The notes under the pieces were generated by a model. It had not been told where the DNA came from. It did no database searches and saw only the letters and a program-made list of their open reading frames with translations. A DNA stretch of 64,000 nucleotides from Macrostomum lignano (taxonomy: Eukaryota), in contig NIVC01000581.1 in NCBI GenBank assembly GCA_002269645.1, positions 124,001 through 188,000 of the forward strand. The letters are read 5' to 3'. Shown piece after piece: positions 1 to 64,000 of this stretch. Both the position numbers and the translations under genes were made by a program. Position 1 is the stretch's first letter, and each line of letters opens with the position of its first letter.

Positions 1-944
1 CGCTTCAATGCAGCAGTTGTACATACTAAATGTAGTTTGTACATCAGCTCCATCAGTCTGTATGTGACACGGTCAGACCTATAAGACTCAGTGCAATGAA
101 TTGGGTCAGCTTTATAAGACTCAGTGGAATGAATTGGGTCAGCTCTATAAGACTCAGTGCAATGAATTGGGTCAGCTTTATACGACTCAGTGCAATGAAT
201 TGGGTCAGCTCTATACGACTCAGTGCAATGAATTGGGTCAGCTCTATAAGACTCAGTGCAATGAATTGGGTCAGCTCTATAAGACTCAGTGCAATGAATT
301 GGGTCAGCTTTATACGACTCAGTGCAATGAATTGGGTCAGCTCTATACGACTCAGTGCAATGAATTGGGTCAGCTCTATAAGACTCAGTGCAATGAATTG
401 GGTCAGCTCTATAAGACTCAGTGCAATGAATTGGGTCAGCTCTATACGACTCAGTGCAATGAATTGGGTCAGCTCTATAAGACTCAGTGCAATGAATTGG
501 GTCAGCTCTATAAGACTCAGTGCAATGAATTGGGTCAGCTCTATACGACTCAGTGCAATGAATTGGGTCAGCTCTATAAGACTCAGTGCAATGAATTGGG
601 TCAGCTCTATAAGACTCAGTGCAATGAATTGGGTCAGCTTCAAGGAAGCGATTAGGTGCTCCGAAAGAAATTGTGAAGAAATTCTGGGGTCAGTGGGCTG
701 AGCAATTACAGACTCCCCACTGCCACCGGCCTGCCTCATCTCAGTCTCCCTCCTCTTCCCAACCCTGCAAATCCTGCCTCGAGCTCGGTCTCAGTGCATC
801 CACATCAGCGCCATCAGAAGCTCACCTGTCAGCAGTGAATCCAAAATTCAGTTCGGCCAGCCATTCAGCCGTGACCGCCAATTCATCCTGGGCCAGGCGA
901 TGGCGATGCTGCCTGCCATTTTGGCCACGGGCTGGGCGATCCAT
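1..944 (-). CDS. Possible unidentified spliced gene running off the left edge (exons about 944-826 and 57-1)
   Basis: ATG at 944 opens MDRPARGQNGRQHRHRLAQDELAVTAEWLAELNFGFTAD, ending at AG|GTGAGC (826). Acceptor CATACAG at 58-60 continues in the matching phase 2 with RLMELMYKLHLVCTTAALK. The intron holds the 33-bp array. No family recognised. Confidence 0.3.
79..640. repeat. 33-bp minisatellite, about 17 copies (CTCAGTGCAATGAATTGGGTCAGCTCTATAAGA)
   Basis: Direct tandem units with TAAG/TACG variants; source of ORFs 53..739, 96..701 and 101..655. Confidence 0.95.
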
Positions 945-1162
945 CAGAGCCGGCTTGGCAGGCCGGCAGAGGACAGCGAGCGGCCCTCAGCGGTGTCCGA
1001 TTTCACCGGGGCATTGCAGCAGTGTCAAAAATCGACTTCCATTGTTCTCCCCAGAACCCCAGGCCCCATTGTGTTGTGCCGCGGCCATAAACTCGATCGG
1101 ACTCGAGATTGGGAATTGGCACTGTTTTGATGCCAATGCAGCGTCTTTTTGTGCTTAAAACA

Positions 1163-1651
1163 CTGGCCAGGGACACCTGAGCTGGGATCTGGACTGCCAG
1201 GGACACCTGAGCTGGGATCTGGGCTGCCAGGGACACCTGAGCTGGGATCTGGGCTGCCAGGGACACCTGAGCTGGGATCTGGGCTGCCAGGGACACCTGA
1301 GCTGGGATCTGGGCTGCCGGGGACACCTGAGCTGGGATCTGGGCTGCCGGGGACACCTGAGCTGGGATCTGGACTGCCAGGGACACCTGAGCTGGGATCT
1401 GGACTGCCAGGGACACCTGAGCTGGGATCTGGGCTGCCGGGGACACCTGAGCTGGGATCTGGACTGCCAGGGACACCTGAGCTGGGATCTGGACTGCCAG
1501 GGACACCTGAGCTGGGATCTGGGCTGCCGGGGACACCTGAGCTGGGATCTGGACTGCCAGGGACACCTGAGCTGGGATCTGGACTGCCAGGGACACCTGA
1601 GCTGGGATCTGGGCTGCCGGGGACACCTGAGCTGGGATCTGGGCTGCCAGG
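1163..1651. repeat. 30-bp minisatellite, about 16 copies (GGACACCTGAGCTGGGATCTGGGCTGCCAG)
   Basis: Direct tandem units with two binary variant positions. Confidence 0.95.
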
Positions 1652-2635
1652 GAAAGTTGAAAGTCGCTGTGAAATCCAAAATCACAGAGCAGAAAAACTA
1701 TTTTCAGTCCTGTTTGAGCTTGGCTTTGAGAAATTCTCGGTCAGAATCGCATTGGAGAGATTTCTGCAGCCTTGCAGTGAGGGCAGGGTTACCCGCAGGC
1801 TTCTGCAAAATGCTGCTCCACATTCTGCCCAAGTCCCCTCGGCTCGGCACACAGAGCCGCAGACAGGGCTGACAGACAGATTACCCGATAGAGACCAGCC
1901 TGCTTCTTTTGAAGGGGGGGGGGCGCCTCGAATAGATGGGATATTTTCCCCTCTCACAAGCGGGTTGTAAAATCGAATTTCCGAATGAGAGGGTTGTGAG
2001 AGATAGCTTTTTATTGCAGTTGGGGGTGGGGAAATAAAGGGATTGCTTTCGCAGGTAGATGTTGTCTCCCCCGGCCTCGCTTTTGTTGCGCAGATTCGGA
2101 ACTCATTGACTCGCAGTTCGGCCCGTGCCGAGACACTCGGCTCCCGCATCAACTCCCCCTTCGGCTCCCCTGCCCACTGCACAGGCGGCGCATGCGGGCA
2201 ATATGGGGCTGCTCGCCCCTCCCCCCCCCCCTGGAGCAAAGCGGAGCCAGTCAGCCATGCGAACCCATCTGTTCTCTGTGAGCGGATTTATTGAAATTCA
2301 GCTTCTCCCGCTCTTCCCTTTCCTGGGTTCCCACTAGTCAAGCGAGCCGCAGTCAAGCGGAGGTGCCTCACCGGCTCCCCACCGGCCCGCCGGCCTGTGT
2401 GCCTGTGCTGCCCCCCCCCTCCCCGTGTTTGACGGCCCCGCGTGGCAGAGTGGCGTGCAGTGCGCCAGGGCGGGGCGGCCTTCCAGCTTTATTGGGATGT
2501 CTGGCAGTTCCGCAGTGCACGGGAATTGCGAACCAAGGACCCAGCCTTTGTCCCCAGACTGGGGAGGACAAAGGCAGAGGGACACGAGTGAGTCATGGGT
2601 AGGACTTGCACTTTAGCTGCCGGCGGCTGTGCTGT

Positions 2636-2639
2636 ATCC

Positions 2640-2703
<64 letters not shown>

Positions 2704-2716
2704 GTCTATCTATCTA
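2636..2716. repeat. (ATCT)n microsatellite
   Basis: About 20 ATCT units. Confidence 0.95.
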
Positions 2717-4751
2717 ATCAGACGTCATGATACATATATACTGTATATGTGTATATATATCTCGCGCAGTCACTTTTTTTCTTTTTTAGTCTCTATTCCA
2801 TTTCTTAGCGTTTAGCACAAAGAAGAACTCAATTGAGGCACTCTTGAAAATCTACTAGCAATTCCTTTCTAACAAAGCAGCAATTAGAACTCCATATGAT
2901 AAGCCAGGTGACCACGTGACGTGACGCTTTCCAAGTTTTTTTTCAATCCCGAGTTGCAGAGAAGTCGCACATTTTTTATGCCGCTCCACTTGATGCATTT
3001 TTTTGCACTTCAACATTCAGTCCGTATGGTAGGTGTTGAGGCGCTCATCCCCTGTCAGATTAGTAATGACAGTAATTATGGCTGGCTGAGCACCCTGCTC
3101 AGGCTGGCGCATCCCCTGGGGAGGTTTTCCAAGAATTGCTAAAAAACTGACAAGTCCGGCCGGCAGGGAGGCGGGGGCTCCATTGTCAATCAGCCCATTG
3201 TTGCGCGCCTCTGCGCTGCGGCCCCTCGCTGTTCAGCTGACGGTTCGGCCCAGCGGGAGACCCGCAATCGGGGATTCGAACCCCCGACCTGTCTGTGTGG
3301 GAAGTGACTGGCAGGCACTTGATGAGCTGAGAACAGCCGATTGAATCGCAGGTTTTTTGCAAGCCGCTTCGCTGAGCAAACGGTGGGAAGAGGAGGCACT
3401 GATGAGGCGCGGCAGAGCCTGGGACCTCCCACTGCTAACATTGTTGAAGGCGGGCCCACTTGACAAGGCCGGGACTCGAGGGGGATCTGTTATCGACTCA
3501 TCTCGACTCCCGAATCCCCTCGGCGGCCGGGGCTGTGGCAAAGAGCTGCCCTGCGAATTGGTGAAATATTTATGAGACTCACCGCGACTGACTGGCAGGC
3601 GTGAAATTCCAATTTCCAGCTCAGCTGACTGCCACTGCGAGCTGAAACCCGTCAAGCTCAACACTGCATTTATCTAAGCAGACACTAATAAGGGATGAGA
3701 CTCGATACTCAGCAAGCGGGAAGTCATTAGGGCCCGTCATGCGGGATCGAGCTTCAATGCTTTACAGAGACCCCGAGGCTTCCGCAGAACAATAATCATT
3801 TTTCATTGTTGCCGCAAGTTGCCATTATTCCTCGGGACCATAACAGCTCGTTAAAATCATCCCGGACATTGTTTCCCATTTACCCAGCCCGTATTGCAAT
3901 CGGGGAGCATTGCGGGGCGGCGGGCAATCTTGCCGCGATCTGTTTGCGCCACCGCCCGCGCCCTGCGGGATAAAAATGGATTTGGGGATCGGAGGCGGCC
4001 CCGGTTGCGCCACGGCCCGCATGCGCCGCCCCGCCAGCCACCTGCGGCGCTGCTCCGCCCGGTGCAAAACTGGCCGCACCTTCATATTTTCTGCTGCTCA
4101 TGGAGTTCATTCGGTGCAATCCTGCTCACACACGCGACAGGCCGGCTCGGTCGGAGCGAAATCGAATTTCTCATTTTCTTGCTGGCGGTGGCGCAACCGA
4201 CGGAGCCGCCCAGTCAGCTGTATCGATGTCGGCTCCCTTCAGCCTCTCCGCTTTATCAAGATTGGCACTGCACTGGGTGGGGAGGCCTGCATGGCCTGTC
4301 ATGTCAACGGCTGGCCCCGAATGATGAAGATCTGCAGTCTCCATGCGTTTTTTATCAACCCAAGGCCGCATTATAGCGGGCTCGCCGATGTTTTTTCGCC
4401 CCCCGCGAGCCTTCAAGCCCGTCATTTGGCTGCGCTCCCCGGGCCATGGATACCGGCTGGCAACGGAGACCTTTGCGTCCTCTTTAGGCGTGGAATGGGG
4501 ATAAATATCCCCGGGGGTCGCCTGTCTGTCAACCCGCCGCAGTCTCGTTGCGTAAGCAGGCAACAAACAGTGGCTGCGCGGCCTCTCCTGTGCTCAAGCA
4601 GTGCTCAGGGGTCTCCCTAAGCAGTCAGTGCTCAAGGAGTCTGACCAGAGTCATGCATTGCCTTGCTGAGGATTTCATGAGATTTTCGCGGCTCTCAGCC
4701 TGGCATGCGCGTGTAATGGCGCTTTGGAGCCTGGATCTGCGGTGGCGTGTG

Positions 4752-4960
4752 ACAGGGGTGAGATGCGAGAGTGAGATGTGAGAGTGAGATGAGAGAGTGA
4801 GATGAGAGAGTGAGATATGAGAGAGTGAGATATGAGAGAGTGGGATGTGAGAGAGTGAGATGCGAGAGAGTGAGATGTGAGAGAGTGAGATGCGAGAGAG
4901 TGAGATGCGAGAGAGTGAGATGCGAGAGAGTGAGATGTGAGAGAGTGAGATGCGAGAGAG
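4752..4960. repeat. 15-bp purine-rich tandem repeat (GAGAGTGAGATGYGA)
   Basis: About 14 units. Confidence 0.9.
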
Positions 4961-5419
4961 CCATCCTTTGCCCGGGCATGCGCGCCATTGTTCGCGGCTT
5001 CTTCAAGCCCGCCCGGACTTTGCCCGCTTTGTTTGCCGACTGTCACAGCGCTGAGTGACTGACGGGCGGCATCTCCGGGGGGGGACCTGTTGGCTCTGCG
5101 TGTGGCCGCTTTGTACTGCGGGATTTGTTGAGCAAACAGACTCGGCCGAGGCTCCCGGTGGCTCCATGACAGCCCATTGTTTGCCGCAGGGAGGGCAAAC
5201 AGACTCTGCTTTTGCGAGCAGCTGCTTGCCCCGAGTTTTTCATTAGTTTTCCTCACCGGCGTGGGAGTCGAATTGCTAAACAAAACATATTTTCGACAGC
5301 AATGGGATATTAACTATTTGCTGGGGATCCGGGATTGGGATAAAATGGAAGGCTTGGCGCATGTTGTTCTTGTGCAAACAAACTGCAGGGCGGAGTCGGG
5401 CTTGGAAAACAGCGGATAG

Positions 5420-5910
5420 AAATCCATGGAGAATGGGGTGGGAGAATGGGAGATCAGAGAAAAGGAGATGGGAGAATAGGTTGGGAGATGGGAGAATGGG
5501 AGATGGGAAAATAGGTTGGGAGATGGGAGAATAGGTTGGAAGATGGGAGAATAGGTTGGGAGATGGGAGAATAGGTTGGGAGATGGGAGAATAGGTTGGG
5601 AGATGGGAGAATAGGTTGGGAGATGGGAGAATAGGTTGGGAGATGGGAGAATAGGTTGGGAGATGGGAGAATAGGTTGGGAGATGGGAGAATAGGTTGGA
5701 AGATGGGAGATTGGAGAATAGGAGATGGGAGATGGGAGATGGGAGATGGGAGATGGAGAATGGGAGAATGGGAGAATGGGAGATGGGAGTATGTGAGGTA
5801 GGAGAATGGGAGGTAGGAGAATGGGAGATGGGAGATGGGAGATGGAGAATGGGAGAATGGGGAGAATGGGAGAATGGGAGAATGGGAGATGGGAGAATGG
5901 GAGAATGGGA
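5420..5910. repeat. Purine-rich GGGAGAT/GGGAGAAT array with a 20-bp core unit (GGGAGATGGGAGAATAGGTT)
   Basis: Tandem units visible directly. Confidence 0.9.
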
Positions 5911-6592
5911 TAACGGTATAGAGCAGAGAGTTGCGATCAAAGCCACGGGCTCGGGGTTTCCAGAAGGCAGCCAGCCAGCCCTGTCCGAGCTGGTCATCGG
6001 ACACCTGGAATGGCCGGACAGTTAGAGGGAATAAAGCGGCTGAGAAGGCTGAGTAAGTTGGACAGTTGAAGTGGGACTTAGCAGGCGGATTAAACGCGCG
6101 CATTATTTCAAGTGCTTGAGTCCACGCGCATATCGCTGACCGGTAAAGCGCAGCTGCAGCCCCCCCCCCCCCCCCTGTTTGTGCCACTTCGTCCCAAAGC
6201 TCGCCCGCAATGCAAGTGAAAAATTAAAATTGCCCTGAGCCAATAATCGGGCGCCAAGTCCGACCCGCAAAGCCGCTCGCTAATTCCGCAGCCTGCACCT
6301 GAACTGGGGGGGGGGGCAACTCACGGAAAATATTTCATCGGCAGCTCAGCGCGGGCATTAACAGAAACTGCCATTGGGAGGTGTGCGAAAGACGTGGAGG
6401 CCCGGCCCTTGGCACGCCCAGCCAATCAGCGGCCGCGCACCGCCCCCCCCCACCCGAGGGGACCCCAGACAAAATAAGAGGCCTTGAGATTTGCAGAGCG
6501 TGCCAGTCTGCAAACCCCGAAGCTCCTCCTGCCACTCTGTCGCGTGTCCTCTCGAGTTTCTGTCTGAAAGCCCAGCAGAGACGCCCAGCCCC

Positions 6593-9500
6593 ATGGCTCC
6601 AGCCACGCCGCGCCTCAGCCGCAGCAGCGGACGCAGCTTCCGCCGCCTTCGCAGCCTCACACGCTCCTGCCGGCGCAGGCAGCCGCTGCCACCCCGCCCG
6701 GAGACGCCGCCAGTGGCGCTGCTGGCCGCCTCGCCCTGCCCGCTGCGTTTCCTCGCCTTCTCGGTGCCCCCCAGCCCGCTCGCACCGCCGCCCTCCGCCT
6801 TGGCGCCCGCTGCCCAGCCGCCGCAGGCCCCGCAGCAGCAGCGGCCCTCCTGGCTGCGGCGGCTCGGCGGCCGGCTGCCGCGGACTCCGTTCCGCCACCG
6901 CCTGCGGCTCCCCGCCGCCGCGGCTGGCCGGCTGCTGCATCGCCAGAAGGCGCAGCGGCTTCGGCAGCAGCAGCTGCAGCTCACCGTCACCCCCACCCTG
7001 TTTGCCGCAGCCTGCCAAGCCGCGCTCGCCGCCCGCCGCAACCGCGGCCTGGCGGAGCTCCCAGCCGCCGGGGACGCCACACCGGTCGCCTTCGCCGCCC
7101 GCCGGGAGACGCCGCAGCCGCAGCCGCCGGCGCCGCCTGCCAGATTCCCGCAGCCAGCGCCGGAACTCGACTTTGGTGTGAGTTTCATTTCACTTTTTCA
7201 TTTAGCGTGCATGCGCGCTGTGCCTACTTTTGGCAGCGTCCCTAGTAGTAACGATAGCGTAGGAAACGTATTTTTATGCTCGAATTTTACAATTATCTGT
7301 CTGATTTTGGCTAAGGGCTTAAAGGAAAAGCTGCAGGATTGATGTTGAGGCATATTTACTGATGCACAGTGACACACAACTATCATCATATTTACTGATG
7401 CACAGTGACACACAACTATCATCATATTTACTGATGCACAGTGACACACAACTATCATTTGTACTCATTTTTCATTAACAGCGATCCACTGAGAAGGTCG
7501 TCCACTCCAGGAACGGCTCGGCTGTCAGCTTGCAGCAGCAGCAGCAGTCAGCGGCAGCGCCGAGGGTGAGTCGGATTCTCGCTTTCCTACTGTTACGAGT
7601 ACTGTTAAGCACTGGCTTATGCTGGGGTCAATGCTTGCATGTGTTGGCGGTGTCTCCAACTATTTGCATAAACTATTTGCATAACCAAGCAAGCCCACGA
7701 TATGTATCGAAACTGGTTACAGCTCAGCCTAAAACCTCGATATGTATTGAAATCATGACAGCCCTAGAACCCACCAGTCCCAAAGCCGATATGTATGGAA
7801 AATAACAAAACCAAGCCCACTGCGTACAGTCGGCGGAGCCCGCGGCTTCCGTTGAGCTGCGCCCCAAGCCGGCGGTGCCGCAGCGCCTGTCCCGGCAGCG
7901 GCCGAGCTCCCAGCTGCTGCAGCCGCCGCCAAGCGCCGCCACTGCTGTCTCCGGGGACGTCGCGGAGCCGCACGTGACGCTGAGGCCGAAGCGGCCGTCT
8001 GCCAGGCGGGCCTCCTCAGTGGCCGCCGAGAGCCGCAAGGTGGTGCTCATGAGGAATCACAACCCAGTGGCTAATCGCAGCTTGAATTGGCGTGCCGTGT
8101 GACTTAATCAAATCTGTTATCATTAATATCGGACAGCAAATTTAATCATTGACTAACTTGCTTACAGCGGCAGCTTATCGGTTAAATGATTAAAAAACTG
8201 ATTCGGTTTTCAAAGCTTTTACTTTTAGTAGTCTGTCACGCGAATTATGCGATAACTCATAGTTGCCTTATCTTCGGCTCGCGTAGTTGCAACACGCTTT
8301 CCCAGCCTCATCGGACGCGTCATCACTCAAATCCCAAATCCTGCCATTGCAGAACCTGACGGCCACCCGACCGCAGCAGCAGCAGGCGGCCACGCTGGCA
8401 GCCAACCCGCTTCCGGTTGAAGTCGAAATTCGAACTCGGAATACCGTCAACCAGGCGGCCCAGGTGAGCCTAATTAGCCCTTAATCCCGTCCTTAACTGC
8501 ATGAAGCCTCACTGAGCTTAAATTGAAATTTCACCTCCTGCTGCCTCTTTCACCTCTGCAGGACCGGCGGCAGCCAGCGGCCCCCGCAGCGCCGCCCCCG
8601 CAGATTCCGCTGAGGGACAAGCGGAGCAGCCAGCTGCATCCGGTGAGTCCGCAGATCCTGTGCTCTTCTGAAGGGCTTTGACTGCCCTGTCCCACCCCTG
8701 TCTCTTGTCTGTCCCACCCTGTCTCTTGTCTGTCCCACCCTGTCTCTTGTCTGTCCCACCCTGTCTCTTGTCTGTCCCACCCCTGTCTCTTGTCTGTCCC
8801 ACCCCTGTCTCTTGTCTGTCCCACCCTGTCTCTTGTCTGTCCCACCCTGTCTCTTGTCTGTCCCACCCTGTCTCTTGTCTGTCCCACCCCTGTCTCTTGT
8901 CTGTCCCACCCCTGTCTCTTGTCTGTCCCACCCTGTCTCTTGTCTGTCCCACCCTGTCTCTTGTCTGTCCCACCCTGTCTCTTGTCCGTCCCACCCCTGT
9001 CTCTTGTCTGTCCCACCCCTGTTTCTTGTCTGTCCCACCCTGTCTCTTGTCTGTCCCACCCTGTCTCTTGTCTGTCCCATCCCTGTCTCTTGTCTGTCCC
9101 ATCCCTGTCTCTTGTCTGTCCCACCCCCTGTCTCTTGTCTGTCCCACCCCCTGTCTCTTGTCTGTCCCACTCCCTGTCTCCTGTCTGTCTTGTCTCCACC
9201 CTGCTCCCCAGTCTAATCTGTCAACCAGCTCGGATCATCTCAAAGCAGCTCTAATCGCCTCTAATCATGTCTAATCGTCTCTATAATCGTCTAATCATAT
9301 CTAACTATCTCTAATAATCTCCAATAATCTCTAATCATATCTAATCGTCTCTAATCATCTCTAATCATCTTTAATCATCTCTAATCATCTCTAATCATCT
9401 CTAATCATCAATAATAATCTAATCAGCACCCGTCTAACCAGCCGCCGCACCCCGCCTCCTCAGGAGTCAGCCGCGCCTCAGTCGCAGCCGCAGCGCCGCT

Positions 9501-10600
9501 CCCACCTGTTCGGGTCGTCACCCGATGCAGCCCCGGCGGTGTCGGTGGGTCCCGGCCGCGCCATCCCCGTCAAGCAGGGCGTGTTGGCCAAGCGCTGCAC
9601 TGGCGGTATCTCCTCCGAGTGGCGCCGCAAATTCGTCACCCTGGGCGAGGACGGCCGCCTCACCTACTACGCCAGCCTCCACGAGTACATGGAGAACGGC
9701 CGCGGCCGCTGCGTGGACCTCGGCCAGGCCACCGTCCGCCTGCAGGACCACCCGCACCACCACCACAAGCGCGGAAAGTCCGGCGGTTCCGGCAGCGAGG
9801 CCGCCGGATTCGAACTCGTGACCTTGGACGGCCGGGTCCGCCAGTTCGAGGCGCCCAACCGCGACGTCCGCGACGCCTGGGTGACCGCCCTGCGCGCCGC
9901 CACCCTCGGCCGCCTGCGCGCTGGCCGCGACGGCGACGTTGATGGAAACGACGCTGCCGCTCTGCTGGACGCGGCCCGCCGGTTGCCAGGCAACGAGCGC
10001 TGCGCGGACTGCGGCGCCCCGCAGCCAGACTGGGCCAGCGTCAGCCTCGGCCTCCTCATCTGCCTGCGCTGCAGCGGCGCCCACCGCCAGCTCGGCACCC
10101 ACCTGAGCCGCGTCCGCTCGCTGCACCTGGACTCCTGGACCACCGGCCACGCCTTGCCGCTCAGCGTCGTTGGCAACGCGCTTGGCAACGGTGTCTGGGA
10201 GGCGCGCCTGCCGCCGGGCGCTCGGCCGTCTCCAGACGCGGACAGCGCCGAGTGGGAGGCCTTCGCCCGCGCCAAATACGAGCGCGGCGACTTCCTGCCC
10301 GAGGCCGCGCGGCCTTCCGACCTCGCCGACGCCGCTGCTTCCGGCGACACCCGCCGACTGCTGGCCGCGCTGGCCCGCGCCAGCCCCGCCGACCTGGACG
10401 CCGTCCCCGCCGACCCCAGCCGCCTGCCGCCGCTGCACGCCTGCGCTGCCGCGGGCAGCCGCGCCCACCTCCAGCTGCTACTGTGGCGCGGCGCGAGCCC
10501 CGGCGCCAGAGACCGGCGCGGCCGCACGGCAAGCGACTGCGCCAGGGCGGCGGGCCACGCGGACTGCGAGAAACTCCTGCGGCTGGCCTGCAGCTCCTGA
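6593..10600 (+). CDS. AGAP: AGAP/centaurin-gamma-type ArfGAP (PH + ArfGAP + ankyrin) with a low-complexity N-terminus; 6 exons
   Basis: Exons 6593-7177, 7482-7565, 7830-8039, 8353-8463, 8562-8642 and 9464-10600, all GT-AG and phase 0. The last exon has the AGAP PH start GRAIPVKQG..KR....EWRRKFVTL, the ArfGAP zinc finger CADC-x16-CLRCSGAHR and ANK-like repeats. The last exon is secure; the N-terminal exons are less so. Confidence 0.85.
7351..7458. repeat. 36-bp unit x3 in AGAP intron 1
   Basis: CATATTTACTGATGCACAGTGACACACAACTATCAT repeated three times. Confidence 0.9.
8685..9190. repeat. 21/22-bp minisatellite in AGAP intron 5 (CCACCCTGTCTCTTGTCTGTC)
   Basis: More than 20 units. Confidence 0.95.
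9250..9425. repeat. Degenerate 10-bp repeat (CTAATCATCT) in AGAP intron 5
   Basis: Visible tandem units. Confidence 0.8.
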
Positions 10601-11114
10601 CGGCCTCCCCGCCTGCCCTCAGCCTCCGTCTGCCAGATTTCTCTTCAAGTTTCTGTACACAAGTGTTGCGCTGAGCGCTCCGTTTCTTGCCTGCCTGTGG
10701 CTCTCCGTGTCTTCTTGCGCCCTGCGCTGCCCCGGGCCGCCCCTCCGTCCTGCAGCTGCCGACTCTCCCGCTGCCCTCCAGTGCATCGCTTTGATGAGTT
10801 TTACGCACTGCACTACCTACTCACTGGTTAGTAGTAATATTTGCGGTTTTAACAATCGTTCTCTACAGTGATTACACTCTGTTAGTGCTACTGACTTCCT
10901 CAGTAATATATAGCTGATAACATATTGTTTTGCCCTCATTTTATTCTCTGAAAGATTTGTACAGATGTGCACTCGATGAATAATAATACATATAAAGTGT
11001 ATGCTAAACTCTTCACTGCATTGCCATAACACTTATCATAACCGCAACATTTGTTTGACACATTTTTTATCAATTTGTGAATTGGTTACCAGATCTGAAT
11101 ACCCGAGGACAGAA

Positions 11115-11900
11115 AGGTGGATGCTGGGACAGGGTGGGCGCGGATGCTGGGACAGGGTGGGGGCGGATGCTAGGACAGGGTACAGGTGGATGCTGGGACA
11201 GGGTGGGTGCGGATGCTGGGACAGGGTGGAGGCGGATGCTGGGACACGGTGGGGGCGGATGCTGGGACACGGTGGGGGCGGATGCTAGGACACGGTGGGG
11301 GCGGATGCTAGGACAGGGTACAGGTGGATGCTGGGCCAGTAAGGGTGCATGCTGGGCCAGTAAGGGTGGATGCTGGGCCAGTAAGGGCGGATGCTGGGCC
11401 AGTAAGTGCGGATGCTGGGCCAGTAAGGGCGGATGCTGGGCCAGTAAGTGCGGATGCTGGGCCAGTAAGGGCGGATGCTGGGCCAGTAAGGGCGGATGCT
11501 GGGCCAGTAAGGGCGGATGCTGGGCCAGTAAGGGCGGATGCTGGGCCAGTAAGTGCGGATGCTGGGCCAGTAAGGGCGGATGCTGGGCCAGTAAGGGCGG
11601 ATGCTGGGCCAGTAAGGGCGGATGCTTGGCCAGTAAGGGCGGATGCTGGGCCAGTAAGGGCGGATGCTGGGCCAGTAAGTGCGGATGCTGGGCCAGTAAG
11701 GGCGGATGCTGGGCCAGTAAGTGCGGATGCTGGGCCAGTAAGGGCGGATGCTGGGCCAGTAAGGGCGGATGCTTGGCCAGTAAGGGCGGATGCTGGGCCA
11801 GTAAGGGCGGATGCTTGGCCAGTAAGGGCGGATGCTTGGCCAGTAAGTGCGGATACTGGGCCAGTAAGGGCGGATGCTTGGCCAGTAAGGGCGGATGCTA
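11115..11900. repeat. Compound array: GGATGCTGGGACAGGGT-type units grading into 21-bp GGATGCTGGGCCAGTAAGGGC
   Basis: Two related unit types share the GGATGCTGGG core. Confidence 0.9.
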
Positions 11901-12329
11901 TGGAATGGGCTAGGTATTGAATTCATGTTGTATTATAATTTACGCTACGCTGCCCGCCATCTCAAGATGACATTGATAGCCGATGACGTGGCCGAGTGGC
12001 TAGACTACATGTACATAGGCTAGCAAGCGATTTTCAATGATTTCTCCTACGCCCTTCAGCAGAGCTGCGGCAAAGTATTGACTCAACGCTGATCCCGATG
12101 CGTAGCTAAATGACCCACATGTAATTAGTTGCTTACTGTATTGCTTCATAATCGAATTGCTAAAGTGCCAGCTCTCCGAAAACTTTGCCGAAAATGCGGG
12201 GCTGGGGGGGTCGTGCTTTTCTAGCAAAACATCCACTTCCCATTTGTCCAATTAGAAGTGACCATTGACCCGTCCTTCAAACCGCGCTGCCAAGCAACCG
12301 AGTGACGTCATTGCGCAAGCCTGCTATGA

Positions 12330-13590
12330 TTGGCTTCGGGATTCAGGATTGGCTTCAGGACTGGCTTCAGGACTGGCTTCAGGATTGGCTTCAGGATTGG
12401 CTTCAGGATTGGCTTCAGGGTTAGCTTCAGGATTGGCTTCAAGGTTAGCTTCAGGATTGGCTTCAGGATTGGCTTCAGGATTGGCTTCAGGATTGGCTTC
12501 AGGACTGGCTTCAGGATTGGCTTCAGGATTGGCTTCAGGATTGGCTTCAGGGTTAGCTTCAGGATTGGCTTCAAGGTTAGCTTCAGGATTGGCTTCAGGA
12601 TTGGCTTCAGGATTGGCTTCAGGATTGGCTTCAGGACTGGCTTCAGGATTGGCTTCAGGACTGGCTTCAGGATTGGCTTCAGGGTTAGCTTCAGGATTGG
12701 CTTCAAGGTTAGCTTCAGGATTGGCTTCAGGATTGGCTTCAGGATTGGCTTCAGGATTGGTTTCAGGATTGGCTTCAGGATTGGCTTCAGGATTGGCTTC
12801 AGGATTGGTTTCAGGATTGGCTTCAGGATTGGCTTCAGGATTGGCTTCAGGGTTAGCTTCAGGATTGGCTTCAAGGTTAGCTTCAGGATTGGCTTCAGGA
12901 TTGGCTTCAGGATTGGCTTCAGGATTGGCTTCAGGACTGGCTTCAGGATTGGCTTCAGGATTGGCTTCAGGATTGGCTTCAGGATTGGCTTCAGAATTGG
13001 CTTCAGGACTGGCTTCAGGATTAGTTTCAGGATTAGCTTCAGGATTGGCTTCAGGACTGGCTTCAGGATTGGTTTCAGGATTAGCTTCAGGACTGGCTTC
13101 AGGGTTGGCTTCAGGACTGGCTTCAGGATTGGCTTCAGGACTGGCTTCAGGATTGGCTTCAGGACTGGCTTCAGGATTGGTTTCAGGATTAGCTTCAGGA
13201 CTGGCTTCAGGGTTGGCTTCAGGACTGGCTTCAGGATTGGCTTCAGGACTGATTTCAGGATTGGCTTCAGGTTTGGCTTCAGGATTGGCTTCAGGGTTGG
13301 CTTCAGGATTGGCTTCAGGATTGGCTTCATGATTGGCTTTAGGACTGGCTTCAGGATTGGCTTCAGGATTGGCTTCAGGACTGGCTTCAGGATTGGCTTC
13401 AGGATTGGTTTTTAGGATTAGATTCAGGATTGGCTTCAGGGTTAGCTTCAGGATTCGCTTCAGGTTTGGCTTCAGGGTTAGCTTCAGGATTGGTTTTAGG
13501 ATTGGCTTCAGGATTGGCTTCAGGGTTGGCTTCAGGGTTAGCTTCAGGATTGGTTTCAGGTTTGTTTTCAGGATTGGCTTCAGGGTTTTA
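12330..13590. repeat. 12-bp minisatellite, about 100 copies (GGATTGGCTTCA)
   Basis: Source of the GLAS/FRIG/KPIL ORFs; recurring variant blocks. Confidence 0.95.
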
Positions 13591-13800
13591 AGGCTTCAGG
13601 GTCCATACCATCATCACGGAGCGGACCAAGATGATCAAAAGCAGCCTGCTCACTCTCAGGCTGCTGAGGTTTTGTATTTTTTCTGCGAACTCCGTGAAAG
13701 CTGTAGTCACATGTGCGAGCGTACTGAGCGCTGGTAGAACAGAAGTTTTATTTAATGGGAAGGCTGCGCCGCCCGCGCTTAATTTAAAGCAGTACAGAAC

Positions 13801-16088
13801 AAGCAGGGTCCCACCAGTTTGATTCAACTTCAAGATCACAGTGATCCCAGCTAACTGCAGCAGGGTCCCACCAGTTTGATTCAACTTCAAGATCGCCGTG
13901 ATCCCAGCTAACTGCAGCAGGGTCCCACCAGTTTGATTCAACTTCAAGATCGCCGTGATCCCAGCTAACTGCAGCAGGGTCCCACCAGTTTGATTCAACT
14001 TCAAGATCGCCGTGATCCCAGCTAACTGCAGCAGGGTCCCACCAGTTTGATTCAACTTCAAGATCGCCGTGATCCCAGCTAACTGCAGCAGGGTCCCACC
14101 AGTTTGATTCAACTTCAAGATCACAGTGATCCCAGCTAACTGCAGCAGGGTCCCACCAGTTTGATTCAACTTCAAGATCACAGTGATCCCAGCTAACTGC
14201 AGCAGGGTCCCACCAGTTTGATTCAACTTCAAGATCACAGTGATCCCAGCTAACTGCAGCAGGGTCCCACCAGTTTGATTCAACTTCAAGATCGCCGTGA
14301 TCCCAGCTAACTGCAGCAGGGTCCCACCAGTTTGATTCAACTTCAAGATCGCCGTGATCCCAGCTAACTGCAGCAGGGTCCCACCAGTTTGATTCAACTT
14401 CAAGATCGCCGTGATCCCAGCTAACTGCAGCAGGGTCCCACCAGTTTGATTCAACTTCAAGATCACAGTGATCCCAGCTAACTGCAGCAGGGTCCCACCA
14501 GTTTGATTCAACTTCAAGATCGCCGTGATCCCAGCTAACTGCAGCAGGGTCCCACCAGTTTGATTCAACTTCAAGATCACAGTGATCCCAGCTAACTGCA
14601 GCAGGGTCCCACCAGTTTGATTCAACTTCAAGATCACAGTGATCCCAGCTAACTGCAGCAGGGTCCCACCAGTTTGATTCAACTTCAAGATCACAGTGAT
14701 CCCAGCTAACTGCAGCAGGGTCCCACCAGTTTGATTCAACTTCAAGATCGCCGTGATCCCAGCTAACTGCAGCAGGGTCCCACCAGTTTGATTCAACTTC
14801 AAGATCACAGTGATCCCAGCTAACTGCAGCAGGGTCCCACCAGTTTGATTCAACTTCAAGATCGCCGTGATCCCAGCTAACTGCAGCAGGGTCCCACCAG
14901 TTTGATTCAACTTCAAGATCACAGTGATCCCAGCTAACTGCAGCAGGGTCCCACCAGTTTGATTCAACTTCAAGATCACAGTGATCCCAGCTAACTGCAG
15001 CAGGGTCCCACCAGTTTGATTCAACTTCAAGATCACAGTGATCCCAGCTAACTGCAGCAGGGTCCCACCAGTTTGATTCAACTTCAAGATCGCCGTGATC
15101 CCAGCTAACTGCAGCAGGGTCCCACCAGTTTGATTCAACTTCAAGATCGCCGTGATCCCAGCTAACTGCAGCAGGGTCCCACCAGTTTGATTCAACTTCA
15201 AGATCGCCGTGATCCCAGCTAACTGCAGCAGGGTCCCACCAGTTTGATTCAACTTCAAGATCACAGTGATCCCAGCTAACTGCAGCAGGGTCCCACCAGT
15301 TTGATTCAACTTCAAGATCGCCGTGATCCCAGCTAACTGCAGCAGGGTCCCACCAGTTTGATTCAACTTCAAGATCACAGTGATCCCAGCTAACTGCAGC
15401 AGGGTCCCACCAGTTTGATTCAACTTCAAGATCACAGTGATCCCAGCTAACTGCAGCAGGGTCCCACCAGTTTGATTCAACTTCAAGATCACAGTGATCC
15501 CAGCTAACTGCAGCAGGGTCCCACCAGTTTGATTCAACTTCAAGATCGCCGTGATCCCAGCTAACTGCAGCAGGGTCCCACCAGTTTGATTCAACTTCAA
15601 GATCACAGTGATCCCAGCTAACTGCAGCAGGGTCCCACCAGTTTGATTCAACTTCAAGATCGCCGTGATCCCAGCTAACTGCAGCAGGGTCCCACCAGTT
15701 TGATTCAACTTCAAGATCACAGTGATCCCAGCTAACTGCAGCAGGGTCCCACCAGTTTGATTCAACTTCAAGATCACAGTGATCCCAGCTAACTGCAGCA
15801 GGGTCCCACCAGTTTGATTCAACTTCAAGATCACAGTGATCCCAGCTAACTGCAGCAGGGTCCCACCAGTTTGATTCAACTTCAAGATCGCCGTGATCCC
15901 AGCTAACTGCAGCAGGGTCCCACCAGTTTGATTCAACTTCAAGATCGCCGTGATCCCAGCTAACTGCAGCAGGGTCCCACCAGTTTGATTCAACTTCAAG
16001 ATCGCCGTGATCCCAGCTAACTGCAGCAGGGTCCCACCAGTTTGATTCAACTTCAAGATCACAGTGATCCCAGCTAACTGCAGCAGGG
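13801..16088. repeat. 57-bp minisatellite, about 40 copies, derived from retrotransposon integrase coding sequence
   Basis: The minus-strand unit translates to DPAAVSWDH(G/C)DLEVESNWW and is contiguous and in frame with integrase HHCC ...CGRCKSV. Confidence 0.95.
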
Positions 16089-16680
16089 TCGACCGACTTG
16101 CAGCGGCCGCAGCTGTCAACCACCCGCTCCACATCCTGACGCTGTACTTGGCCGTCCAGGAAGCTTAGTCTGGCAAAGTACAGTGTCTTATCCACGCCGA
16201 AGTGATGTTACTCATGGCATTTCTTGATGTCTTCGTCGATAGGGAGCAGCCCGATCGCACACTGAGGCCCCTGGCGCAACCACTTGCTGCGGCACCCGTG
16301 TGAGTGCGTCGGCCTTATTTAGCGAGGACACCTCTGGCGACGTCTAATTCCAAGCCTCACCCCTGCCGTGTCGCGGATCAGTGCCAGCCGTCTTCTTGCC
16401 AGAGATTCACCCAGACCCTTGACTCTGATGGGTTTCTTGCCGGCGATCAACGATCGGATCCAGCCGTACACGGTCGCCGAGTCAGTCACGATTTCCACTC
16501 TCTTCGTGCCCCAGCCGATTGCTAGGTTGAGCCCCTTGATGATCGCTTTGAGTTCAGCCAAGTTTATGTCGTCTGGCTTACGTAGCCACGAGGCGTCTTC
16601 AGCGATGACACCACGTTTACTTCTAGGCACGCACCGATCGCTCTGCTGCTGGCGTCGCACCATGCCATGTCGGAGTTGTG
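16030..16680 (-). mobile_element. Decayed LTR-retrotransposon pol fragment: RNase H followed by the integrase HHCC zinc finger (RH-INT order as in Ty3/Gypsy or BEL/Pao)
   Basis: Across frameshifts: WCDASS...EDASWLRK..INLAEL.A..KG.NLA..WG...VEIVTDS...NKADALTRVP (D-E-D-D), then CHE*HHFGVDKTLYFAR...CGRC. Several frameshifts and one stop; the catalytic core is missing. Confidence 0.85.
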
Positions 16681-17067
16681 GTTAGAATTGCTAAGAATTT
16701 CTTCCAGATTGATTATTTTTATTTCAGCTTCATTCTGAGGATATTCGTAACGGAATTGGTAATTTTGGTAGTACTTGGTGTCTGCAGTCTTGTTCAAATA
16801 GGCTCTGCTCCACTCCTTTTAGCTCCATGTCCGACTCCACATGATTCATAAAGCCGAAACAGCGACTTGCGAATCAGTGTTTGTCCCAGATAGCATCGTA
16901 TACATATAACTATATTTGTCACTTCACAGATTTGTGCGTGCACTACTACTAGGACCATAATAAAGGAGTAAAAATTGAAGAAATAATAAGACAAATTTTA
17001 CAAGTAAATTTACAAACACGAAAGATATAAATATCTTTTTCAAGACATCGATTTCCATCTTAGGCAT

Positions 17068-17073
17068 TTTATT
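17068..17073 (-). terminator. AATAAA poly(A) signal of the mucin-like gene
   Basis: TTTATT on the plus strand about 120 nt downstream of the TAG. Confidence 0.6.
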
Positions 17074-17192
17074 CGGTTATACTCAACGCTTTCCCGGAAA
17101 ATCGTTAATATGATATTTAACATCCTTTTTAGGGCACCACTCGTGTTTATATATAAATCATGAGAGCCGTAGGCATCTATCTATCAATTTAT

Positions 17193-18581
17193 CTATCTCC
17201 GACGACGACGATCATTCTCCACGGTTGTTGTCGGAGTGGTTGTTGTTGGAGTGGTTGTTGTTGGAGTGGTTGTTGTCGGAGTGGTTGTTGTCGGAGTGGT
17301 TGTTGTCGGAGTGGTTGTTGTCGGAGTGGTTGTTGTCGGAGTGGTTGTTGTTGGAGTGGTTGTTGTTGGAGTGGTTGTTGTCGGAGTGGTTGTTGTCGGA
17401 GTGGTTGTTGTCGGAGTGGTTGTTGTCGGAGTGGTTGTTGTCGGAGTGGTTGTTGTCGGAGTGGTTGTTGTCGGAGTGGTTGTTGTCGGAGTGGTTGTTG
17501 TCGGAGTGGTTGTTGTTGGAGTGGTTGTTGTCGGAGTGGTTGTTGTCGGAGTGGTTGTTGTCGGAGTGGTTGTTGTCGGAGTGGTTGTTGTCGGAGTGGT
17601 TGTGGTCGGAGTGGTTGTTGTTGGAGTAATTGTTGTCGGAGTGGTTGTTGTCGGAGAAGTTGAGGTTGGAGTGGTTGTTGTCGGAGTGGTTGTTGTCGGA
17701 GTGGTTGTTGTCGGAGTGGTTGTGGTCGGAGTGGTTGTTGTTGGAGTAATTGTTGTCGGAGTGGTTGTTGTCGGAGAAGTTGAGGTTGGAGTGGTTGTTG
17801 TCGGAGTGGTTGTAGTCGGAGTGGTTGTTGTCAGAGTGGTTACTGTCGGAGTGGTTGTAGTCGGAGTGGTTGAAGTCGGAGTGGTTGTAGTCGCAGTGAT
17901 TGTAGTCGGAGTGGTTGTCGGAGTGGTTGCTGTCGGAGTGGTTGTAGTCGGAGTGGTTGCTGTCGGAGTGGTTGTCGGAGTGGTTGTGGTCGGAGTGGTT
18001 GTCGGAGTGGTTGTGGTCGGAGTGGTTGTGGTCGGAGTGGTTGTGGTCGGAGTGGTTGTGGTCGGAGTGGTTGTGGTCGGAGTGGTTGTGGTCGGAGTGG
18101 TTGTGGTCGGAGTGGTTGTGTCGGAGTGGTTGTGGTCGGAGTGGTTGTGGTCAGAGTGGTTTTGGTCGGAGAAGTAGTTATTTGGGTGGCAATTGTAGTT
18201 GGCAGTTTTTTCACGGACGCCCCAGAAGCTGCTGTGGTTCCTTGGTCTCCTGCAGTCCAGTTCGAGCTCCTGATGTGGCTGACGCAGCCAGGTGCCGCAG
18301 ACTCCACAAACAGAGCTCCCAGCTGCTCAGCGGTACCGAAGTAGCACGCGGAGTCCCGTTGCAAAGCTCTGTGCAGCACGGAGCAGCTGATGGCGGAGGC
18401 GCACTCAGCAAAGCAGGCCCGAGGGTCTCGAACGCCTTCGAGGCGTCTCAGCTTAGCGAGGCTGGAGTTGCCAGATGGGCACCGGGCCGCCCGGTGGAAC
18501 GCAACCTTTGCTGCCGATGGCTGAGCCTCTGGCTACGGACAGCGCGATGAGCAGGAAGATGAGACAAGCCTTAGAGATCAT
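17193..18581 (-). CDS. Secreted mucin-like protein: signal peptide + Cys-rich PAN/apple-like domain + about 320-aa Thr/Pro-rich stalk (two compensating 1-nt frameshifts)
   Basis: MISKACLIFLLIALSVARG signal; a +1 shift at AAA (about 18508) gives FHRAARCPSG...RACFAECASAISCS...ACYFG...GC; a -1 shift at about 18120 gives (TTTTP)n ending VENDRRRRR*. The span of 1389 nt is divisible by 3. Acceptor-like site before the ATG; AATAAA downstream. Confidence 0.7.
17221..18180. repeat. 15-bp coding tandem repeat (GTTGTCGGAGTGGTT; TTTTP on the minus strand)
   Basis: About 60 units with codon-level variants. Confidence 0.9.
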
Positions 18582-19119
18582 TCTGCTGCTGGCTTGTCGG
18601 GTGAAAATTTCTGTATGCTTCTGCTTTGAGCGCCATTTAAATACATGTAGGAGCGCAGATCTGCCCTGAGCAGCTGTGCATGCCATTTGGGCCGAAAAGG
18701 CAGATGGCACGCCAAGGAGGAAACTACCAGGTACAGCTGGTACCCCGGTCTCCGAAAGGATAAAAAATTGACGTTACATCCGCTGCAGTTTTTCAAGGAG
18801 TCTTCCTTCACCCCTCAGTCGGTCTGAAAGCTCAACATTCTTCTTCGACGCTCAGATCAGGAAGCTCATGCGTCGCTTTCTGTCCCATTGTTCTCGAGTT
18901 TATCCTTGACATCTTGTTGGCGCTCCGCCGGAACACCACCGGAAGGCGGTGAGAGCTGTGCCGGCACTTCCGGCCAAAGCATCCTGTTGAAACAATGGCT
19001 GCTGACAAAGGCAAATTGCGATGGCAGTCACTGAGGCTGCCAGTCCGGTCCTAAAGATGCATTTACGATCTAAATGAAACTGACACAGGTGTGCTGAGAT
19101 TAATGAAATTTATGGCAGC

Positions 19120-19910
19120 AGAGGGAATGGCACTGGCAGCAGGGGAATGGCACTGGCAGCAGGGGAATGGCACTGGCAGCAGGGTAAGTGGCACTGGCAG
19201 CAGGGGAATGGCACTGGCAGCAGGGGAGTGGCACTGGCAGCAGGGTAAGTGGCACTGGCAGCAGGGTAAGTGGCACTGGCAGCAGGGGAATGGCACTGGC
19301 AGCAGGGGAATGGCACTGGCAGCAGGGTAAGTGGCACTGGCAGCAGGGGAATGGCACTGGCAGCAGGGGAATGGCACTGGCAGCAGGGGAATGGCACTGG
19401 CAGCAGGGGAGTGGCACTGGCAGCAGTGGAATGGCACTGGCAGCAGGGTAAGTGGCACTGGCAGCAGAGGAATGGCACTGGCAGCAGGGGAATGGCACTG
19501 GCAGCAGGGTAAGTGGCACTGGCAGCAGGGGAATGGCACTGGCAGCAGGGTAAGTGGCACTGGCAGCAGAGGGAATGGCACTGGCAGCAGGGGAATGGCA
19601 CTGGCAGCAGGGGAATGGCACTGGCAGCAGGGTAAGTGGCACTGGCAGCAGGGGAATGGCACTGGCAGCAGGGGAGTGGCACTGGCAGCAGGGTAAGTGG
19701 CACTGGCAGCAGGGTAAGTGGCACTGGCAGCAGGGGAATGGCACTGGCAGCAGGGGAATGGCACTGGCAGCAGGGTAAGTGGCACTGGCAGCAGGGGAAT
19801 GGCACTGGCAGCAGGGGAATGGCACTGGCAGCAGGGGAATGTCACTGGCAGCAGGGGAATGGCACTGGCAGCAGGGGAATGGCACTGGCAGCAGGGGAAT
19901 GGCACTGGCA
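19120..19910. repeat. 20/21-bp minisatellite (GGCACTGGCAGCAGGGGAAT / GGCACTGGCAGCAGGGTAAGT)
   Basis: About 38 interspersed units. Confidence 0.95.
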
Positions 19911-20236
19911 ACAGAGCGTTCCAAAGCTTGAGTCGATCTCAACTTCTCCAAGTCACTCAGAAATATTCTGTCAGTGCGTCAAGACAGACCTGAGTCGGAG
20001 CCCAGGTGCGCGGCGGCCAGCTCAGCGCAGAAAATGATGGCTATTAGCGAGGCTCGGTCCCGCTATTCGAATCCGCAGCTCGGTGGCTCAAGTAGGCATC
20101 AATCGAGCCTGATTGCGGAGCTCGAGGCTGCTTGAGGCTCACTGATTGCGGAGCCCCCGTCCTGCTCGCATCTTCGCATCGAGGTGAATGAATAAATAGG
20201 CGGGCGCGGGCGGCGGCAGGGAGTTGCGGAGCTGTC

Positions 20237-23200
20237 ATGAGCTGCCTGAGTCCGTGGCCGCTGCTGCTGCTGCTGGCGCTGCTCCTGAGGCCGGGCTTGG
20301 CACAGCGCCAGCGGGTGCACCTGCTGTGCGTCACTACGGAAGGCAGCTTCAGCTGGCCCGACATTGAGTACATGGAGTTCTCTGCCAGCTACATTAACGG
20401 CAACCTGAGCCATCTGTTCCCCGGCTTTGAGCTCAACATCACCTATACTACTGCTGATGGGGTGAGGCTGCGGTGATTGTCGCATGATGCTTGTAGCTCT
20501 CATCCCGCAATCGTTGTTCTCAGGCTCCAGCTGCTTCAACTTCATCATGCCTTCGAGTGACAGTCTGAACAGTCAGGGGCACCAGCACTAGGGGTGCCGA
20601 GCCTGCTGTGAGAGGGGTCGGCACACATTTCGTGAAGGAGCGCCACACCTGCTGTGAAGGGGCGCCAGACCTGCTGTGAAAGGGGCGCCACACCTGCTGT
20701 GAAGGGGCGCCACTCCTGCTGTGAAGGGGCGCCACACCTGCTGTGAAGGGGCGCCACACCTGCTGTGAGAGGGGTCGGCACAGATTTCGTGAAGGAGCGC
20801 CACACCTGCTGTGAAGGGGCGCCAGACCTGCTGTGAAAGGGGCGCCACACCTGCTGTGAAGGGGCGCCACTCCTGCTGTGAAGGGGCGCCACACCTGCTG
20901 TGAAGGAGCGCCACACCTGCTGTGAAGGGGCGCCACACCTGCTGTGAGAGGGGTCGGCACAGATTTCGTGAAGGAGCGCCACACCTGCTGTGAAGGGGCG
21001 CCACACCTGCTGTGAAGGGGCGCCACACCTGCTGTGAAGGGGCGCCACACCTGCTGTGAAGGGGCGCCACACCTGCTGTGAAGGGGCGCCACACCTGCTG
21101 TGAAGGGGGCGCCACACCTGCTGTGAAGGGGCGCCACTCCTGCTGTGAAGGGGCGCTACGCCAACCAAATTATCGAGTATTTCTGTATTTTCCCATCTCC
21201 GCAAAGCGAATGCGGTCGTAAATAACTCGCTTACATTCTCCCACCCGCAGTTCGGGACGGGCAGCGCCGCGAAGGCCTTCATGGACGGCTACCTGCGGCC
21301 GCCCAACAAGGCACTGCTGCTTGGGGCCGCGTTCTCGCAGCAGTCACAAATCGTGGCGGACATCGCTCAGTATTACTACCTGCCGCAGGTGAGGCTCAGT
21401 ATTAATTTACCTGCCGCAGGTGAGGCTCAGTATTAATTTACCTGCCGCAGGTGAGGCTCAGTATTAATTTACCTGCCGCAGGTGAGGCTCAGTATTACTA
21501 CACTTATAAACAGTATTAATGTGCCTCGAGCCGCTATCACGGAAAAGAATTTGCCTCACATTCTTGTCTCGCTACTCAAATCTGTGACCCGAATTTCAGA
21601 TCGGCTACTCGAATGTCTCGCCAACGCTGAGCGACCGGTCAAAGTACCCGTTCTACTTCCGCATGTCCGTCACATCCAGCCTGTTTGTGGATCCGACCAT
21701 CGCCCTGCTGAAGCGCTACAACTGGGAGCAGTTCGGCCTGCTCACCTCCGACTCGGACCTGGTGTACTCGGTGAGCTGATCCACCAACGGTTGCACAAAG
21801 GGGCGTAGGCACCCTGGCTTTGACCTGACCTGGCCCAGTGCCGCCACCTTGTCTAGACTCAGCCACCTAGACCCAGCCACCTAGACTCAGCCACCTAGAC
21901 TCAGCCACCTAGACTCAGCCAACTAGACTCAACCACCTGGACCCAACCACCTAGACCCAGCCACCTAGACCCAGTGCAACCCAGACCCAGTGCAACCCAG
22001 ACCCAGTGCAACCTAGACCCAGTGCAACCTAGACCCAGTGCAACCTAGACCCAGTGCAACCTAGACCCAGTGCAACCTAGACCCAGTGCAACCTAGACCC
22101 AGTGCAACCTAGACCCAGTGCAACCTAGACCCAGTGCAACCTAGACCCAGTGCAACCTAGACCCAGTGCAACCTAGACCCAGTGCAACCTAGACCCAGCC
22201 ACCAGACCCAGCCACCAGACCCAGCCACCAGACCCAGCCACCAGACCCAGCCACCAGACCCAGCCACCAGACCCAGCCACCAGACCCAGCCACCAGACCC
22301 AGCCACCAGACCCAGCCACCAGACCCAGCCACCAGACCCAGCCACCAGACCCAGCCACCAGACCCAGCCACCAGACCCAGCCACCAGACCCAGCCACCAG
22401 ACCCAGCCACCAGACCCAGCCACCAGACCCATGCTTGCCCTGAAGTGTCCAGTGCCCCGCCTGCTCACCGGCAGTCCACCGAGGATTTCGAGGCCGCGCT
22501 GATCAAGAACAACCTGACCTCGTACACGAAGATCATTTTCGGCAGCGACCCCACGAATGCGCTCAAAAGCGTGCTGGTGAGTCGAATCTGATGGAGCTGC
22601 TTTGAGCTGTTGAGAAGTTCAGCCTGACGTCCCCTTTCTCCCTGAGCTGCGGTTCCGTGCGACCCTTGCAGATGAACGACCTTCGCATCATGATTGTCAT
22701 CCGCATGGCGACTACGGAAGCTGCTGGGAAAAGATTTGAATGCCTGGTGAGCAGCTCGAATACCTCCTGCTCTAGAATGAAAAATGACGCAACACCGAAA
22801 TTGTTAAATGCTTTTTGTTTGTCTCCAACTGACCAACAAGTTTGAGAGTCACAATTGTATTATTAAGAAATTCGAGATGCAGTGACGTTTCGAATTCGAA
22901 GTGACTCACAGCGAAAGTTCAGCAGATAACCTGAACAACTTTGAAGTCTTTCTCACTGCCATCTGGACTTGACCTTGAGCTGCTGATGGAATCCAAATTC
23001 AATTACAGCTGAAGTCAATGGGCCTCTATGGACCGAAGTACTTCCTCATCCAGATGGGGTTTCCGTACACCACCAGAGCATTTCCCGGCTCCTGCCCGGA
23101 TGCTGACAGGGCGCAGAGTCTGGAGGGCTCCATCGAATTCGACAGCGCCGTTCTGGACCCGAGCATCATCGAGTCACGGATCGGCATTGCGGAGAAGGTG

Positions 23201-25617
23201 GGCAGCGCTTGGCTGAAAACAGAATTGCAGATGCAGGTTCCTTGCGCGCGACATACAGCTCATCATTAGCAGCCTCCCAACCCCTGCAGAACAGCATGCA
23301 GCTCATCATCATTAGCAGCCTCCCAATCCCTGCAGAACAGCATGCAGCTCATCATCATTAGCAGCCTCCCAATCCCTGCAGAGCAGCATGCAGCTCATCA
23401 TCATTAGCAGCCTCCCAATCCCTGCAGAACAGCATGCAGCTCATCATCATTAGCTGCCTCCCAATCCCTGCAGAACAGCATGCAGCTCATCATCATTAGC
23501 AGCCTCCCAATCCCTGCAGAACAGCATGCAGCTCATCATCATTAGCAGCCTCCCAATCCCTGCAGAACAGCATGCAGCTCATCATCATTAGCAGCCTCCC
23601 AATCCCTGCAGAACAGCATGCAGCTCATCATCATTAGCAGCCTCCCAATCCCTGCAGAACAGCATGCAGCTGTACCCTGATCTGCTGGCGATGTTTCCGT
23701 CTATCGCCTCCTCGGCGACAACGAAGGGTGTCGGCGGGTTCGACGTCCGGTTCGACTCGCTGATGAGCGCGGCGCTGGCCCTCAACGAGACGCTGCAGCG
23801 CTCTGAATACACGGAGGCCGTGCAGCTGGCGAACTCATCATTCAAGGCCGAGCTGTTCGCCAGTCTCACGCGGCTGGACTTCCTGGGACTGTCGGTGAGC
23901 TGTGTGACAGGTCTACTCGAGTTTCAAGCGGAAGCATGAGTCATAGGGAAACTAATTGCGGAAGCATGAGTCATAGGGAAACTAATTGCGGAAGCATGAG
24001 TCATAGGGAAACTAATTGCGGAAGCATGAGTCATAGGGAAACTAATTCCGGAAGCATGAGTCATAGGGCCGTATGCAGAAAGCCTAGTCCAGACTAGCTA
24101 GTCCGGACTTGGGTAGTTCAGTCTATAGTCTATGGTCTAGCTACCCTAGCTCTGCTATAGTAGACCGGTCTAACTTTGTGTTTCTGCATACCAAATCCAA
24201 GTCCAGACTAGCTTTTCAAGACCGGACTACCCTAGACAGAGCTTTCTGCATACGGCCCATAGGGAAACTAATTGCGGAAGCATGAGTCATAGGGAAACTA
24301 TTTGCAGTAAACGAAACCAAATTCTCTCCTTCCCAGAGCCGGGTGAAGTTCGATGAGCGGGGCGACCGGTCATCAAAGGTGGAGTTCTACCAGCTGAGAA
24401 GTGCGCACTGCTGCTAAAATGAGGCGCTCGTTTCGAAATCGCATCCGCCATAGCATGTCCAGTTTTATTAATTTGCCCACCCTCAGACGTGACCCGAGAT
24501 CTGGTGGCCAAGTACGACCCGATCAGCCGGAGGATCAGCTGGATCAAGGAACTCTGGTTTTCTGGTACGGCCGATTCCCCGAACTCTAACGAGTCTCTCA
24601 GCTCCCACACTTTCTGACCCCTTCACCCACTTGGAACGAAACAGGCGGGAGTGGCTGTCAATTGTGACCTCAGTTGACCTGCCGGCTCACCTGATTCATT
24701 TGTTCAGGCGGCTCGCCTCCAGTCGACGAACCACAGGTGGAGATTCTCAGCCTGCTGATTGGAAGGCCGGCCGCCATCTCCATCATCTCAGTCTCCTCGC
24801 TGGGCATGGCTCTGTCTGTGGCGGCGGTCGCTGTGAACTTTCACTACAGGAAGCTGCGCCTCATCAAGATGAGCAGCCCGCTGGTGAACAATGTGATTGG
24901 CGCTGGCTGCCTCATGTGCTACGCCTCCTGCATTGTGATGGCCGCGAACTCGCAGTGGTCCACTAGCGCCTTGAAGTGCTGGGCGCAGACGGGTCTGCTG
25001 ACCTTCGGCTACTCCGCCGCCTTCGGCGCCATGCTGGCGAAGACCTGGCGGGTGCACCGCATCTTCACCAACGTCAAGCTGCGCAAAATGGTTGGTGGAA
25101 TGCAACGGGAGAGGCTGATGGGACAGAATTCGGAATAACTGGGTGCAAGATTTGAAGAAGGGAGGGAAGTGGGAGTGAGTGAAGCGAGAGTGAGTAAAGC
25201 AGGAGTGAGTGAAGCGGGAGTGAGTGAGACTGGGAGAGAGTGAAGTGGGAGAGAGTGAAGCGGGAGTGAGTGAGACTGGGAGAGAGTGAAGTGGGAGAGA
25301 GTGAAGCGGGAGAGAGTGAAGTGGGAGAGAGTGAAGCGGGAGAGAGTGAAGCGGGAGAGAGTGAAGCGGGAGCGAGTGAAGCGGGAGAGAGTGAAGCGGG
25401 AGCGAGTGAAGCGGGAGAGAGTGAAGCGGGAGCGAGTGAAGCGGGAGAGAGTGAAGCGGGAGCGAGTGAAGCGGGAGAGAGTGAAGCGGGAGAGAGTGAA
25501 GCGGGAGTGAGTGAAGCGGGAGTGAGTGAAGCGGGAGTGAGTGAAGCGGGAGTGAGTGAAGCGGGAGTGAGTGAAGCGGGAGTGAGTGACGTGGGAGACT
25601 GAAGTGAGAGAGACTGA

Positions 25618-25707
<90 letters not shown>

Positions 25708-28546
25708 TGAGTGAAGCGGGAGTGAGTGAAGCGAGACTGGGAGTGAGTGAAGCAGGAGAGTGAAGCGGGAGCGAGTGGAGTGGGAGTAAGTGAAGCGGGG
25801 GCGAGTGAAGCGGGAGTGAGTGAAGCGGGGGCGAGTGGATTGGGAGTGAGTGAAGCGGGAGCGAGTGAAGCGGGAGAGAGTGAAGCGGGAGCGAGTGAAG
25901 CGGGAGAGAGTGAAGCGGGAGAGAGTGAAGCGGGAGTGAGTGAAGCGGGAGTGAGTGAAGCGGGAGTGAGTGAAGCGGGAGTGAGTGACGTGGGAGACTG
26001 AAGTGAGAGAGACTGAAGTGAGAGAGAGAGAAAGAGAGAGAGTGAGTGAAGCGGGAGTGAGTGAAGCGAGACTGGGAGTGAGTGAAGCAGGAGAGTGAAG
26101 CGGGAGCGAGTGGAGTGGGAGTAAGTGAAGCGGGGCGAGTGAAGCGGGAGTGAGTGAAGCGGGGGCGAGTGGATTGGGAGTGAGTGAAGCGGGAGCGAGT
26201 GGAGTGGGAGTGAGTGAAGCGGGAGTGAGTGAAGCGGGGGTGAGTGAGACTGGGACTGGGACAGACAAGGGCCATCCGCTTCCGCAGGCCATCAAGGACT
26301 CGCACCTGTTCGCGGTGATTCTGCTGCTGCTGGTCACTGACGCCATCGTCCTGACCGCCTGGGGAATCGCGGACCCGCTCAAGATGCAGAGGGTTTTCCT
26401 GTCGTCAACCGTGAGTGCCAAGAGGTTTTCACTAAAGCCAAGGCTAACAACAGGTTGCTCATAATGAGTTCGAATGAATTTCCCAGGAGGCGGAGGACGG
26501 CACCGTGCGACGCCTGGAAGTTGCGAAGTGCGCATCGGAGCGGCTGAACGTGTGGCTCGGCGTTCTCATCGGCATCAAAGGTACATGCAAGCCATAGAGA
26601 CAGCGCATAGCTCTTGACCTGCAGCCTGGCAAGGGCAGGGGGCGTCGCCATAGATTTATAAGGTGGGAGGACAAAAGCAGAAGTTGGCGTCCACAGCGCT
26701 GCAGGCGCGAGATTGAAATCAGCCTCATAGGCGGAGATTTGGCTCTTGTTAAATGTATTCATAGCATGGTAGCTGAGTGCAGGTAGGTGTCAAGTTTTCG
26801 AATTAAGGCTATTGATAGCAAGTTTAGAATTTTTTAGCTTTGGGAAGCTCTGCTGTCTGAATGTATGACCGCTGCATGACCGCTGCATGACAGGCCTAAT
26901 GCTGGTGGTGGCGCTGATCTTCGCCTGGGAGACCCGCGGCGTTCAGCTGGAGGCGCTCAACGACTCCAAGACCATCGGAGTCTGTGTGTACAACACCACA
27001 GTGATGGGGCTGATCGGCGTGGCGCTGCTCTTCGTGCTGCCAGACTCCGGCCAGAACCTGCGCGTCATCTTGCTGGCGGCCTGCATCATCTTGTGCGCCA
27101 CCACCACCCTGCTGCTGGTATTCGGCAGCAAGGTGAGGCCGCACGGGTGCTCAGTCTGGGACGACTCAACTCACTCTATCAGCTACATGTAACTCATGAG
27201 CTCTCTCCCTATCAGCTAGCTCCTCATGAGCTCTCTCTCTCTCTCTCTCTCTATCAGCTAGCTCCTCATGAGCTCTCTCTCTCTCTCTATCAGCTAGCTC
27301 CTCATGAGCTCTCTCTCTATCAGCTAGCTCCTCATGAGCTCTCTCCCTATCAGCTAGCTCCTCATGAGCTCTCTCTCTATCAGCTAGCTCCTCATGAGCT
27401 CTCTCTCTATCAGCTAGCTCCTCATGAGCTCTCTCTCTATCAGCTAGCTCCTCATGAGCTCTCTCTCTCTCTCTCTCTATCAGCTAGCTTCTCATGAGCT
27501 CTCTCTCTCTCTCTATCAGCTAGCTTCTCATGAGCTCTCTCTCTCTATCTATCAGCTAGCTCCTCATGAGCTCTCTCTCTCTCTCTCTCTCTATCAGCTA
27601 GCTCCTCATGAGCTCTCTCTCTATCAGCTAGCTTCTCATGAGCTCTCTCTCTATCAGCTAGCTTCTCATGAGCTCTCTCTCTCTCCCTATCAGCTAGCTC
27701 CTCATGAGCTCTCTCTCTATCAGCTAGCTCCTCATGAGCTCTCTCTCTATCAGCTAGCTCCTCATGAGCTCTCTCTCTATCAGCTAGCTCCTCATGAGCT
27801 CTCTCTCTCTCTCTATCAGCTAGCTCCTCATGAGCTCACTCTACCAGCTATACTAGCTCCTCATGAGCTCAATTACCAGCTAGCTCCTCATGAGCTCACT
27901 CTACCAGCTATACTAGCTCCTCATGAGCTCACTTTACCAGCTAGCTCCTCATGAGCTCACTCTACCAGCTATACTAGCTTCTCATGAGCTCACTTTACCA
28001 GCTATACTAGCTCCTCATGAGCTCACTTTACCAGCTAGCTCCTCATGAGCTCACTCTGTACCAGCTAGCTCCTCATGAGCTCACTTTACCAGCTAGCTCC
28101 TCATGAGCTCACTTTACCAGCTAGCTCCTCATGAGCTCACTTTACCAGCTAGCTCCTCATGAGCTCACTTTACCAGCTAGCTCCTCATGAGCTCTCTCCC
28201 TACCAGCTAGCTCCTCATGAGCTCACTTTACCAGCTAGCTCCTCATGAGCTCACTTTACCAGCTAGCTCCTCATGAGCTCACTCTGTACCAGCTAGCTCC
28301 TCATGAGCTCACTCTGCCAGCTTACTCCGGACTTGTTCTTCAGCACTAGAATTCAATCACGCGGCTGTCAGAATTTCAATTTCAGGAAAATGCTGTGCAA
28401 TAATCAGTGTACGAGCACTGGCAGCAGCCTAACCCCGCCATCTTACACCGCAGGTCTACCTGCTGGCGAAGTTCGGGCCGGCAGTTGTTGAGAGAATGGC
28501 CGCCGCCCAAGGCTCGGTCGGTTTGGCCATGGCCAGCAGGCCGTGA
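20237..28546 (+). CDS. GABA-B-receptor-like class C GPCR (signal peptide, Venus flytrap, 7TM, very short tail); 14 exons, about 736 aa
   Basis: Exons 20237-20461, 21251-21388, 21600-21770, 22475-22576, 22672-22746, 23009-23197, 23658-23894, 24337-24400, 24487-24564, 24708-25090, 26288-26410, 26487-26580, 26894-27132 and 28454-28546, all phase-consistent. Motifs SPTLSDRSKYPFYFR, IKMSSPLVNN, FGAMLAKTWRVHRIF, FAWETR...LNDSKTIG.CVYN; no cysteine-rich domain, as in GABA-B receptors. Confidence 0.9.
20590..21155. repeat. About 22-bp minisatellite with a recurring longer block, GPCR intron 1
   Basis: GGCGCCACACCTGCTGTGAAGG units; the GAGGGGTCGGCACA.ATTTCGTG block recurs three times. Confidence 0.9.
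21365..21500 (+). repeat. 31-bp repeat containing the exon-2 end plus splice donor (four donors)
   Basis: CCTGCCGCAG|GTGAGG at 21389, 21420, 21451 and 21482. Confidence 0.9.
21850..22430. repeat. Compound 16-bp (GACCCAGTGCAACCTA) and 13-bp (GACCCAGCCACCA) array, GPCR intron 3
   Basis: Adjacent arrays share the GACCCAG core. Confidence 0.95.
23256..23670 (+). repeat. 46-bp repeat containing the splice acceptor plus the exon-7 start (nine acceptors)
   Basis: CCCTGCAG|AACAGCATGCAGCT every 46 bp from 23289 to 23657. Confidence 0.9.
23928..24300. repeat. 30-bp array (GCGGAAGCATGAGTCATAGGGAAACTAATT) interrupted by a MITE
   Basis: About 4.6 units before and about 1.4 units after the insertion. 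Confidence 0.9.
24066..24258. mobile_element. 193-bp MITE, PIF/Harbinger (Tourist)-like
   Basis: Perfect 18-bp TIR GGGCCGTATGCAGAAAGC; 3-bp duplication ATA (24063-24065 and 24259-24261); the empty site is visible in neighbouring array units. Confidence 0.85.
25165..26250. repeat. 15-bp GAGWGTGAAGCGGGA array with (GA)n tracts, GPCR intron 10
   Basis: Tandem units; a (GA)n-containing block occurs twice. Confidence 0.95.
27170..28320. repeat. About 30-bp array (TATCAGCTAGCTCCTCATGAGCTCTCTCTC) with variable (CT)n, GPCR intron 13
   Basis: Tandem units grading into a CACTTTACCAGCTAGCTCCTCATGAGCT variant. Confidence 0.95.
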
Positions 28547-28571
28547 TGCAAAGCAGCCGTATAAACAATGA

Positions 28572-28577
28572 AATAAA
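28572..28577 (+). terminator. AATAAA poly(A) signal of the GPCR gene
   Basis: About 25 nt after the TGA. Confidence 0.6.
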
Positions 28578-28811
28578 ACTATCTGAACTATGCTACTGGA
28601 ATTTCAACAGCAAGCAGTAGTATGACGGACAAAATTAGCTAGTTTTCTGCACCACCTGCCCATAGCTGCATGCACTCTTACGAGCGTAGAATATAGATTT
28701 TAAACCCTTGCGTGGGAGCAATTCGTTGCGCAAGGCGGATTAAATACACAGGAGAGCTTTCCCTGCTTCTGGCTTGACTCCGGCATACAGAAAAACTGAC
28801 TGCCTTGCTGT

Positions 28812-29122
28812 ACTCACTGAAGCACTGAGGGGGGGAGCAGCGGAGCTCACTGAAGCACTGAGGGGGGGGGAGGGCTGCGGAGCTCACTGAAGCACTGGGG
28901 GAGGGCTGTGGAGCTCACTGAAGCACTGGGGGGAGGGCTGTGGAGCTCACTGAAGCACTGGGGGGAGGGCTGCGGAGCTCACTGAAGCACTGGGGGGAGG
29001 GCTGCGGAGCTCACTGAAGCACTGGGGGGAGGGCTGCGGAGCTCACTGAAGCACTGGGGGGAGGGCTGCGGAGCTCACTGAAGCACTGGGGGGAGGGCTG
29101 CGGAGCTCACTGAAGCACTGGG
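28812..29122. repeat. 31/32-bp minisatellite (GGAGCTCACTGAAGCACTGGGGGAGGGCTGC)
   Basis: About 10 units. Confidence 0.95.
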
Positions 29123-29144
29123 GCAGCAACAGCAGTCACTGAAA

Positions 29145-29455
29145 GTATAATAATAAATGATAACAATTCTAGCACACCTAGAAGGCAGATGTGCAACCGA
29201 CAGCTCAACCGCAGCTATTACGCGGCGCATCTGAAGGCTGCGTACGGCTGTTCAGTCCAAGGACTGGTGGGTCGCCACACACACCCCTCTCGATTACCCC
29301 AGCTAATGCTGGCACCCATTTTACAGCTGGATGAACTGAAGCAATGCAGAGTTAATTGTCTTGCTCAAGGACACAAATTGTTCCAGTAAGATTTAGAATC
29401 GAACCCCCGACCTGCAAGTCGTGAGTCGGACGCCCTGACCACTAGGCTACACCCC
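29145..29455 (-). mobile_element. tRNA-derived SINE with a CORE-like central domain
   Basis: The minus strand starts GGGGTGTAGCCTAGTGG (A box)...GGTTCGATTC (B box). 29315-29374 resembles the MIR/CORE consensus as I recall it (CCCATTTTACAG...GTTAA.TG.CTTGC.CAAGG.CAC). AT-rich (ATT)n-like tail. Confidence 0.75.
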
Positions 29456-29892
29456 GTTAGAAAGTACGCAAAGACACGGGAGCAGAACGCTTACCAATTT
29501 TATCCTTAAGATCACAAAATGTCACGGCGAAAAAAGACAATTACAGATCTTCGAATTTCATTCCACTTGTATAATTGACCGCATAAAAACCACCCAGATC
29601 TTTAATAAAGAGCAAACTCAGTGCTATTCAAAATATAGGAATCAAAGACGGGCACGGGAGCAGCACATCATGGCAAACATGCAGTGGGAGGGCAGGAAAC
29701 AGACAGCAATGCAAATGCGAGCCTGCACCCTGAATGGAGCATCGAGCTGGTCAAACGAATATTCTGAGCAGTCCGCGACCAGAATGACAGAGAAGGCTGA
29801 CATGGCAATGAGGCACTCGGATTTACGAAATCAAATTTCATGTTACAATGCGCAGCAGTCACGAACGAAAGTGCATCAAGAACTCATGCTGG

Positions 29893-32800
29893 TCACGTAC
29901 AGGCGGCCTGAGGCTGCCGAAGACTCGCGCAGGCAGGCGAAGGGTCCGCAGTGGCCGACTCGCGAGGCATCGGCTCTGAGTCAGCGGGCACCGGCTCAGC
30001 GGGCACCGGCTCAGCAGATACCGGCTCAGCAGATACTGGCTCAGCGGGCACCGGCTCAGCAGATACTGGCTCAGCGGGCACCGGCTCAGCAGATACCGGC
30101 TCAGCGGGCACCGGCTCAGCGGGCACCAGCTCAGCGGGCACCGGCTCAGCAGACACTGACTCAGCAGGCACCGGCTCAGCGGGCACCAACTCAGCAGATA
30201 CCGGCTCAGCGGGCACCGGCTCAGCAGATACCGGCTCAGCGGGCACCGGCTCAGCGGGCACCAACTCAGCAGATACCGGCTCAGCGGGCACCGGCTCAGC
30301 GGGCACCGGCTCAGCAGGCACCGGCTCAGCGGGCACAAACCCAGAAGTCGCGGACTCCGCCGGTTGCGAGTCTCCAGCCGATGTCTCAGGGCCAATCCTG
30401 GCATAGAACAGCAGGTAGGCCTCCGCGTTCAGCGCCTGAGCCTCTGAGGCGGGAGACACGTGCGAGTCGCTGATGTGGTACCAGCGGCCGGACTGGGCGC
30501 ACACGTAGGCGGTGTAGTGACCGCCGGCCAGGCTGCCGGAGTGCTCAACAATTGAGCAGAGCTGGAAATCAATCAGCTGGCCGGAAGCAACAGCGAGGCG
30601 CAGCAGCAGCGGGCAGCGGATGTGGCTGCCCGACTTGCGCAGCTGGCGACCCTGCTGGGCGAAGCGCTTCAACTGCAGCGTCAGCAGCCGCGGCGGCTGG
30701 TCGATGAGCAGCCGCTTGCTGTGATCAGTGGAGGCGCCGCAGCCTTCGCAGCGAACCCGGTTGCCAGCGGTGAGCAACTCGGCGGCAGTGAACTGGAACA
30801 GGCAGTGCTCCAGCGTGCCAGGTGGGGGCAACGGCTCTGACCGCAAAGGCTGCGACGCTGACGGAGGCGCTTTAGTCGAAGCCTTATTGTCTGTCTCCTC
30901 GGGTTCGCTGCTGTCCGCCAGGCAGCCCTCCAGCGTGTCCGTGCGGTTCAGCAGCTCCGGCGTGCCGGACTCCGCCTCCATGCCGGAGTCCACGTCGCTG
31001 CGAGCGTCCTGGACAGCTTTCTCTTTTGAAGCATCCTGCTGAGCCTCCTTCACCACCGACTCCTCAGCTGCCGGCTTCTCTACACCCGCCTCCTTCATCT
31101 CCAACTCCTCATCTGCCGGCTTCTCTGCACCCGCCTCCTTCATCTCCAACTCCTCAGCTGCCAGCTTCTCCGCACCCGCCTCCTTCATCTCCGACTCCTC
31201 AGCTGCCGGCTTCTCTACACCCGCCTCCTTCATCTCCAACTCCTCATCTGCCGGCTTCTCTGCACCCGCCTCCTTCATCTCCAACTCCTCAGCTGCCAGC
31301 TTCTCCGCACCCGCCTCCTTCATCTCCGACTCCTCAGCTGCCGGCTTCTCTGCACCCGCCTCCTTCATCTCCGACTCCTCAGCTGCCGGCTTCTCCGCAC
31401 CCGCCTCCTTCATCTCCGACTCCTCAGCTGCCGGCTTCTCTGAACCCGCCTCCTTCATCTCCGACTCCTCAGCTGCCGGCTTCTCCGCACCTTTGCCCGC
31501 GCTCCCGTCGGCCTTGTCGGGATTCTCAACGGCGCGGGAGTCCAGCTCCGCCTTCTCAATCTCAGGCTCGTCCGCCTTATCACCCAGGGTGAGGCTTTCC
31601 AGCTTCTTCTCCGCCTCCATCTCGTCCAGCCGGCCCTTCTCAATCTGCTGCTGCCGCTGCTGCTTGGCCGCGCGCTTCTGCTGCTTTTTGGTGAGCCGCT
31701 GCTGGCGCCGGTTCTTCTCCCGCAGATGCTTCGGGTCGGGGGTCCTGGCTGTGGACGAAGTCGAAGGCGACACAGAGCGCGGCGCCGCCGAAGGCCGGTG
31801 GTGGACGGTCTCGGTGATGGGCAGCATGAGGTCCTGGAATATCTCTGGCGTACGGGACGCCCTGCCGCACTGCAGGCAGACCAGCTCGGAGACCAGGCGG
31901 CCGGAGAACTCGGCGTCAATCACCGTGCTGTCCCTGGCGCTGTGGTTGAGGGCGCGAGCTCGATCCCGTAGCTCCTGCGGCACCTGCAGTGACGGAGAAG
32001 GTAAAATATGCTGAGTCATGAGTTCAACGGGCTTGGGTGCTCCGTACCGCTCAATAAGTATGGAAAGGGAAACTGCAGCTTGGGAAACACCGCTGCAAAA
32101 ATTGCCCTCATCCTGACATGGTGAGGATGATGTCATGATGTGACATGGTGAGGATGATGTGACATGGTGAGGATGATGTGACAAGGTGAGGGATGATATG
32201 ACATGGTGAGGGATCATGTGACATGGTGAGGATGATGTGACATGGTGAGGATGATGTGACATGGTGAGGAATGATGTGACATGGTGAGGATGATGTGACA
32301 TGGTGAGGATGATGTGACATGGTGAGGGATCATGTGACATGGTGAGGATGATGTGACATGGTGAGGGATCATGTGACATGGTGAGGATGATGTGACAAGG
32401 TGAGGGATGATATGACATGGTGAGGGATCATGTGACATGGTGAGGATGATGTGACATGGTGAGGATGATGTGACATGGTGAGGAATGATGTGACATGGTG
32501 AGGATGATGTGACATGGTGAGGATGATGTGACATGGTGAGGGATCATGTGACATGGTGAGGATGATGTGACATGGTGAGGGATCATGTGACATGGTGAGG
32601 ATGATGTGACATGGTGAGGGATCATGTGACATGGTGAGGGATCATGTGACATGGTGAGGATCATGTGACATGGTGAGGATGATGTGACATGGTGAGGGAT
32701 CATGTGACATGGTGAGGATCATGTGACATGGTGAGGATGATGTGACATGGTGAGGGATGATGTGACATGGTGAGGATGATGTGACATGGTGAGGGATCAT

Positions 32801-34003
32801 GTGACATGGTGAGGGATTATGTGACATGGTGAGGATCATGTGACATGGTGAGGATGATGTGACATGGTGAGGGATCATGTGACATGGTGAGGGATCATGT
32901 GACATGGTGAGGATGATGTGACATGGTGAGCAGGTGGCTCATCAGCTTTTGCTTTTGCAATTCGTGATCCCCACAGGCACAAAAAGCAACTCATTTAGCG
33001 CAGACTATGAATTCGGGGAGACTCACCTGCTTGGGATCGGAGCCCTTGCCGAGTCCCAGGCTGGCCAGGATGGCCGTCTGGATGCGCCGCACCTCCTCGG
33101 TCTTGGAGGCGTCCAGCAGCGTCCTCAGCAGCTCGTGCGCGTCCTGCTGCTGGCGGCCCCGGAAGCGGGGGTTCCGCTCCATCACCTGGCCGAGCAGGTC
33201 GGACGGCCGGTGTGGCGCCTGCTGGCCGCTGCGGATGGCCGCCAGGGAGGCCGCCAAGCACTTCGTGGTCCGGCCGGCTGGCTCGGTGAGGCGCAGCCGC
33301 AGCGGCTCGGCTCCGGCCGGCAGCGTCAGCTCGCCAGAGGCGGCGACCGCGTGCTGTGCGAGCAGATCGGCCAGGCCGGGCAGGTGGGCGAGGCACTGCA
33401 GGATGGAGTTGAAGAAGCAGGTGTTGCCCAGGTTCGACAAGCCGCGGCACTCCCGCCCGGCGGCGGCGGAGACAGCACGACGCCCGTCAGCAGCGGCGGC
33501 AGCCGGCAGGGCGGCCAAGCGGTCGGCGTGGCAGCGCAGCAGGTTGCAGGCGGTGGCGAACTCGCCGGAGCCGCTGGTGGGCAGTTCGCGGTCGCAGACG
33601 TAGCACCAGGCCTGGGGAGGCAGCAGGATGGAGCAGAGCAGTCAGGGAGGGCGTCTTAAAAATTTCTATGCGCCCAGACCGACGGAGAAAAAATGGCGTC
33701 ACTTACCTGCAGCTGGTCCATCGACACAGCGACCGGATGACTGGCTGTTTTGAAGTGCTTCAGCGCCTGTCGGCAGTCGGTGTAGCGGCCGCAGCCTGTG
33801 GCGGCGCAGCGCAGGCAGAGCCAGAGCCCGCCGGTGGCGCCGCCAGCGCAGCCGTCACAAACCGGCCTGCACGGCTGCGCGTCCGCCGTGCCGCCGAGCT
33901 GGCGGAGCGTCTTGCGGACCGCGGCCAGGTCCACCCCGGCTTGGAGGTGCGGGCAGCGGCCGCCGCCAGCCGGTGCTGCTGACTGGCGCTTCTTTTTTGG
34001 CAT
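29893..34003 (-). CDS. USP16: Ubiquitin-specific protease USP16/USP45 family (ZnF-UBP + USP domain); 3 exons, about 990 aa
   Basis: Exons 34003-33707, 33611-33027 and 31983-29893 (phase 0, 0). ZnF-UBP CPHL...WLCLRC...GCGR...A.KHF...H; Cys box GLSNLGNTCFFNS; QQDAHELL; His box HSGSLAGGHYTAYV; WYHISDS. USP16 versus USP45 not resolvable by eye. Confidence 0.9.
29980..30336 (-). repeat. 15-bp coding repeat (EPVPA/EPVSA, about 24 copies) in the USP C-terminus
   Basis: In frame within ORF 29893..32418. Confidence 0.9.
31058..31490 (-). repeat. 45-bp coding repeat (EMKEAGAEKPAAEES, about 9-10 copies) inside the USP catalytic-domain insertion
   Basis: In frame between QDLMLPI and the TLEHCL/LLTAGN region. 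Confidence 0.9.
32112..32930. repeat. 19/20-bp array (TGACATGGTGAGG(G)ATCATG / ATGATG), USP intron 2
   Basis: About 40 units. Confidence 0.95.
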
Positions 34004-34404
34004 TGCGGGTGGGGCTGCAAGAGACGCATTGAGGCTGGCTTATTACTGATGTCGCGACTTTCTTAGTCATTTCTTTATTCAACTTCACTCGTCCCTGTTT
34101 ACTCTGTTCTTTCTCTCTCTGCCTAGTTCAATCTTGCTATTCTTATCTCTCTCTCCCTCGCCGCCTTCTGATTGGCTCTCCATTCTCGCCTCTCTCTTTA
34201 GTCGCGCACTCCACCCCTCTCTTTACGAGTATTATTCTGGGCTCAACCCCCCTCCTTAAGTTAGTTTTATGAATACATTGGTTTGGGCCCTGCGCCCACT
34301 TACTGCTCCTTTCAGTGTTACAATTCAATTCAACTCTTATTTAAATATTCTTTAGTTTAGATCTATTCCTCTCTTTACAACTGATGACATCGTGCGGCTT
34401 CGTG

Positions 34405-36225
34405 TGACATGGTGAGGGATTATATAACATGCTGAGGATGATGTGACACGGTGAGGGATCATGTGACATGGTGAGGGATCATGTGACATGGTAAGGGATC
34501 ATGTGACATGGTGAGGATGATGTGACAAGGTGAGGGATCATGTGACATGGTGAGGGATCATGTGACATGGTGAGGATGATGTGACACGGTGAAGGATCAT
34601 GTGACATGGTGAGGGATCATGTGACATGGTGAGGATCATGTGACATGGTGAGGATCATGTGACATGGTGAGGATGATGTGACATGGTGAGGGATCATGTG
34701 ACATGGTGAGGATCATGTGACATGGTGAGGGATCATGTGACATGGTGAGGATCATGTGACATGGTGAGGATGATGTGACATGGTGAGGGATCATGTGACA
34801 TGGTGAGGGATCATGTGACATGGTGAGGGATCATGTGACATGGTGAGGATGATGTGACATGGTGAGGATGATGTGACATGGTGAGGATCATGTGACATGG
34901 TGAGGATGATGTGACATGGTGAGGATCATGTGACATGGTGAGGGATCATGTGACATGGTGAGGGATCATGTGACATGGTGAGGGATCATGTGACATGGTG
35001 AGGATGATGTGACATGGTGAGGGATCATGTGACATGGTGAGGGATCATGTGACATGGTGAGGGATCATGTGACATGGTGAGGATCATGTGACATGGTGAG
35101 GATGATGTGACATGGTGAGGGATCATGTGACATGGTGAGGGATCATGTGACATGGTGAGGGATCATGTGACATGGTGAGGGATCATGTGACATGGTGAGG
35201 GATCATGTGACATGGTGAGGATCATGTGACATGGTGAGGATGATGTGACATGGTGAGGGATCATGTGACATGGTGAGGGATCATGTGACATGGTGAGGGA
35301 TCATGTGACATGGTGAGGATCATGTGACATGGTGAGGATGATGTGACATGGTGAGGGATCATGTGACATGGTGAGGGATCATGTGACATGGTGAGGATCA
35401 TGTGACATGGTGAGGATCATGTGACATGGTGAGGGATCATGTGACATGGTGAGGGATCATGTGACATGGTGAGGGATCATGTGACATGGTGAGGATGATG
35501 TGACATGGTGAGGATGATGTGACATGGTGAGGGATCATGTGACATGGTGAGGGATCATGTGACATGGTGAGGATCATGTGACATGGTGAGGATGATGTGA
35601 CATGGTGAGGATGATGTGACATGGTGAGGATCATGTGACATGGTGAGGATGATGTGACATGGTGAGGATCATGTGACATGGTGAGGATGATGTGATATGG
35701 TGAGGGATCATGTGACATGGTGAGGGATCATGTGACATGGTGAGGATCATGTGACATGGTGAGGATGATGTGACATGGTGAGGGATCATGTGACATGGTG
35801 AGGGATCATGTGACATGGTGAGGATCATGTGACATGGTGAGGATGATGTGACATGGTGAGGGATCATGTGACATGGTGAGGGATCATGTGACATGGTGAG
35901 GGATCATGTGACATGGTGAGGATCATGTGACATGGTGAGGATGATGTGACATGGTGAGGGATCATGTGACATGGTGAGGGATCATGTGACATGGTGAGGA
36001 TCATGTGACATGGTGAGGGATCATGTGACATGGTGAGGGATCATGTGACATGGTGAGGGATCATGTGACATGGTGAGGGATCATGTGACATGGTGAGGAT
36101 CATGTGACATGGTGAGGATGATGTGACATGGTGAGGATGATGTGACATGGTGAGGGATCATGTGACATGGTGAGGATCATGTGACATGGTGAGGATGATG
36201 TGACATGGTGAGGGATCATGTGACG
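34405..36225. repeat. 19/20-bp array of the same family as 32112-32930, upstream of USP
   Basis: About 90 units; same orientation and variants. Confidence 0.95.
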
Positions 36226-36792
36226 GAACACGGTGTGATAAAATGTAGTCTTGAGTGACTTTCTGAGGCTGGGGCAAGTTCTGGTGCAGCAGTTGCTTAC
36301 AGCTTGCAAGTCTTTCTACCCAGTCCTATGGATACCTATGGATAAGCAATTTCAATGGCTTTCATGATGTTTTAAATATTGATCTTCCAGTAATGAGCTA
36401 AAATATTAAAGGTTGGAAAAATCAAAACTCAAGGTTACACAATTAATTAAAAATAATCAGTTTATGATATAATGCAGATCACGGAGTAGTTACTAGTTTA
36501 ATTCATACTGAGCAGTGACATTGGCAGCTAAAGCCTGCAGAGATTGCTAATGGAATTAAAGGTCAGCTGACTGGCATACTAAGATGAGCCAGTGAATACA
36601 GAGGCACCGCCAGTGGTCCAGCGGGCACAAATAAATAAAAGTGCAAAATAAATCTTGTTTAAATATCAGCCAATTGCTCAATTGCTGGATTATCGACCGA
36701 TTGGCATCTCTGCCCAAGACGCGCCTCTCATTTTCACATCGCCCAGCCCAGCTGTGCACTGCAGCCGTGCTCTGGCCAACAGTAAAATATTA

Positions 36793-37065
36793 ACGGTCAC
36801 ATTGAAGTTGTGATAGCGGGCCGCGGCGGGCTAATGTACAGAAGGCGGGTCACATTGAAGTTGTGATAGCGGGCCGCGGCGGGCTAATGTACAGAAGGCG
36901 GGTCACATTGAAGTTCTGATAGCGGGCCGCGGCGGGCTAATGTACAGAAGGCGGGTCACATTGAAGTTGTGATAGCGGGCCGCGGCGGGCTAATGTACAG
37001 AAGGCGGGTCACATTGAAGTTGTGATAGCGGGCCGCGGCGGGCTAATGTACAGAAGGCGGGTCAC
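36793..37065. repeat. 53-bp unit x5
   Basis: GGGTCACATTGAAGTTGTGATAGCGGGCCGCGGCGGGCTAATGTACAGAAGGC. Confidence 0.95.
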
Positions 37066-37250
37066 AGAGCCCAGTCACAAAGCACTCACAATGGAACCCA
37101 GAGGAACCAATTTTGGGAAATATTCGGGAATCTCTCAACGGTCTCGAATGCTGCTGACTTGCAACCTTCTGAAAAGGGAAATCGAGAGCTGCTCCGTGAA
37201 GCTGCTTTATTCGGGAGACCACCTGCGTTCGCAGCAGCGCTGCACTCCGC

Positions 37251-40200
37251 TCAGCCGTCCACCTCGGTGTTCAGCGAATTGTACACCGCACCCGACTGCC
37301 TCTCGCGTCGGCGGAACCAGCGGCAGGCGCCAACGAAGGCCAGCATGGCGCAGGTGAGCAGCAGGAGGCCGCCGGCCAGCAGCAGCTGCACGCGGCTGCT
37401 CAGCCCGCCTAGGATGCCGTCGCCGCCTTCAACGCGGCACCGCTTGATGAGCTCCGGCAGGCTGAGCCGCATGGGCGCCAGGCCGGCGAGGGCGCTGGCC
37501 AGCGGGCAGGGCTGCCCGGGCTTCGGACAGCCCGGCGGCGGCAGGGTGAACAGCTGCCGCTGGCTGCCGGTGCCGTTGCTGAAGAAAAACTTCAGGCTGA
37601 ACTGGCCGGAATCGGAGTGCAGCTCGAACAGCACGGCCGAGGCGAAGTCCGGCCACACGAATTCTGTGTTGCCCAGGGCGGCCAGCGCGGAGGCCACCGT
37701 GGTGTCGTGGTCGGAGTAGAGGCGCAGGCGGGCGCCGCTGAAAACCGACGGGGATTCTCCATTGCATGCGACGTTTCATGCAGTCTGCATGCAATAGCTT
37801 GTTTGGGGTCAGGAGAGCCAAACAGCCTGGGGGTCTGGAGTCAGGAGCCAAACAGCCTGGGGGTCAGGAGCCCAATAGCTGGTGTCAGATGGGGAGCGAT
37901 CAAGATCCCCCACACGGAACGGGGGAGTGACCAAGATCTCACACAGGGCAGGGAGTGACCCCGATCCCCGACACGGAACGGGAGAGTGACCCACAGGGCA
38001 GGGAGTGACCCCGATCCCACACAGGGGCAGGGGAGTGACCCGATCCCACACAGGGCAGGGAGTGACCCGATCCCACACAGGGCAGGGAGTGACCCCATCC
38101 CACACAGGGACAGGGAGTGACCCCATCCCACTCAGGGACAGGGAGTGACCCCATCCCACACTGGGGCAGGGAGTGACCCCATCCCACACTGGGGCAGGGA
38201 GTGACCCCATCCCACACTGGGGCAGGGAGTGACCCCATCCCACACAGGGACAGGGAGTGACCCCATCTCACACAGGGGCAGGGGGTGACCCCATCCCACA
38301 CAGTTCAGGGAGTGACCCCATCCCACACAGGGCAGGGAGTGACCCCATCCCACACAGGGCAGGGAGTGACCCCATCCCACACAGGGCAGGGAGTGACCCC
38401 ATCCCACACTGGGGCAGGGAGTGACCCCATCCCACACTGGGGCAGGGAGTGACCCCATCCCACACAGGGGCAAGGAGTGACCCCATCCCACACAGGACAG
38501 GGAGTGACCCCATCCCGCACAGGGCAGGGAGTGACCCCATCCCACACAGGGCAGGGAGTGACCCCATCCCACACAGGGCAGGGAGTGACCCCATCCCACA
38601 CAGGGCAGGGAGTGACCCCATCCCGCACAGGGCAGGGAGTGACCCCATCCCACACAGGGCAGGGAGTGACCCCATCTCACACAGGGCAGGGAGTGACCCC
38701 ATCCCACACAGGGCAGGGAGTGACCCCATCCCACACAGGGGCAAGGAGTGACCCCATCCCACACAGGACAGGGAGTGACCCCATCCCGCACAGGGCAGGG
38801 AGTGACCCCATCCCACACAGGGCAGGGAGTGACCCCATCTCACACAGGGCAGGGAGTGACCCCATCCCGCACAGGGAGTTCTCCCAATTACCGGTCAGGA
38901 AGCCGGCCGTGGCTGATGTTGTCCATGGTGCCGAGGATTTCGTCCAGCAGCCGGCCGGAGCCGAAGCGCACCAGGTCCGGAGTCCAGGAGTACTCATTCC
39001 ACTGGAAGCTCCCCACGGTCACGAGGCGCTGCCAGTCGGGCCCGCTGTAGTTCAGCCAGGCGGGGGCGGGCAGGCCTTCGACCTTGTTGATCCACAGCGT
39101 GTCCAGCACTTTGTGGACGGAGGCAGGGGTGACGGCCATGCCCGCGCCGGCGCTCAGGCGCTTAAGAAAGTCGGCGTAGGGCCGATAGAACTGCAGCCTT
39201 GCCGGGTCGGCGTTCACCTGCTTGAACTGGCGCTCCGTTCTGGGCACGGGAAATCGGGGGCCTCCAGCAGGTAATCCTTAGCCTTCGGTACCGTGTGCAC
39301 CGGGATTGGTTGCCATGGTAACTGCGAGTTCCAGCGCTGATCTCCAACTGGCGGGAAGAGGCCAGCAAGGCAGGACTGGGCGCTCATGAGGGTGCGGTCG
39401 AAGTCGGTGGAGCGAACGTAGTGCGCGCTAGAGTTGTAGCGACTGCCCAGGAAGGCGTCGTACCTGGCGGAGGCGAGTGAAAGGTGAGTGCAGAGGAGGG
39501 AGTTCACAGAAGGGGAGTGCAGATAAGGGGAGTGCAGAGGAGGGAGTTCACAGAAGGGGAGTGCAGAGAAGGGGAGTGCAGATAAGGGGAGTGCAGAGGA
39601 GGGAGTTTGCAGAAGGGGAGTGCAGAAAAGGGGAGTGCAGAGAAGGGGAGTGCAGAGGAGGGAGTTTGCAGAAGGGGAGTGCAGAGAAGGGGAGTTCACA
39701 GAAGGGGAGTGCAGAAAAAGGGGAGTTCACAGAAGGGGAGTGCAGATAAGGGGAGTGCAGAGAAGGGGAGTTCACAGAAGGGGAGTGCAGAGAAGGGGAG
39801 TTCACAGAAGGGGAGTGCAGAGAAGGGGAGTGCAGAGAAGGGGAGTGCAGAGGAGGGGAGTGCAGAGAAGGGGAGTGCAGAGAAGGGGAGTGCAGAAGAG
39901 GGAGTTCAGAGAAGGGGAGTGCAGAGAAGGGGAGTGCAGAGGAGGGGAGTGCAGAGAAGGGGAGTGCAGAAGAGGGAGTTCAGAGAAGGGGAGTGCAGAG
40001 AAGGGGAGTGCAGAGGAGGGAGTTCACAGAAGGGGAGTGCAGAGAAGGGGAGTGCAGAGAGGGGGAGTGCAGAGAAGGGGAATGCAGAGAAGGGGAGTTC
40101 ACAGAAGGGGAGTGCAGAGGAGGGAGTTCACAGAAAGGGACTGCAGAGAAAGGGACTGCAGAGAAGTGGAGTGCAGAGGGGAGAAGGTGAGTGCAGGGAA

Positions 40201-40450
40201 GGTCGCCAATGACTCACCTCTTCCTGAGGAACTGTCCCAGGTTAAACTCGTTCATCTTGCCAATATTGGTGAGCTCGCCAAGCCCGTCCTTCCAGTAATT
40301 GTCGACAGTGAAATTCTGGCTGGGCAGAAGCTGCACAGGCGACCGGTGACCGTGGCGGAACAGCACGGATACGTGAACCAGCTCGGTCGTTGCCATGCCA
40401 ACCAGAGCGCACAGCAACAGCAGCAAGCGGTGAATTGAGACCGACAGCAT
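37251..40450 (-). CDS. ACP2: Lysosomal-type histidine acid phosphatase (ACP2/ACPP family); 3 exons, one 1-nt frameshift
   Basis: Exons 40450-40218, 39463-38892 and 37737-37251 (phase 2, 2). Signal peptide, [38 protein letters not shown]-terminal TM and a YNSL (YxxPhi) tail. A CCC run at 39242-39244 needs one more base to give CPRTERQ. Confidence 0.85.
37930..38877. repeat. 27/28-bp minisatellite (GGGAGTGACCCCATCCCACACAGGGCA), ACP intron 2
   Basis: About 33 units. Confidence 0.95.
39480..40195. repeat. 15-bp purine-rich array (GGGAGTGCAGAGAAG), ACP intron 1
   Basis: About 45 units. Confidence 0.95.
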
Positions 40451-40804
40451 GGTGGACTGTATCCCAGGCTGAAGTTCGAGAAGCAATTTTTTTTAAATAT
40501 GTGAGAGGTCAGTGCGAACATATGCTGCGATAATATAAGGAAGGTGCGAAGTTCAAGCATCAGCGAGCGCTTGCTGGAAAGACGGGAGACAAGAGAGCTA
40601 CAATGTACAGGCAAATGTACACAAGTGTGGTGAGCGCACTGGGCAGGCAGTCAGCTCTCTCTCTGTGCCTGCCAATCTGCCTATCCACCCAAGGCACAAG
40701 CAAAGCAATGCCGGGTCAGCTGCAGTTTGCGAATCAGACAGGGTGGCCTCGGCTAATTCGATAGAAAAGCTGCAATCTGCCCCGCCAGAAGCAGAGGAGT
40801 GGGC

Positions 40805-41972
40805 ATGAGCTACACGCTAAGGCAGGCAGAGCAGCACGAGCTGAGCAGGCGGGACCTGCGCCAGCTGGCGTTTCTGCCCTACGACTACACAGCGCACCGG
40901 GTGGCTCTGGGCTACGCCAGGCACTGGGCGATTCTGGTCTTGGCCCTGGCGGCGACGGCGGCCGCCCAGCTGGCCTGGGGCTGCTCACTGCTGTCAGCCG
41001 GGGTGGCCGCCTGCGTGCCGCTCTACGCCTAAGCGCATAGCCGGGCCTTCGACTGGCTGGTCATCCAGCGCGGCCAGCCGGACTACTGGGACTTCGCCGC
41101 CGCCTGGCGCCTGCCGCACCGCGTCTACGTGGCAGAGTGCGATAGCAGCAGTGAGCACTCCTACAGGCCAATATTGAGCACTTATCTCTAGAAGGGTGCA
41201 AGGCATTTTCTAAAGGGAATGTCACGGACACTCAGTGAGATGTCAGTCCCGTACATCTGAGCCCAGTATCAGCCGAGACAGCATGGGAAGGATTGGCAGA
41301 TCGGTAGCATTGGAGAGAGCAGAGACAGTGAGTACACTGCAGTGATCGCTGGGTGGTTTCATCGATTCTGTGTGGGCATAACGGATATCAGGGGTGTCAA
41401 CAATCTCTATATGGTTCAGAGGACCGCTGGGGTGTTAAGAGAGCTTCAGTTGGGTGTCAGTGGCTTTTGGAGGTTGTCAGCGATATCTAAATGTGTCGCG
41501 CATCACCATAGCGATGTCAGAGTTCTCTCCATCACTAATGCAGCAGAGCCTGCACCCCTTGCACCTGAGTGACACCATGACCTGCAGACCCTATTTTGTC
41601 ACCCCCCACCCAGAGCGGCTGATCGGCGTGGTCTGCCTGCAGCACCAGCCAGACGGAAGCTGCGACCTGCAGCACGCTGCCGTGGTGGCCAGCCGTCGCC
41701 GCGGAGGAGTCGGCAGCGGGCTGGTGCGGCTGGCGCTAACGGAGGCTGGCCGGCTGGGCTACAGCAGGGTGACCATGTACAGCACAACAGTGCAGGCGGC
41801 AGCGGTGGCCATGTACAAGCGGCTGGGGATCGGGGTGGACCGCGTGCACAGCGTCGGAGTCAGCAAGCGAATTCCCTTCCTGCCGAAGCCGTTCGCCTAC
41901 GTGCGCATGAGCGCGGAGCTGGGCAAGCAAGGGGGACTCGAATGCCTGCCCGAATCGCACAAGGACTGCTAG
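40805..41972 (+). CDS. NAT8/camello-like GNAT N-acetyltransferase with a hydrophobic segment; interrupted by an in-frame TAA at 41030-41032
   Basis: Exon 40805-41150 (phase 1, GTGAGC) joins exon 41614-41972. Acetyl-CoA motif RRRGGVGSGL, MYSTTVQAAAVAMYKRLG. The frame stays open after the TAA (AHSRAFDW...VYVAE). Confidence 0.7.
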
Positions 41973-42805
41973 CCATGAACTCGGCTAGCAAGAGGCGCAG
42001 AATGGAAAAGCTTTATTGGACAAGACAGAACTCTGCAATTCGCTTGTTGCTGGTCTCCCAAATCCATGTTTCATATTGAAGTTAGAGGTACACAAAAAAC
42101 CTATATTTGGCGTTGGAAATTTCAGTATTAATGTCTGGGATTTGGAGTGCTGCGAGACTGATTGATGCAGAAGTCACTAACAGACTTAGATTCTTTCTTC
42201 AAATCCGCTTTGTACTCACACTCAGACTGTACTCAGACTGAGTGTTAGAGCTATAATAAAACATAAATAAATGAAGCTCAAGCACAGCGAATGAAACAGG
42301 CGCAGTCTTGCCGTAAAAAAGGCATTTATTGATTGCTCACTAGCAAGCACACAATGGGATACAAAGCTTTCTCCAGGTTTATCTTAATAAAAATGCGCGA
42401 ACAAATGACTCGCCAAAACTTAGCAATCTGGAATGGAAACCCGCTGGCCCCAGCTCAAGCTGCTTTACGTAATGACTGACGTCGGATCTTCAACAGTAAA
42501 ACTGCTTGCGGAACTTACTTAGCCGGGCATGGAAATTGCGATGGGGCCAGCTTGTTCCTCCCCATACTTCCAAGTACCAGATAGAAGTCCTTGACCAGCA
42601 GCAGACTAACCAGCAATTTTCGCCCGAATGCGAGCTCCAAGCCTTCAAGGCCGTCCAGACAGTGTAGGATTCCTTTTTTAAGATGCAAATTAAAAACCAT
42701 GCTTCATCAAGAAGCAGAAACAACTGTCGGAGAATCCCCTACTTGTCAGTTCTACTGCTAAAGGAACAGAAAAAACGCAGTCACGTGACCGGCTCAAGCA
42801 GGAAT

Positions 42806-44228
42806 TCAGCCGGAAGCCACGGCGGCGCTGCTGCTGGCGGCGCTGGCAGCCAGGCTCTGGTCGTACCTCAGCTTGCTCCAGCGCTGGTTCACCGGCAGGA
42901 ACGGGTCGGACAGGACCCAGTTGTGCACTTCGTTGCCGCGCACTGTGAAGTACTTCTTGCCGATGCTGTCCCCCAGCATTGCCCGCAGCAGGGTGTTCCG
43001 GCGCACCTGCTTCTGGTAGAAGCTGGCGCCACCCCGCGGATAGGCGGCGGCTGCGCGCTTGTCTACGCGGGCGTCCAGCGATTTGCGGTACGCGGAGTGC
43101 CACTGGTAGGCCATGACGGCCCACAGGCTGGTGGAGGCCGCCACCAGAGCGGACAGCAGCAAATTCCTCCCTAGGCGGGGCGAGCAAACAGGGGGCTCGT
43201 GTTAGAGAATTCAGTGTGGCGTCTGTGCGACAGGCGTCACGGCCCTGTGGAAGCTTGCGTGCCTGCGTACGTAGCTGTGTGCCTATGCGTGCTCAGGTGT
43301 GCATGTCTACGATGACCTCTTCCTGCACCCAGCCAGAGCATGACTACAAAGCAATTGAAAACTCAGCAAATCGCTCACTGTTGGCCCGGCCTTTCAACAG
43401 GTTATCAACAAACTGACGACCGCTGCCCCTGGTGAACCAGAAGGTGGTGCCGATCACCCCGCTGGCTGCCAGGGTGCCGACAGCGGGCGGCACGTGGACA
43501 GCGTAGGAGTTCAGGTAGGCAAGCTCCCGGGCGAGCGCGAAGCCCAGCTCGTCCTCATTGAGCAGCAGGCAGTCGCGGTACAGCTCCCGGCCGCGCTTCG
43601 TGTTCAGCGATAGCGGCCTGTCGTCAAAGAAGAAGACGTGCCGCTGCTCCTTGTCACTGGCCGAGTAGCCGAAGTGCTGCGGCAGGCCGAGGAAGGCCTG
43701 TGAAAAAGCAGCAATGCGAGCCTCAGCTTTACGCATCAAAGTGTCGGACTGTTTGAGTAAAACAAAAAAACTGAGCTTTCAAAGTGATTGAGAAACGAAT
43801 GAGAAGTGATTCAATTGCTTTTCAGGCACCCACAGAGCCGGTAAAGCCACGTGCGTCACGGCTTGGATCGGGAAGAAAAGGCAGCAGGACAACTAGGAAC
43901 AATCAGGGATTCTTACCTGAAAGCCCTGGCTGGCGGACAGCCGGCCGAAGCGCACCGGGTCGACGCCGCGGCCGACGAACAGGCTGAGCTGGTCAATGCA
44001 GGCCGGCTGAATGCCCAGCCTGTCCGCTGCGGCTCTCAGAGCGGAGCGGAGCTCCTGGGACACGGCGAGCATCTCGGAGCTGCCCTGCTGGGTGCAGGCG
44101 CAGCGGTAGGCCCGGTAGGACTGCGTCAGGTTGTGCAGCCCGTAGTAGGCGGCATCTGCGGCCAGCGTGCCGGCCAGCATGGCTGACAGCAGCTTGTGGG
44201 AGCGGATCAGCGACAGCAGGTGGGACAT
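42806..44228 (-). CDS. TMEM177: TMEM177-like mitochondrial membrane protein; 3 exons, about 331 aa
   Basis: Exons 44228-43917, 43697-43379 and 43170-42806. Motifs FLGLPQHF, LNEDELGFALARELAYL and AYPRGGASFYQKQVRRN.LLR.MLG..G.KYFTVRGN resemble TMEM177 as recalled. Confidence 0.8.
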
Positions 44229-44239
44229 GCGGCTGCGAA

Positions 44240-44850
44240 TGGGGAGGAGGGTGCAGATGAGGATTGGAGAGGGTGCGGATGAGGACTGGAGAGGTGCAGA
44301 TGAGGATTGGAGAGGGTGCAGATGAGGACTGGAGAGGTGCAGATGAGGATTGGAGAGGGTGCAGATGAGGCTTGGAGAGGGTGCAGATGAGGATGGGGAG
44401 GGTGCGGATGAGGATTGGAGGGTGCGGATGAGGATTGGAGAGGGTGCAGATGAGGCTTGGAGAGGGTGCAGATGAGGCTTGGAGAGGGTGCAGATGAGGA
44501 TGGGGAGGGTGCGGATGAGGATTGGAGAGGGTGCAGATGAGGCTTGGAGAGGGTGCAGATGAGGATGGGGAGGGTGCGGATGAGGATTGGAGGGTGCGGA
44601 TGAGGATTGGAGAGGGTGCAGATGAGGCTTGGAGAGGGTGCAGATGAGGATGGGGAGGGTGCAGATGAGGCTTGGAGAGGGTGCAGATGAGGATGGGGAG
44701 GGTGCGGATGAGGATTGGAGAGGGTGCAGATGAGGCTTGGAGAGGGTGCAGATGAGGATTGGAGAGGGTGCAGATAAGGCTTGGAGAGGGTGCAGATGAG
44801 GCTTGGAGAGGGTGCAGATGAGGATGGGGAGGGTGCAGATGAGGATTGGT
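44240..44850. repeat. 21/22-bp array (GGAGAGGGTGCAGATGAGGATT/CTT) directly 5' of TMEM177
   Basis: About 28 units. Confidence 0.95.
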
Positions 44851-44967
44851 GAGTGAATTGCAGCAGTTAGGTAAATTGTACACAGACTTTACTACTAGCA
44901 GTAAGCCAAAAGCAAGACAAAGAAGCGGTGCTTTTCTGCTGCAAGGCTAATTCACCTGAGCAGCAGT

Positions 44968-44973
44968 TTTATT
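44968..44973 (-). terminator. Candidate AATAAA of PTPA
   Basis: TTTATT on the plus strand. Confidence 0.55.
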
Positions 44974-45451
44974 ATCAAAGCGTATAAATTATCAATCATC
45001 AGGGCGGGTGGGCAAAGAGACTCAGTCGGATTGACAATCAGCGAGAAATCAACACTTGATATTCTACTGAAATATAAAGTACTCGTATGTACAAGGGTTG
45101 CAAGGACTCAATGAGTGGACATGAAACTCATATGATGATACTTGAACCCAAAGGGACTGTCATATGAGCAGGCAGACAGAACAGCTCTCAAACAGAACAA
45201 TTAATTCTCTTTCGACAGGATATTACACAGACGGATCTTATTAAATAGCTCATTCTGGTGACACTGGGCCATGGAGAATTAAATAGAATAAACCAGCATT
45301 CCCTGCAGAAAATGCAGAATCCGGTATTCAGCACGCAGTGCCAACACCAGCTGACAGAAGTTGGGACCCAGCAGCTCCACATTGATTGGGGACTAAACGA
45401 TGTTGCAATTAAAAAGCATTGAATGGCCCAGCGCAGGCAGGGACGCAGCAA

Positions 45452-47647
45452 TCAGACAGGCCGCTGGAACTCGCTGGCCGGCTTCAGTGGCAGCAGTTCG
45501 CCAAAGTAGAAGTGCTGGATGATGGGGAACTTTGCCAGAATCTCCGCCTTGTACATCTTCACCAGGCCGGAGTTCACCTTGTCCCAGGAGTACACCCCGC
45601 TGATGCCGTGCAGCGTGCTGGAGTGCTCCTCGAAGGGACCGGACTTCACCTGCGGTTGGAGAGGAGCAGTGAGTTAGAGGCGACTCACTGTGTGCTGCGG
45701 TGGGGATTCCCAGTGTTCTGCAGTGGGGATTCCCAGTGTGCTGCGGTGGGGATTCCCAGTGTGCTGCGGTGGGGATTCCCAGTGTGCTGCGGTGGGGATT
45801 CCCAGTGTGCTGCGGTGGGGATTCCCAGTGTGCTGCGGTGGGGATTCCCAGTGTGCTGCGGTGGGGATTCCCAGTGTGCTGCGGTGGGGATTCCCAGTGT
45901 GCTGCGGTGGGGATTCCCAGTGTTCTGCAGTGGGGATTCCCAGTGTGCTGCGGTGGGGATTCCCAGTGTTCTGCAGTGGGGATTCCCAGTGTGCTGCAGT
46001 GGGGATCCCCAGTGTGCTGCGGTGGGGATTCCCAGTGTGCTGCAGTGGGGATTCCCAGTGTGCTGCAGTGGGGATTCCCAGCCCAGTCTTCCGCAGTGGG
46101 GATTCTCAGTGTGCTGCGGTGGGGATTCCCAGTGTGCTGCGGTGTGGATTCCCAGTGTGCTGCGGTGGAGATTCCCAGTGTTCTGCAGTGGGGATCCCCA
46201 GTGTGCTGCGGTGGGGATCCCCAGTGTTCTGCAGTGGGGATTCCCAGTGTGCTGCGGTGGGGATCCCCAGTGTTCTGCAGTGGGGATTCCCAGTGTGCTA
46301 CGGTGGGGATCCCCAGTGTTCTGCAGTGGGGATTCTCAGTGCGCTGCAGTGGGGATCCCAAGTGCGCTGCAGTGTGTCACCTTGAATATGTAGTCGAGGC
46401 AGCCGAAGAAGAGGTTCTCCTTGGCCAGCTGCTCCGCCTTGCTCCTGTTGGGAATGTCGGCCGGCTGCACCTTTGGATTGCCGATCAGCTGCGCGCTGCC
46501 CCAGATGAAGGGCACGAACTGGAAGTCGTCCAAGCACCAGACTCCGTGGCTGCCAGCCGGCTCCATGCGGTAGGTCACCTGGCATGAGCGGGAATGCAAA
46601 CCATCCGGCATGTAGAAGGTAGAAAATCCTTGCATACTAATCTAAGCCTACGATTAAACCTTAAGTCCGAACGGGCCCTCAGAAGCAACTGAAGTCAGCA
46701 CCAATCAGCCAGATTCCCAGATCCCAGCTTCTGCATCCAGTCACAGATCCCAGCTTCTGCATCCGCAACACCGCAGATCCCAGCTTCTGCATCCGCAACA
46801 CCGCAGATCCCAGCTTCTGCATCCACAGTCACAGATCCCAGCTTCTGCATCCGCAACACCGCAGATCCCAGCTTCTGCTTCCAGTCACAGATCCCAGCTT
46901 CTGCATCCACAGTCACAGATCCCAGCTTCTGCATCCGCAACGCCGCAGATCCCAGCTTCTGCATCCAGTCACAGATCCCAGCTTCTGCATCCGCAACGCC
47001 GCAGATCCCAGCTTCTGCATCCACAGCCGCAGATCCCAGCTTCTGCATCCACAGCCGCAGATCCCAGCCTCTGCTCCAGCATCCGCACTCATAGCTCCCA
47101 AAACGCTCACCTGCAAACGCCGCACCAGGTCCAGGTAGCGGGCAAACACGGAGAGCGCAACAGCGGCGCAGTCGGCGGTGACGAGGAAGCCCGACTTGAA
47201 CAGGCAGCAGATGAAGGCCACAAAGGCCAGCTCATGGCCGGTGCCGTAGTCGATGCGGGTGCCGTTGCCAAACGATTCGACAAAGTAGCGGACGAGCTCG
47301 GCGCGCCGCTGCTCCGACAGATCCTGGCTGAGGCCGTCGGCCAGGCAGTCGGCCAGCAGGCCGGGCGCCTCGGACTCGAGCCGCTGCAGCCAGGTCTTGA
47401 AGGCGCGGTTGCCGAACCTGGCCGGCTGCTCTACCGGCGGAATCTCGTCAATCCAGGAGTCCAGCTTGGCCAGCAGGGAGTTGAGGCGGCCGCAGCGCTC
47501 GGACACAGAGTAGCTGTCCGGGCCGGCCTGCAGCGGCTTGCCCCGCACCGAGCTACTCACTGCCGCGATGAAGCCCAGAATCTCCTGGTAGGCCAGCGAC
47601 CGCTCCCAGTCGCGCATGTTGGCTGGTGACCGCACGAGCTTCTCCAT
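45452..47647 (-). CDS. PTPA: PP2A phosphatase activator (PTPA/PPP2R4); 3 exons, about 310 aa
   Basis: Exons 47647-47111, 46578-46381 and 45649-45452 (phase 0, 0). Motifs [60 protein letters not shown]. Confidence 0.95.
45685..46375. repeat. 23-bp array (GGGGATTCCCAGTGTGCTGCGGT), PTPA intron 2
   Basis: About 30 units. Confidence 0.95.
46705..47080. repeat. 28/30-bp array with core CAGATCCCAGCTTCTGCATCC, PTPA intron 1
   Basis: About 13 units. Confidence 0.9.
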
Positions 47648-47849
47648 GGCAGATCGGGGCGGCTGCTGCGGGCAGGGAAGTTCAGTGCCGCAATAATCAA
47701 AGGCGGGCTTGAGAGGCTGCCAGCAGAAAGCGAAATTTAAATTCGAAATTTAATTAGGCCATAATTTTATTGTTTACGTAGCGAAAAATTCTGTCACTTT
47801 CACTTTCCAAAAATTTACCTGATCAAAATTGCGAGCTTGTAACGTTTTG

Positions 47850-48120
47850 GGTTAGTGAAGATAAAGACCTCTATGCATTAAAGGTTAGTGAAGATAAAGA
47901 CCTCCATGCATTAAAGGTTAGTGAAGATAAAGACCTCCATGCATTAAAGGTTAGTGAAGATAAAGACCTCCATGCATTAAAGGTTAGTGAAGATAAAGAC
48001 CTCCATGCATTAAAGGTTAGTGAAGATAAAGACCTCCATGCATTAAAGGTTAGTGAAGATAAAGACCTCCATGCATTAAAGGTTAGTGAAAATAAAGACC
48101 TTAATGCATTAAAGGTTAGT
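47850..48120. repeat. 33-bp array (GGTTAGTGAAGATAAAGACCTCCATGCATTAAA)
   Basis: About 8 units. Confidence 0.95.
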
Positions 48121-48216
48121 AAAATTTTGGTAAATCATCAGAGAATATTTCCTAGCTTGTCACCTACAGCTGTTTGAATAAAAAACGCAAGAATCATATG
48201 AAAAAGCATTATTATA

Positions 48217-48994
48217 CGAGGGGTGTCCCAAAAGCAGTGTCACTTCTCACTACATCTCTCGTGCTGCTGATCCAAATAACATCATTTTGCACAGATTTAT
48301 AGCGGCAACTCTCTTCTTCATATTAATTTTAACATCATTAAAAACAGACAATGGAAACAAAAGTTATGAACCAAAATGTAGCAGGAACTCGACCATAGAC
48401 TTACAGCAAGTAAGCAAGTTAACAAAAATTCGAAGTGGTAGCTCACAAACAGGTAACAGGCTGCAGTGAATGCTGCAAAATGACTGCGGTGAATGACTGC
48501 GATAGACCTATGAGCCGATGAAAGTTGAGCATGAATCTCGGCTCGACTGTGCCCCGTCCCCAAAAGGGTGTATAACACACTCCTCTGAGCAACACTTGAA
48601 TGCACATCCCTGACTTTTAGCGCAGCAGAAGGAGGGAACAAAAAGCAATAAAGCTGAAGCCCAGTTTGAAATATTCTGTTGCTTTAAAAGCTATATGCTT
48701 CTCCAAGTTTTTCCATAGACATCTCTTTGTCACAGCAGCCTAACAAAGAAGTCTGAGTGCATTCAATCAAAACTTTCGCTACTTTCCGCTATCTTGTCGA
48801 ATTACTGTAAGTCTATGGTCGAGTTCCTGCTACATTTTAGTTCATAACTTTTGGTTCCATTGTCTGTTTTTAATGATATTAAAGTTAATATAAAGAAGAG
48901 AGTTGCCGCTACAAATCTGTGCAAAATGATGTTATTTGGATCAGCAGAACGAGAGATACAGTGAAAAGCAACACCACTTTTGGGGCACCCCTCG
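48217..48994. mobile_element. 778-bp Tc1/mariner-type non-autonomous element (MITE) with 190-bp inverted arms
   Basis: Arms 48217-48406 and 48805-48994, 15 mismatches in 190; termini CGAGGGGTG; TA duplication at 48215-48216 and 48995-48996; no transposase ORF. Confidence 0.9.
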
Positions 48995-49012
48995 TAGCAA
49001 CAATATTATATA

Positions 49013-49018
49013 TTTATT
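49013..49018 (-). terminator. Candidate AATAAA of PPIL2
   Basis: About 140 nt after the stop and 17 nt from the MITE target site. Confidence 0.6.
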
Positions 49019-49159
49019 GCGTGCTTGCTCAGTTTAAGCTTGAGGCAAAAATTTCGCACAGCACAAATACAGCTGGAGCAGAGGAGTGAGTTGGTCAGGG
49101 CCACGCAGCATCAAGAGCAAGCAAATCAGAGTTTCTTAGAAACGCAGAACTGGTGGCCA

Positions 49160-52100
49160 TCACCAGCCGCTGAAGTCGCTCAGCTGGCTCGTGTCCTTCA
49201 CAGAGCGGGGCTTCTTGGGCGGCCCCGAATCCGGCTGAGCCTGCGGGACTTGCCGCTTGCCCTGCTGCTGCTTCTGCAGCTGGCGCAGGTTGAGGAACTG
49301 CCCGACGCCGGTGCCGAAGGCCTTCTTCGGCTGCGAGGTCACCGCGGGAGTCGCCGAGGTGGTGGCGGCGGACTGCGAGGAAGCGGGAGCGGCTGCAGAG
49401 GCGATAGCGGCCCGCTCAGAGGCCAGAGCTGCGTCCACCTGCTCGAAGGGGTCCACGAACACCTGCGAATATCGGCGTGGTGCGGGGGGCGGGGTGAGGA
49501 GACTCCAGCCACAACCGCCTTTACTTACTGATTTCACAGTTTGCGCCCTCAGAACAGATTCAGCAAAAATATCACAAGTAACCAAAATAAAGCTGGCATT
49601 TCACTGAGCTCTGCAGCCAAGAATACAAGTACATCCGCACTCAGTGACCTGAGCTCTGCAGCCAAGAATACAAGTACATCCGCACTCAGTGACCCGAGCT
49701 CTGCAGCCAAGAATACAAGTACATCCGCACTCAGTGACCTGAGCTCTGCAGCCAAGAATACAAGTACATCCGCACTCAGTGACCCGAGCTCTGCAGCCAA
49801 GAATACAAGTACATCCGCACTCACTGACCCGAGCTCTGCAGCCAAGAATACAAGTACATCCGCACTCAGTGACCTGAGCTCTGCAGCCAAGAATACAAGT
49901 ACATCCGCACTCAGTGACCTGAGCTCTGCAGCCAAGAATACAAGTACATCCGCACTCAGTGACCCGAGCTCTGCAGCCAAGAATACAAGTACATCCGCAC
50001 TCACTGACCCGAGCTCTGCAGCCAAGAATACAAGTACATCCGCACTCAGTGACCTGAGCTCTGCAGCCAAGAATACAAGTACATCCGCACTCAGTGACCT
50101 GAGCTCTGCAGCCAAGAATACAAGTACATCCGCACTCAGTGACCCGAGCTCTGCAGCCAAGAATACAAGTACATCCGCACTCACTGACCCGAGCTCTGCA
50201 GCCAAGAATACAAGTACATCCGCACTCAGTGACCTGAGCTCTGCAGCCAAGAATATAAGTACATCCGCACTCAGTGACCTGAGCTCTGCAGCCAAGAATA
50301 CAAGTACATCCGCACTCAGTGACCTGAGCTCTGCAGCCAAGAATACAAGTACATCCGCACTCAGTGACCTGAGCTCTGCAGCCAAGAATACAAGTACATC
50401 CGCACTCAGTGACCTGATTTCTGCAGCCAAGAATACAAGTACATCCGCACTCAGTGACCTGAGCTCTGCAGCCAAGAATACAAGTACATCCGCACTCAGT
50501 GACCTTTGCTCTGCAGCAAAGAATAAAAGTACATCCGCAATGTAATTAATTAACAATTTCATTCTGACGTGTTGGGGGGTTGTCGCTGACTATTGACTGG
50601 CTAGATATTAAACTGACTCACTTTGTGCCCTACTTACCCTGCATAGCGTCCACCCCACTCATGCGTACATCAATGCGCACATAGCGTACTTTCAAATCTA
50701 ACTTTTATCAATAACTCAAATATCGTTTTATACCACTACGTATTTAAATAACTGAATCTAGCTTTTCTTTGTTGTAATATTTACTCAGCAAATATATCAG
50801 TTCGCTGCATTATTGTTCAAATTAAACAAGCCTTGTCTGCGTCGCGTCACATCCTGCAGCCAAATCACTGAACTCTGCAGCCAAGAATAAAAGTACATCC
50901 GCACTCAGTGACTCGAACTCTGCATCCAGGAATAAAAGTACATCCGCACTCAGTGACTGAGCTCTTCAGCCAAGAATAAAAGCTTACCTGGGCACTGAGA
51001 ATTCGCACGTCCTCAATCGGCCGGTCATTCTTGTCAACCTCAACGGTCTCGATTCGGTCCAGCGTGTCCGAGCCGCCGACCAGTCGGCCGAACACGGTGT
51101 GCCGCCTGTCCAGATGCCGACAGGACCTGTAGGTGATGAAGAACTGGCTGCGGTTCGAGTTCGGGCCCGAGTTCGCCATGCTCAGCACGCCGCGGCTGTC
51201 GTGATTGAGAAACGGGCGCAGCTCGTCGCGGATGGAGCCGCCCCAGGCGCTCTCACCGCCCGAGCCCGTGCCGGTGGGGTCGCCGCCCTGCAGCACGAAA
51301 TGGCGCACGGATCTGGGAGTGACAGTCCGGGAGTGACGGAGTGGCATGAATTTCAAGTCGTGACGCTTTTAGAATTAATCTGATCGAATCTTCACCAGAT
51401 AAGTTTTTATCCGGGTGTCCAAGACTGAGATTTGAGCTCGCGATAGGCCAGAGCCGCTGAGCCAGGACCTCAGCCACGGACACACGGATTCAAAGTTCTA
51501 TCAAATGATCAGTACGCCGCACTTTTGCGCGCACACTCGAGATCTGCTTCAAATTCATTTTTTTCAACTCGTTAGTAGGCCGGGCTATTTTTAATATGCG
51601 ACTGACACAATAATTCATCTTATTAAAGTCTTCACAATAAATGAAGCCCGCAAGTCTCACCTATGAAACACGGTGCCATTGTAGTAACCCTTGCGGCACA
51701 GAAGGATGAAATTCTCGCAAGTCTTCGGACAGTGCTCGCAGTCCAGCTCCAGGTTCAGCTGGCCGAAGTTGGTCTCCAGGCGGACGTAGCCTTTTGTTTT
51801 GACCCGGGGGTACCTCACCTGGTCGTCATCGAGCCTGGCCGCTTCCAGGTGGGTCACTCGGTCCATTGTGGTGGAGGTGAAGCTAGCCGCCGCTGCGCCA
51901 GTTGAGTAATGAGCTGCATTGATGGTGTCATCTGCCTGCGGGAGGTCGGATTGAACTCACTGCTCAGCATGTCGCACTCAGCCCCTTGAACTCTGTATCC
52001 CATCTAAATCCCATCTGCTTGACCTCACATCCCCGTCCCACCGTCGCCTCACCTTCCTCCGCAGGCCGGCGCCCTCGGCAACATCGGGGCCGCGGAGCGC

Positions 52101-53495
52101 CTCCCGGTTGGCTTTGGAGTTGGCGGCCGCATCGGCTCGAATTTTGGCCACAGAAGCCAGGGCCTCGCGGGCCTCCTGAGACGCCACCCGAGCCGACTGG
52201 CCGCCGCTGCCGTCGTCCAGCTTGACTCGGTTCTTGACGTGGTAGAAGTTGGTGATGTCCCGCTTGTCAAAGTTCATGGGATCCTGGATGGTGATGATGT
52301 CGGAGCGGGCGAACGGCTTGCCGTCCAGCAGGTCCTGCCAGTTTCCCGGCTTCACGTTCAGCTGGTCGACCGCGTCCTGGCGACGGAGCAGAAATCCAGG
52401 CTTTGTGCTTATGGTGCGGTGAGGGCCAGCCTAGCAGCAACTTATTCAGCTTTTCTTGCCAATCTGCCATGTGTCCAACCCAAACTGTCATGTGTCCATC
52501 ACAATCTGCCATCTGTCTATACCAATCTGCCATTTGTCCATCTCAATCTGCCATCTGTCCAGCAATATCTGCCATCTGTCCATCCCAATCTGCCATCTGT
52601 CTATACCAATCTGCCATGTGTCCATCCCAATCTGCCATGTGTCCAGCCCAATCTGCCATCTGTCCAGCAATATCTGCCATCTGTCCATCCCAATCTGCCA
52701 TCTGTCTATACCAATCTGCCATGTGTCCATCCCAATCTGCCATGTGTCCATCCTAATCTGCCATCTGTCTATCCCAATCTGCCATGTGTCCAGCCCAATC
52801 TGCCATCTGTCCATCCCAATCTGCCATCTGTCCAGCCCAATCTGCCATCTGTCCAGCCATATCTGCCATCTGTCCATCCCAATCTGCCATCTGTCTATAC
52901 CAATCTGCCATCTGTCCATGACAATCTTCCATCTGTTTAGATTCATCTTTCAAATATCTTTCACGATATTTAACGTCCAATTCTATTCCACATCACTCTA
53001 AACCCAACTGTCGCCTCTATCCCAAATATTATTAACTGCCGCCAGCCAATATTCCCAATGTCATTGACTACCGCCTGTATCCTGAACTGCGGTCATCGCC
53101 ACAAGACTCACCTTAGAGTAAACATTGCCGGAGGTCGTTATGGCAACGATATGGCTGCTGGGCGTGAAGACCTTGTAGGTGACGGGACAGAAGTAGCGGC
53201 CCTCCGCGTTCTTGTGGAAGTGCAGCTCCACCAGGTCGCGCCGGGTCATCTTCTCGCCCGTGACGGGGCTGACGCCGAACTGCTTGAGAAAGTCCTGAAT
53301 GTTCTTCAGGTCGAACACCACGCCATCTCGCGTGCACAGCGGCGTCGTGAACGGCTGCAGGCTGAGGGCGCAGAAGTCAAACGGCAGGCGCTTCAGCACG
53401 GTCTGGGCGGGCCGGCCGGTCTTGCCGCCGAAGTCCTCCGCCCACTCGGTGGGTCGGATGTGCAAAGTGTCCTTGGAGTGCTGCTTCTTGCCCAT
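49160..53495 (-). CDS. PPIL2: U-box plus cyclophilin protein PPIL2/Cyp60; 5 exons, about 536 aa
   Basis: Exons 53495-53112, 52376-52053, 51935-51661, 51312-50988 and 49462-49160. Motifs MGKKQHSKD, KRLPFDFCALSLQPF, CPVTYKVF, NAAHYSTG, TCENFI.LC.KGYY, QGGDPTGTG.GGES, SMANSGPN.N.SQFFIT, VFVDPF, C-terminal FSGW. Confidence 0.95.
49605..50980. repeat. 45-bp array, about 21 copies plus 3 diverged copies beyond a unique spacer of about 320 bp, PPIL2 intron 4
   Basis: GAGCTCTGCAGCCAAGAATACAAGTACATCCGCACTCAGTGACCT; the outermost copy abuts the exon-4 donor. Confidence 0.95.
52460..52930. repeat. 21-bp array (CCAATCTGCCATCTGTCCATC), PPIL2 intron 1
   Basis: About 22 units. Confidence 0.95.
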
Positions 53496-53524
53496 TGCTG
53501 CTGCGGGGTGGCAAGGCTGGCTGT

Positions 53525-53735
53525 AAGCTGGCCAATCAGAGCGGGCTGTGACTGACTGGCCAATCAGAGTGGGGTGTGACTGGCTGGCCGAGCAGAGTGG
53601 GGTCTGACTGGCTGGCCAATCAGAGTGGAATGGGACTGGCTGACCAATCAAAGTGGAGTGGGACTGGCTGGCGGGGTGTGACTGGCTGGCCAATCAGAGT
53701 GGGGTCTGACTGGCTGGCCAATTAGAGCGGGGTCG
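53525..53735. repeat. 28-bp array carrying GGCCAATCAGAG (NF-Y-type CCAAT box) directly 5' of PPIL2
   Basis: About 7 units. Confidence 0.85.
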
Positions 53736-53852
53736 GACTGACCCCACCACAATCGGAGTGAGGGCAGGTCAATAAAAGTTGGCGGTCTAAATGTTCCACC
53801 AGATTTTTTAAAATAAAAACAAGCCCCGACGTGCTGTGGTACAAGGAAAAAA

Positions 53853-53858
53853 TTTATT
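53853..53858 (-). terminator. Candidate AATAAA of PDCD6
   Basis: TTTATT on the plus strand. Confidence 0.55.
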
Positions 53859-54411
53859 GACAAATATTAAATATGTATATTGCTCAAGCGGACACAGACC
53901 CGTACAAAGCGAGTTGCCATTGAAAAAAACTTTAAAGCCGCATAAAACACGATGCCTTAAACGGAAAACTACGGTATATATGAATCAGTTGGCAAAAAGC
54001 AGGTATAGCGATCAGATTACTGAATTAATATTTGTAATTGCTGAGTACAGCTGGCTTATTGCAACAGAAAAAACACAACTGCGCGTCAGTAACTGAAGCA
54101 TTGGAAATATACAGTACTAATTACTGGCTTAACCCAGACTTCAGTAAGCAGTCATGATTTATGGGAGTTCAATAAACATAAAATTCAAAACCAATCACAA
54201 AGATCTCTATGGGGCATCGAAAACCTCATCTGCATTTGGTGCGGATGCACAATTCGATTCGCCAAGATCCCCTACTTGTTCACAGCGGTGTTGAGCACAC
54301 TGCTCAGGAAGGTCTCACAGCTGATGCAGATCCCCGAACCCAGATCCCCTACTTGTTCACAGCGGTGTTGAGCACACTGCTCAGGAAGGTCTCACAGCTG
54401 ATGCAGATCCC

Positions 54412-56250
<1,839 letters not shown>

Positions 56251-56269
56251 GAATCCGACTCTTCCCCGG

Positions 56270-56850
56270 CACCCACCTGCAATTAGACTCACTGAAACTG
56301 GCACCCACCTGCAATTAGACTCACTGAAACTGGCACCCACCTGCAATTAGACTCACTGAAACCGGCACCCACCTGCAATTAGACTCACTGAAACTGGCAC
56401 CCACCTGCAATTAGACTCACTGAAACTGGCACCCACCTGCAATTAGACTCACTGAAACTGGCACCCACCTGCAATTAGACTCACTGAAACTGGCACCCAC
56501 CTGCAATTAGACTCACTGAAACTGGCACCCACCTGCAATTAGACTCACTGAAACTGGCACCCACCTGCAATTAGACTCACTGAAACTGGCACCCACCTGC
56601 AATTAGACTCACTGAAACTGGCACCCACCTGCAATTAGACTCACTGAAACTGGCACCCACCTGCAATTAGACTCACTGAAACTGGCATCCACCTGCAATT
56701 AGACTCACTGAAACTGGCACCCACCTGCAATTAGACTCACTGAAACTGGCACCCACCTGCAATTAGACTCACTGAAACTGGCACCCACCTGCAATTAGAC
56801 TCACTGAAACTGGCACCCACCTGCAATTAGACTCACTGAAACTGGCATCC
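56270..56850. repeat. 32-bp array (CACCCACCTGCAATTAGACTCACTGAAACTGG)
   Basis: About 18 near-identical units. Confidence 0.95.
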
Positions 56851-56932
56851 ACCTACAACAACACAAACAATGGCCCGAAAGCAGGCAACCAAGAGGCGAA
56901 GCTGAGATGCTGGAGACAGCAAAATCGCGCCA

Positions 56933-56938
56933 TTTATT
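56933..56938 (-). terminator. Candidate distal AATAAA of the zinc-finger gene
   Basis: TTTATT on the plus strand; another at 57044-57049. Confidence 0.45.
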
Positions 56939-57764
56939 GCATTATTGACAACAATTAGATAAAGAGAGCCAGAGGCTACACAGTGCTTTCAGAGTTATTC
57001 TTATTGCTAGGAGAAATTACAGCCACCAAAATTAATTATCCTATTTATTAATGACTAACAATAATCATAATTATCAACTATCAAGAACTGAGGAAAGACA
57101 AAACAGACAAGATATGCAACGCTGCTACAAAATTAGAACAGAAGTGTCACTAGTCGATGGAAACAGGGCTACGGACCAACACAGTAGAATATAAGTAACT
57201 GGCTGGCGGATACAAGCATGCCCGGCACTGAACGGGTGCTCATACTCATAATGCCAAATAAAATTTCACTAAAATTCACTAAAATTAAGAACTATAAGTT
57301 AAAAACAATGGGAAAAATTCATGCTACACCTGATAATTTTTATGTTAACATTAAAAAACCACAATGAAGACCTGATTAACAGAGTAATTTAAAACAACAG
57401 ACAGTAACTAAATAATCAAAAGTACATCAGCCAAGCCTCATCATCAAGAATCTGTGACGCCACAACAGTTATAATAAGAACAAAGCAAACGGGCAGTGCG
57501 AAAAGAAAAAAGCTGTGACAGCAAAGCATAAAGCAGAGCAAGCTTTGATTAGCAAAACAAGCTGCAATTTAAAAACAGCTGACTACTAACGGTCTTAATA
57601 GGCTAGTAGTACAGCAGGGCACGCCAGTCTACACTGTATTAATAAACAGAATAAACAGAGGCAAATAGTAACACCAGAAGTCAGTGATGCCAGCAGCATG
57701 ATCAAGACTGGTGGGAATAAACATCTGATGCACACAGGTAATAAATACTAAATAGCGCTAACAA

Positions 57765-58560
57765 GATGGCCAGGGTGAGCCACTCCCCTATTCAGTAAAC
57801 ACTAAATAGCACTAACTATGATAGATGGCCAGGGTGAGCCACTCCCCTATTCAGTAAACACTAAATAGCACTAACTATGATAGATGGCCAGGGTGAGCCA
57901 CTCCCCTATTCAGTAAACACTAAATAGCACTAACTATGATAGATGGCCAGGGTGAGCCCACTCCCCTATTCAGTAAACACTAAATAGCACTAACTATGAT
58001 AGATGGCCAGGGTGAGCCACTCCCCCATTCAGTAAACTAAATAGCACTAACTATGATAGATGGCCAGGGTGAGCCCACTCCCCTATTCAGTAAACACTAA
58101 ATAGCACTAACTATGATAGATGGCCAGGGTGAGCCACTCCCCTATTCAGTAAACACTAAATAGCACTAACTATGATATATGGCCAGGGTGAGCCCACTCC
58201 CCTATTCAGTAAATACTAAATAGCACTAACTATGATAGATGGCCAGGGTGAGCCACTCCCCTATTCAGTAAACTAAATAGCACTAACTATGATAGATGGC
58301 CAGGGTGAGCCACTCCCCTATTCAGTAAACTAAATAGCACTAACTATGATAGATGGCCAGGGTGAGCCCACTCCCCTATTCAGTAAACTAAATAGCACTA
58401 ACTATGATAGATGGCCAGGGTGAGCCACTCCCCTATTCAGTAAACTAAATAGCACTAACTATGATAGATGGCCAGGGTGAGCCCACTCCCCTATTCAGTA
58501 AACTAAATAGCACTAACTATGATAGATGGCCAGGGTGAGCCCACTCCCCTATTCAGTAAA
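57765..58560. repeat. 58-60-bp array (GATAGATGGCCAGGGTGAGCC...CTAAATAGCACTAACTAT)
   Basis: About 13 units with small indel variants. Confidence 0.95.
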
Positions 58561-58807
58561 AATATGAAAATTGCTACTCGGAGGAAAAAATCATTAATTT
58601 AACTATCAAAAATTGAATATTGAATATAATGAATGAAAACTCAGACATAAGGTTCCATGAATTCTTTGGAACAAGCATTTTGCAGGACTAACAATTTAGA
58701 ATGGACTGGAAGCGACAGACGGCTTCCAATCCATAGGATTCAGGTGTCCATGGGAATAACTGCACAGGAACTCGAACACGAAACCATCCCGGGGCCAACA
58801 CAGGCCC

Positions 58808-60688
58808 TCAGCCCCACACCATGAGGGCGGACTCGCCCGAGGCGGTGATCCGCCGGGCCATCAGGCGGCAGGCGTGGATGGAGAAGTCCGGATCGCCCAG
58901 TCGGCGGGCCAGGGCCGGGCAGCAGGGAGCCGCATCTGGCGGCAGCAGCTTCCGCTCCCATGGCAGCTCGAAGGGGTTCCGGCTGAGATCGGTGGCCGGA
59001 AGAAATGAGAGAGCGGCAGAAGCTGGCACCGGAGGCCCAGCGCTAAGGGGAGCAGCCAAGTGGTCGGCAGAGCTGAGCTCAGCAAAGCAGGAGTTCACCC
59101 GCCTGATGGAAGTCGCTGGAGGGCCGCAGGCGGCAGCAGAAGCAGCAGCAGGCAGCAGAACTTTGCGTTTCTTGCCGCCATGCTTGCCGCGATACACAAT
59201 TCTGGCGGTCTTGAACACGGGCCTGGGGGTCCAGCACAGGTAAACTGGCGGTCTGGGCGCCACAGCCTCAACGGGAGTAGCGGAGCCGCAATCGGTAGGC
59301 GAGTCTACCATTGACTGGGGGCTGCTGCTGCTGCTACTGGTGCCCGAGTGGCTATCGTTGCCATTGGTAACGCAGGCCGCCATGGGGCTGGGCGTTGTGG
59401 CTCGTGAGATTCCATTGCTTGCCCGTTCAACCTTGGCTGCGTGAAATCGCTGCACGTGACGCTTCGGCGATGAGGTGCCGGAGAAAGCTTCGTCGCAATT
59501 ATCGCATTCCATTCGCTTTCTTTTTGCAGTATTTTCTGACTCAGGCTTGCGAGACTTCAAACAAGGCAACTGAGGATTGGCATTTTTCTTACAAGCAGCT
59601 ATGGGGACAGGAGCAGACTGCTTTTTCCCGGCCTTGCCTGAGCCTGCGTTTGACTTTCTTCTAATAAACTCGTCAAATTCGATTTCCACTTTACTAGCGG
59701 ACTGGCTGGTTGCATCTCCGCTAAACTGCTCTGCCTCCGCTGTGTTTGATCGCTGGCGCCTGTCGGACTGGAATTTCTTTGAAACGTGGGCGCGCAATTT
59801 TTTTGCTTGACTACCAGCGCCGGCTTTCGCCTTCTTGCCAATAAAGAGTTTAACTTTCTCTCCGATCTCGGGCTTGTCTTTATGATGTCTGCGGTTGTGG
59901 CGATACAGTGACGACTTGGTAGCGAAGGAGCGCCTGCACAATACGCAGCTCGCCGAGCCGGGCACATTAACCTCGCCGTTGGATTTCTCAGAGGCAGATT
60001 TGACAGCCGATTGTGTCTCTGACGGAGCAGAGGCCGGAACACTGCTTGTCTCGGAGCACACTGGAACTGTGGCGGATGCAGTTCTCTGAAAACTTTTGCT
60101 ACCTTCAGTCTTGCTCTGGCTGGCAGCGCCAACGCAGCCTCGCTGAAGGTGCCGAAGCAGAACAACTTGGTGGCGAAACGACTTCGAGCAATGGCGGCAA
60201 GATGAAGGCTCCGGCTTGCCATTTCTGTTAGCGCAGCTCACCTTACTGTCTTTCACCTCTCTTACTGAAGGTAAGCCATTCAGTTGCCTCCTGCTTGGCA
60301 GTTTTGCAGACAGCACTTTGGCTGCTCCGTTTGCTGCAGAATTCTTTTTCTCACCATGAGTATTTTTACGCGGCTTCGGGCCCCGCTTCTTCGCTGGACT
60401 TGACTGGAAGACAGCCTGCCTCCCAGCATCTCCCTCATCTTTGCCGCTACTGTTGGAAATACTTCCAGCAGGGACCTGCACACCGTTTACGAGCCCAGCA
60501 GATGGAGCTTTCAGCTTCTTGGTTCTCGCCGCAACCTTTTGCTGCCTGCAGTGACAGACCATGTGAGTGCTGAGGCGCTGGCTGCTGAGAAACACCTTGC
60601 GGCACAGGCGGCAACTGGGACTGCGGTTTGCCGTTTTCGTCTCAGGTCGCCCACCAGCACCCGCTCTTAGCTGCCTTCGATCTTTCAT
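58808..60688 (-). CDS. C2H2/C2HC zinc-finger protein with four widely spaced fingers, about 626 aa (3' end may splice onward)
   Basis: Long non-repetitive ORF with CRLCRKVF..HMVCH, CRHCSKSF..HLQRGC, CVLCRRSF..HNRRH and CDNCDEAF..HVQRFH. First ATG 52 nt after the acceptor at 60741-60742. A possible extra exon follows ATG|GTGTGG near 58822. Confidence 0.75.
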   Translation of the reverse strand: MKDRRQLRAGAGGRPETKTANRSPSCRLCRKVFLSSQRLSTHMVCHCRQQKVAARTKKLKAPSAGLVNGVQVPAGSISNSSGKDEGDAGRQAVFQSSPAKKRGPKPRKNTHGEKKNSAANGAAKVLSAKLPSRRQLNGLPSVREVKDSKVSCANRNGKPEPSSCRHCSKSFRHQVVLLRHLQRGCVGAASQSKTEGSKSFQRTASATVPVCSETSSVPASAPSETQSAVKSASEKSNGEVNVPGSASCVLCRRSFATKSSLYRHNRRHHKDKPEIGEKVKLFIGKKAKAGAGSQAKKLRAHVSKKFQSDRRQRSNTAEAEQFSGDATSQSASKVEIEFDEFIRRKSNAGSGKAGKKQSAPVPIAACKKNANPQLPCLKSRKPESENTAKRKRMECDNCDEAFSGTSSPKRHVQRFHAAKVERASNGISRATTPSPMAACVTNGNDSHSGTSSSSSSPQSMVDSPTDCGSATPVEAVAPRPPVYLCWTPRPVFKTARIVYRGKHGGKKRKVLLPAAASAAACGPPATSIRRVNSCFAELSSADHLAAPLSAGPPVPASAALSFLPATDLSRNPFELPWERKLLPPDAAPCCPALARRLGDPDFSIHACRLMARRITASGESALMVWG

Positions 60689-61170
60689 ATCTAGATTAAG
60701 AAGACTCAAATCGGAATCAGCATACCACAGTGCTGTGCACCTGAAATACACATTAGTCATTATGAGCTTACTTGGGCAATTTCCAAATGTATTTAAAATT
60801 TCAAAATCTATTTTAAGCTTTATAAATATAAAAAAACGGTTACTTCTAGACTAAGGAGGCCTTGGTACATAAGCTAAACAAACATGGGAAGCTAAACAAG
60901 ACAAGACTAGGCAAATAGGCACGGCACCTAAGTTTGACAAATAAAGAGACAATTTGCGGCTTTCAATTGTGAACAAACAAATGCAACTTTGATGCTACTG
61001 TGTATTTCCATATAACCAGAGTTGAACTCGCACACAAAAGAGCCGATCTAACGGAACCAGTGATGAACAAGGAAAGCAATAGAAGAATAGAATTAGCAAA
61101 ACCAAAACTGAAACCAAGCTGACCATGGAAACTCAATCCACGCACAGGTCAGATTGGCAGAATCGGCAGC

Positions 61171-62784
61171 TCAGGTGTATAAGTAGGCGGAGGAGCCGTT
61201 GGCGCCTGGCTGGCGGCACAACAGCCGCATGACGCGGTCTGAGTTGGGCGGCCAGGCGGGCCGGCAGTAGCGCAGCGGCTGGCAGGCGAGCGCAGGCCGG
61301 AAGGCGGCCATGGCGGCCGGGTCAGGCGGCAGCAGCCGGTGCGGCTCGCCGTCACAGTCGGCCTCGGCCACGAAGGCAACAAAGGCGGCGGCCGGCACGC
61401 GGCGCATCTGGCAGACGCTGAGCAGCTGGGCGGGCAGGCCGGTCAGCAGGTTCGGTGGCTCCAGTTGCTGCACGGCGTCACCTGCCGCCCTGTGGGACAA
61501 TTTTGTATTGAGGCCTATTGCCTGAGTTTGTATTGAGTAACAAAGACCTGTCAATCACTCACTTGCCCTGTCCGAGCATGGCGCTGGACCGCAGGCAGCG
61601 CAGCAGGGGCCAACCAGAGAGGAGGCCGGCTCAGCCGACTGGAAGCTCGTCAGCGGCTGCGTGCCCAGCACCGCCAGATCCAGCGATTCGACGTCCAGCA
61701 CAGACAGCAGCAGCTCCACGAACTCGTGACAGTCGGCAGGAGGAACTGGGGCGGCGGCGTGGCAGACCAGCACCTGCGTGCGATGGGGAAACTGCGTCAC
61801 AGGCTGCACTGATCAGCTTCATCATCCACACCAATCAGCTCCATCACCCACACCAATCAGCTCCATCACCCACACCAATCAGCTCCATCACCCACACCAA
61901 TCAGCTCCATCACCCACACCAATCAGCTCCATCACCCACACCAATCAGCTCCATCACCCACACCAATCAGCTCCATCACCCACACCAATCAACTCCATCA
62001 CCCACACCAATCAGCTCCATCACCCACACCAATCAGCTCCATCACCCACACCAATCAGCTCCATCACCCACACCAATCAGCTTCATCACCCACACCAATC
62101 AGCTTCATCACCCACACCAATCAGCTTCATCACCCACACCAATCAGCTTCATCACCCACACCAATCAGCTTCATCACCCACACCAATCAGCTTCATCACC
62201 CACACCAATCAGCTCCATCACCCACACCAATCAGCTTCATCACCCACACCAATCAGCTTCATCACCCACACCAATCAGCATGAGTACGAGTGGTCGTTTG
62301 CGTACAGTATTGGCGCACTTTTATGTGTGTCTCAGCGCTGGTTGTGTGACATAGTGTGTCGCCAAAGGCGTTGCACCCTCCCACCAACCTGCGGGTTGCA
62401 CTTCAGCCGATACAAGAAGCAGCCAAAGTCCCCCAGCGCAGTCTGCCCCAGGCTGTTGGCCAGCCCAGCCTCCGGGAAGCCACAGCTGATGAGGCCCAGA
62501 ATCTCAGCGTCATCGCCCAGAACGCAGGCGGTTAGGAAGCCGCAGGCGGCGGGCCCGACGCCAACCAGCAGGGTGCTGCAGTCGAGGACCCGCCGGTCCC
62601 CAGCCGCCAGCTGCTGCCGAGCAGCGGGGCTGAGGCGCATCGCGCAGCTCCGGACATCGGAGGCCTTCAAACGGCCACTGTCGCCTCCTTGATCCTCGCC
62701 GCCGTCCCAGTCGGAGTCCTCGGAGTCGTCAACGGCGCGGGAGAACTCAGGCAGCCGCTTGGGAAACGGGCCGTCGGCGGCCAT
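61171..62784 (-). CDS. PSMG1: Proteasome assembly chaperone 1 (PAC1); 3 exons, one 1-nt frameshift
   Basis: Exons 62784-62389, 61773-61563 and 61489-61171. Motifs CSTLLVGVG..A.GFL, FLYRLKCNPQV.VC, PLLRCL (after adding a C at 61606-61609), LEPPNLLTGLPAQLLSVCQ, AFRP.L and C-terminal YLYT match PSMG1 as recalled. Confidence 0.85.
61810..62280. repeat. 22-bp array (CCAATCAGCTYCATCACCCACA), PSMG1 intron 1
   Basis: About 21 units. Confidence 0.95.
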
Positions 62785-63682
62785 GGAGAAGCAAGAATTT
62801 GTGGCAACTGCGGCTTGGCGAGCAAAACTGAAGCGGTTTGTTCAGTGCAACTGCCATCAGCTCTGGTGTGAGATAAAGTCAAACGAATATTAATTGTACA
62901 GCAGTCTGTAAATTAACTTTGACAGCAGTCTGTAAGCTAATTTTGACAGCAGTTTGTAAACTAATCTTTATAGCACTCAGTAATAATTTTTACTAAAATA
63001 AATATAGGTTATAATTTTTAGCATATACAAATGGAAGGATTAAACTTTTTTTAAAATAAAAACCTCCTTACATAGTTACATTGTCATTGCTTCTTTTATG
63101 ATTCATAGATGACCCATCCCCCCCCCTAGTCCATTATGCTAAGCATGTAGCAGCCTAATTAGCATTAACTTAGTATGCTAGTGTGCCAAGTATGCCAGAC
63201 AAAATGCACTAGTGCACCAGGTGTGCCAGCAGTGAGTCTAAAATCTCTTAGCTGCTGACTCCAGTATTGATATAAACATTTATATAAATTTAATCCATCC
63301 CAGTCATTTTGTCCTCTGTCCAGTGCGTGCTCCCAATGCTTGAACGATTTCTTTATGCTATTTAAACTACCGTTTTGGGCTCTATCATTTTCATGCTCTT
63401 CCATCTCCTCTGTTTTCTTCTCCTTTTATGTTAAATTTGCATTGTTTTCGATTGACTACCAAGCCTATTTAGCCCAACCGCAAAGTTTATTAATTTTAGT
63501 TTAATTTCTTTATTGTAATTTAGCACCCCGGTATAGCTGCGAACCAATCTCTGTTGACAAATTAATTACCTTAACCCACCTGCTACTCATCATCAGACAC
63601 CTAGCCTTTTTTTGCTTGAATAATAATATTAATTACCATAATAAGTATGCCAATTAATTTTTTGTTGATCATTAAGCCATAG

Positions 63683-64000
63683 CCCATCTTGAGTTATTTG
63701 CCCGTGGTCCTTGTGAATCTGGACATCGCCACAACCTATCCCACAGTCGTCAGGATGGAGCTGCCAGATAATCTAACGTTTGGTGAGTTCAAACAACGAT
63801 TGTCTGAACGTTTTACGCATGTGGCCGACACGCTGGAGTACCGGGAGCAGTTCCGAAGCTGCCAGCAAGGCAAGAACGAGAGCATTGACGACTACGGCGA
63901 TCGACTAATTGCTCGGGCCGATAGAGCATTTCCGCATTTTACCCCGGTTCAGAAGCAGGCTAAACTGGTGGATCAAATTCACTGTGGGAGTGCGAATCGC
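63683..64000 (+). mobile_element. Retrotransposon Gag-like coding fragment running off the right edge (not in the ORF track)
   Basis: Open frame LTFGEFKQRLSERF...QFRSCQQGKNESIDDYGDRL...ADRAFP...LVDQ resembles the Ty3/Gypsy gag Q..E.V..Y..RL motif. Confidence 0.7.

Follow-up and report, generated by a model that had tools for sequence, protein, structure and literature searches.

A 57-bp minisatellite probably grown from the integrase linker of a dead retrotransposon in Macrostomum lignano

What happened at a locus where a fragment of a retrotransposon integrase runs, in frame and without a gap, into 40 copies of a 57-bp repeat, beyond which the integrase does not resume? The question is raised by one segment of the Macrostomum lignano window studied here (the window is the whole 64-kb stretch of DNA that was analysed). 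An initial annotation had described a 57-bp unit in about 40 copies that follows CGRCKSV in frame, and both Tandem Repeats Finder and translation confirm this: the program reports 40.2 copies at 13802-16090 with 98% matches and no indels, and the minus-strand frame leads from HHFGVDKTLYFARLSFLDGQVQRQDVERVVDSCGRCKSV directly into DPAAVSWDH(C/G)DLEVESNWW, repeated 40 times, then into DPA, CSVLL and a stop. Arranged head to tail, with a unit between 10 and 100 bp, the array is a minisatellite. Our reading, which we hold with a probability of roughly 0.8, is that this is a young, non-functional minisatellite that arose by local tandem duplication of 57 bp of a dead retrotransposon and then expanded stepwise. 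Table 1 lists the features on which the argument draws.

Table 1. Features of the 57-bp array and of its flank, in window coordinates.
Feature	Position	Strand	Evidence or remark
40 complete 57-bp units, DPAAVSWDH(G/C)DLEVESNWW	13811..16090	-	native finger-to-core linker; 19 GGC + 21 TGT
Terminal partial unit GACCCTGCT, 9 nt	13802..13810	-	beyond it, sequence unlike the unit or the integrase core
Higher-order block 1, 14 units, allele string CGGGCCCGCGCCCG	15293..16090	-	100% identical to block 2
Higher-order block 2, 14 units	14495..15292	-	matches block 1 at all 798 bp
Partial higher-order block 3, 12 units	13811..14494	-	4 nt (two allele switches) differ from block 2
8-nt perfect palindrome GGTC/GACC, codons S-V-D-P	16087..16094	.	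direct sequence reading
Integrase H2C2 finger region (WLRQ...KKCHE-stop-HHFGVDKTLYFAR...CGRCKSV)	16091..16282	-	stop 16208-16210 inside the finger; abuts the array exactly
RNase H C-terminal piece (EAWN-stop-TSPEVSSLNKADALTRVPQQ)	16284..16358	-	frameshifts on both sides; in-frame stop 16344-16346; relatives have NKADxLTRVPxxWL
RNase H core piece (VIAEDASWLRKPDDINLAELKAIIKGLNLAIGWGTKRVEIVTDSATVYGWI...LARRRLALIRD)	16370..16609	-	Pfam RVT_3 E = 1.8e-7; RNase_H E = 2.2e-4
RNase H N-terminal piece (WCDASSRAIGACLEVN)	16615..16662	-	frame differs from that of the next piece; relatives here have vWcDASSlAxGV

The array holds exactly two unit alleles, one with TGT (Cys, n = 21) and one with GGC (Gly, n = 19), which differ at two linked positions of a single codon; its 2,280 bp are otherwise free of substitutions. 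Units meet one another at AACTGGTGG followed by GACCCTGCT, and the truncated distal junction reads …AACTGGTGG followed by GACCCTGCTTGTTCTG…, the 3′ end of the unit being TGGTGG. The layout can be written F-(ab)x40-a-Z, in which a is the initial 9 nt of the unit and Z is unlike either the unit or the core. A 27-mer derived from the unit has 40 occurrences in the 64-kb window against none expected by chance, and every one of them lies within the array; the unit is absent from the rest of the window. Searches farther afield returned neither the repeat among 5.8 billion proteins nor the exact 27-mer in metagenome contigs, both weak negatives in that the collections hold no M. lignano genomic DNA.

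What does the array abut? The flank is a decayed piece of retroelement pol. Between two truncated ends, this remnant of ~0.6 kb contains RNase H followed by what is probably the H2C2 finger of an integrase, with its linker, and tblastn with 33 relatives as queries confines the transposable element (TE) homology to ~16025-16686. The Pfam Integrase_H2C2 match (E = 1.8e-4) scores 22.0, under the curated cut-off of 25.5, and the finger's H, H, C and C align to invariant columns of the relatives. At least three frameshifts and two stops break the reading frame, which the initial annotation had missed. It had, on the other hand, correctly noted that the DDE core is missing past the last copy and that unrelated sequence stands there, as tblastn and profile HMMs uphold: in six frames of the 64 kb, the HMMs find nothing of the integrase core or of RT/DUF7047 (the best match, E = 0.16, is on the wrong strand and 10 kb off). 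LTRs, gag and protease are also absent from the window. Because the core (rve) is found neither after the array nor anywhere else in the window, the locus is an integrase relic and not an integrase gene; and because RT, DDE core and LTRs are all missing from the 0.6-kb piece, what remains is a relic rather than an element. A decayed DDE core or RT hidden past the neighbouring 12-mer and 15-mer arrays was considered as well, and is ruled out by the same tblastn searches with 33 relatives and the profile HMMs. At its 5′ end (~16686), the fragment adjoins no array.

To which family did the parent belong? A homology search with the flank recovers 33 relatives at 42-49% identity, among them sequences from Hydra, Trichuris, Pomphorhynchus and a crab; all comparisons with relatives were made with protein segments from species other than M. 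lignano. Their domain order is RVT_1, DUF7047, RNase H, H2C2 and rve, and they show a weak match to Peptidase_A17, the Pao-type region (E = 8e-4, under the cut-off). Domain order and this sub-cut-off match together suggest, tentatively, that the parent was a BEL/Pao-like LTR retroelement. The family is large: a profile search finds 3,974 representative clusters, 533 of them at E <= 1e-30.

The relatives also tell what the repeated segment was before it was repeated. In alignment A1, every relative that reaches far enough shows one succession of motifs: CxxCxS[IV], one copy of DPAPVxWxxGxLxVxxNW, and xR[LV][AG]xD[VI]TH, which is the start of the DDE core. This finger-linker-core motif is present in 101 of 182 collected relatives, and a second copy of the linker in none of the 101; in 83 of them the DP-x15-W spacing is identical to that of the unit in the window. 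D1, P2, G10 and W18 are invariant in all 83 same-spacing relatives and are all present in the unit, which matches these relatives further at L12 (88%), V14 (84%), A3 (77%) and W7 (73%). The 18 residues of the linker and a variable one after them make up the unit, which ends five codons before the first catalytic Asp. The array is moreover collinear with the adjoining TE: CGRCKSV followed by DPAA has the order and spacing of CxxCxS[IV]DPAP in the relatives. Since 83 relatives carry one DP-x15-W copy and then the core, the 57-bp unit is the native linker. The place assigned to it at the outset, between the HHCC finger and the DDE core, is therefore borne out by the alignment and the motif counts; the proposed refutation, intact elements that lack the 57-mer, does not come true at the protein level and in other species, where the same 83 relatives have one copy of the unit followed by the core; and the idea that the array was generated from its own flank is well supported by linker homology and by collinearity with that flank.

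Which of the two alleles came first? Position 10 of the linker is Gly in 83/83 relatives and Cys in 0/83, so GGC is ancestral and TGT derived. The copy next to the flank has the derived Cys allele, and the attached copy is hence not an untouched parent. The initial claim that the parent sequence is still attached holds for the collinear flank but not for the adjoining copy, which has itself changed.

How did one linker become 40? Part of the record is kept in the order of the alleles, which reads, from the flank outward, CGGGCCCGCGCCCG, then CGGGCCCGCGCCCG again, then CGGGCCCGGGGC. Alleles 14 units apart match in 24 of 26 comparisons (permutation p = 2e-5; a match as high, at whichever lag between 2 and 20, occurs in 2 of 100,000 shuffles). 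The variants thus recur at a multiple of the monomer, 14 units or 798 bp, and the array is a higher-order repeat; the 14-unit block is itself subdivided in an 8+6 pattern (lag-6 match 0.74, lag-8 match 0.69). A 14-unit repeat built of two alleles argues for growth in several steps and not in a single burst: such a pattern is what repeated rounds of out-of-register exchange, or of duplication of several units at a time, leave behind, following at least one mutation event. The order of the later events, the double substitution and the block duplications, can be partly reconstructed from the array itself. The perfect identity of the two 798-bp blocks could be due in part to assembly or polishing. 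A hairpin-prone unit was considered as a driver of expansion and rejected: single-stranded DNA of both alleles and both strands folds no better than shuffled sequence (z -0.57 to +0.03).

These observations suggest the following course of events. First, 57 bp (19 codons) of the pol pseudogene remnant would have been duplicated locally, in tandem; two linked substitutions would have turned a Gly-GGC unit into the derived Cys-TGT allele; and out-of-register exchange or slippage of multi-unit blocks would have brought the array to 40 copies and to its 14-unit (798-bp) higher-order repeat. The integrase core, on the simplest view, would have been lost separately, in a deletion or rearrangement one of whose breakpoints fell within the array. 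The retrotransposon would then have been a chance substrate in a region of constant minisatellite formation. Directly seen are the array with its two alleles and higher-order structure, the homology of the unit to a single-copy linker, the lack of core and RT, the decayed flank and the array-rich surroundings; how the first duplication came about, whether truncation or expansion came first, and that the array has no function are inferred.

Truncation and array can be related through three histories: (i) the array was born within a longer fragment and a later deletion had its breakpoint in the 2.3-kb array; (ii) truncation of the element came first, and the duplication was primed by a direct repeat that happened to lie at the new junction; or (iii) one repair event produced both. 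All three fit, and we favour the first. An array of 2.3 kb is a large and probably recombinogenic target for a deletion breakpoint, which is the sole account that we offer for TE homology ending exactly with the array. The two boundaries of the array bear on this choice. Distally the array stops 9 nt into a unit, and in the distal flank no frame retains similarity to the unit or the core. This partial unit could be a sign of copying that was aborted, but fits a later deletion with its breakpoint in the array equally well and could likewise have arisen if the end was truncated already and microhomology primed the first duplication there. The boundary between flank and array, between 16090 and 16091, is the centre of the native palindrome GGTC/GACC. 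This is compatible with a break-based origin, but suggestive only, as the chance of an exactly centred 8-mer is ~1 in 256. Within the 64-kb window, the flanks of the array have no dispersed copies save for a (TATC)n microsatellite.

Is an array at a broken TE exceptional in this part of the genome? The window contains 42 separate array blocks (counted at a period of at least 7), which occupy 39.4% of the 64 kb, with a median length of 496 bp and a median spacer of 687 bp. The 57-mer array is the longest of the 42 and is flanked by a 12-mer in 103 copies (12342-13584) and a 15-mer in 64 copies (17223-18171). With two exceptions, the units of the 42 blocks are unrelated to one another; the other arrays diverge normally, with 83-100% match within an array. 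Simple and tandem repeats are reported to make up 15% of the M. lignano genome, and LTR retrotransposons 21% (PMC5730564); the array density of the window, 39.4% vs 15%, is far above the reported genome figure. Ten further ORFs outside arrays yield no TE domains against Pfam and only a piece of a host gene, PAC1, and no Rfam structured RNA family is found in the 64-kb window. The window also contains, on the minus strand at 46913-47647, a PTPA-like ORF in which 208 of 213 residues, including the non-conserved tail, are identical to the M. lignano PTPA gene model, which marks the window as DNA of this species. Arrays here form from whatever sequence exists, and array birth is the local norm, untied to TE breakage; the origin of the 57-mer array is recognisable only because its substrate was coding sequence.

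Against this background, must truncation and array be one event, as initially suggested? A single repair event at a break within the integrase linker, through template-switching or break-induced replication, rolling-circle copying or slippage in end joining, could have removed the DDE core and made the array at one stroke. It would account for TE homology that stops with the array and for the lack of any core remnant in the window, for a proximal boundary centred on a native palindrome, and for a distal end at an arbitrary phase, as if copying had been aborted and the end ligated elsewhere. But the two-allele higher-order repeat calls for several rounds of mutation and block duplication, so that no more than the first few copies could go back to such an event; the fragment is truncated at its 5′ end as well, where it has no array, and truncation here thus does not require that an array be formed; 41 other arrays of unrelated sequence arose without TE breakage; and the unit is not structure-prone (z -0.6 to 0). 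Higher-order structure, 5′ truncation and array-rich context together make a joint event unnecessary, and we regard it as unlikely. A broader version, in which array and core loss come from one break-repair and each of the 42 arrays is a break healed by template-switching synthesis, seems to us decidedly unlikely. Were it true, the TE-derived array would be the sole case for which relatives reveal the sequence before the break, and its breakpoints, 9-nt terminal piece and palindrome-centred boundary would let the repair mechanism be read directly.

Other readings question the locus in different ways. Many satellites start as short arrays within dispersed LTR elements (Ogre, Lathyrus; PMC7004042), and the 57-mer might likewise be an internal VNTR of many, perhaps non-autonomous, TE copies or a dispersed satellite rather than a product of this locus. 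We consider this very improbable: a duplicated linker occurs in 0/101 relatives, an insert of 40 x 19 aa between finger and core would be expected to disable the integrase, and neither the 64-kb window nor the 5.8 billion proteins contain another copy of the unit, nor metagenome contigs the exact 27-mer. Tandem arrays are notorious for assembly errors, and the absence of mismatches between the 798-bp blocks, together with the presence of only two unit alleles, would be explained if the array were real but its copy number and homogeneity had been inflated or smoothed by long-read assembly or polishing. The ordered mosaic of two alleles with its nested 8+6 sub-structure, however, has the look of real higher-order repeats, and the other arrays in the window diverge normally (83-100%); there is little chance that an artefact of this kind shaped the array. 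Hardly credible is exaptation of the repeat as an 803-codon open frame in a host gene, whose product would be an acidic protein of Trp-rich 19-aa repeats. The frame does stay open across 40 units, and the sole polymorphism is non-synonymous (Gly/Cys), but the finger contains a stop, 39 codons upstream of the array; a second minus-strand frame is just as open, so that openness is unremarkable; and the lack of any synonymous variation leaves purifying selection without evidence. With this upstream stop codon and with no homologue of the repeat in the collection of 5.8 billion sequences, the array does not qualify as a coding tandem-repeat protein. That the frame stays open through the array follows from 19 open parental codons and a unit length, 57, that is a multiple of 3; the in-frame reading has no demonstrated significance, and the sequence appears to indicate no function for the 40 x 19-aa frame.

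If the array is a dead minisatellite grown locally from its flank, what is it good for? It reveals no new mechanism or function, and that unrelated arrays saturate the 64 kb around it is arguably more remarkable than the 57-bp array alone. Its practical worth is that of a calibrated marker for the very high rate of minisatellite formation in M. lignano, and recently duplicated blocks of this genome, of which the Mlig_3_7 assembly contains ~180 Mb at 95% identity or more (PMC5730564), may preserve the state before the array.

How does the locus compare with known systems? One of them is BEL/Pao-like pol (RT, DUF7047, RNase H, H2C2, rve): flank and unit can be aligned, at 42-49% identity, with its RNase H, finger and linker segments, but the window retains only a decayed 0.6-kb internal piece in which RT, DDE core and LTRs are missing. 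Tandem repeats born from TEs are well documented, among them Ogre-derived satellites (PMC7004042) and CRM1TR and CRM4TR (PMC3648361). In the Ogre-derived FabTR of Lathyrus sativus, PisTR-A of pea and CRM1TR/CRM4TR of maize, as here, the monomer is a segment of one LTR retroelement; expansion is local, through unequal exchange or conversion, higher-order structure is possible, and the parent is recognisable alongside (PMC7004042, PMC3648361). Those monomers, by contrast, come from non-coding sequence (3′UTR tandem repeats, the LTR-UTR junction), measure hundreds of bp and lie mostly at centromeres; in M. lignano, an animal, it is 57 bp of the pol coding sequence that became the monomer, in a part of the genome that contains genes and with one locus known.

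Satellites derived from ORFs are known too, from LINE-1 ORF2, CR1 ORF2, gag and CACTA transposase (PMC9659126). PROsat and Pvc20 (LINE-1 ORF2), HinfI (CR1 ORF2), E3900 (gag) and the CACTA transposase satellite share with the present array a monomer of TE-coding sequence (PMC9659126), but they are established satellites, present at many loci, and resemble the ORF in part only. Unlike them, the M. lignano unit is a precise block of 19 codons collinear with the upstream coding flank, and this surviving collinearity makes the boundary and the ancestral allele readable. In scale and manner of birth, the array resembles human TE-derived minisatellites, of which ~7,276 have been reported, many of them from Alu and LTR elements: these also have units of 10-100 bp and arose by local duplication within individual inactive TE copies. 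Host and element differ, and the M. lignano array is unusually homogeneous, with a clear higher-order period. The locus is a very clean and legible case of the documented TE-derived tandem repeats, and otherwise an ordinary one; because its parent is a conserved coding sequence with thousands of relatives, the 19-codon unit, its single-copy state and the ancestral Gly can all still be read.

Minisatellites saturate the window along its entire length: 42 distinct array blocks, with periods of 10 to 86 bp, are scattered over positions 1-64000, typically as arrays of about 500 bp separated by spacers of about 690 bp (medians). There is little kinship among most of their units, and many of the arrays are 93-100% homogeneous. 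Two pairs of arrays do share a unit; in both, 0.3-1.4 kb of non-repeat DNA lies between the partners, as if single arrays had been broken up by insertions or rearrangements.

Arrays and open reading frames discussed in the text
Feature	Position	Strand	Remarks
PH-ArfGAP-ankyrin ORF	9539-10600	+	uninterrupted; ArfGap E = 4e-34
12-mer array, TTCAGGATTGGC x 103	12342-13584		neighbour of 57-bp array
Array pair, common unit TGACATGGTGAGGGATCATG (19-20 bp)	32135-32930 and 34385-36224
GNAT acetyltransferase ORF	41454-41972	+	uninterrupted
PTPA-like ORF	46913-47647	-	overlaps array at 46718-47087
Array pair, common 45-mer unit CTGAGCTCTGCAGCC...	49604-50539 and 50867-50982
C2H2 zinc-finger protein ORF	58808-60760	-	650 aa; uninterrupted
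PAC1 proteasome-assembly-chaperone piece	62335-62841	-	uninterrupted ORF

Is such a region heterochromatin? Four uninterrupted ORFs of host-gene type are located between the arrays, and on this ground the array-dense region is genic rather than classical heterochromatin. Elsewhere, coding sequence and array overlap: of the 293 positions in the Pfam PTPA profile, the PTPA-like ORF, a close match to the M. lignano PTPA gene model, covers just 2-173, and beyond this match it continues through a minisatellite of 28/56/84 bp. This non-conserved read-through tail also occurs in UniRef's gene model for M. lignano PTPA (299 aa); either this model may be mis-annotated or the ORF in the window may be a truncated paralogue.

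The array periods hint at a weak excess of multiples of three (for example 12, 15 in five arrays, 21, 24, 27, 30, 33, 36, 45 and 57), which account for about 20 of 41 arrays vs an expected one-third, in a tally made by hand and with part of the periods ambiguous.

The longest array, built of 57-bp units derived from a retrotransposon integrase, has two unit alleles, the ancestral GGC and the derived TGT. The two substitutions that set these alleles apart, at positions 28 and 30 of the unit, are linked and lie 2 nt from each other; no intermediate between the alleles is found among the units at 13811-16090. The GGC allele sits in an imperfect palindrome with one mismatch, GATCGC-C-GTGATC, and TGT makes it a perfect 13-nt palindrome, GATCAC-A-GTGATC; one of these substitutions resembles a quasi-palindrome correction by template switching. 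The neighbouring 12-mer array is open in a minus-strand frame as a (PEAN)n-like tetrapeptide repeat.

Altogether, minisatellites make up 39.4% of the 64-kb window, a density well above the 15% reported for simple and tandem repeats across the M. lignano genome (PMC5730564).

What the first reader, a model, noticed from the sequence alone, without database searches (positions are those of the whole stretch)
42806..62810. Candidate six-gene operon resolved by SL trans-splicing: PSMG1 > ZnF > PDCD6 > PPIL2 > PTPA > TMEM177
Seen: six consecutive minus-strand genes. Each ATG has a YAG 3' splice site just upstream: PSMG1 23 nt (weak tract), ZnF 52 nt, PDCD6 2 nt (CCCCTTTTCTCCAG|CCATG), PPIL2 5 nt, PTPA 18 nt, TMEM177 4 nt. 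Raw distances from the upstream gene's AATAAA to the next acceptor are about 1380, 350, 1345 and 735 bp, but most of that is array or MITE. Collapsed, they are roughly 125-300 bp. PSMG1 stop to ZnF acceptor is 430 bp and U-rich on the transcribed strand. Known: flatworms and nematodes use SL trans-splicing to cut polycistronic pre-mRNAs, typically of housekeeping genes. Inference: this is an operon whose spacers were later inflated by tandem amplification.
Basis: partly seen in the sequence, partly recalled or inferred. Interest (0 to 1): 0.82.

Follow-up and report, generated by a model that had tools for sequence, protein, structure and literature searches.

The report
Known-type flatworm operon cluster, repeat-bloated
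This is a run of six same-strand housekeeping genes in the flatworm Macrostomum lignano that the public RNA-seq annotation already treats as two three-gene polycistronic units, a published and common arrangement in this species.

Summary
The window is Macrostomum lignano assembly Mlig_3_7, contig NIVC01000581.1. Six minus-strand genes, a YAG just upstream of each ATG, and AATAAA-to-acceptor gaps of 1387, 358, 1353 and 741 bp were all re-measured. The gaps collapse to 162, 138, 297 and 128 bp once arrays and a MITE are removed.

SL trans-splicing, operons of up to nine genes, and repeat-inflated operon spacers with a repeat-adjusted peak near 100 bp were published for this species in 2021.

GenBank locus tags encode RNA-seq-assembled transcriptional units. 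PSMG1, ZnF and PDCD6 share Mlig030201. PPIL2, PTPA and the sixth gene are Mlig013084 g1, g2 and g3. The annotated 5' ends of PPIL2 (53486) and PTPA (47662) sit directly after an AG, in frame with the AUG that ends the SL.

The PDCD6-to-PPIL2 junction is bridged in none of three genomic copies. It carries a minisatellite of perfect CCAAT boxes. Two units, or a hybrid operon, is therefore at least as likely as one six-gene operon.

No SL-read data could be reached, so trans-splicing is inferred, not shown. The 'TMEM177' label could not be verified.

The parts
63755..64000 (+). Upstream boundary: gag-like retrotransposon fragment on the opposite strand, running off the window.
   Evidence: Translation. 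Weak Retrotrans_gag hit, E=2.4e-4, below the Pfam cut-off. No called gene in the 7.9 kb upstream of PSMG1.
61171..62819 (-). PSMG1 (proteasome assembly chaperone 1, Pfam PAC1). ATG at 62784. Exons about 62784-62385, 61775-61563 and 61489-61171. Annotated 5' end at 62817-62819, not after an AG. A 22-mer array (61812-62279) lies in intron 1. A C4 run at 61609-61606 (C5 in L002 and L003) shifts the frame.
   Evidence: Locus tag BOX15_Mlig030201g7.
60741..61170 (-). PSMG1-ZnF spacer: 430 bp, 40% T, no array, no AATAAA or ATTAAA. A GTAAG at 60771 lies 31 nt upstream of the acceptor.
56933..60740 (-). C2H2 zinc-finger gene, single exon. Acceptor tttcag|G gives an exon start at 60740. First in-frame ATG after it is at 60688; stop at 58808. 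The 3' UTR holds a 59-mer array (57764-58561). AATAAA at 56938-56933.
   Evidence: In the L002 copy the annotated CDS starts one base after the AG.
55552..56932 (-). ZnF-PDCD6 spacer: 1381 bp, of which 1219 bp is two minisatellites (32-mer at 56268-56858, 24-mer at 55628-56255). 162 bp is unique.
   Evidence: Copy numbers are 18.5 and 26.2 here against 41.5 and 9.2 in L002.
53853..55551 (-). PDCD6-like EF-hand gene. Acceptor ccccttttctccag|CC gives an exon start at 55551. Exons 55549-55342 and 54764-54412. A 29-mer array lies in the intron. A 77-mer duplication spans the stop codon. AATAAA at 53858-53853.
   Evidence: (exact match to PAA80442.1).
53527..53740 (+). 28-mer minisatellite in the PDCD6-PPIL2 spacer. 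Each good unit carries GGCCAATCAG, the NF-Y CCAAT-box consensus (recalled, not tested). Candidate internal promoter. This is the only junction not bridged by an annotated transcriptional unit.
   Evidence: Four perfect boxes here, 18 in L002.
49013..53520 (-). PPIL2. Candidate acceptors give exon starts at 53520, 53500, 53497 and 53486. ATG at 53495. Exons 53495-53112, 52376-52053, 51935-51661, 51312-50988 and 49462-49160. AATAAA at 49018; further signals at 47771 and 47754.
   Evidence: (the 533-aa form starting at 53486 is exactly PAA80441.1, Mlig013084g1).
48215..48996 (.). MITE-like insertion (214-nt inverted termini, 89% complementary) in the PPIL2-PTPA spacer. Absent at an empty site in paralogue L005.
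47850..48120 (.). 33-mer minisatellite in the PPIL2-PTPA spacer: 8.2 copies here, 11.2 in L005.
44968..47662 (-). PTPA. Acceptor gcagcag|CCG gives an exon start at 47662. ATG at 47647. Exons 47647-47111, 46578-46381 and 45649-45452. Both introns hold arrays. AATAAA at 44973-44968.
   Evidence: (the 315-aa form starting at 47662 is exactly PAA80440.1, Mlig013084g2).
44247..44853 (.). 22-mer minisatellite filling 607 of the 735 bp of the PTPA-to-sixth-gene spacer.
42012..44232 (-). Sixth gene ('TMEM177', label unverified). Acceptor cattcgcag|CCGC gives an exon start at 44232. ATG at 44228. Exons 44228-43917, 43697-43379 and 43170-42806. AATAAA at 42330 and 42017.
   Evidence: (the 325-aa form starting at 44210 is exactly PAA80439.1, Mlig013084g3).
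40796..41969 (+). Downstream boundary: GNAT acetyltransferase gene on the opposite strand, convergent with the sixth gene.

Best explanation
The segment is an ordinary M. lignano operon cluster. It is transcribed on the minus strand as polycistronic precursors, which are cut into single-gene mRNAs by 3' cleavage and polyadenylation of the upstream gene. The 35-nt spliced leader (SL) is then trans-spliced onto an AG acceptor just upstream of, or just inside, the next coding region.

The best-supported architecture is two three-gene units: PSMG1>ZnF>PDCD6 and PPIL2>PTPA>sixth gene. PSMG1 is probably a first gene that is not trans-spliced. PPIL2 is probably driven, at least partly, by its own promoter in the CCAAT-box minisatellite. 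That would make the whole cluster either two operons or a hybrid operon.

For PPIL2 (acceptor at 53486) and PTPA (acceptor at 47662), the AUG at the 3' end of the SL is in frame and can supply the start codon.

The long raw spacers exist because every non-coding interval of this locus, introns included, carries its own fast-evolving minisatellite, plus one recent MITE.

Shown: gene order, gene models, distances, repeat content, transcriptional-unit membership in the public annotation, and conservation in paralogues. Inferred: actual SL addition at each site, promoter positions, and continuity across the PDCD6-PPIL2 gap.
For: Organism and contig identified.

Published biology: a single SL ending in ATG, 30% of genes trans-spliced and 15% in operons. 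Operon spacers are inflated by repeats, with a repeat-adjusted mode near 100 bp and a 1-kb threshold. Operons reach up to nine genes.

The locus-tag prefix denotes an RNA-seq-assembled transcriptional unit, cut at SL and poly(A) peaks.

Tags in the window contig: PSMG1 is Mlig030201g7 and PDCD6 is Mlig030201g5/6. PPIL2, PTPA and the sixth gene are Mlig013084g1, g2 and g3. The window's own ZnF tag was hidden, but the 99%-identical L003 copy has ZnF as Mlig030201g4.

Copy L003 repeats both trios: Mlig030201 g2, g4, g6 and Mlig030335 g2, g3, g4. Copy L002 joins PSMG1+ZnF as Mlig024131 g2, g3.

The annotated 5'-partial CDS starts of PPIL2 and PTPA abut an AG exactly and are in phase with the SL AUG. 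The ZnF start in L002 is one base after the AG.

Repeat-adjusted spacers are 128-297 bp.

Paralogue L002 has TTGCATG, the SL 3' end, in place of the PDCD6 acceptor, fused to the same exon start.

The PDCD6-PPIL2 junction is unbridged in 0 of 3 copies, although the longer ZnF-PDCD6 arrays are bridged. It carries 4 (window) or 18 (L002) perfect RRCCAATSRG boxes.

The run is bounded by opposite-strand features on both sides.
Against: No SL-containing read, poly(A) read or TSS data could be examined. All RNA evidence is second-hand, read from locus tags and CDS start coordinates.

Transcriptional units can over-merge. In L002, PTPA and the acid phosphatase share prefix Mlig015018 (g1, g4), although a GNAT gene on the opposite strand lies between them.

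Units can also under-merge at repeats, as the authors themselves note.

The annotated 5' ends of PSMG1, ZnF (window copy) and the sixth gene lie 8-10, 2-4 and 20-22 nt downstream of the nearest YAG, not at it.

Only ZnF and PDCD6 match the published YTNCAG acceptor motif.

CCAAT pentamers also occur in another array, the 22-mer. The window-wide count of the 10-mer consensus is not significant (6 observed against 3.4 expected).

The old UniRef model A0A1I8G6U6 fuses PDCD6 to PPIL2. If RNA-based, that would argue for continuity across the gap.
Confidence: 0.55

Rival explanations
1. One reading: one six-gene operon, with a single promoter upstream of PSMG1 and all five downstream genes resolved by SL trans-splicing. 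The annotation break between PDCD6 and PPIL2 would then be an assembly artefact.
For: Under the published operational criteria, all five junctions qualify if the downstream genes are flagged as trans-spliced. Those criteria are: same strand, adjacent, downstream gene trans-spliced, and repeat-adjusted distance under 1 kb. The PDCD6-PPIL2 spacer is only 138 bp after removing the array, like the others. The authors state that units tend to split in repeat-rich operon spacers. An older gene model fuses PDCD6 and PPIL2 through the acceptor ttacag|CC at 53520.
Against: The break recurs in all three genomic copies. Yet spacers with 1.2 kb of arrays are bridged in two of those copies. The unbridged spacer contains a CCAAT-box array. 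The fused model may be an ab initio artefact. The similar fusion in A0A1I8G6V6 runs through the antisense strand of a GNAT gene.
Confidence: 0.25
2. Six independently transcribed genes, each with its own promoter. The annotated multi-gene units come from read-through or overlapping UTRs of neighbouring same-strand genes. Any trans-splicing serves only to trim monocistronic outrons.
For: About 60% of trans-spliced M. lignano genes are not in operons. Raw spacers of 0.35-1.4 kb could hold promoters. The Mlig015018 case shows unit over-merging. The PSMG1-ZnF spacer has a TATAAA 84 nt upstream of the ZnF acceptor.
Against: The unique sequence left in three spacers is only 128-162 bp, and that includes the upstream gene's poly(A) region. 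The same trios are merged independently in two or three copies. The run of six is strictly co-oriented and bounded by opposite-strand features.
Confidence: 0.13
3. Some of the acceptors are ordinary cis-splice acceptors joined to upstream non-coding 5'-UTR exons, or to the upstream gene, rather than to the SL.
For: Donor-like sites exist: CAG|GTGAAT at 44955, close downstream of the PTPA AATAAA (44973-44968), and GTAAG at 60771, 31 nt before the ZnF acceptor. The 32-mer array carries a GTGAG in each unit. Older gene models use 62827, 53520 and 44232 as cis acceptors. Acceptors shared between cis- and trans-splicing are common in flatworms (PMC12582326).
Against: The current annotation starts PPIL2 and PTPA transcripts exactly at the AG, with no upstream exon. 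No AG|GTRAG consensus donor occurs in any spacer. A 31-nt intron would be very short.
Confidence: 0.07

Closest known systems
Macrostomum lignano operons as defined by Ustyantsev & Berezikov 2021 (PMC8629364), built on the Wudarski 2017 / Grudniewska 2018 TU annotation
   Same: Same species and same assembly. Co-oriented adjacent conserved housekeeping genes. AG acceptors close to the ATG. Spacers dominated by tandem repeats and a transposable element. Repeat-adjusted distances of 128-297 bp, against a published mode near 100 bp and a 1-kb threshold. Size within the published range of 2-9 genes.
   Different: Nothing in kind. This locus is not individually described in any paper searched. The public annotation splits it into two units.
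Caenorhabditis elegans operons, including 'hybrid' operons with internal promoters (own knowledge; Blumenthal & Gleason 2003 is cited in PMC8629364)
   Same: Polycistronic precursor. 3'-end formation coupled to downstream trans-splicing. About 100-nt intercistronic distance once repeats are removed. A U-rich spacer (PSMG1-ZnF). A possible internal promoter before PPIL2.
   Different: M. lignano has one SL and no SL2-type leader specialised for downstream genes. Raw spacers are ten times longer because of minisatellites.
Operons of parasitic flatworms (PMC12582326; Schistosoma, cestodes)
   Same: Flatworm SL ending in AUG. Short intercistronic distances (median 99 bp in S. mansoni). Acceptor sites shared between cis- and trans-splicing. 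Chimeric gene models as footprints of polycistrons.
   Different: Those studies used a raw threshold of 300 bp or less. By that criterion none of these junctions would qualify.
Flatworm SL 3'-terminal AUG used as initiator methionine (own knowledge: Cheng et al. 2006, J Biol Chem; not checked here)
   Same: At PPIL2 (53486) and PTPA (47662) the SL AUG is in frame with the ORF. At 53486 the genomic ATG is spliced away, so the SL AUG would be needed.
   Different: Not demonstrated here. The inference rests only on annotated transcript starts.
Relict SL sequences in dinoflagellate genes (PMC5585692, PMC6050394)
   Same: Paralogue L002 carries the SL 3' end (TTGCATG) in genomic DNA exactly where the SL would join PDCD6.
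   Different: Only 7 nt match exactly (8 of 9, 10 of 11). The gene keeps its intron. A local template-switch mutation that created a CATG repeat could give the same result.

Membership tests
M. lignano SL-resolved operon (criteria of PMC8629364) | Immediately adjacent genes on the same strand, not interrupted by an opposite-strand gene | tested here: met
   The GenBank gene calls list the six in order on one strand with nothing between them. The GNAT gene and the gag fragment on the other strand bound the run.
M. lignano SL-resolved operon (criteria of PMC8629364) | Repeat-adjusted intergenic distance below 1 kb | tested here: met
   162, 138, 297 and 128 bp from AATAAA to acceptor after removing TRF arrays and the MITE. 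The distance is 430 bp from stop to acceptor for PSMG1-ZnF.
M. lignano SL-resolved operon (criteria of PMC8629364) | Downstream gene carries the SL (SL-containing RNA-seq reads at its first exon) | not testable with these tools
   No read data or SL track was reachable. Indirect evidence: the annotated starts of PPIL2 and PTPA (all copies of PTPA) and of ZnF (L002 copy) abut an AG. PDCD6 has an SL-like relic in a paralogue. The sixth gene has no such support.
Operon in the strict sense (one promoter, one precursor) | A continuous precursor transcript covers all genes | tested here: inconclusive
   Annotated transcriptional units bridge four of five junctions: PSMG1-ZnF in 3/3 copies, ZnF-PDCD6 in 2/3, PPIL2-PTPA in 2/3, and PTPA-sixth gene in at least 2/3. 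PDCD6-PPIL2 is bridged in 0/3.
Operon in the strict sense (one promoter, one precursor) | No promoter or TSS in front of internal genes | tested here: inconclusive
   Sequence only. There is a tandem CCAAT-box array 36-222 nt upstream of the PPIL2 acceptor at 53500. No TSS data were available.
C. elegans-type SL2 operon | A specialised second spliced leader for downstream genes | tested here: not met
   The literature reports a single 35-nt SL in M. lignano. This rests on the paper, not on new data.
TMEM177 family (sixth gene) | Significant sequence similarity to named TMEM177 proteins | tested here: inconclusive
   No Pfam family at E<=0.1. The word-indexed homology search returned only the M. 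lignano paralogue. The label may be right but was not verified.

The most novel reading that the evidence does not exclude
A minisatellite whose unit is a perfect NF-Y CCAAT box (4 boxes in this copy, 18 in the paralogue) has become a copy-number-variable internal promoter between PDCD6 and PPIL2. Tandem amplification would then have split, or hybridised, an ancestral six-gene operon. Separately, the TTGCATG that replaces the PDCD6 acceptor in the paralogue would be a relict spliced leader. That would be the first sign in a flatworm of cDNA-mediated conversion from trans-spliced mRNA.
Probability: 0.15. Interest if true: 0.5.

Novelty: already known. Interest (0 to 1): 0.17.

Why it matters
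The finding adds little. It is one of thousands of operon-type clusters in a species where about 15% of genes are assigned to operons. The idea of a spacer inflated by repeats is already in print.

Its practical value is as a worked example. It shows that locus tags in GCA_002269645.1 encode precursor membership. It also shows that trans-splice sites can lie inside the annotated first codons, with the SL supplying the AUG.

The PDCD6-PPIL2 junction is a convenient place to test how M. lignano operons end and restart. Transgenesis exists in this species, so a CCAAT-array reporter is feasible.

Tried and rejected
Rfam and tRNA scans of the window found nothing. The SL sequence or its 3' 12-mer does not occur in the window, so no SL RNA gene is present.

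Exact look-up of the 650-aa ZnF ORF failed because the deposited CDS is 5'-partial.

A concatenated five-protein query, meant to pull all M. lignano proteins in one search, returned only foreign PDCD6 and PPIL2 homologues. It wasted one search.

My first PPIL2, PTPA, sixth-gene and PSMG1 models were wrong in some junctions. They were corrected by ortholog-guided scoring and by annotated product lengths.

Supplementary tables of the two annotation papers, and a full-text search for the five TU identifiers, gave no locus-specific data.

No RNA-derived contigs (Logan or ENA) carry these proteins, so no transcript 5' ends could be inspected.

The 33-mer array unit resembles the SL, with a best-alignment score of 10. 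That score is reached by 1.75% of shuffles. With about 45 arrays in the window, I rejected it as chance.

A perfect 9-mer of the SL 3' end inside an acid-phosphatase intron (37796) is also within chance expectation.

I considered that the co-oriented run extends to the acid phosphatase and USP genes. I rejected this because a GNAT gene on the other strand intervenes.

Full report
**What the window is.** The single-exon zinc-finger ORF retrieved its own deposited protein. An exact look-up placed that protein on NIVC01000581.1 of GCA_002269645.1, the Macrostomum lignano Mlig_3_7 assembly. The fetched locus is base-for-base identical to the window over 15,193 bp.

**Check of the observation.**
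- Pfam confirms PAC1/PSMG1, C2H2 fingers, EF-hands (PDCD6-like), Rtf2/U-box plus cyclophilin (PPIL2) and PTPA.
- The sixth protein has no Pfam hit and no named homologue. 'TMEM177' therefore remains a label.
- I rebuilt the exon models. The PDCD6, PPIL2, PTPA and sixth-gene products match GenBank proteins residue for residue.
- The YAG-to-ATG distances (23, 52, 2, 5, 18, 4 nt) and the AATAAA-to-acceptor distances (1387, 358, 1353, 741 bp) are as stated.
- Arrays and a 782-bp MITE with 214-nt inverted termini account for most of the spacers. The unique remainders are 162, 138, 297 and 128 bp.
- The PSMG1-ZnF spacer is 430 bp, 40% T, and has no canonical poly(A) signal.
- A YAG near an ATG is weak evidence on its own. 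The median distance for any ATG in this window is 20 nt. Only three of the six sites are individually unusual.

**What is already published.**
- Ustyantsev & Berezikov 2021 (PMC8629364) report one 35-nt SL ending in ATG.
- In their analysis 30% of genes are trans-spliced and 15% are in operons of two to nine genes. Their acceptor motif is YTNCAG.
- They also report that operon intergenic distances are inflated by repeats. [quoted passage not shown] They use 1 kb as the operon threshold.
- Wudarski et al. 2017 (PMC5730564) explain the gene names. [quoted passage not shown] They were cut into genes at SL-read and poly(A) peaks. The Mlig number is the unit and gN is the gene.

**What the annotation says about this locus.**
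- In the window contig, PSMG1 is Mlig030201g7 and PDCD6 is Mlig030201g5/6. PPIL2, PTPA and the sixth gene are Mlig013084g1, g2 and g3.
- The window's own ZnF tag was hidden.
- The locus exists in two more copies.
- L003/L006 is about 99% identical. There PSMG1, ZnF and PDCD6 are Mlig030201 g2, g4 and g6. PPIL2, PTPA and the sixth gene are Mlig030335 g2, g3 and g4.
- L002/L005 is 92-96% identical. There PSMG1 and ZnF are Mlig024131 g2 and g3.
- Precursor-type assemblies therefore bridge four of the five junctions, each in two or three copies.
- The PDCD6-to-PPIL2 junction is bridged in none.

**Five-prime ends.**
- The deposited CDSs of five of the six genes (all but PDCD6) are 5'-partial, so they start within three bases of the transcript start.
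- PTPA starts at 47662, directly after gcagcag|.
- PPIL2 starts at 53486, directly after atgggcaag|. That is three codons inside the genomic ORF.
- In both cases the SL's terminal AUG falls in frame, giving [10 protein letters not shown]... and M-KQHSKD...
- This is what would be expected if these starts are SL sites.
- In L002 the ZnF CDS starts one base after tttcag|.
- The starts of PSMG1, ZnF (window copy) and the sixth gene lie 8-10, 2-4 and 20-22 nt downstream of the nearest YAG. I cannot explain these offsets.
- PDCD6 is annotated complete, so its transcript start is unknown. Its acceptor has the best polypyrimidine tract in the window and matches YTNCAG.

**A genomic fossil.** In the older paralogue the PDCD6 acceptor ctccag is replaced by tgcatg. 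That is four substitutions in six bases, in a region otherwise about 95% identical. By position this is unlikely to be chance, roughly 1e-3 by my estimate. It looks like a relict SL. A local template-switch mutation that created a CATG repeat is an alternative.

**The weak junction.**
- The 352 bp between the PDCD6 AATAAA and the 53500 acceptor contain a 28-mer array. Its units carry GGCCAATCAG. From memory, this is the NF-Y consensus RRCCAATSRG.
- There are four perfect boxes here and 18 in L002, at 28-bp spacing.
- The only other match on the transcribed side of a gene start in the window lies 172 nt upstream of the USP gene's start codon.
- Taken with the 0-of-3 bridging, I think an internal promoter for PPIL2 is more likely than not.
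- Three cautions apply. CCAAT pentamers also occur in the 22-mer array. Units are known to break at repeats. An old UniRef model fuses PDCD6 to PPIL2 through an acceptor at 53520.
- That fused model may be an ab initio artefact. Its sibling fuses PTPA, the sixth gene and the acid phosphatase across the antisense strand of a GNAT gene.

**Repeats.**
- Arrays cover 40% of the window and fill introns (56-84%) as much as spacers.
- Every array family in the operon region is shared with the older paralogue, but copy numbers differ widely. Examples are 18.5 against 41.5, 26 against 9, and 30 against 226.
- The seeds therefore pre-date the duplication, and the copy numbers drift in both directions.
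- Only the MITE is demonstrably a later insertion, because paralogue L005 has an empty site.
- 'Inflated spacers' is correct, but it is a property of all non-coding DNA here.

**Boundaries.** A gag-like fragment on the plus strand starts at 63755, and no gene is called for 7.9 kb upstream. Downstream, a GNAT acetyltransferase on the plus strand (40796-41969) is convergent with the sixth gene. It is divergent from an acid phosphatase gene. The run of six is therefore a delimited block.

**Verdict.**
- The mechanism proposed is the known one for this species and is probably right for most junctions.
- The claim of a single six-gene operon is unproven, and I rate it less likely than two three-gene units or a hybrid operon.
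- Nothing here is new in kind. The units are already encoded in the public annotation.
- The decisive data are the SL-read and T-fill tracks and reads spanning the spacers. They exist publicly but were out of reach of these tools.

Noticed in passing
L002:15320-15340 (paralogue of window 55551-55570): The PDCD6 trans-splice acceptor ctccag is replaced by tgcatg, giving ...tttttGCATG|CCATGG. That is the 3' end of the M. lignano SL fused to the same exon start. It could be a relict SL from cDNA-mediated conversion, or a template-switch mutation. L002 also has a 17-nt insertion that creates a new cctgcag| about 55 nt upstream of the ATG.
   Followed up: partly
window 53527-53740 (L002:17692-18259): A 28-mer minisatellite whose unit contains GGCCAATCAG, a perfect NF-Y-type CCAAT box. 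It has 4 perfect boxes here and 18 in the paralogue. It sits 36-222 nt upstream of the PPIL2 acceptor at 53500.
   Followed up: partly
window 53486 and 47662: The annotated transcript starts of PPIL2 and PTPA put the SL's terminal AUG in frame. At 53486 the genomic ATG (53495) is spliced off, so the SL would have to donate the start codon.
   Followed up: partly
window 61606-61609: The window copy of PSMG1 has C4 where copies L002 and L003 have C5. The frameshift explains the truncated 228-aa deposited protein, against 319 aa in L002. It is either a homopolymer assembly error or a null allele.
   Followed up: yes
window 54265-54473 (L002:16475-17162): A 77-bp tandem duplication contains the last codons of PDCD6, its stop codon and the start of the 3' UTR. 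There are 1.9 copies here and 8.9 in the paralogue.
   Followed up: no
window 48215-48996: A MITE-like element with 214-nt inverted termini. It is absent at a clean empty site in paralogue L005 (9341/9342), so it inserted after the duplication.
   Followed up: yes
whole window; for example 45690-46374 against L005:11532-16744: Minisatellites cover 40% of the window. Most introns and spacers in the 42.8-62.8 kb region hold their own unrelated array. The 23-mer array in PTPA intron 2 has 30 copies here and 226 (5.2 kb) in the paralogue.
   Followed up: partly
window 40217-41969: A GNAT acetyltransferase (+ strand, 40796-41969) and the first exon of a His_Phos_2 acid phosphatase (- strand, 40217-40492) are divergent, about 300 bp apart. 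This may be a bidirectional promoter. In L002, PTPA and this phosphatase share a TU prefix (Mlig015018 g1, g4) despite the intervening opposite-strand gene, which shows that units can over-merge.
   Followed up: partly
window 62817, 60736, 44210: The annotated 5'-partial CDS starts of PSMG1, ZnF and the sixth gene lie 8-10, 2-4 and 20-22 nt downstream of the nearest YAG, rather than at it. This is unexplained.
   Followed up: no
window 60771: A GTAAG donor-like site lies 31 nt upstream of the ZnF acceptor, inside the PSMG1-ZnF spacer.
   Followed up: no
window 47850-48120: The 33-mer array unit (minus strand GAGGTCTTTATCTTCACTAACCTTTAATGCATG) resembles the 35-nt SL. Its best-alignment score of 10 is reached by 1.75% of shuffles. 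This is not significant given about 45 arrays in the window.
   Followed up: yes
window 63755-64000 and beyond (L001:6083-6982): A degraded gag-like retrotransposon ORF on the plus strand, about 940 bp upstream of the annotated PSMG1 5' end.
   Followed up: partly
UniRef A0A1I8G6U6 and A0A1I8G6V6 (P0031, P0043): Older gene models fuse PDCD6+PPIL2 (766 aa) and PTPA+sixth gene+acid phosphatase (1175 aa). They use the acceptors at 53520 and 44232 as cis sites.
   Followed up: partly
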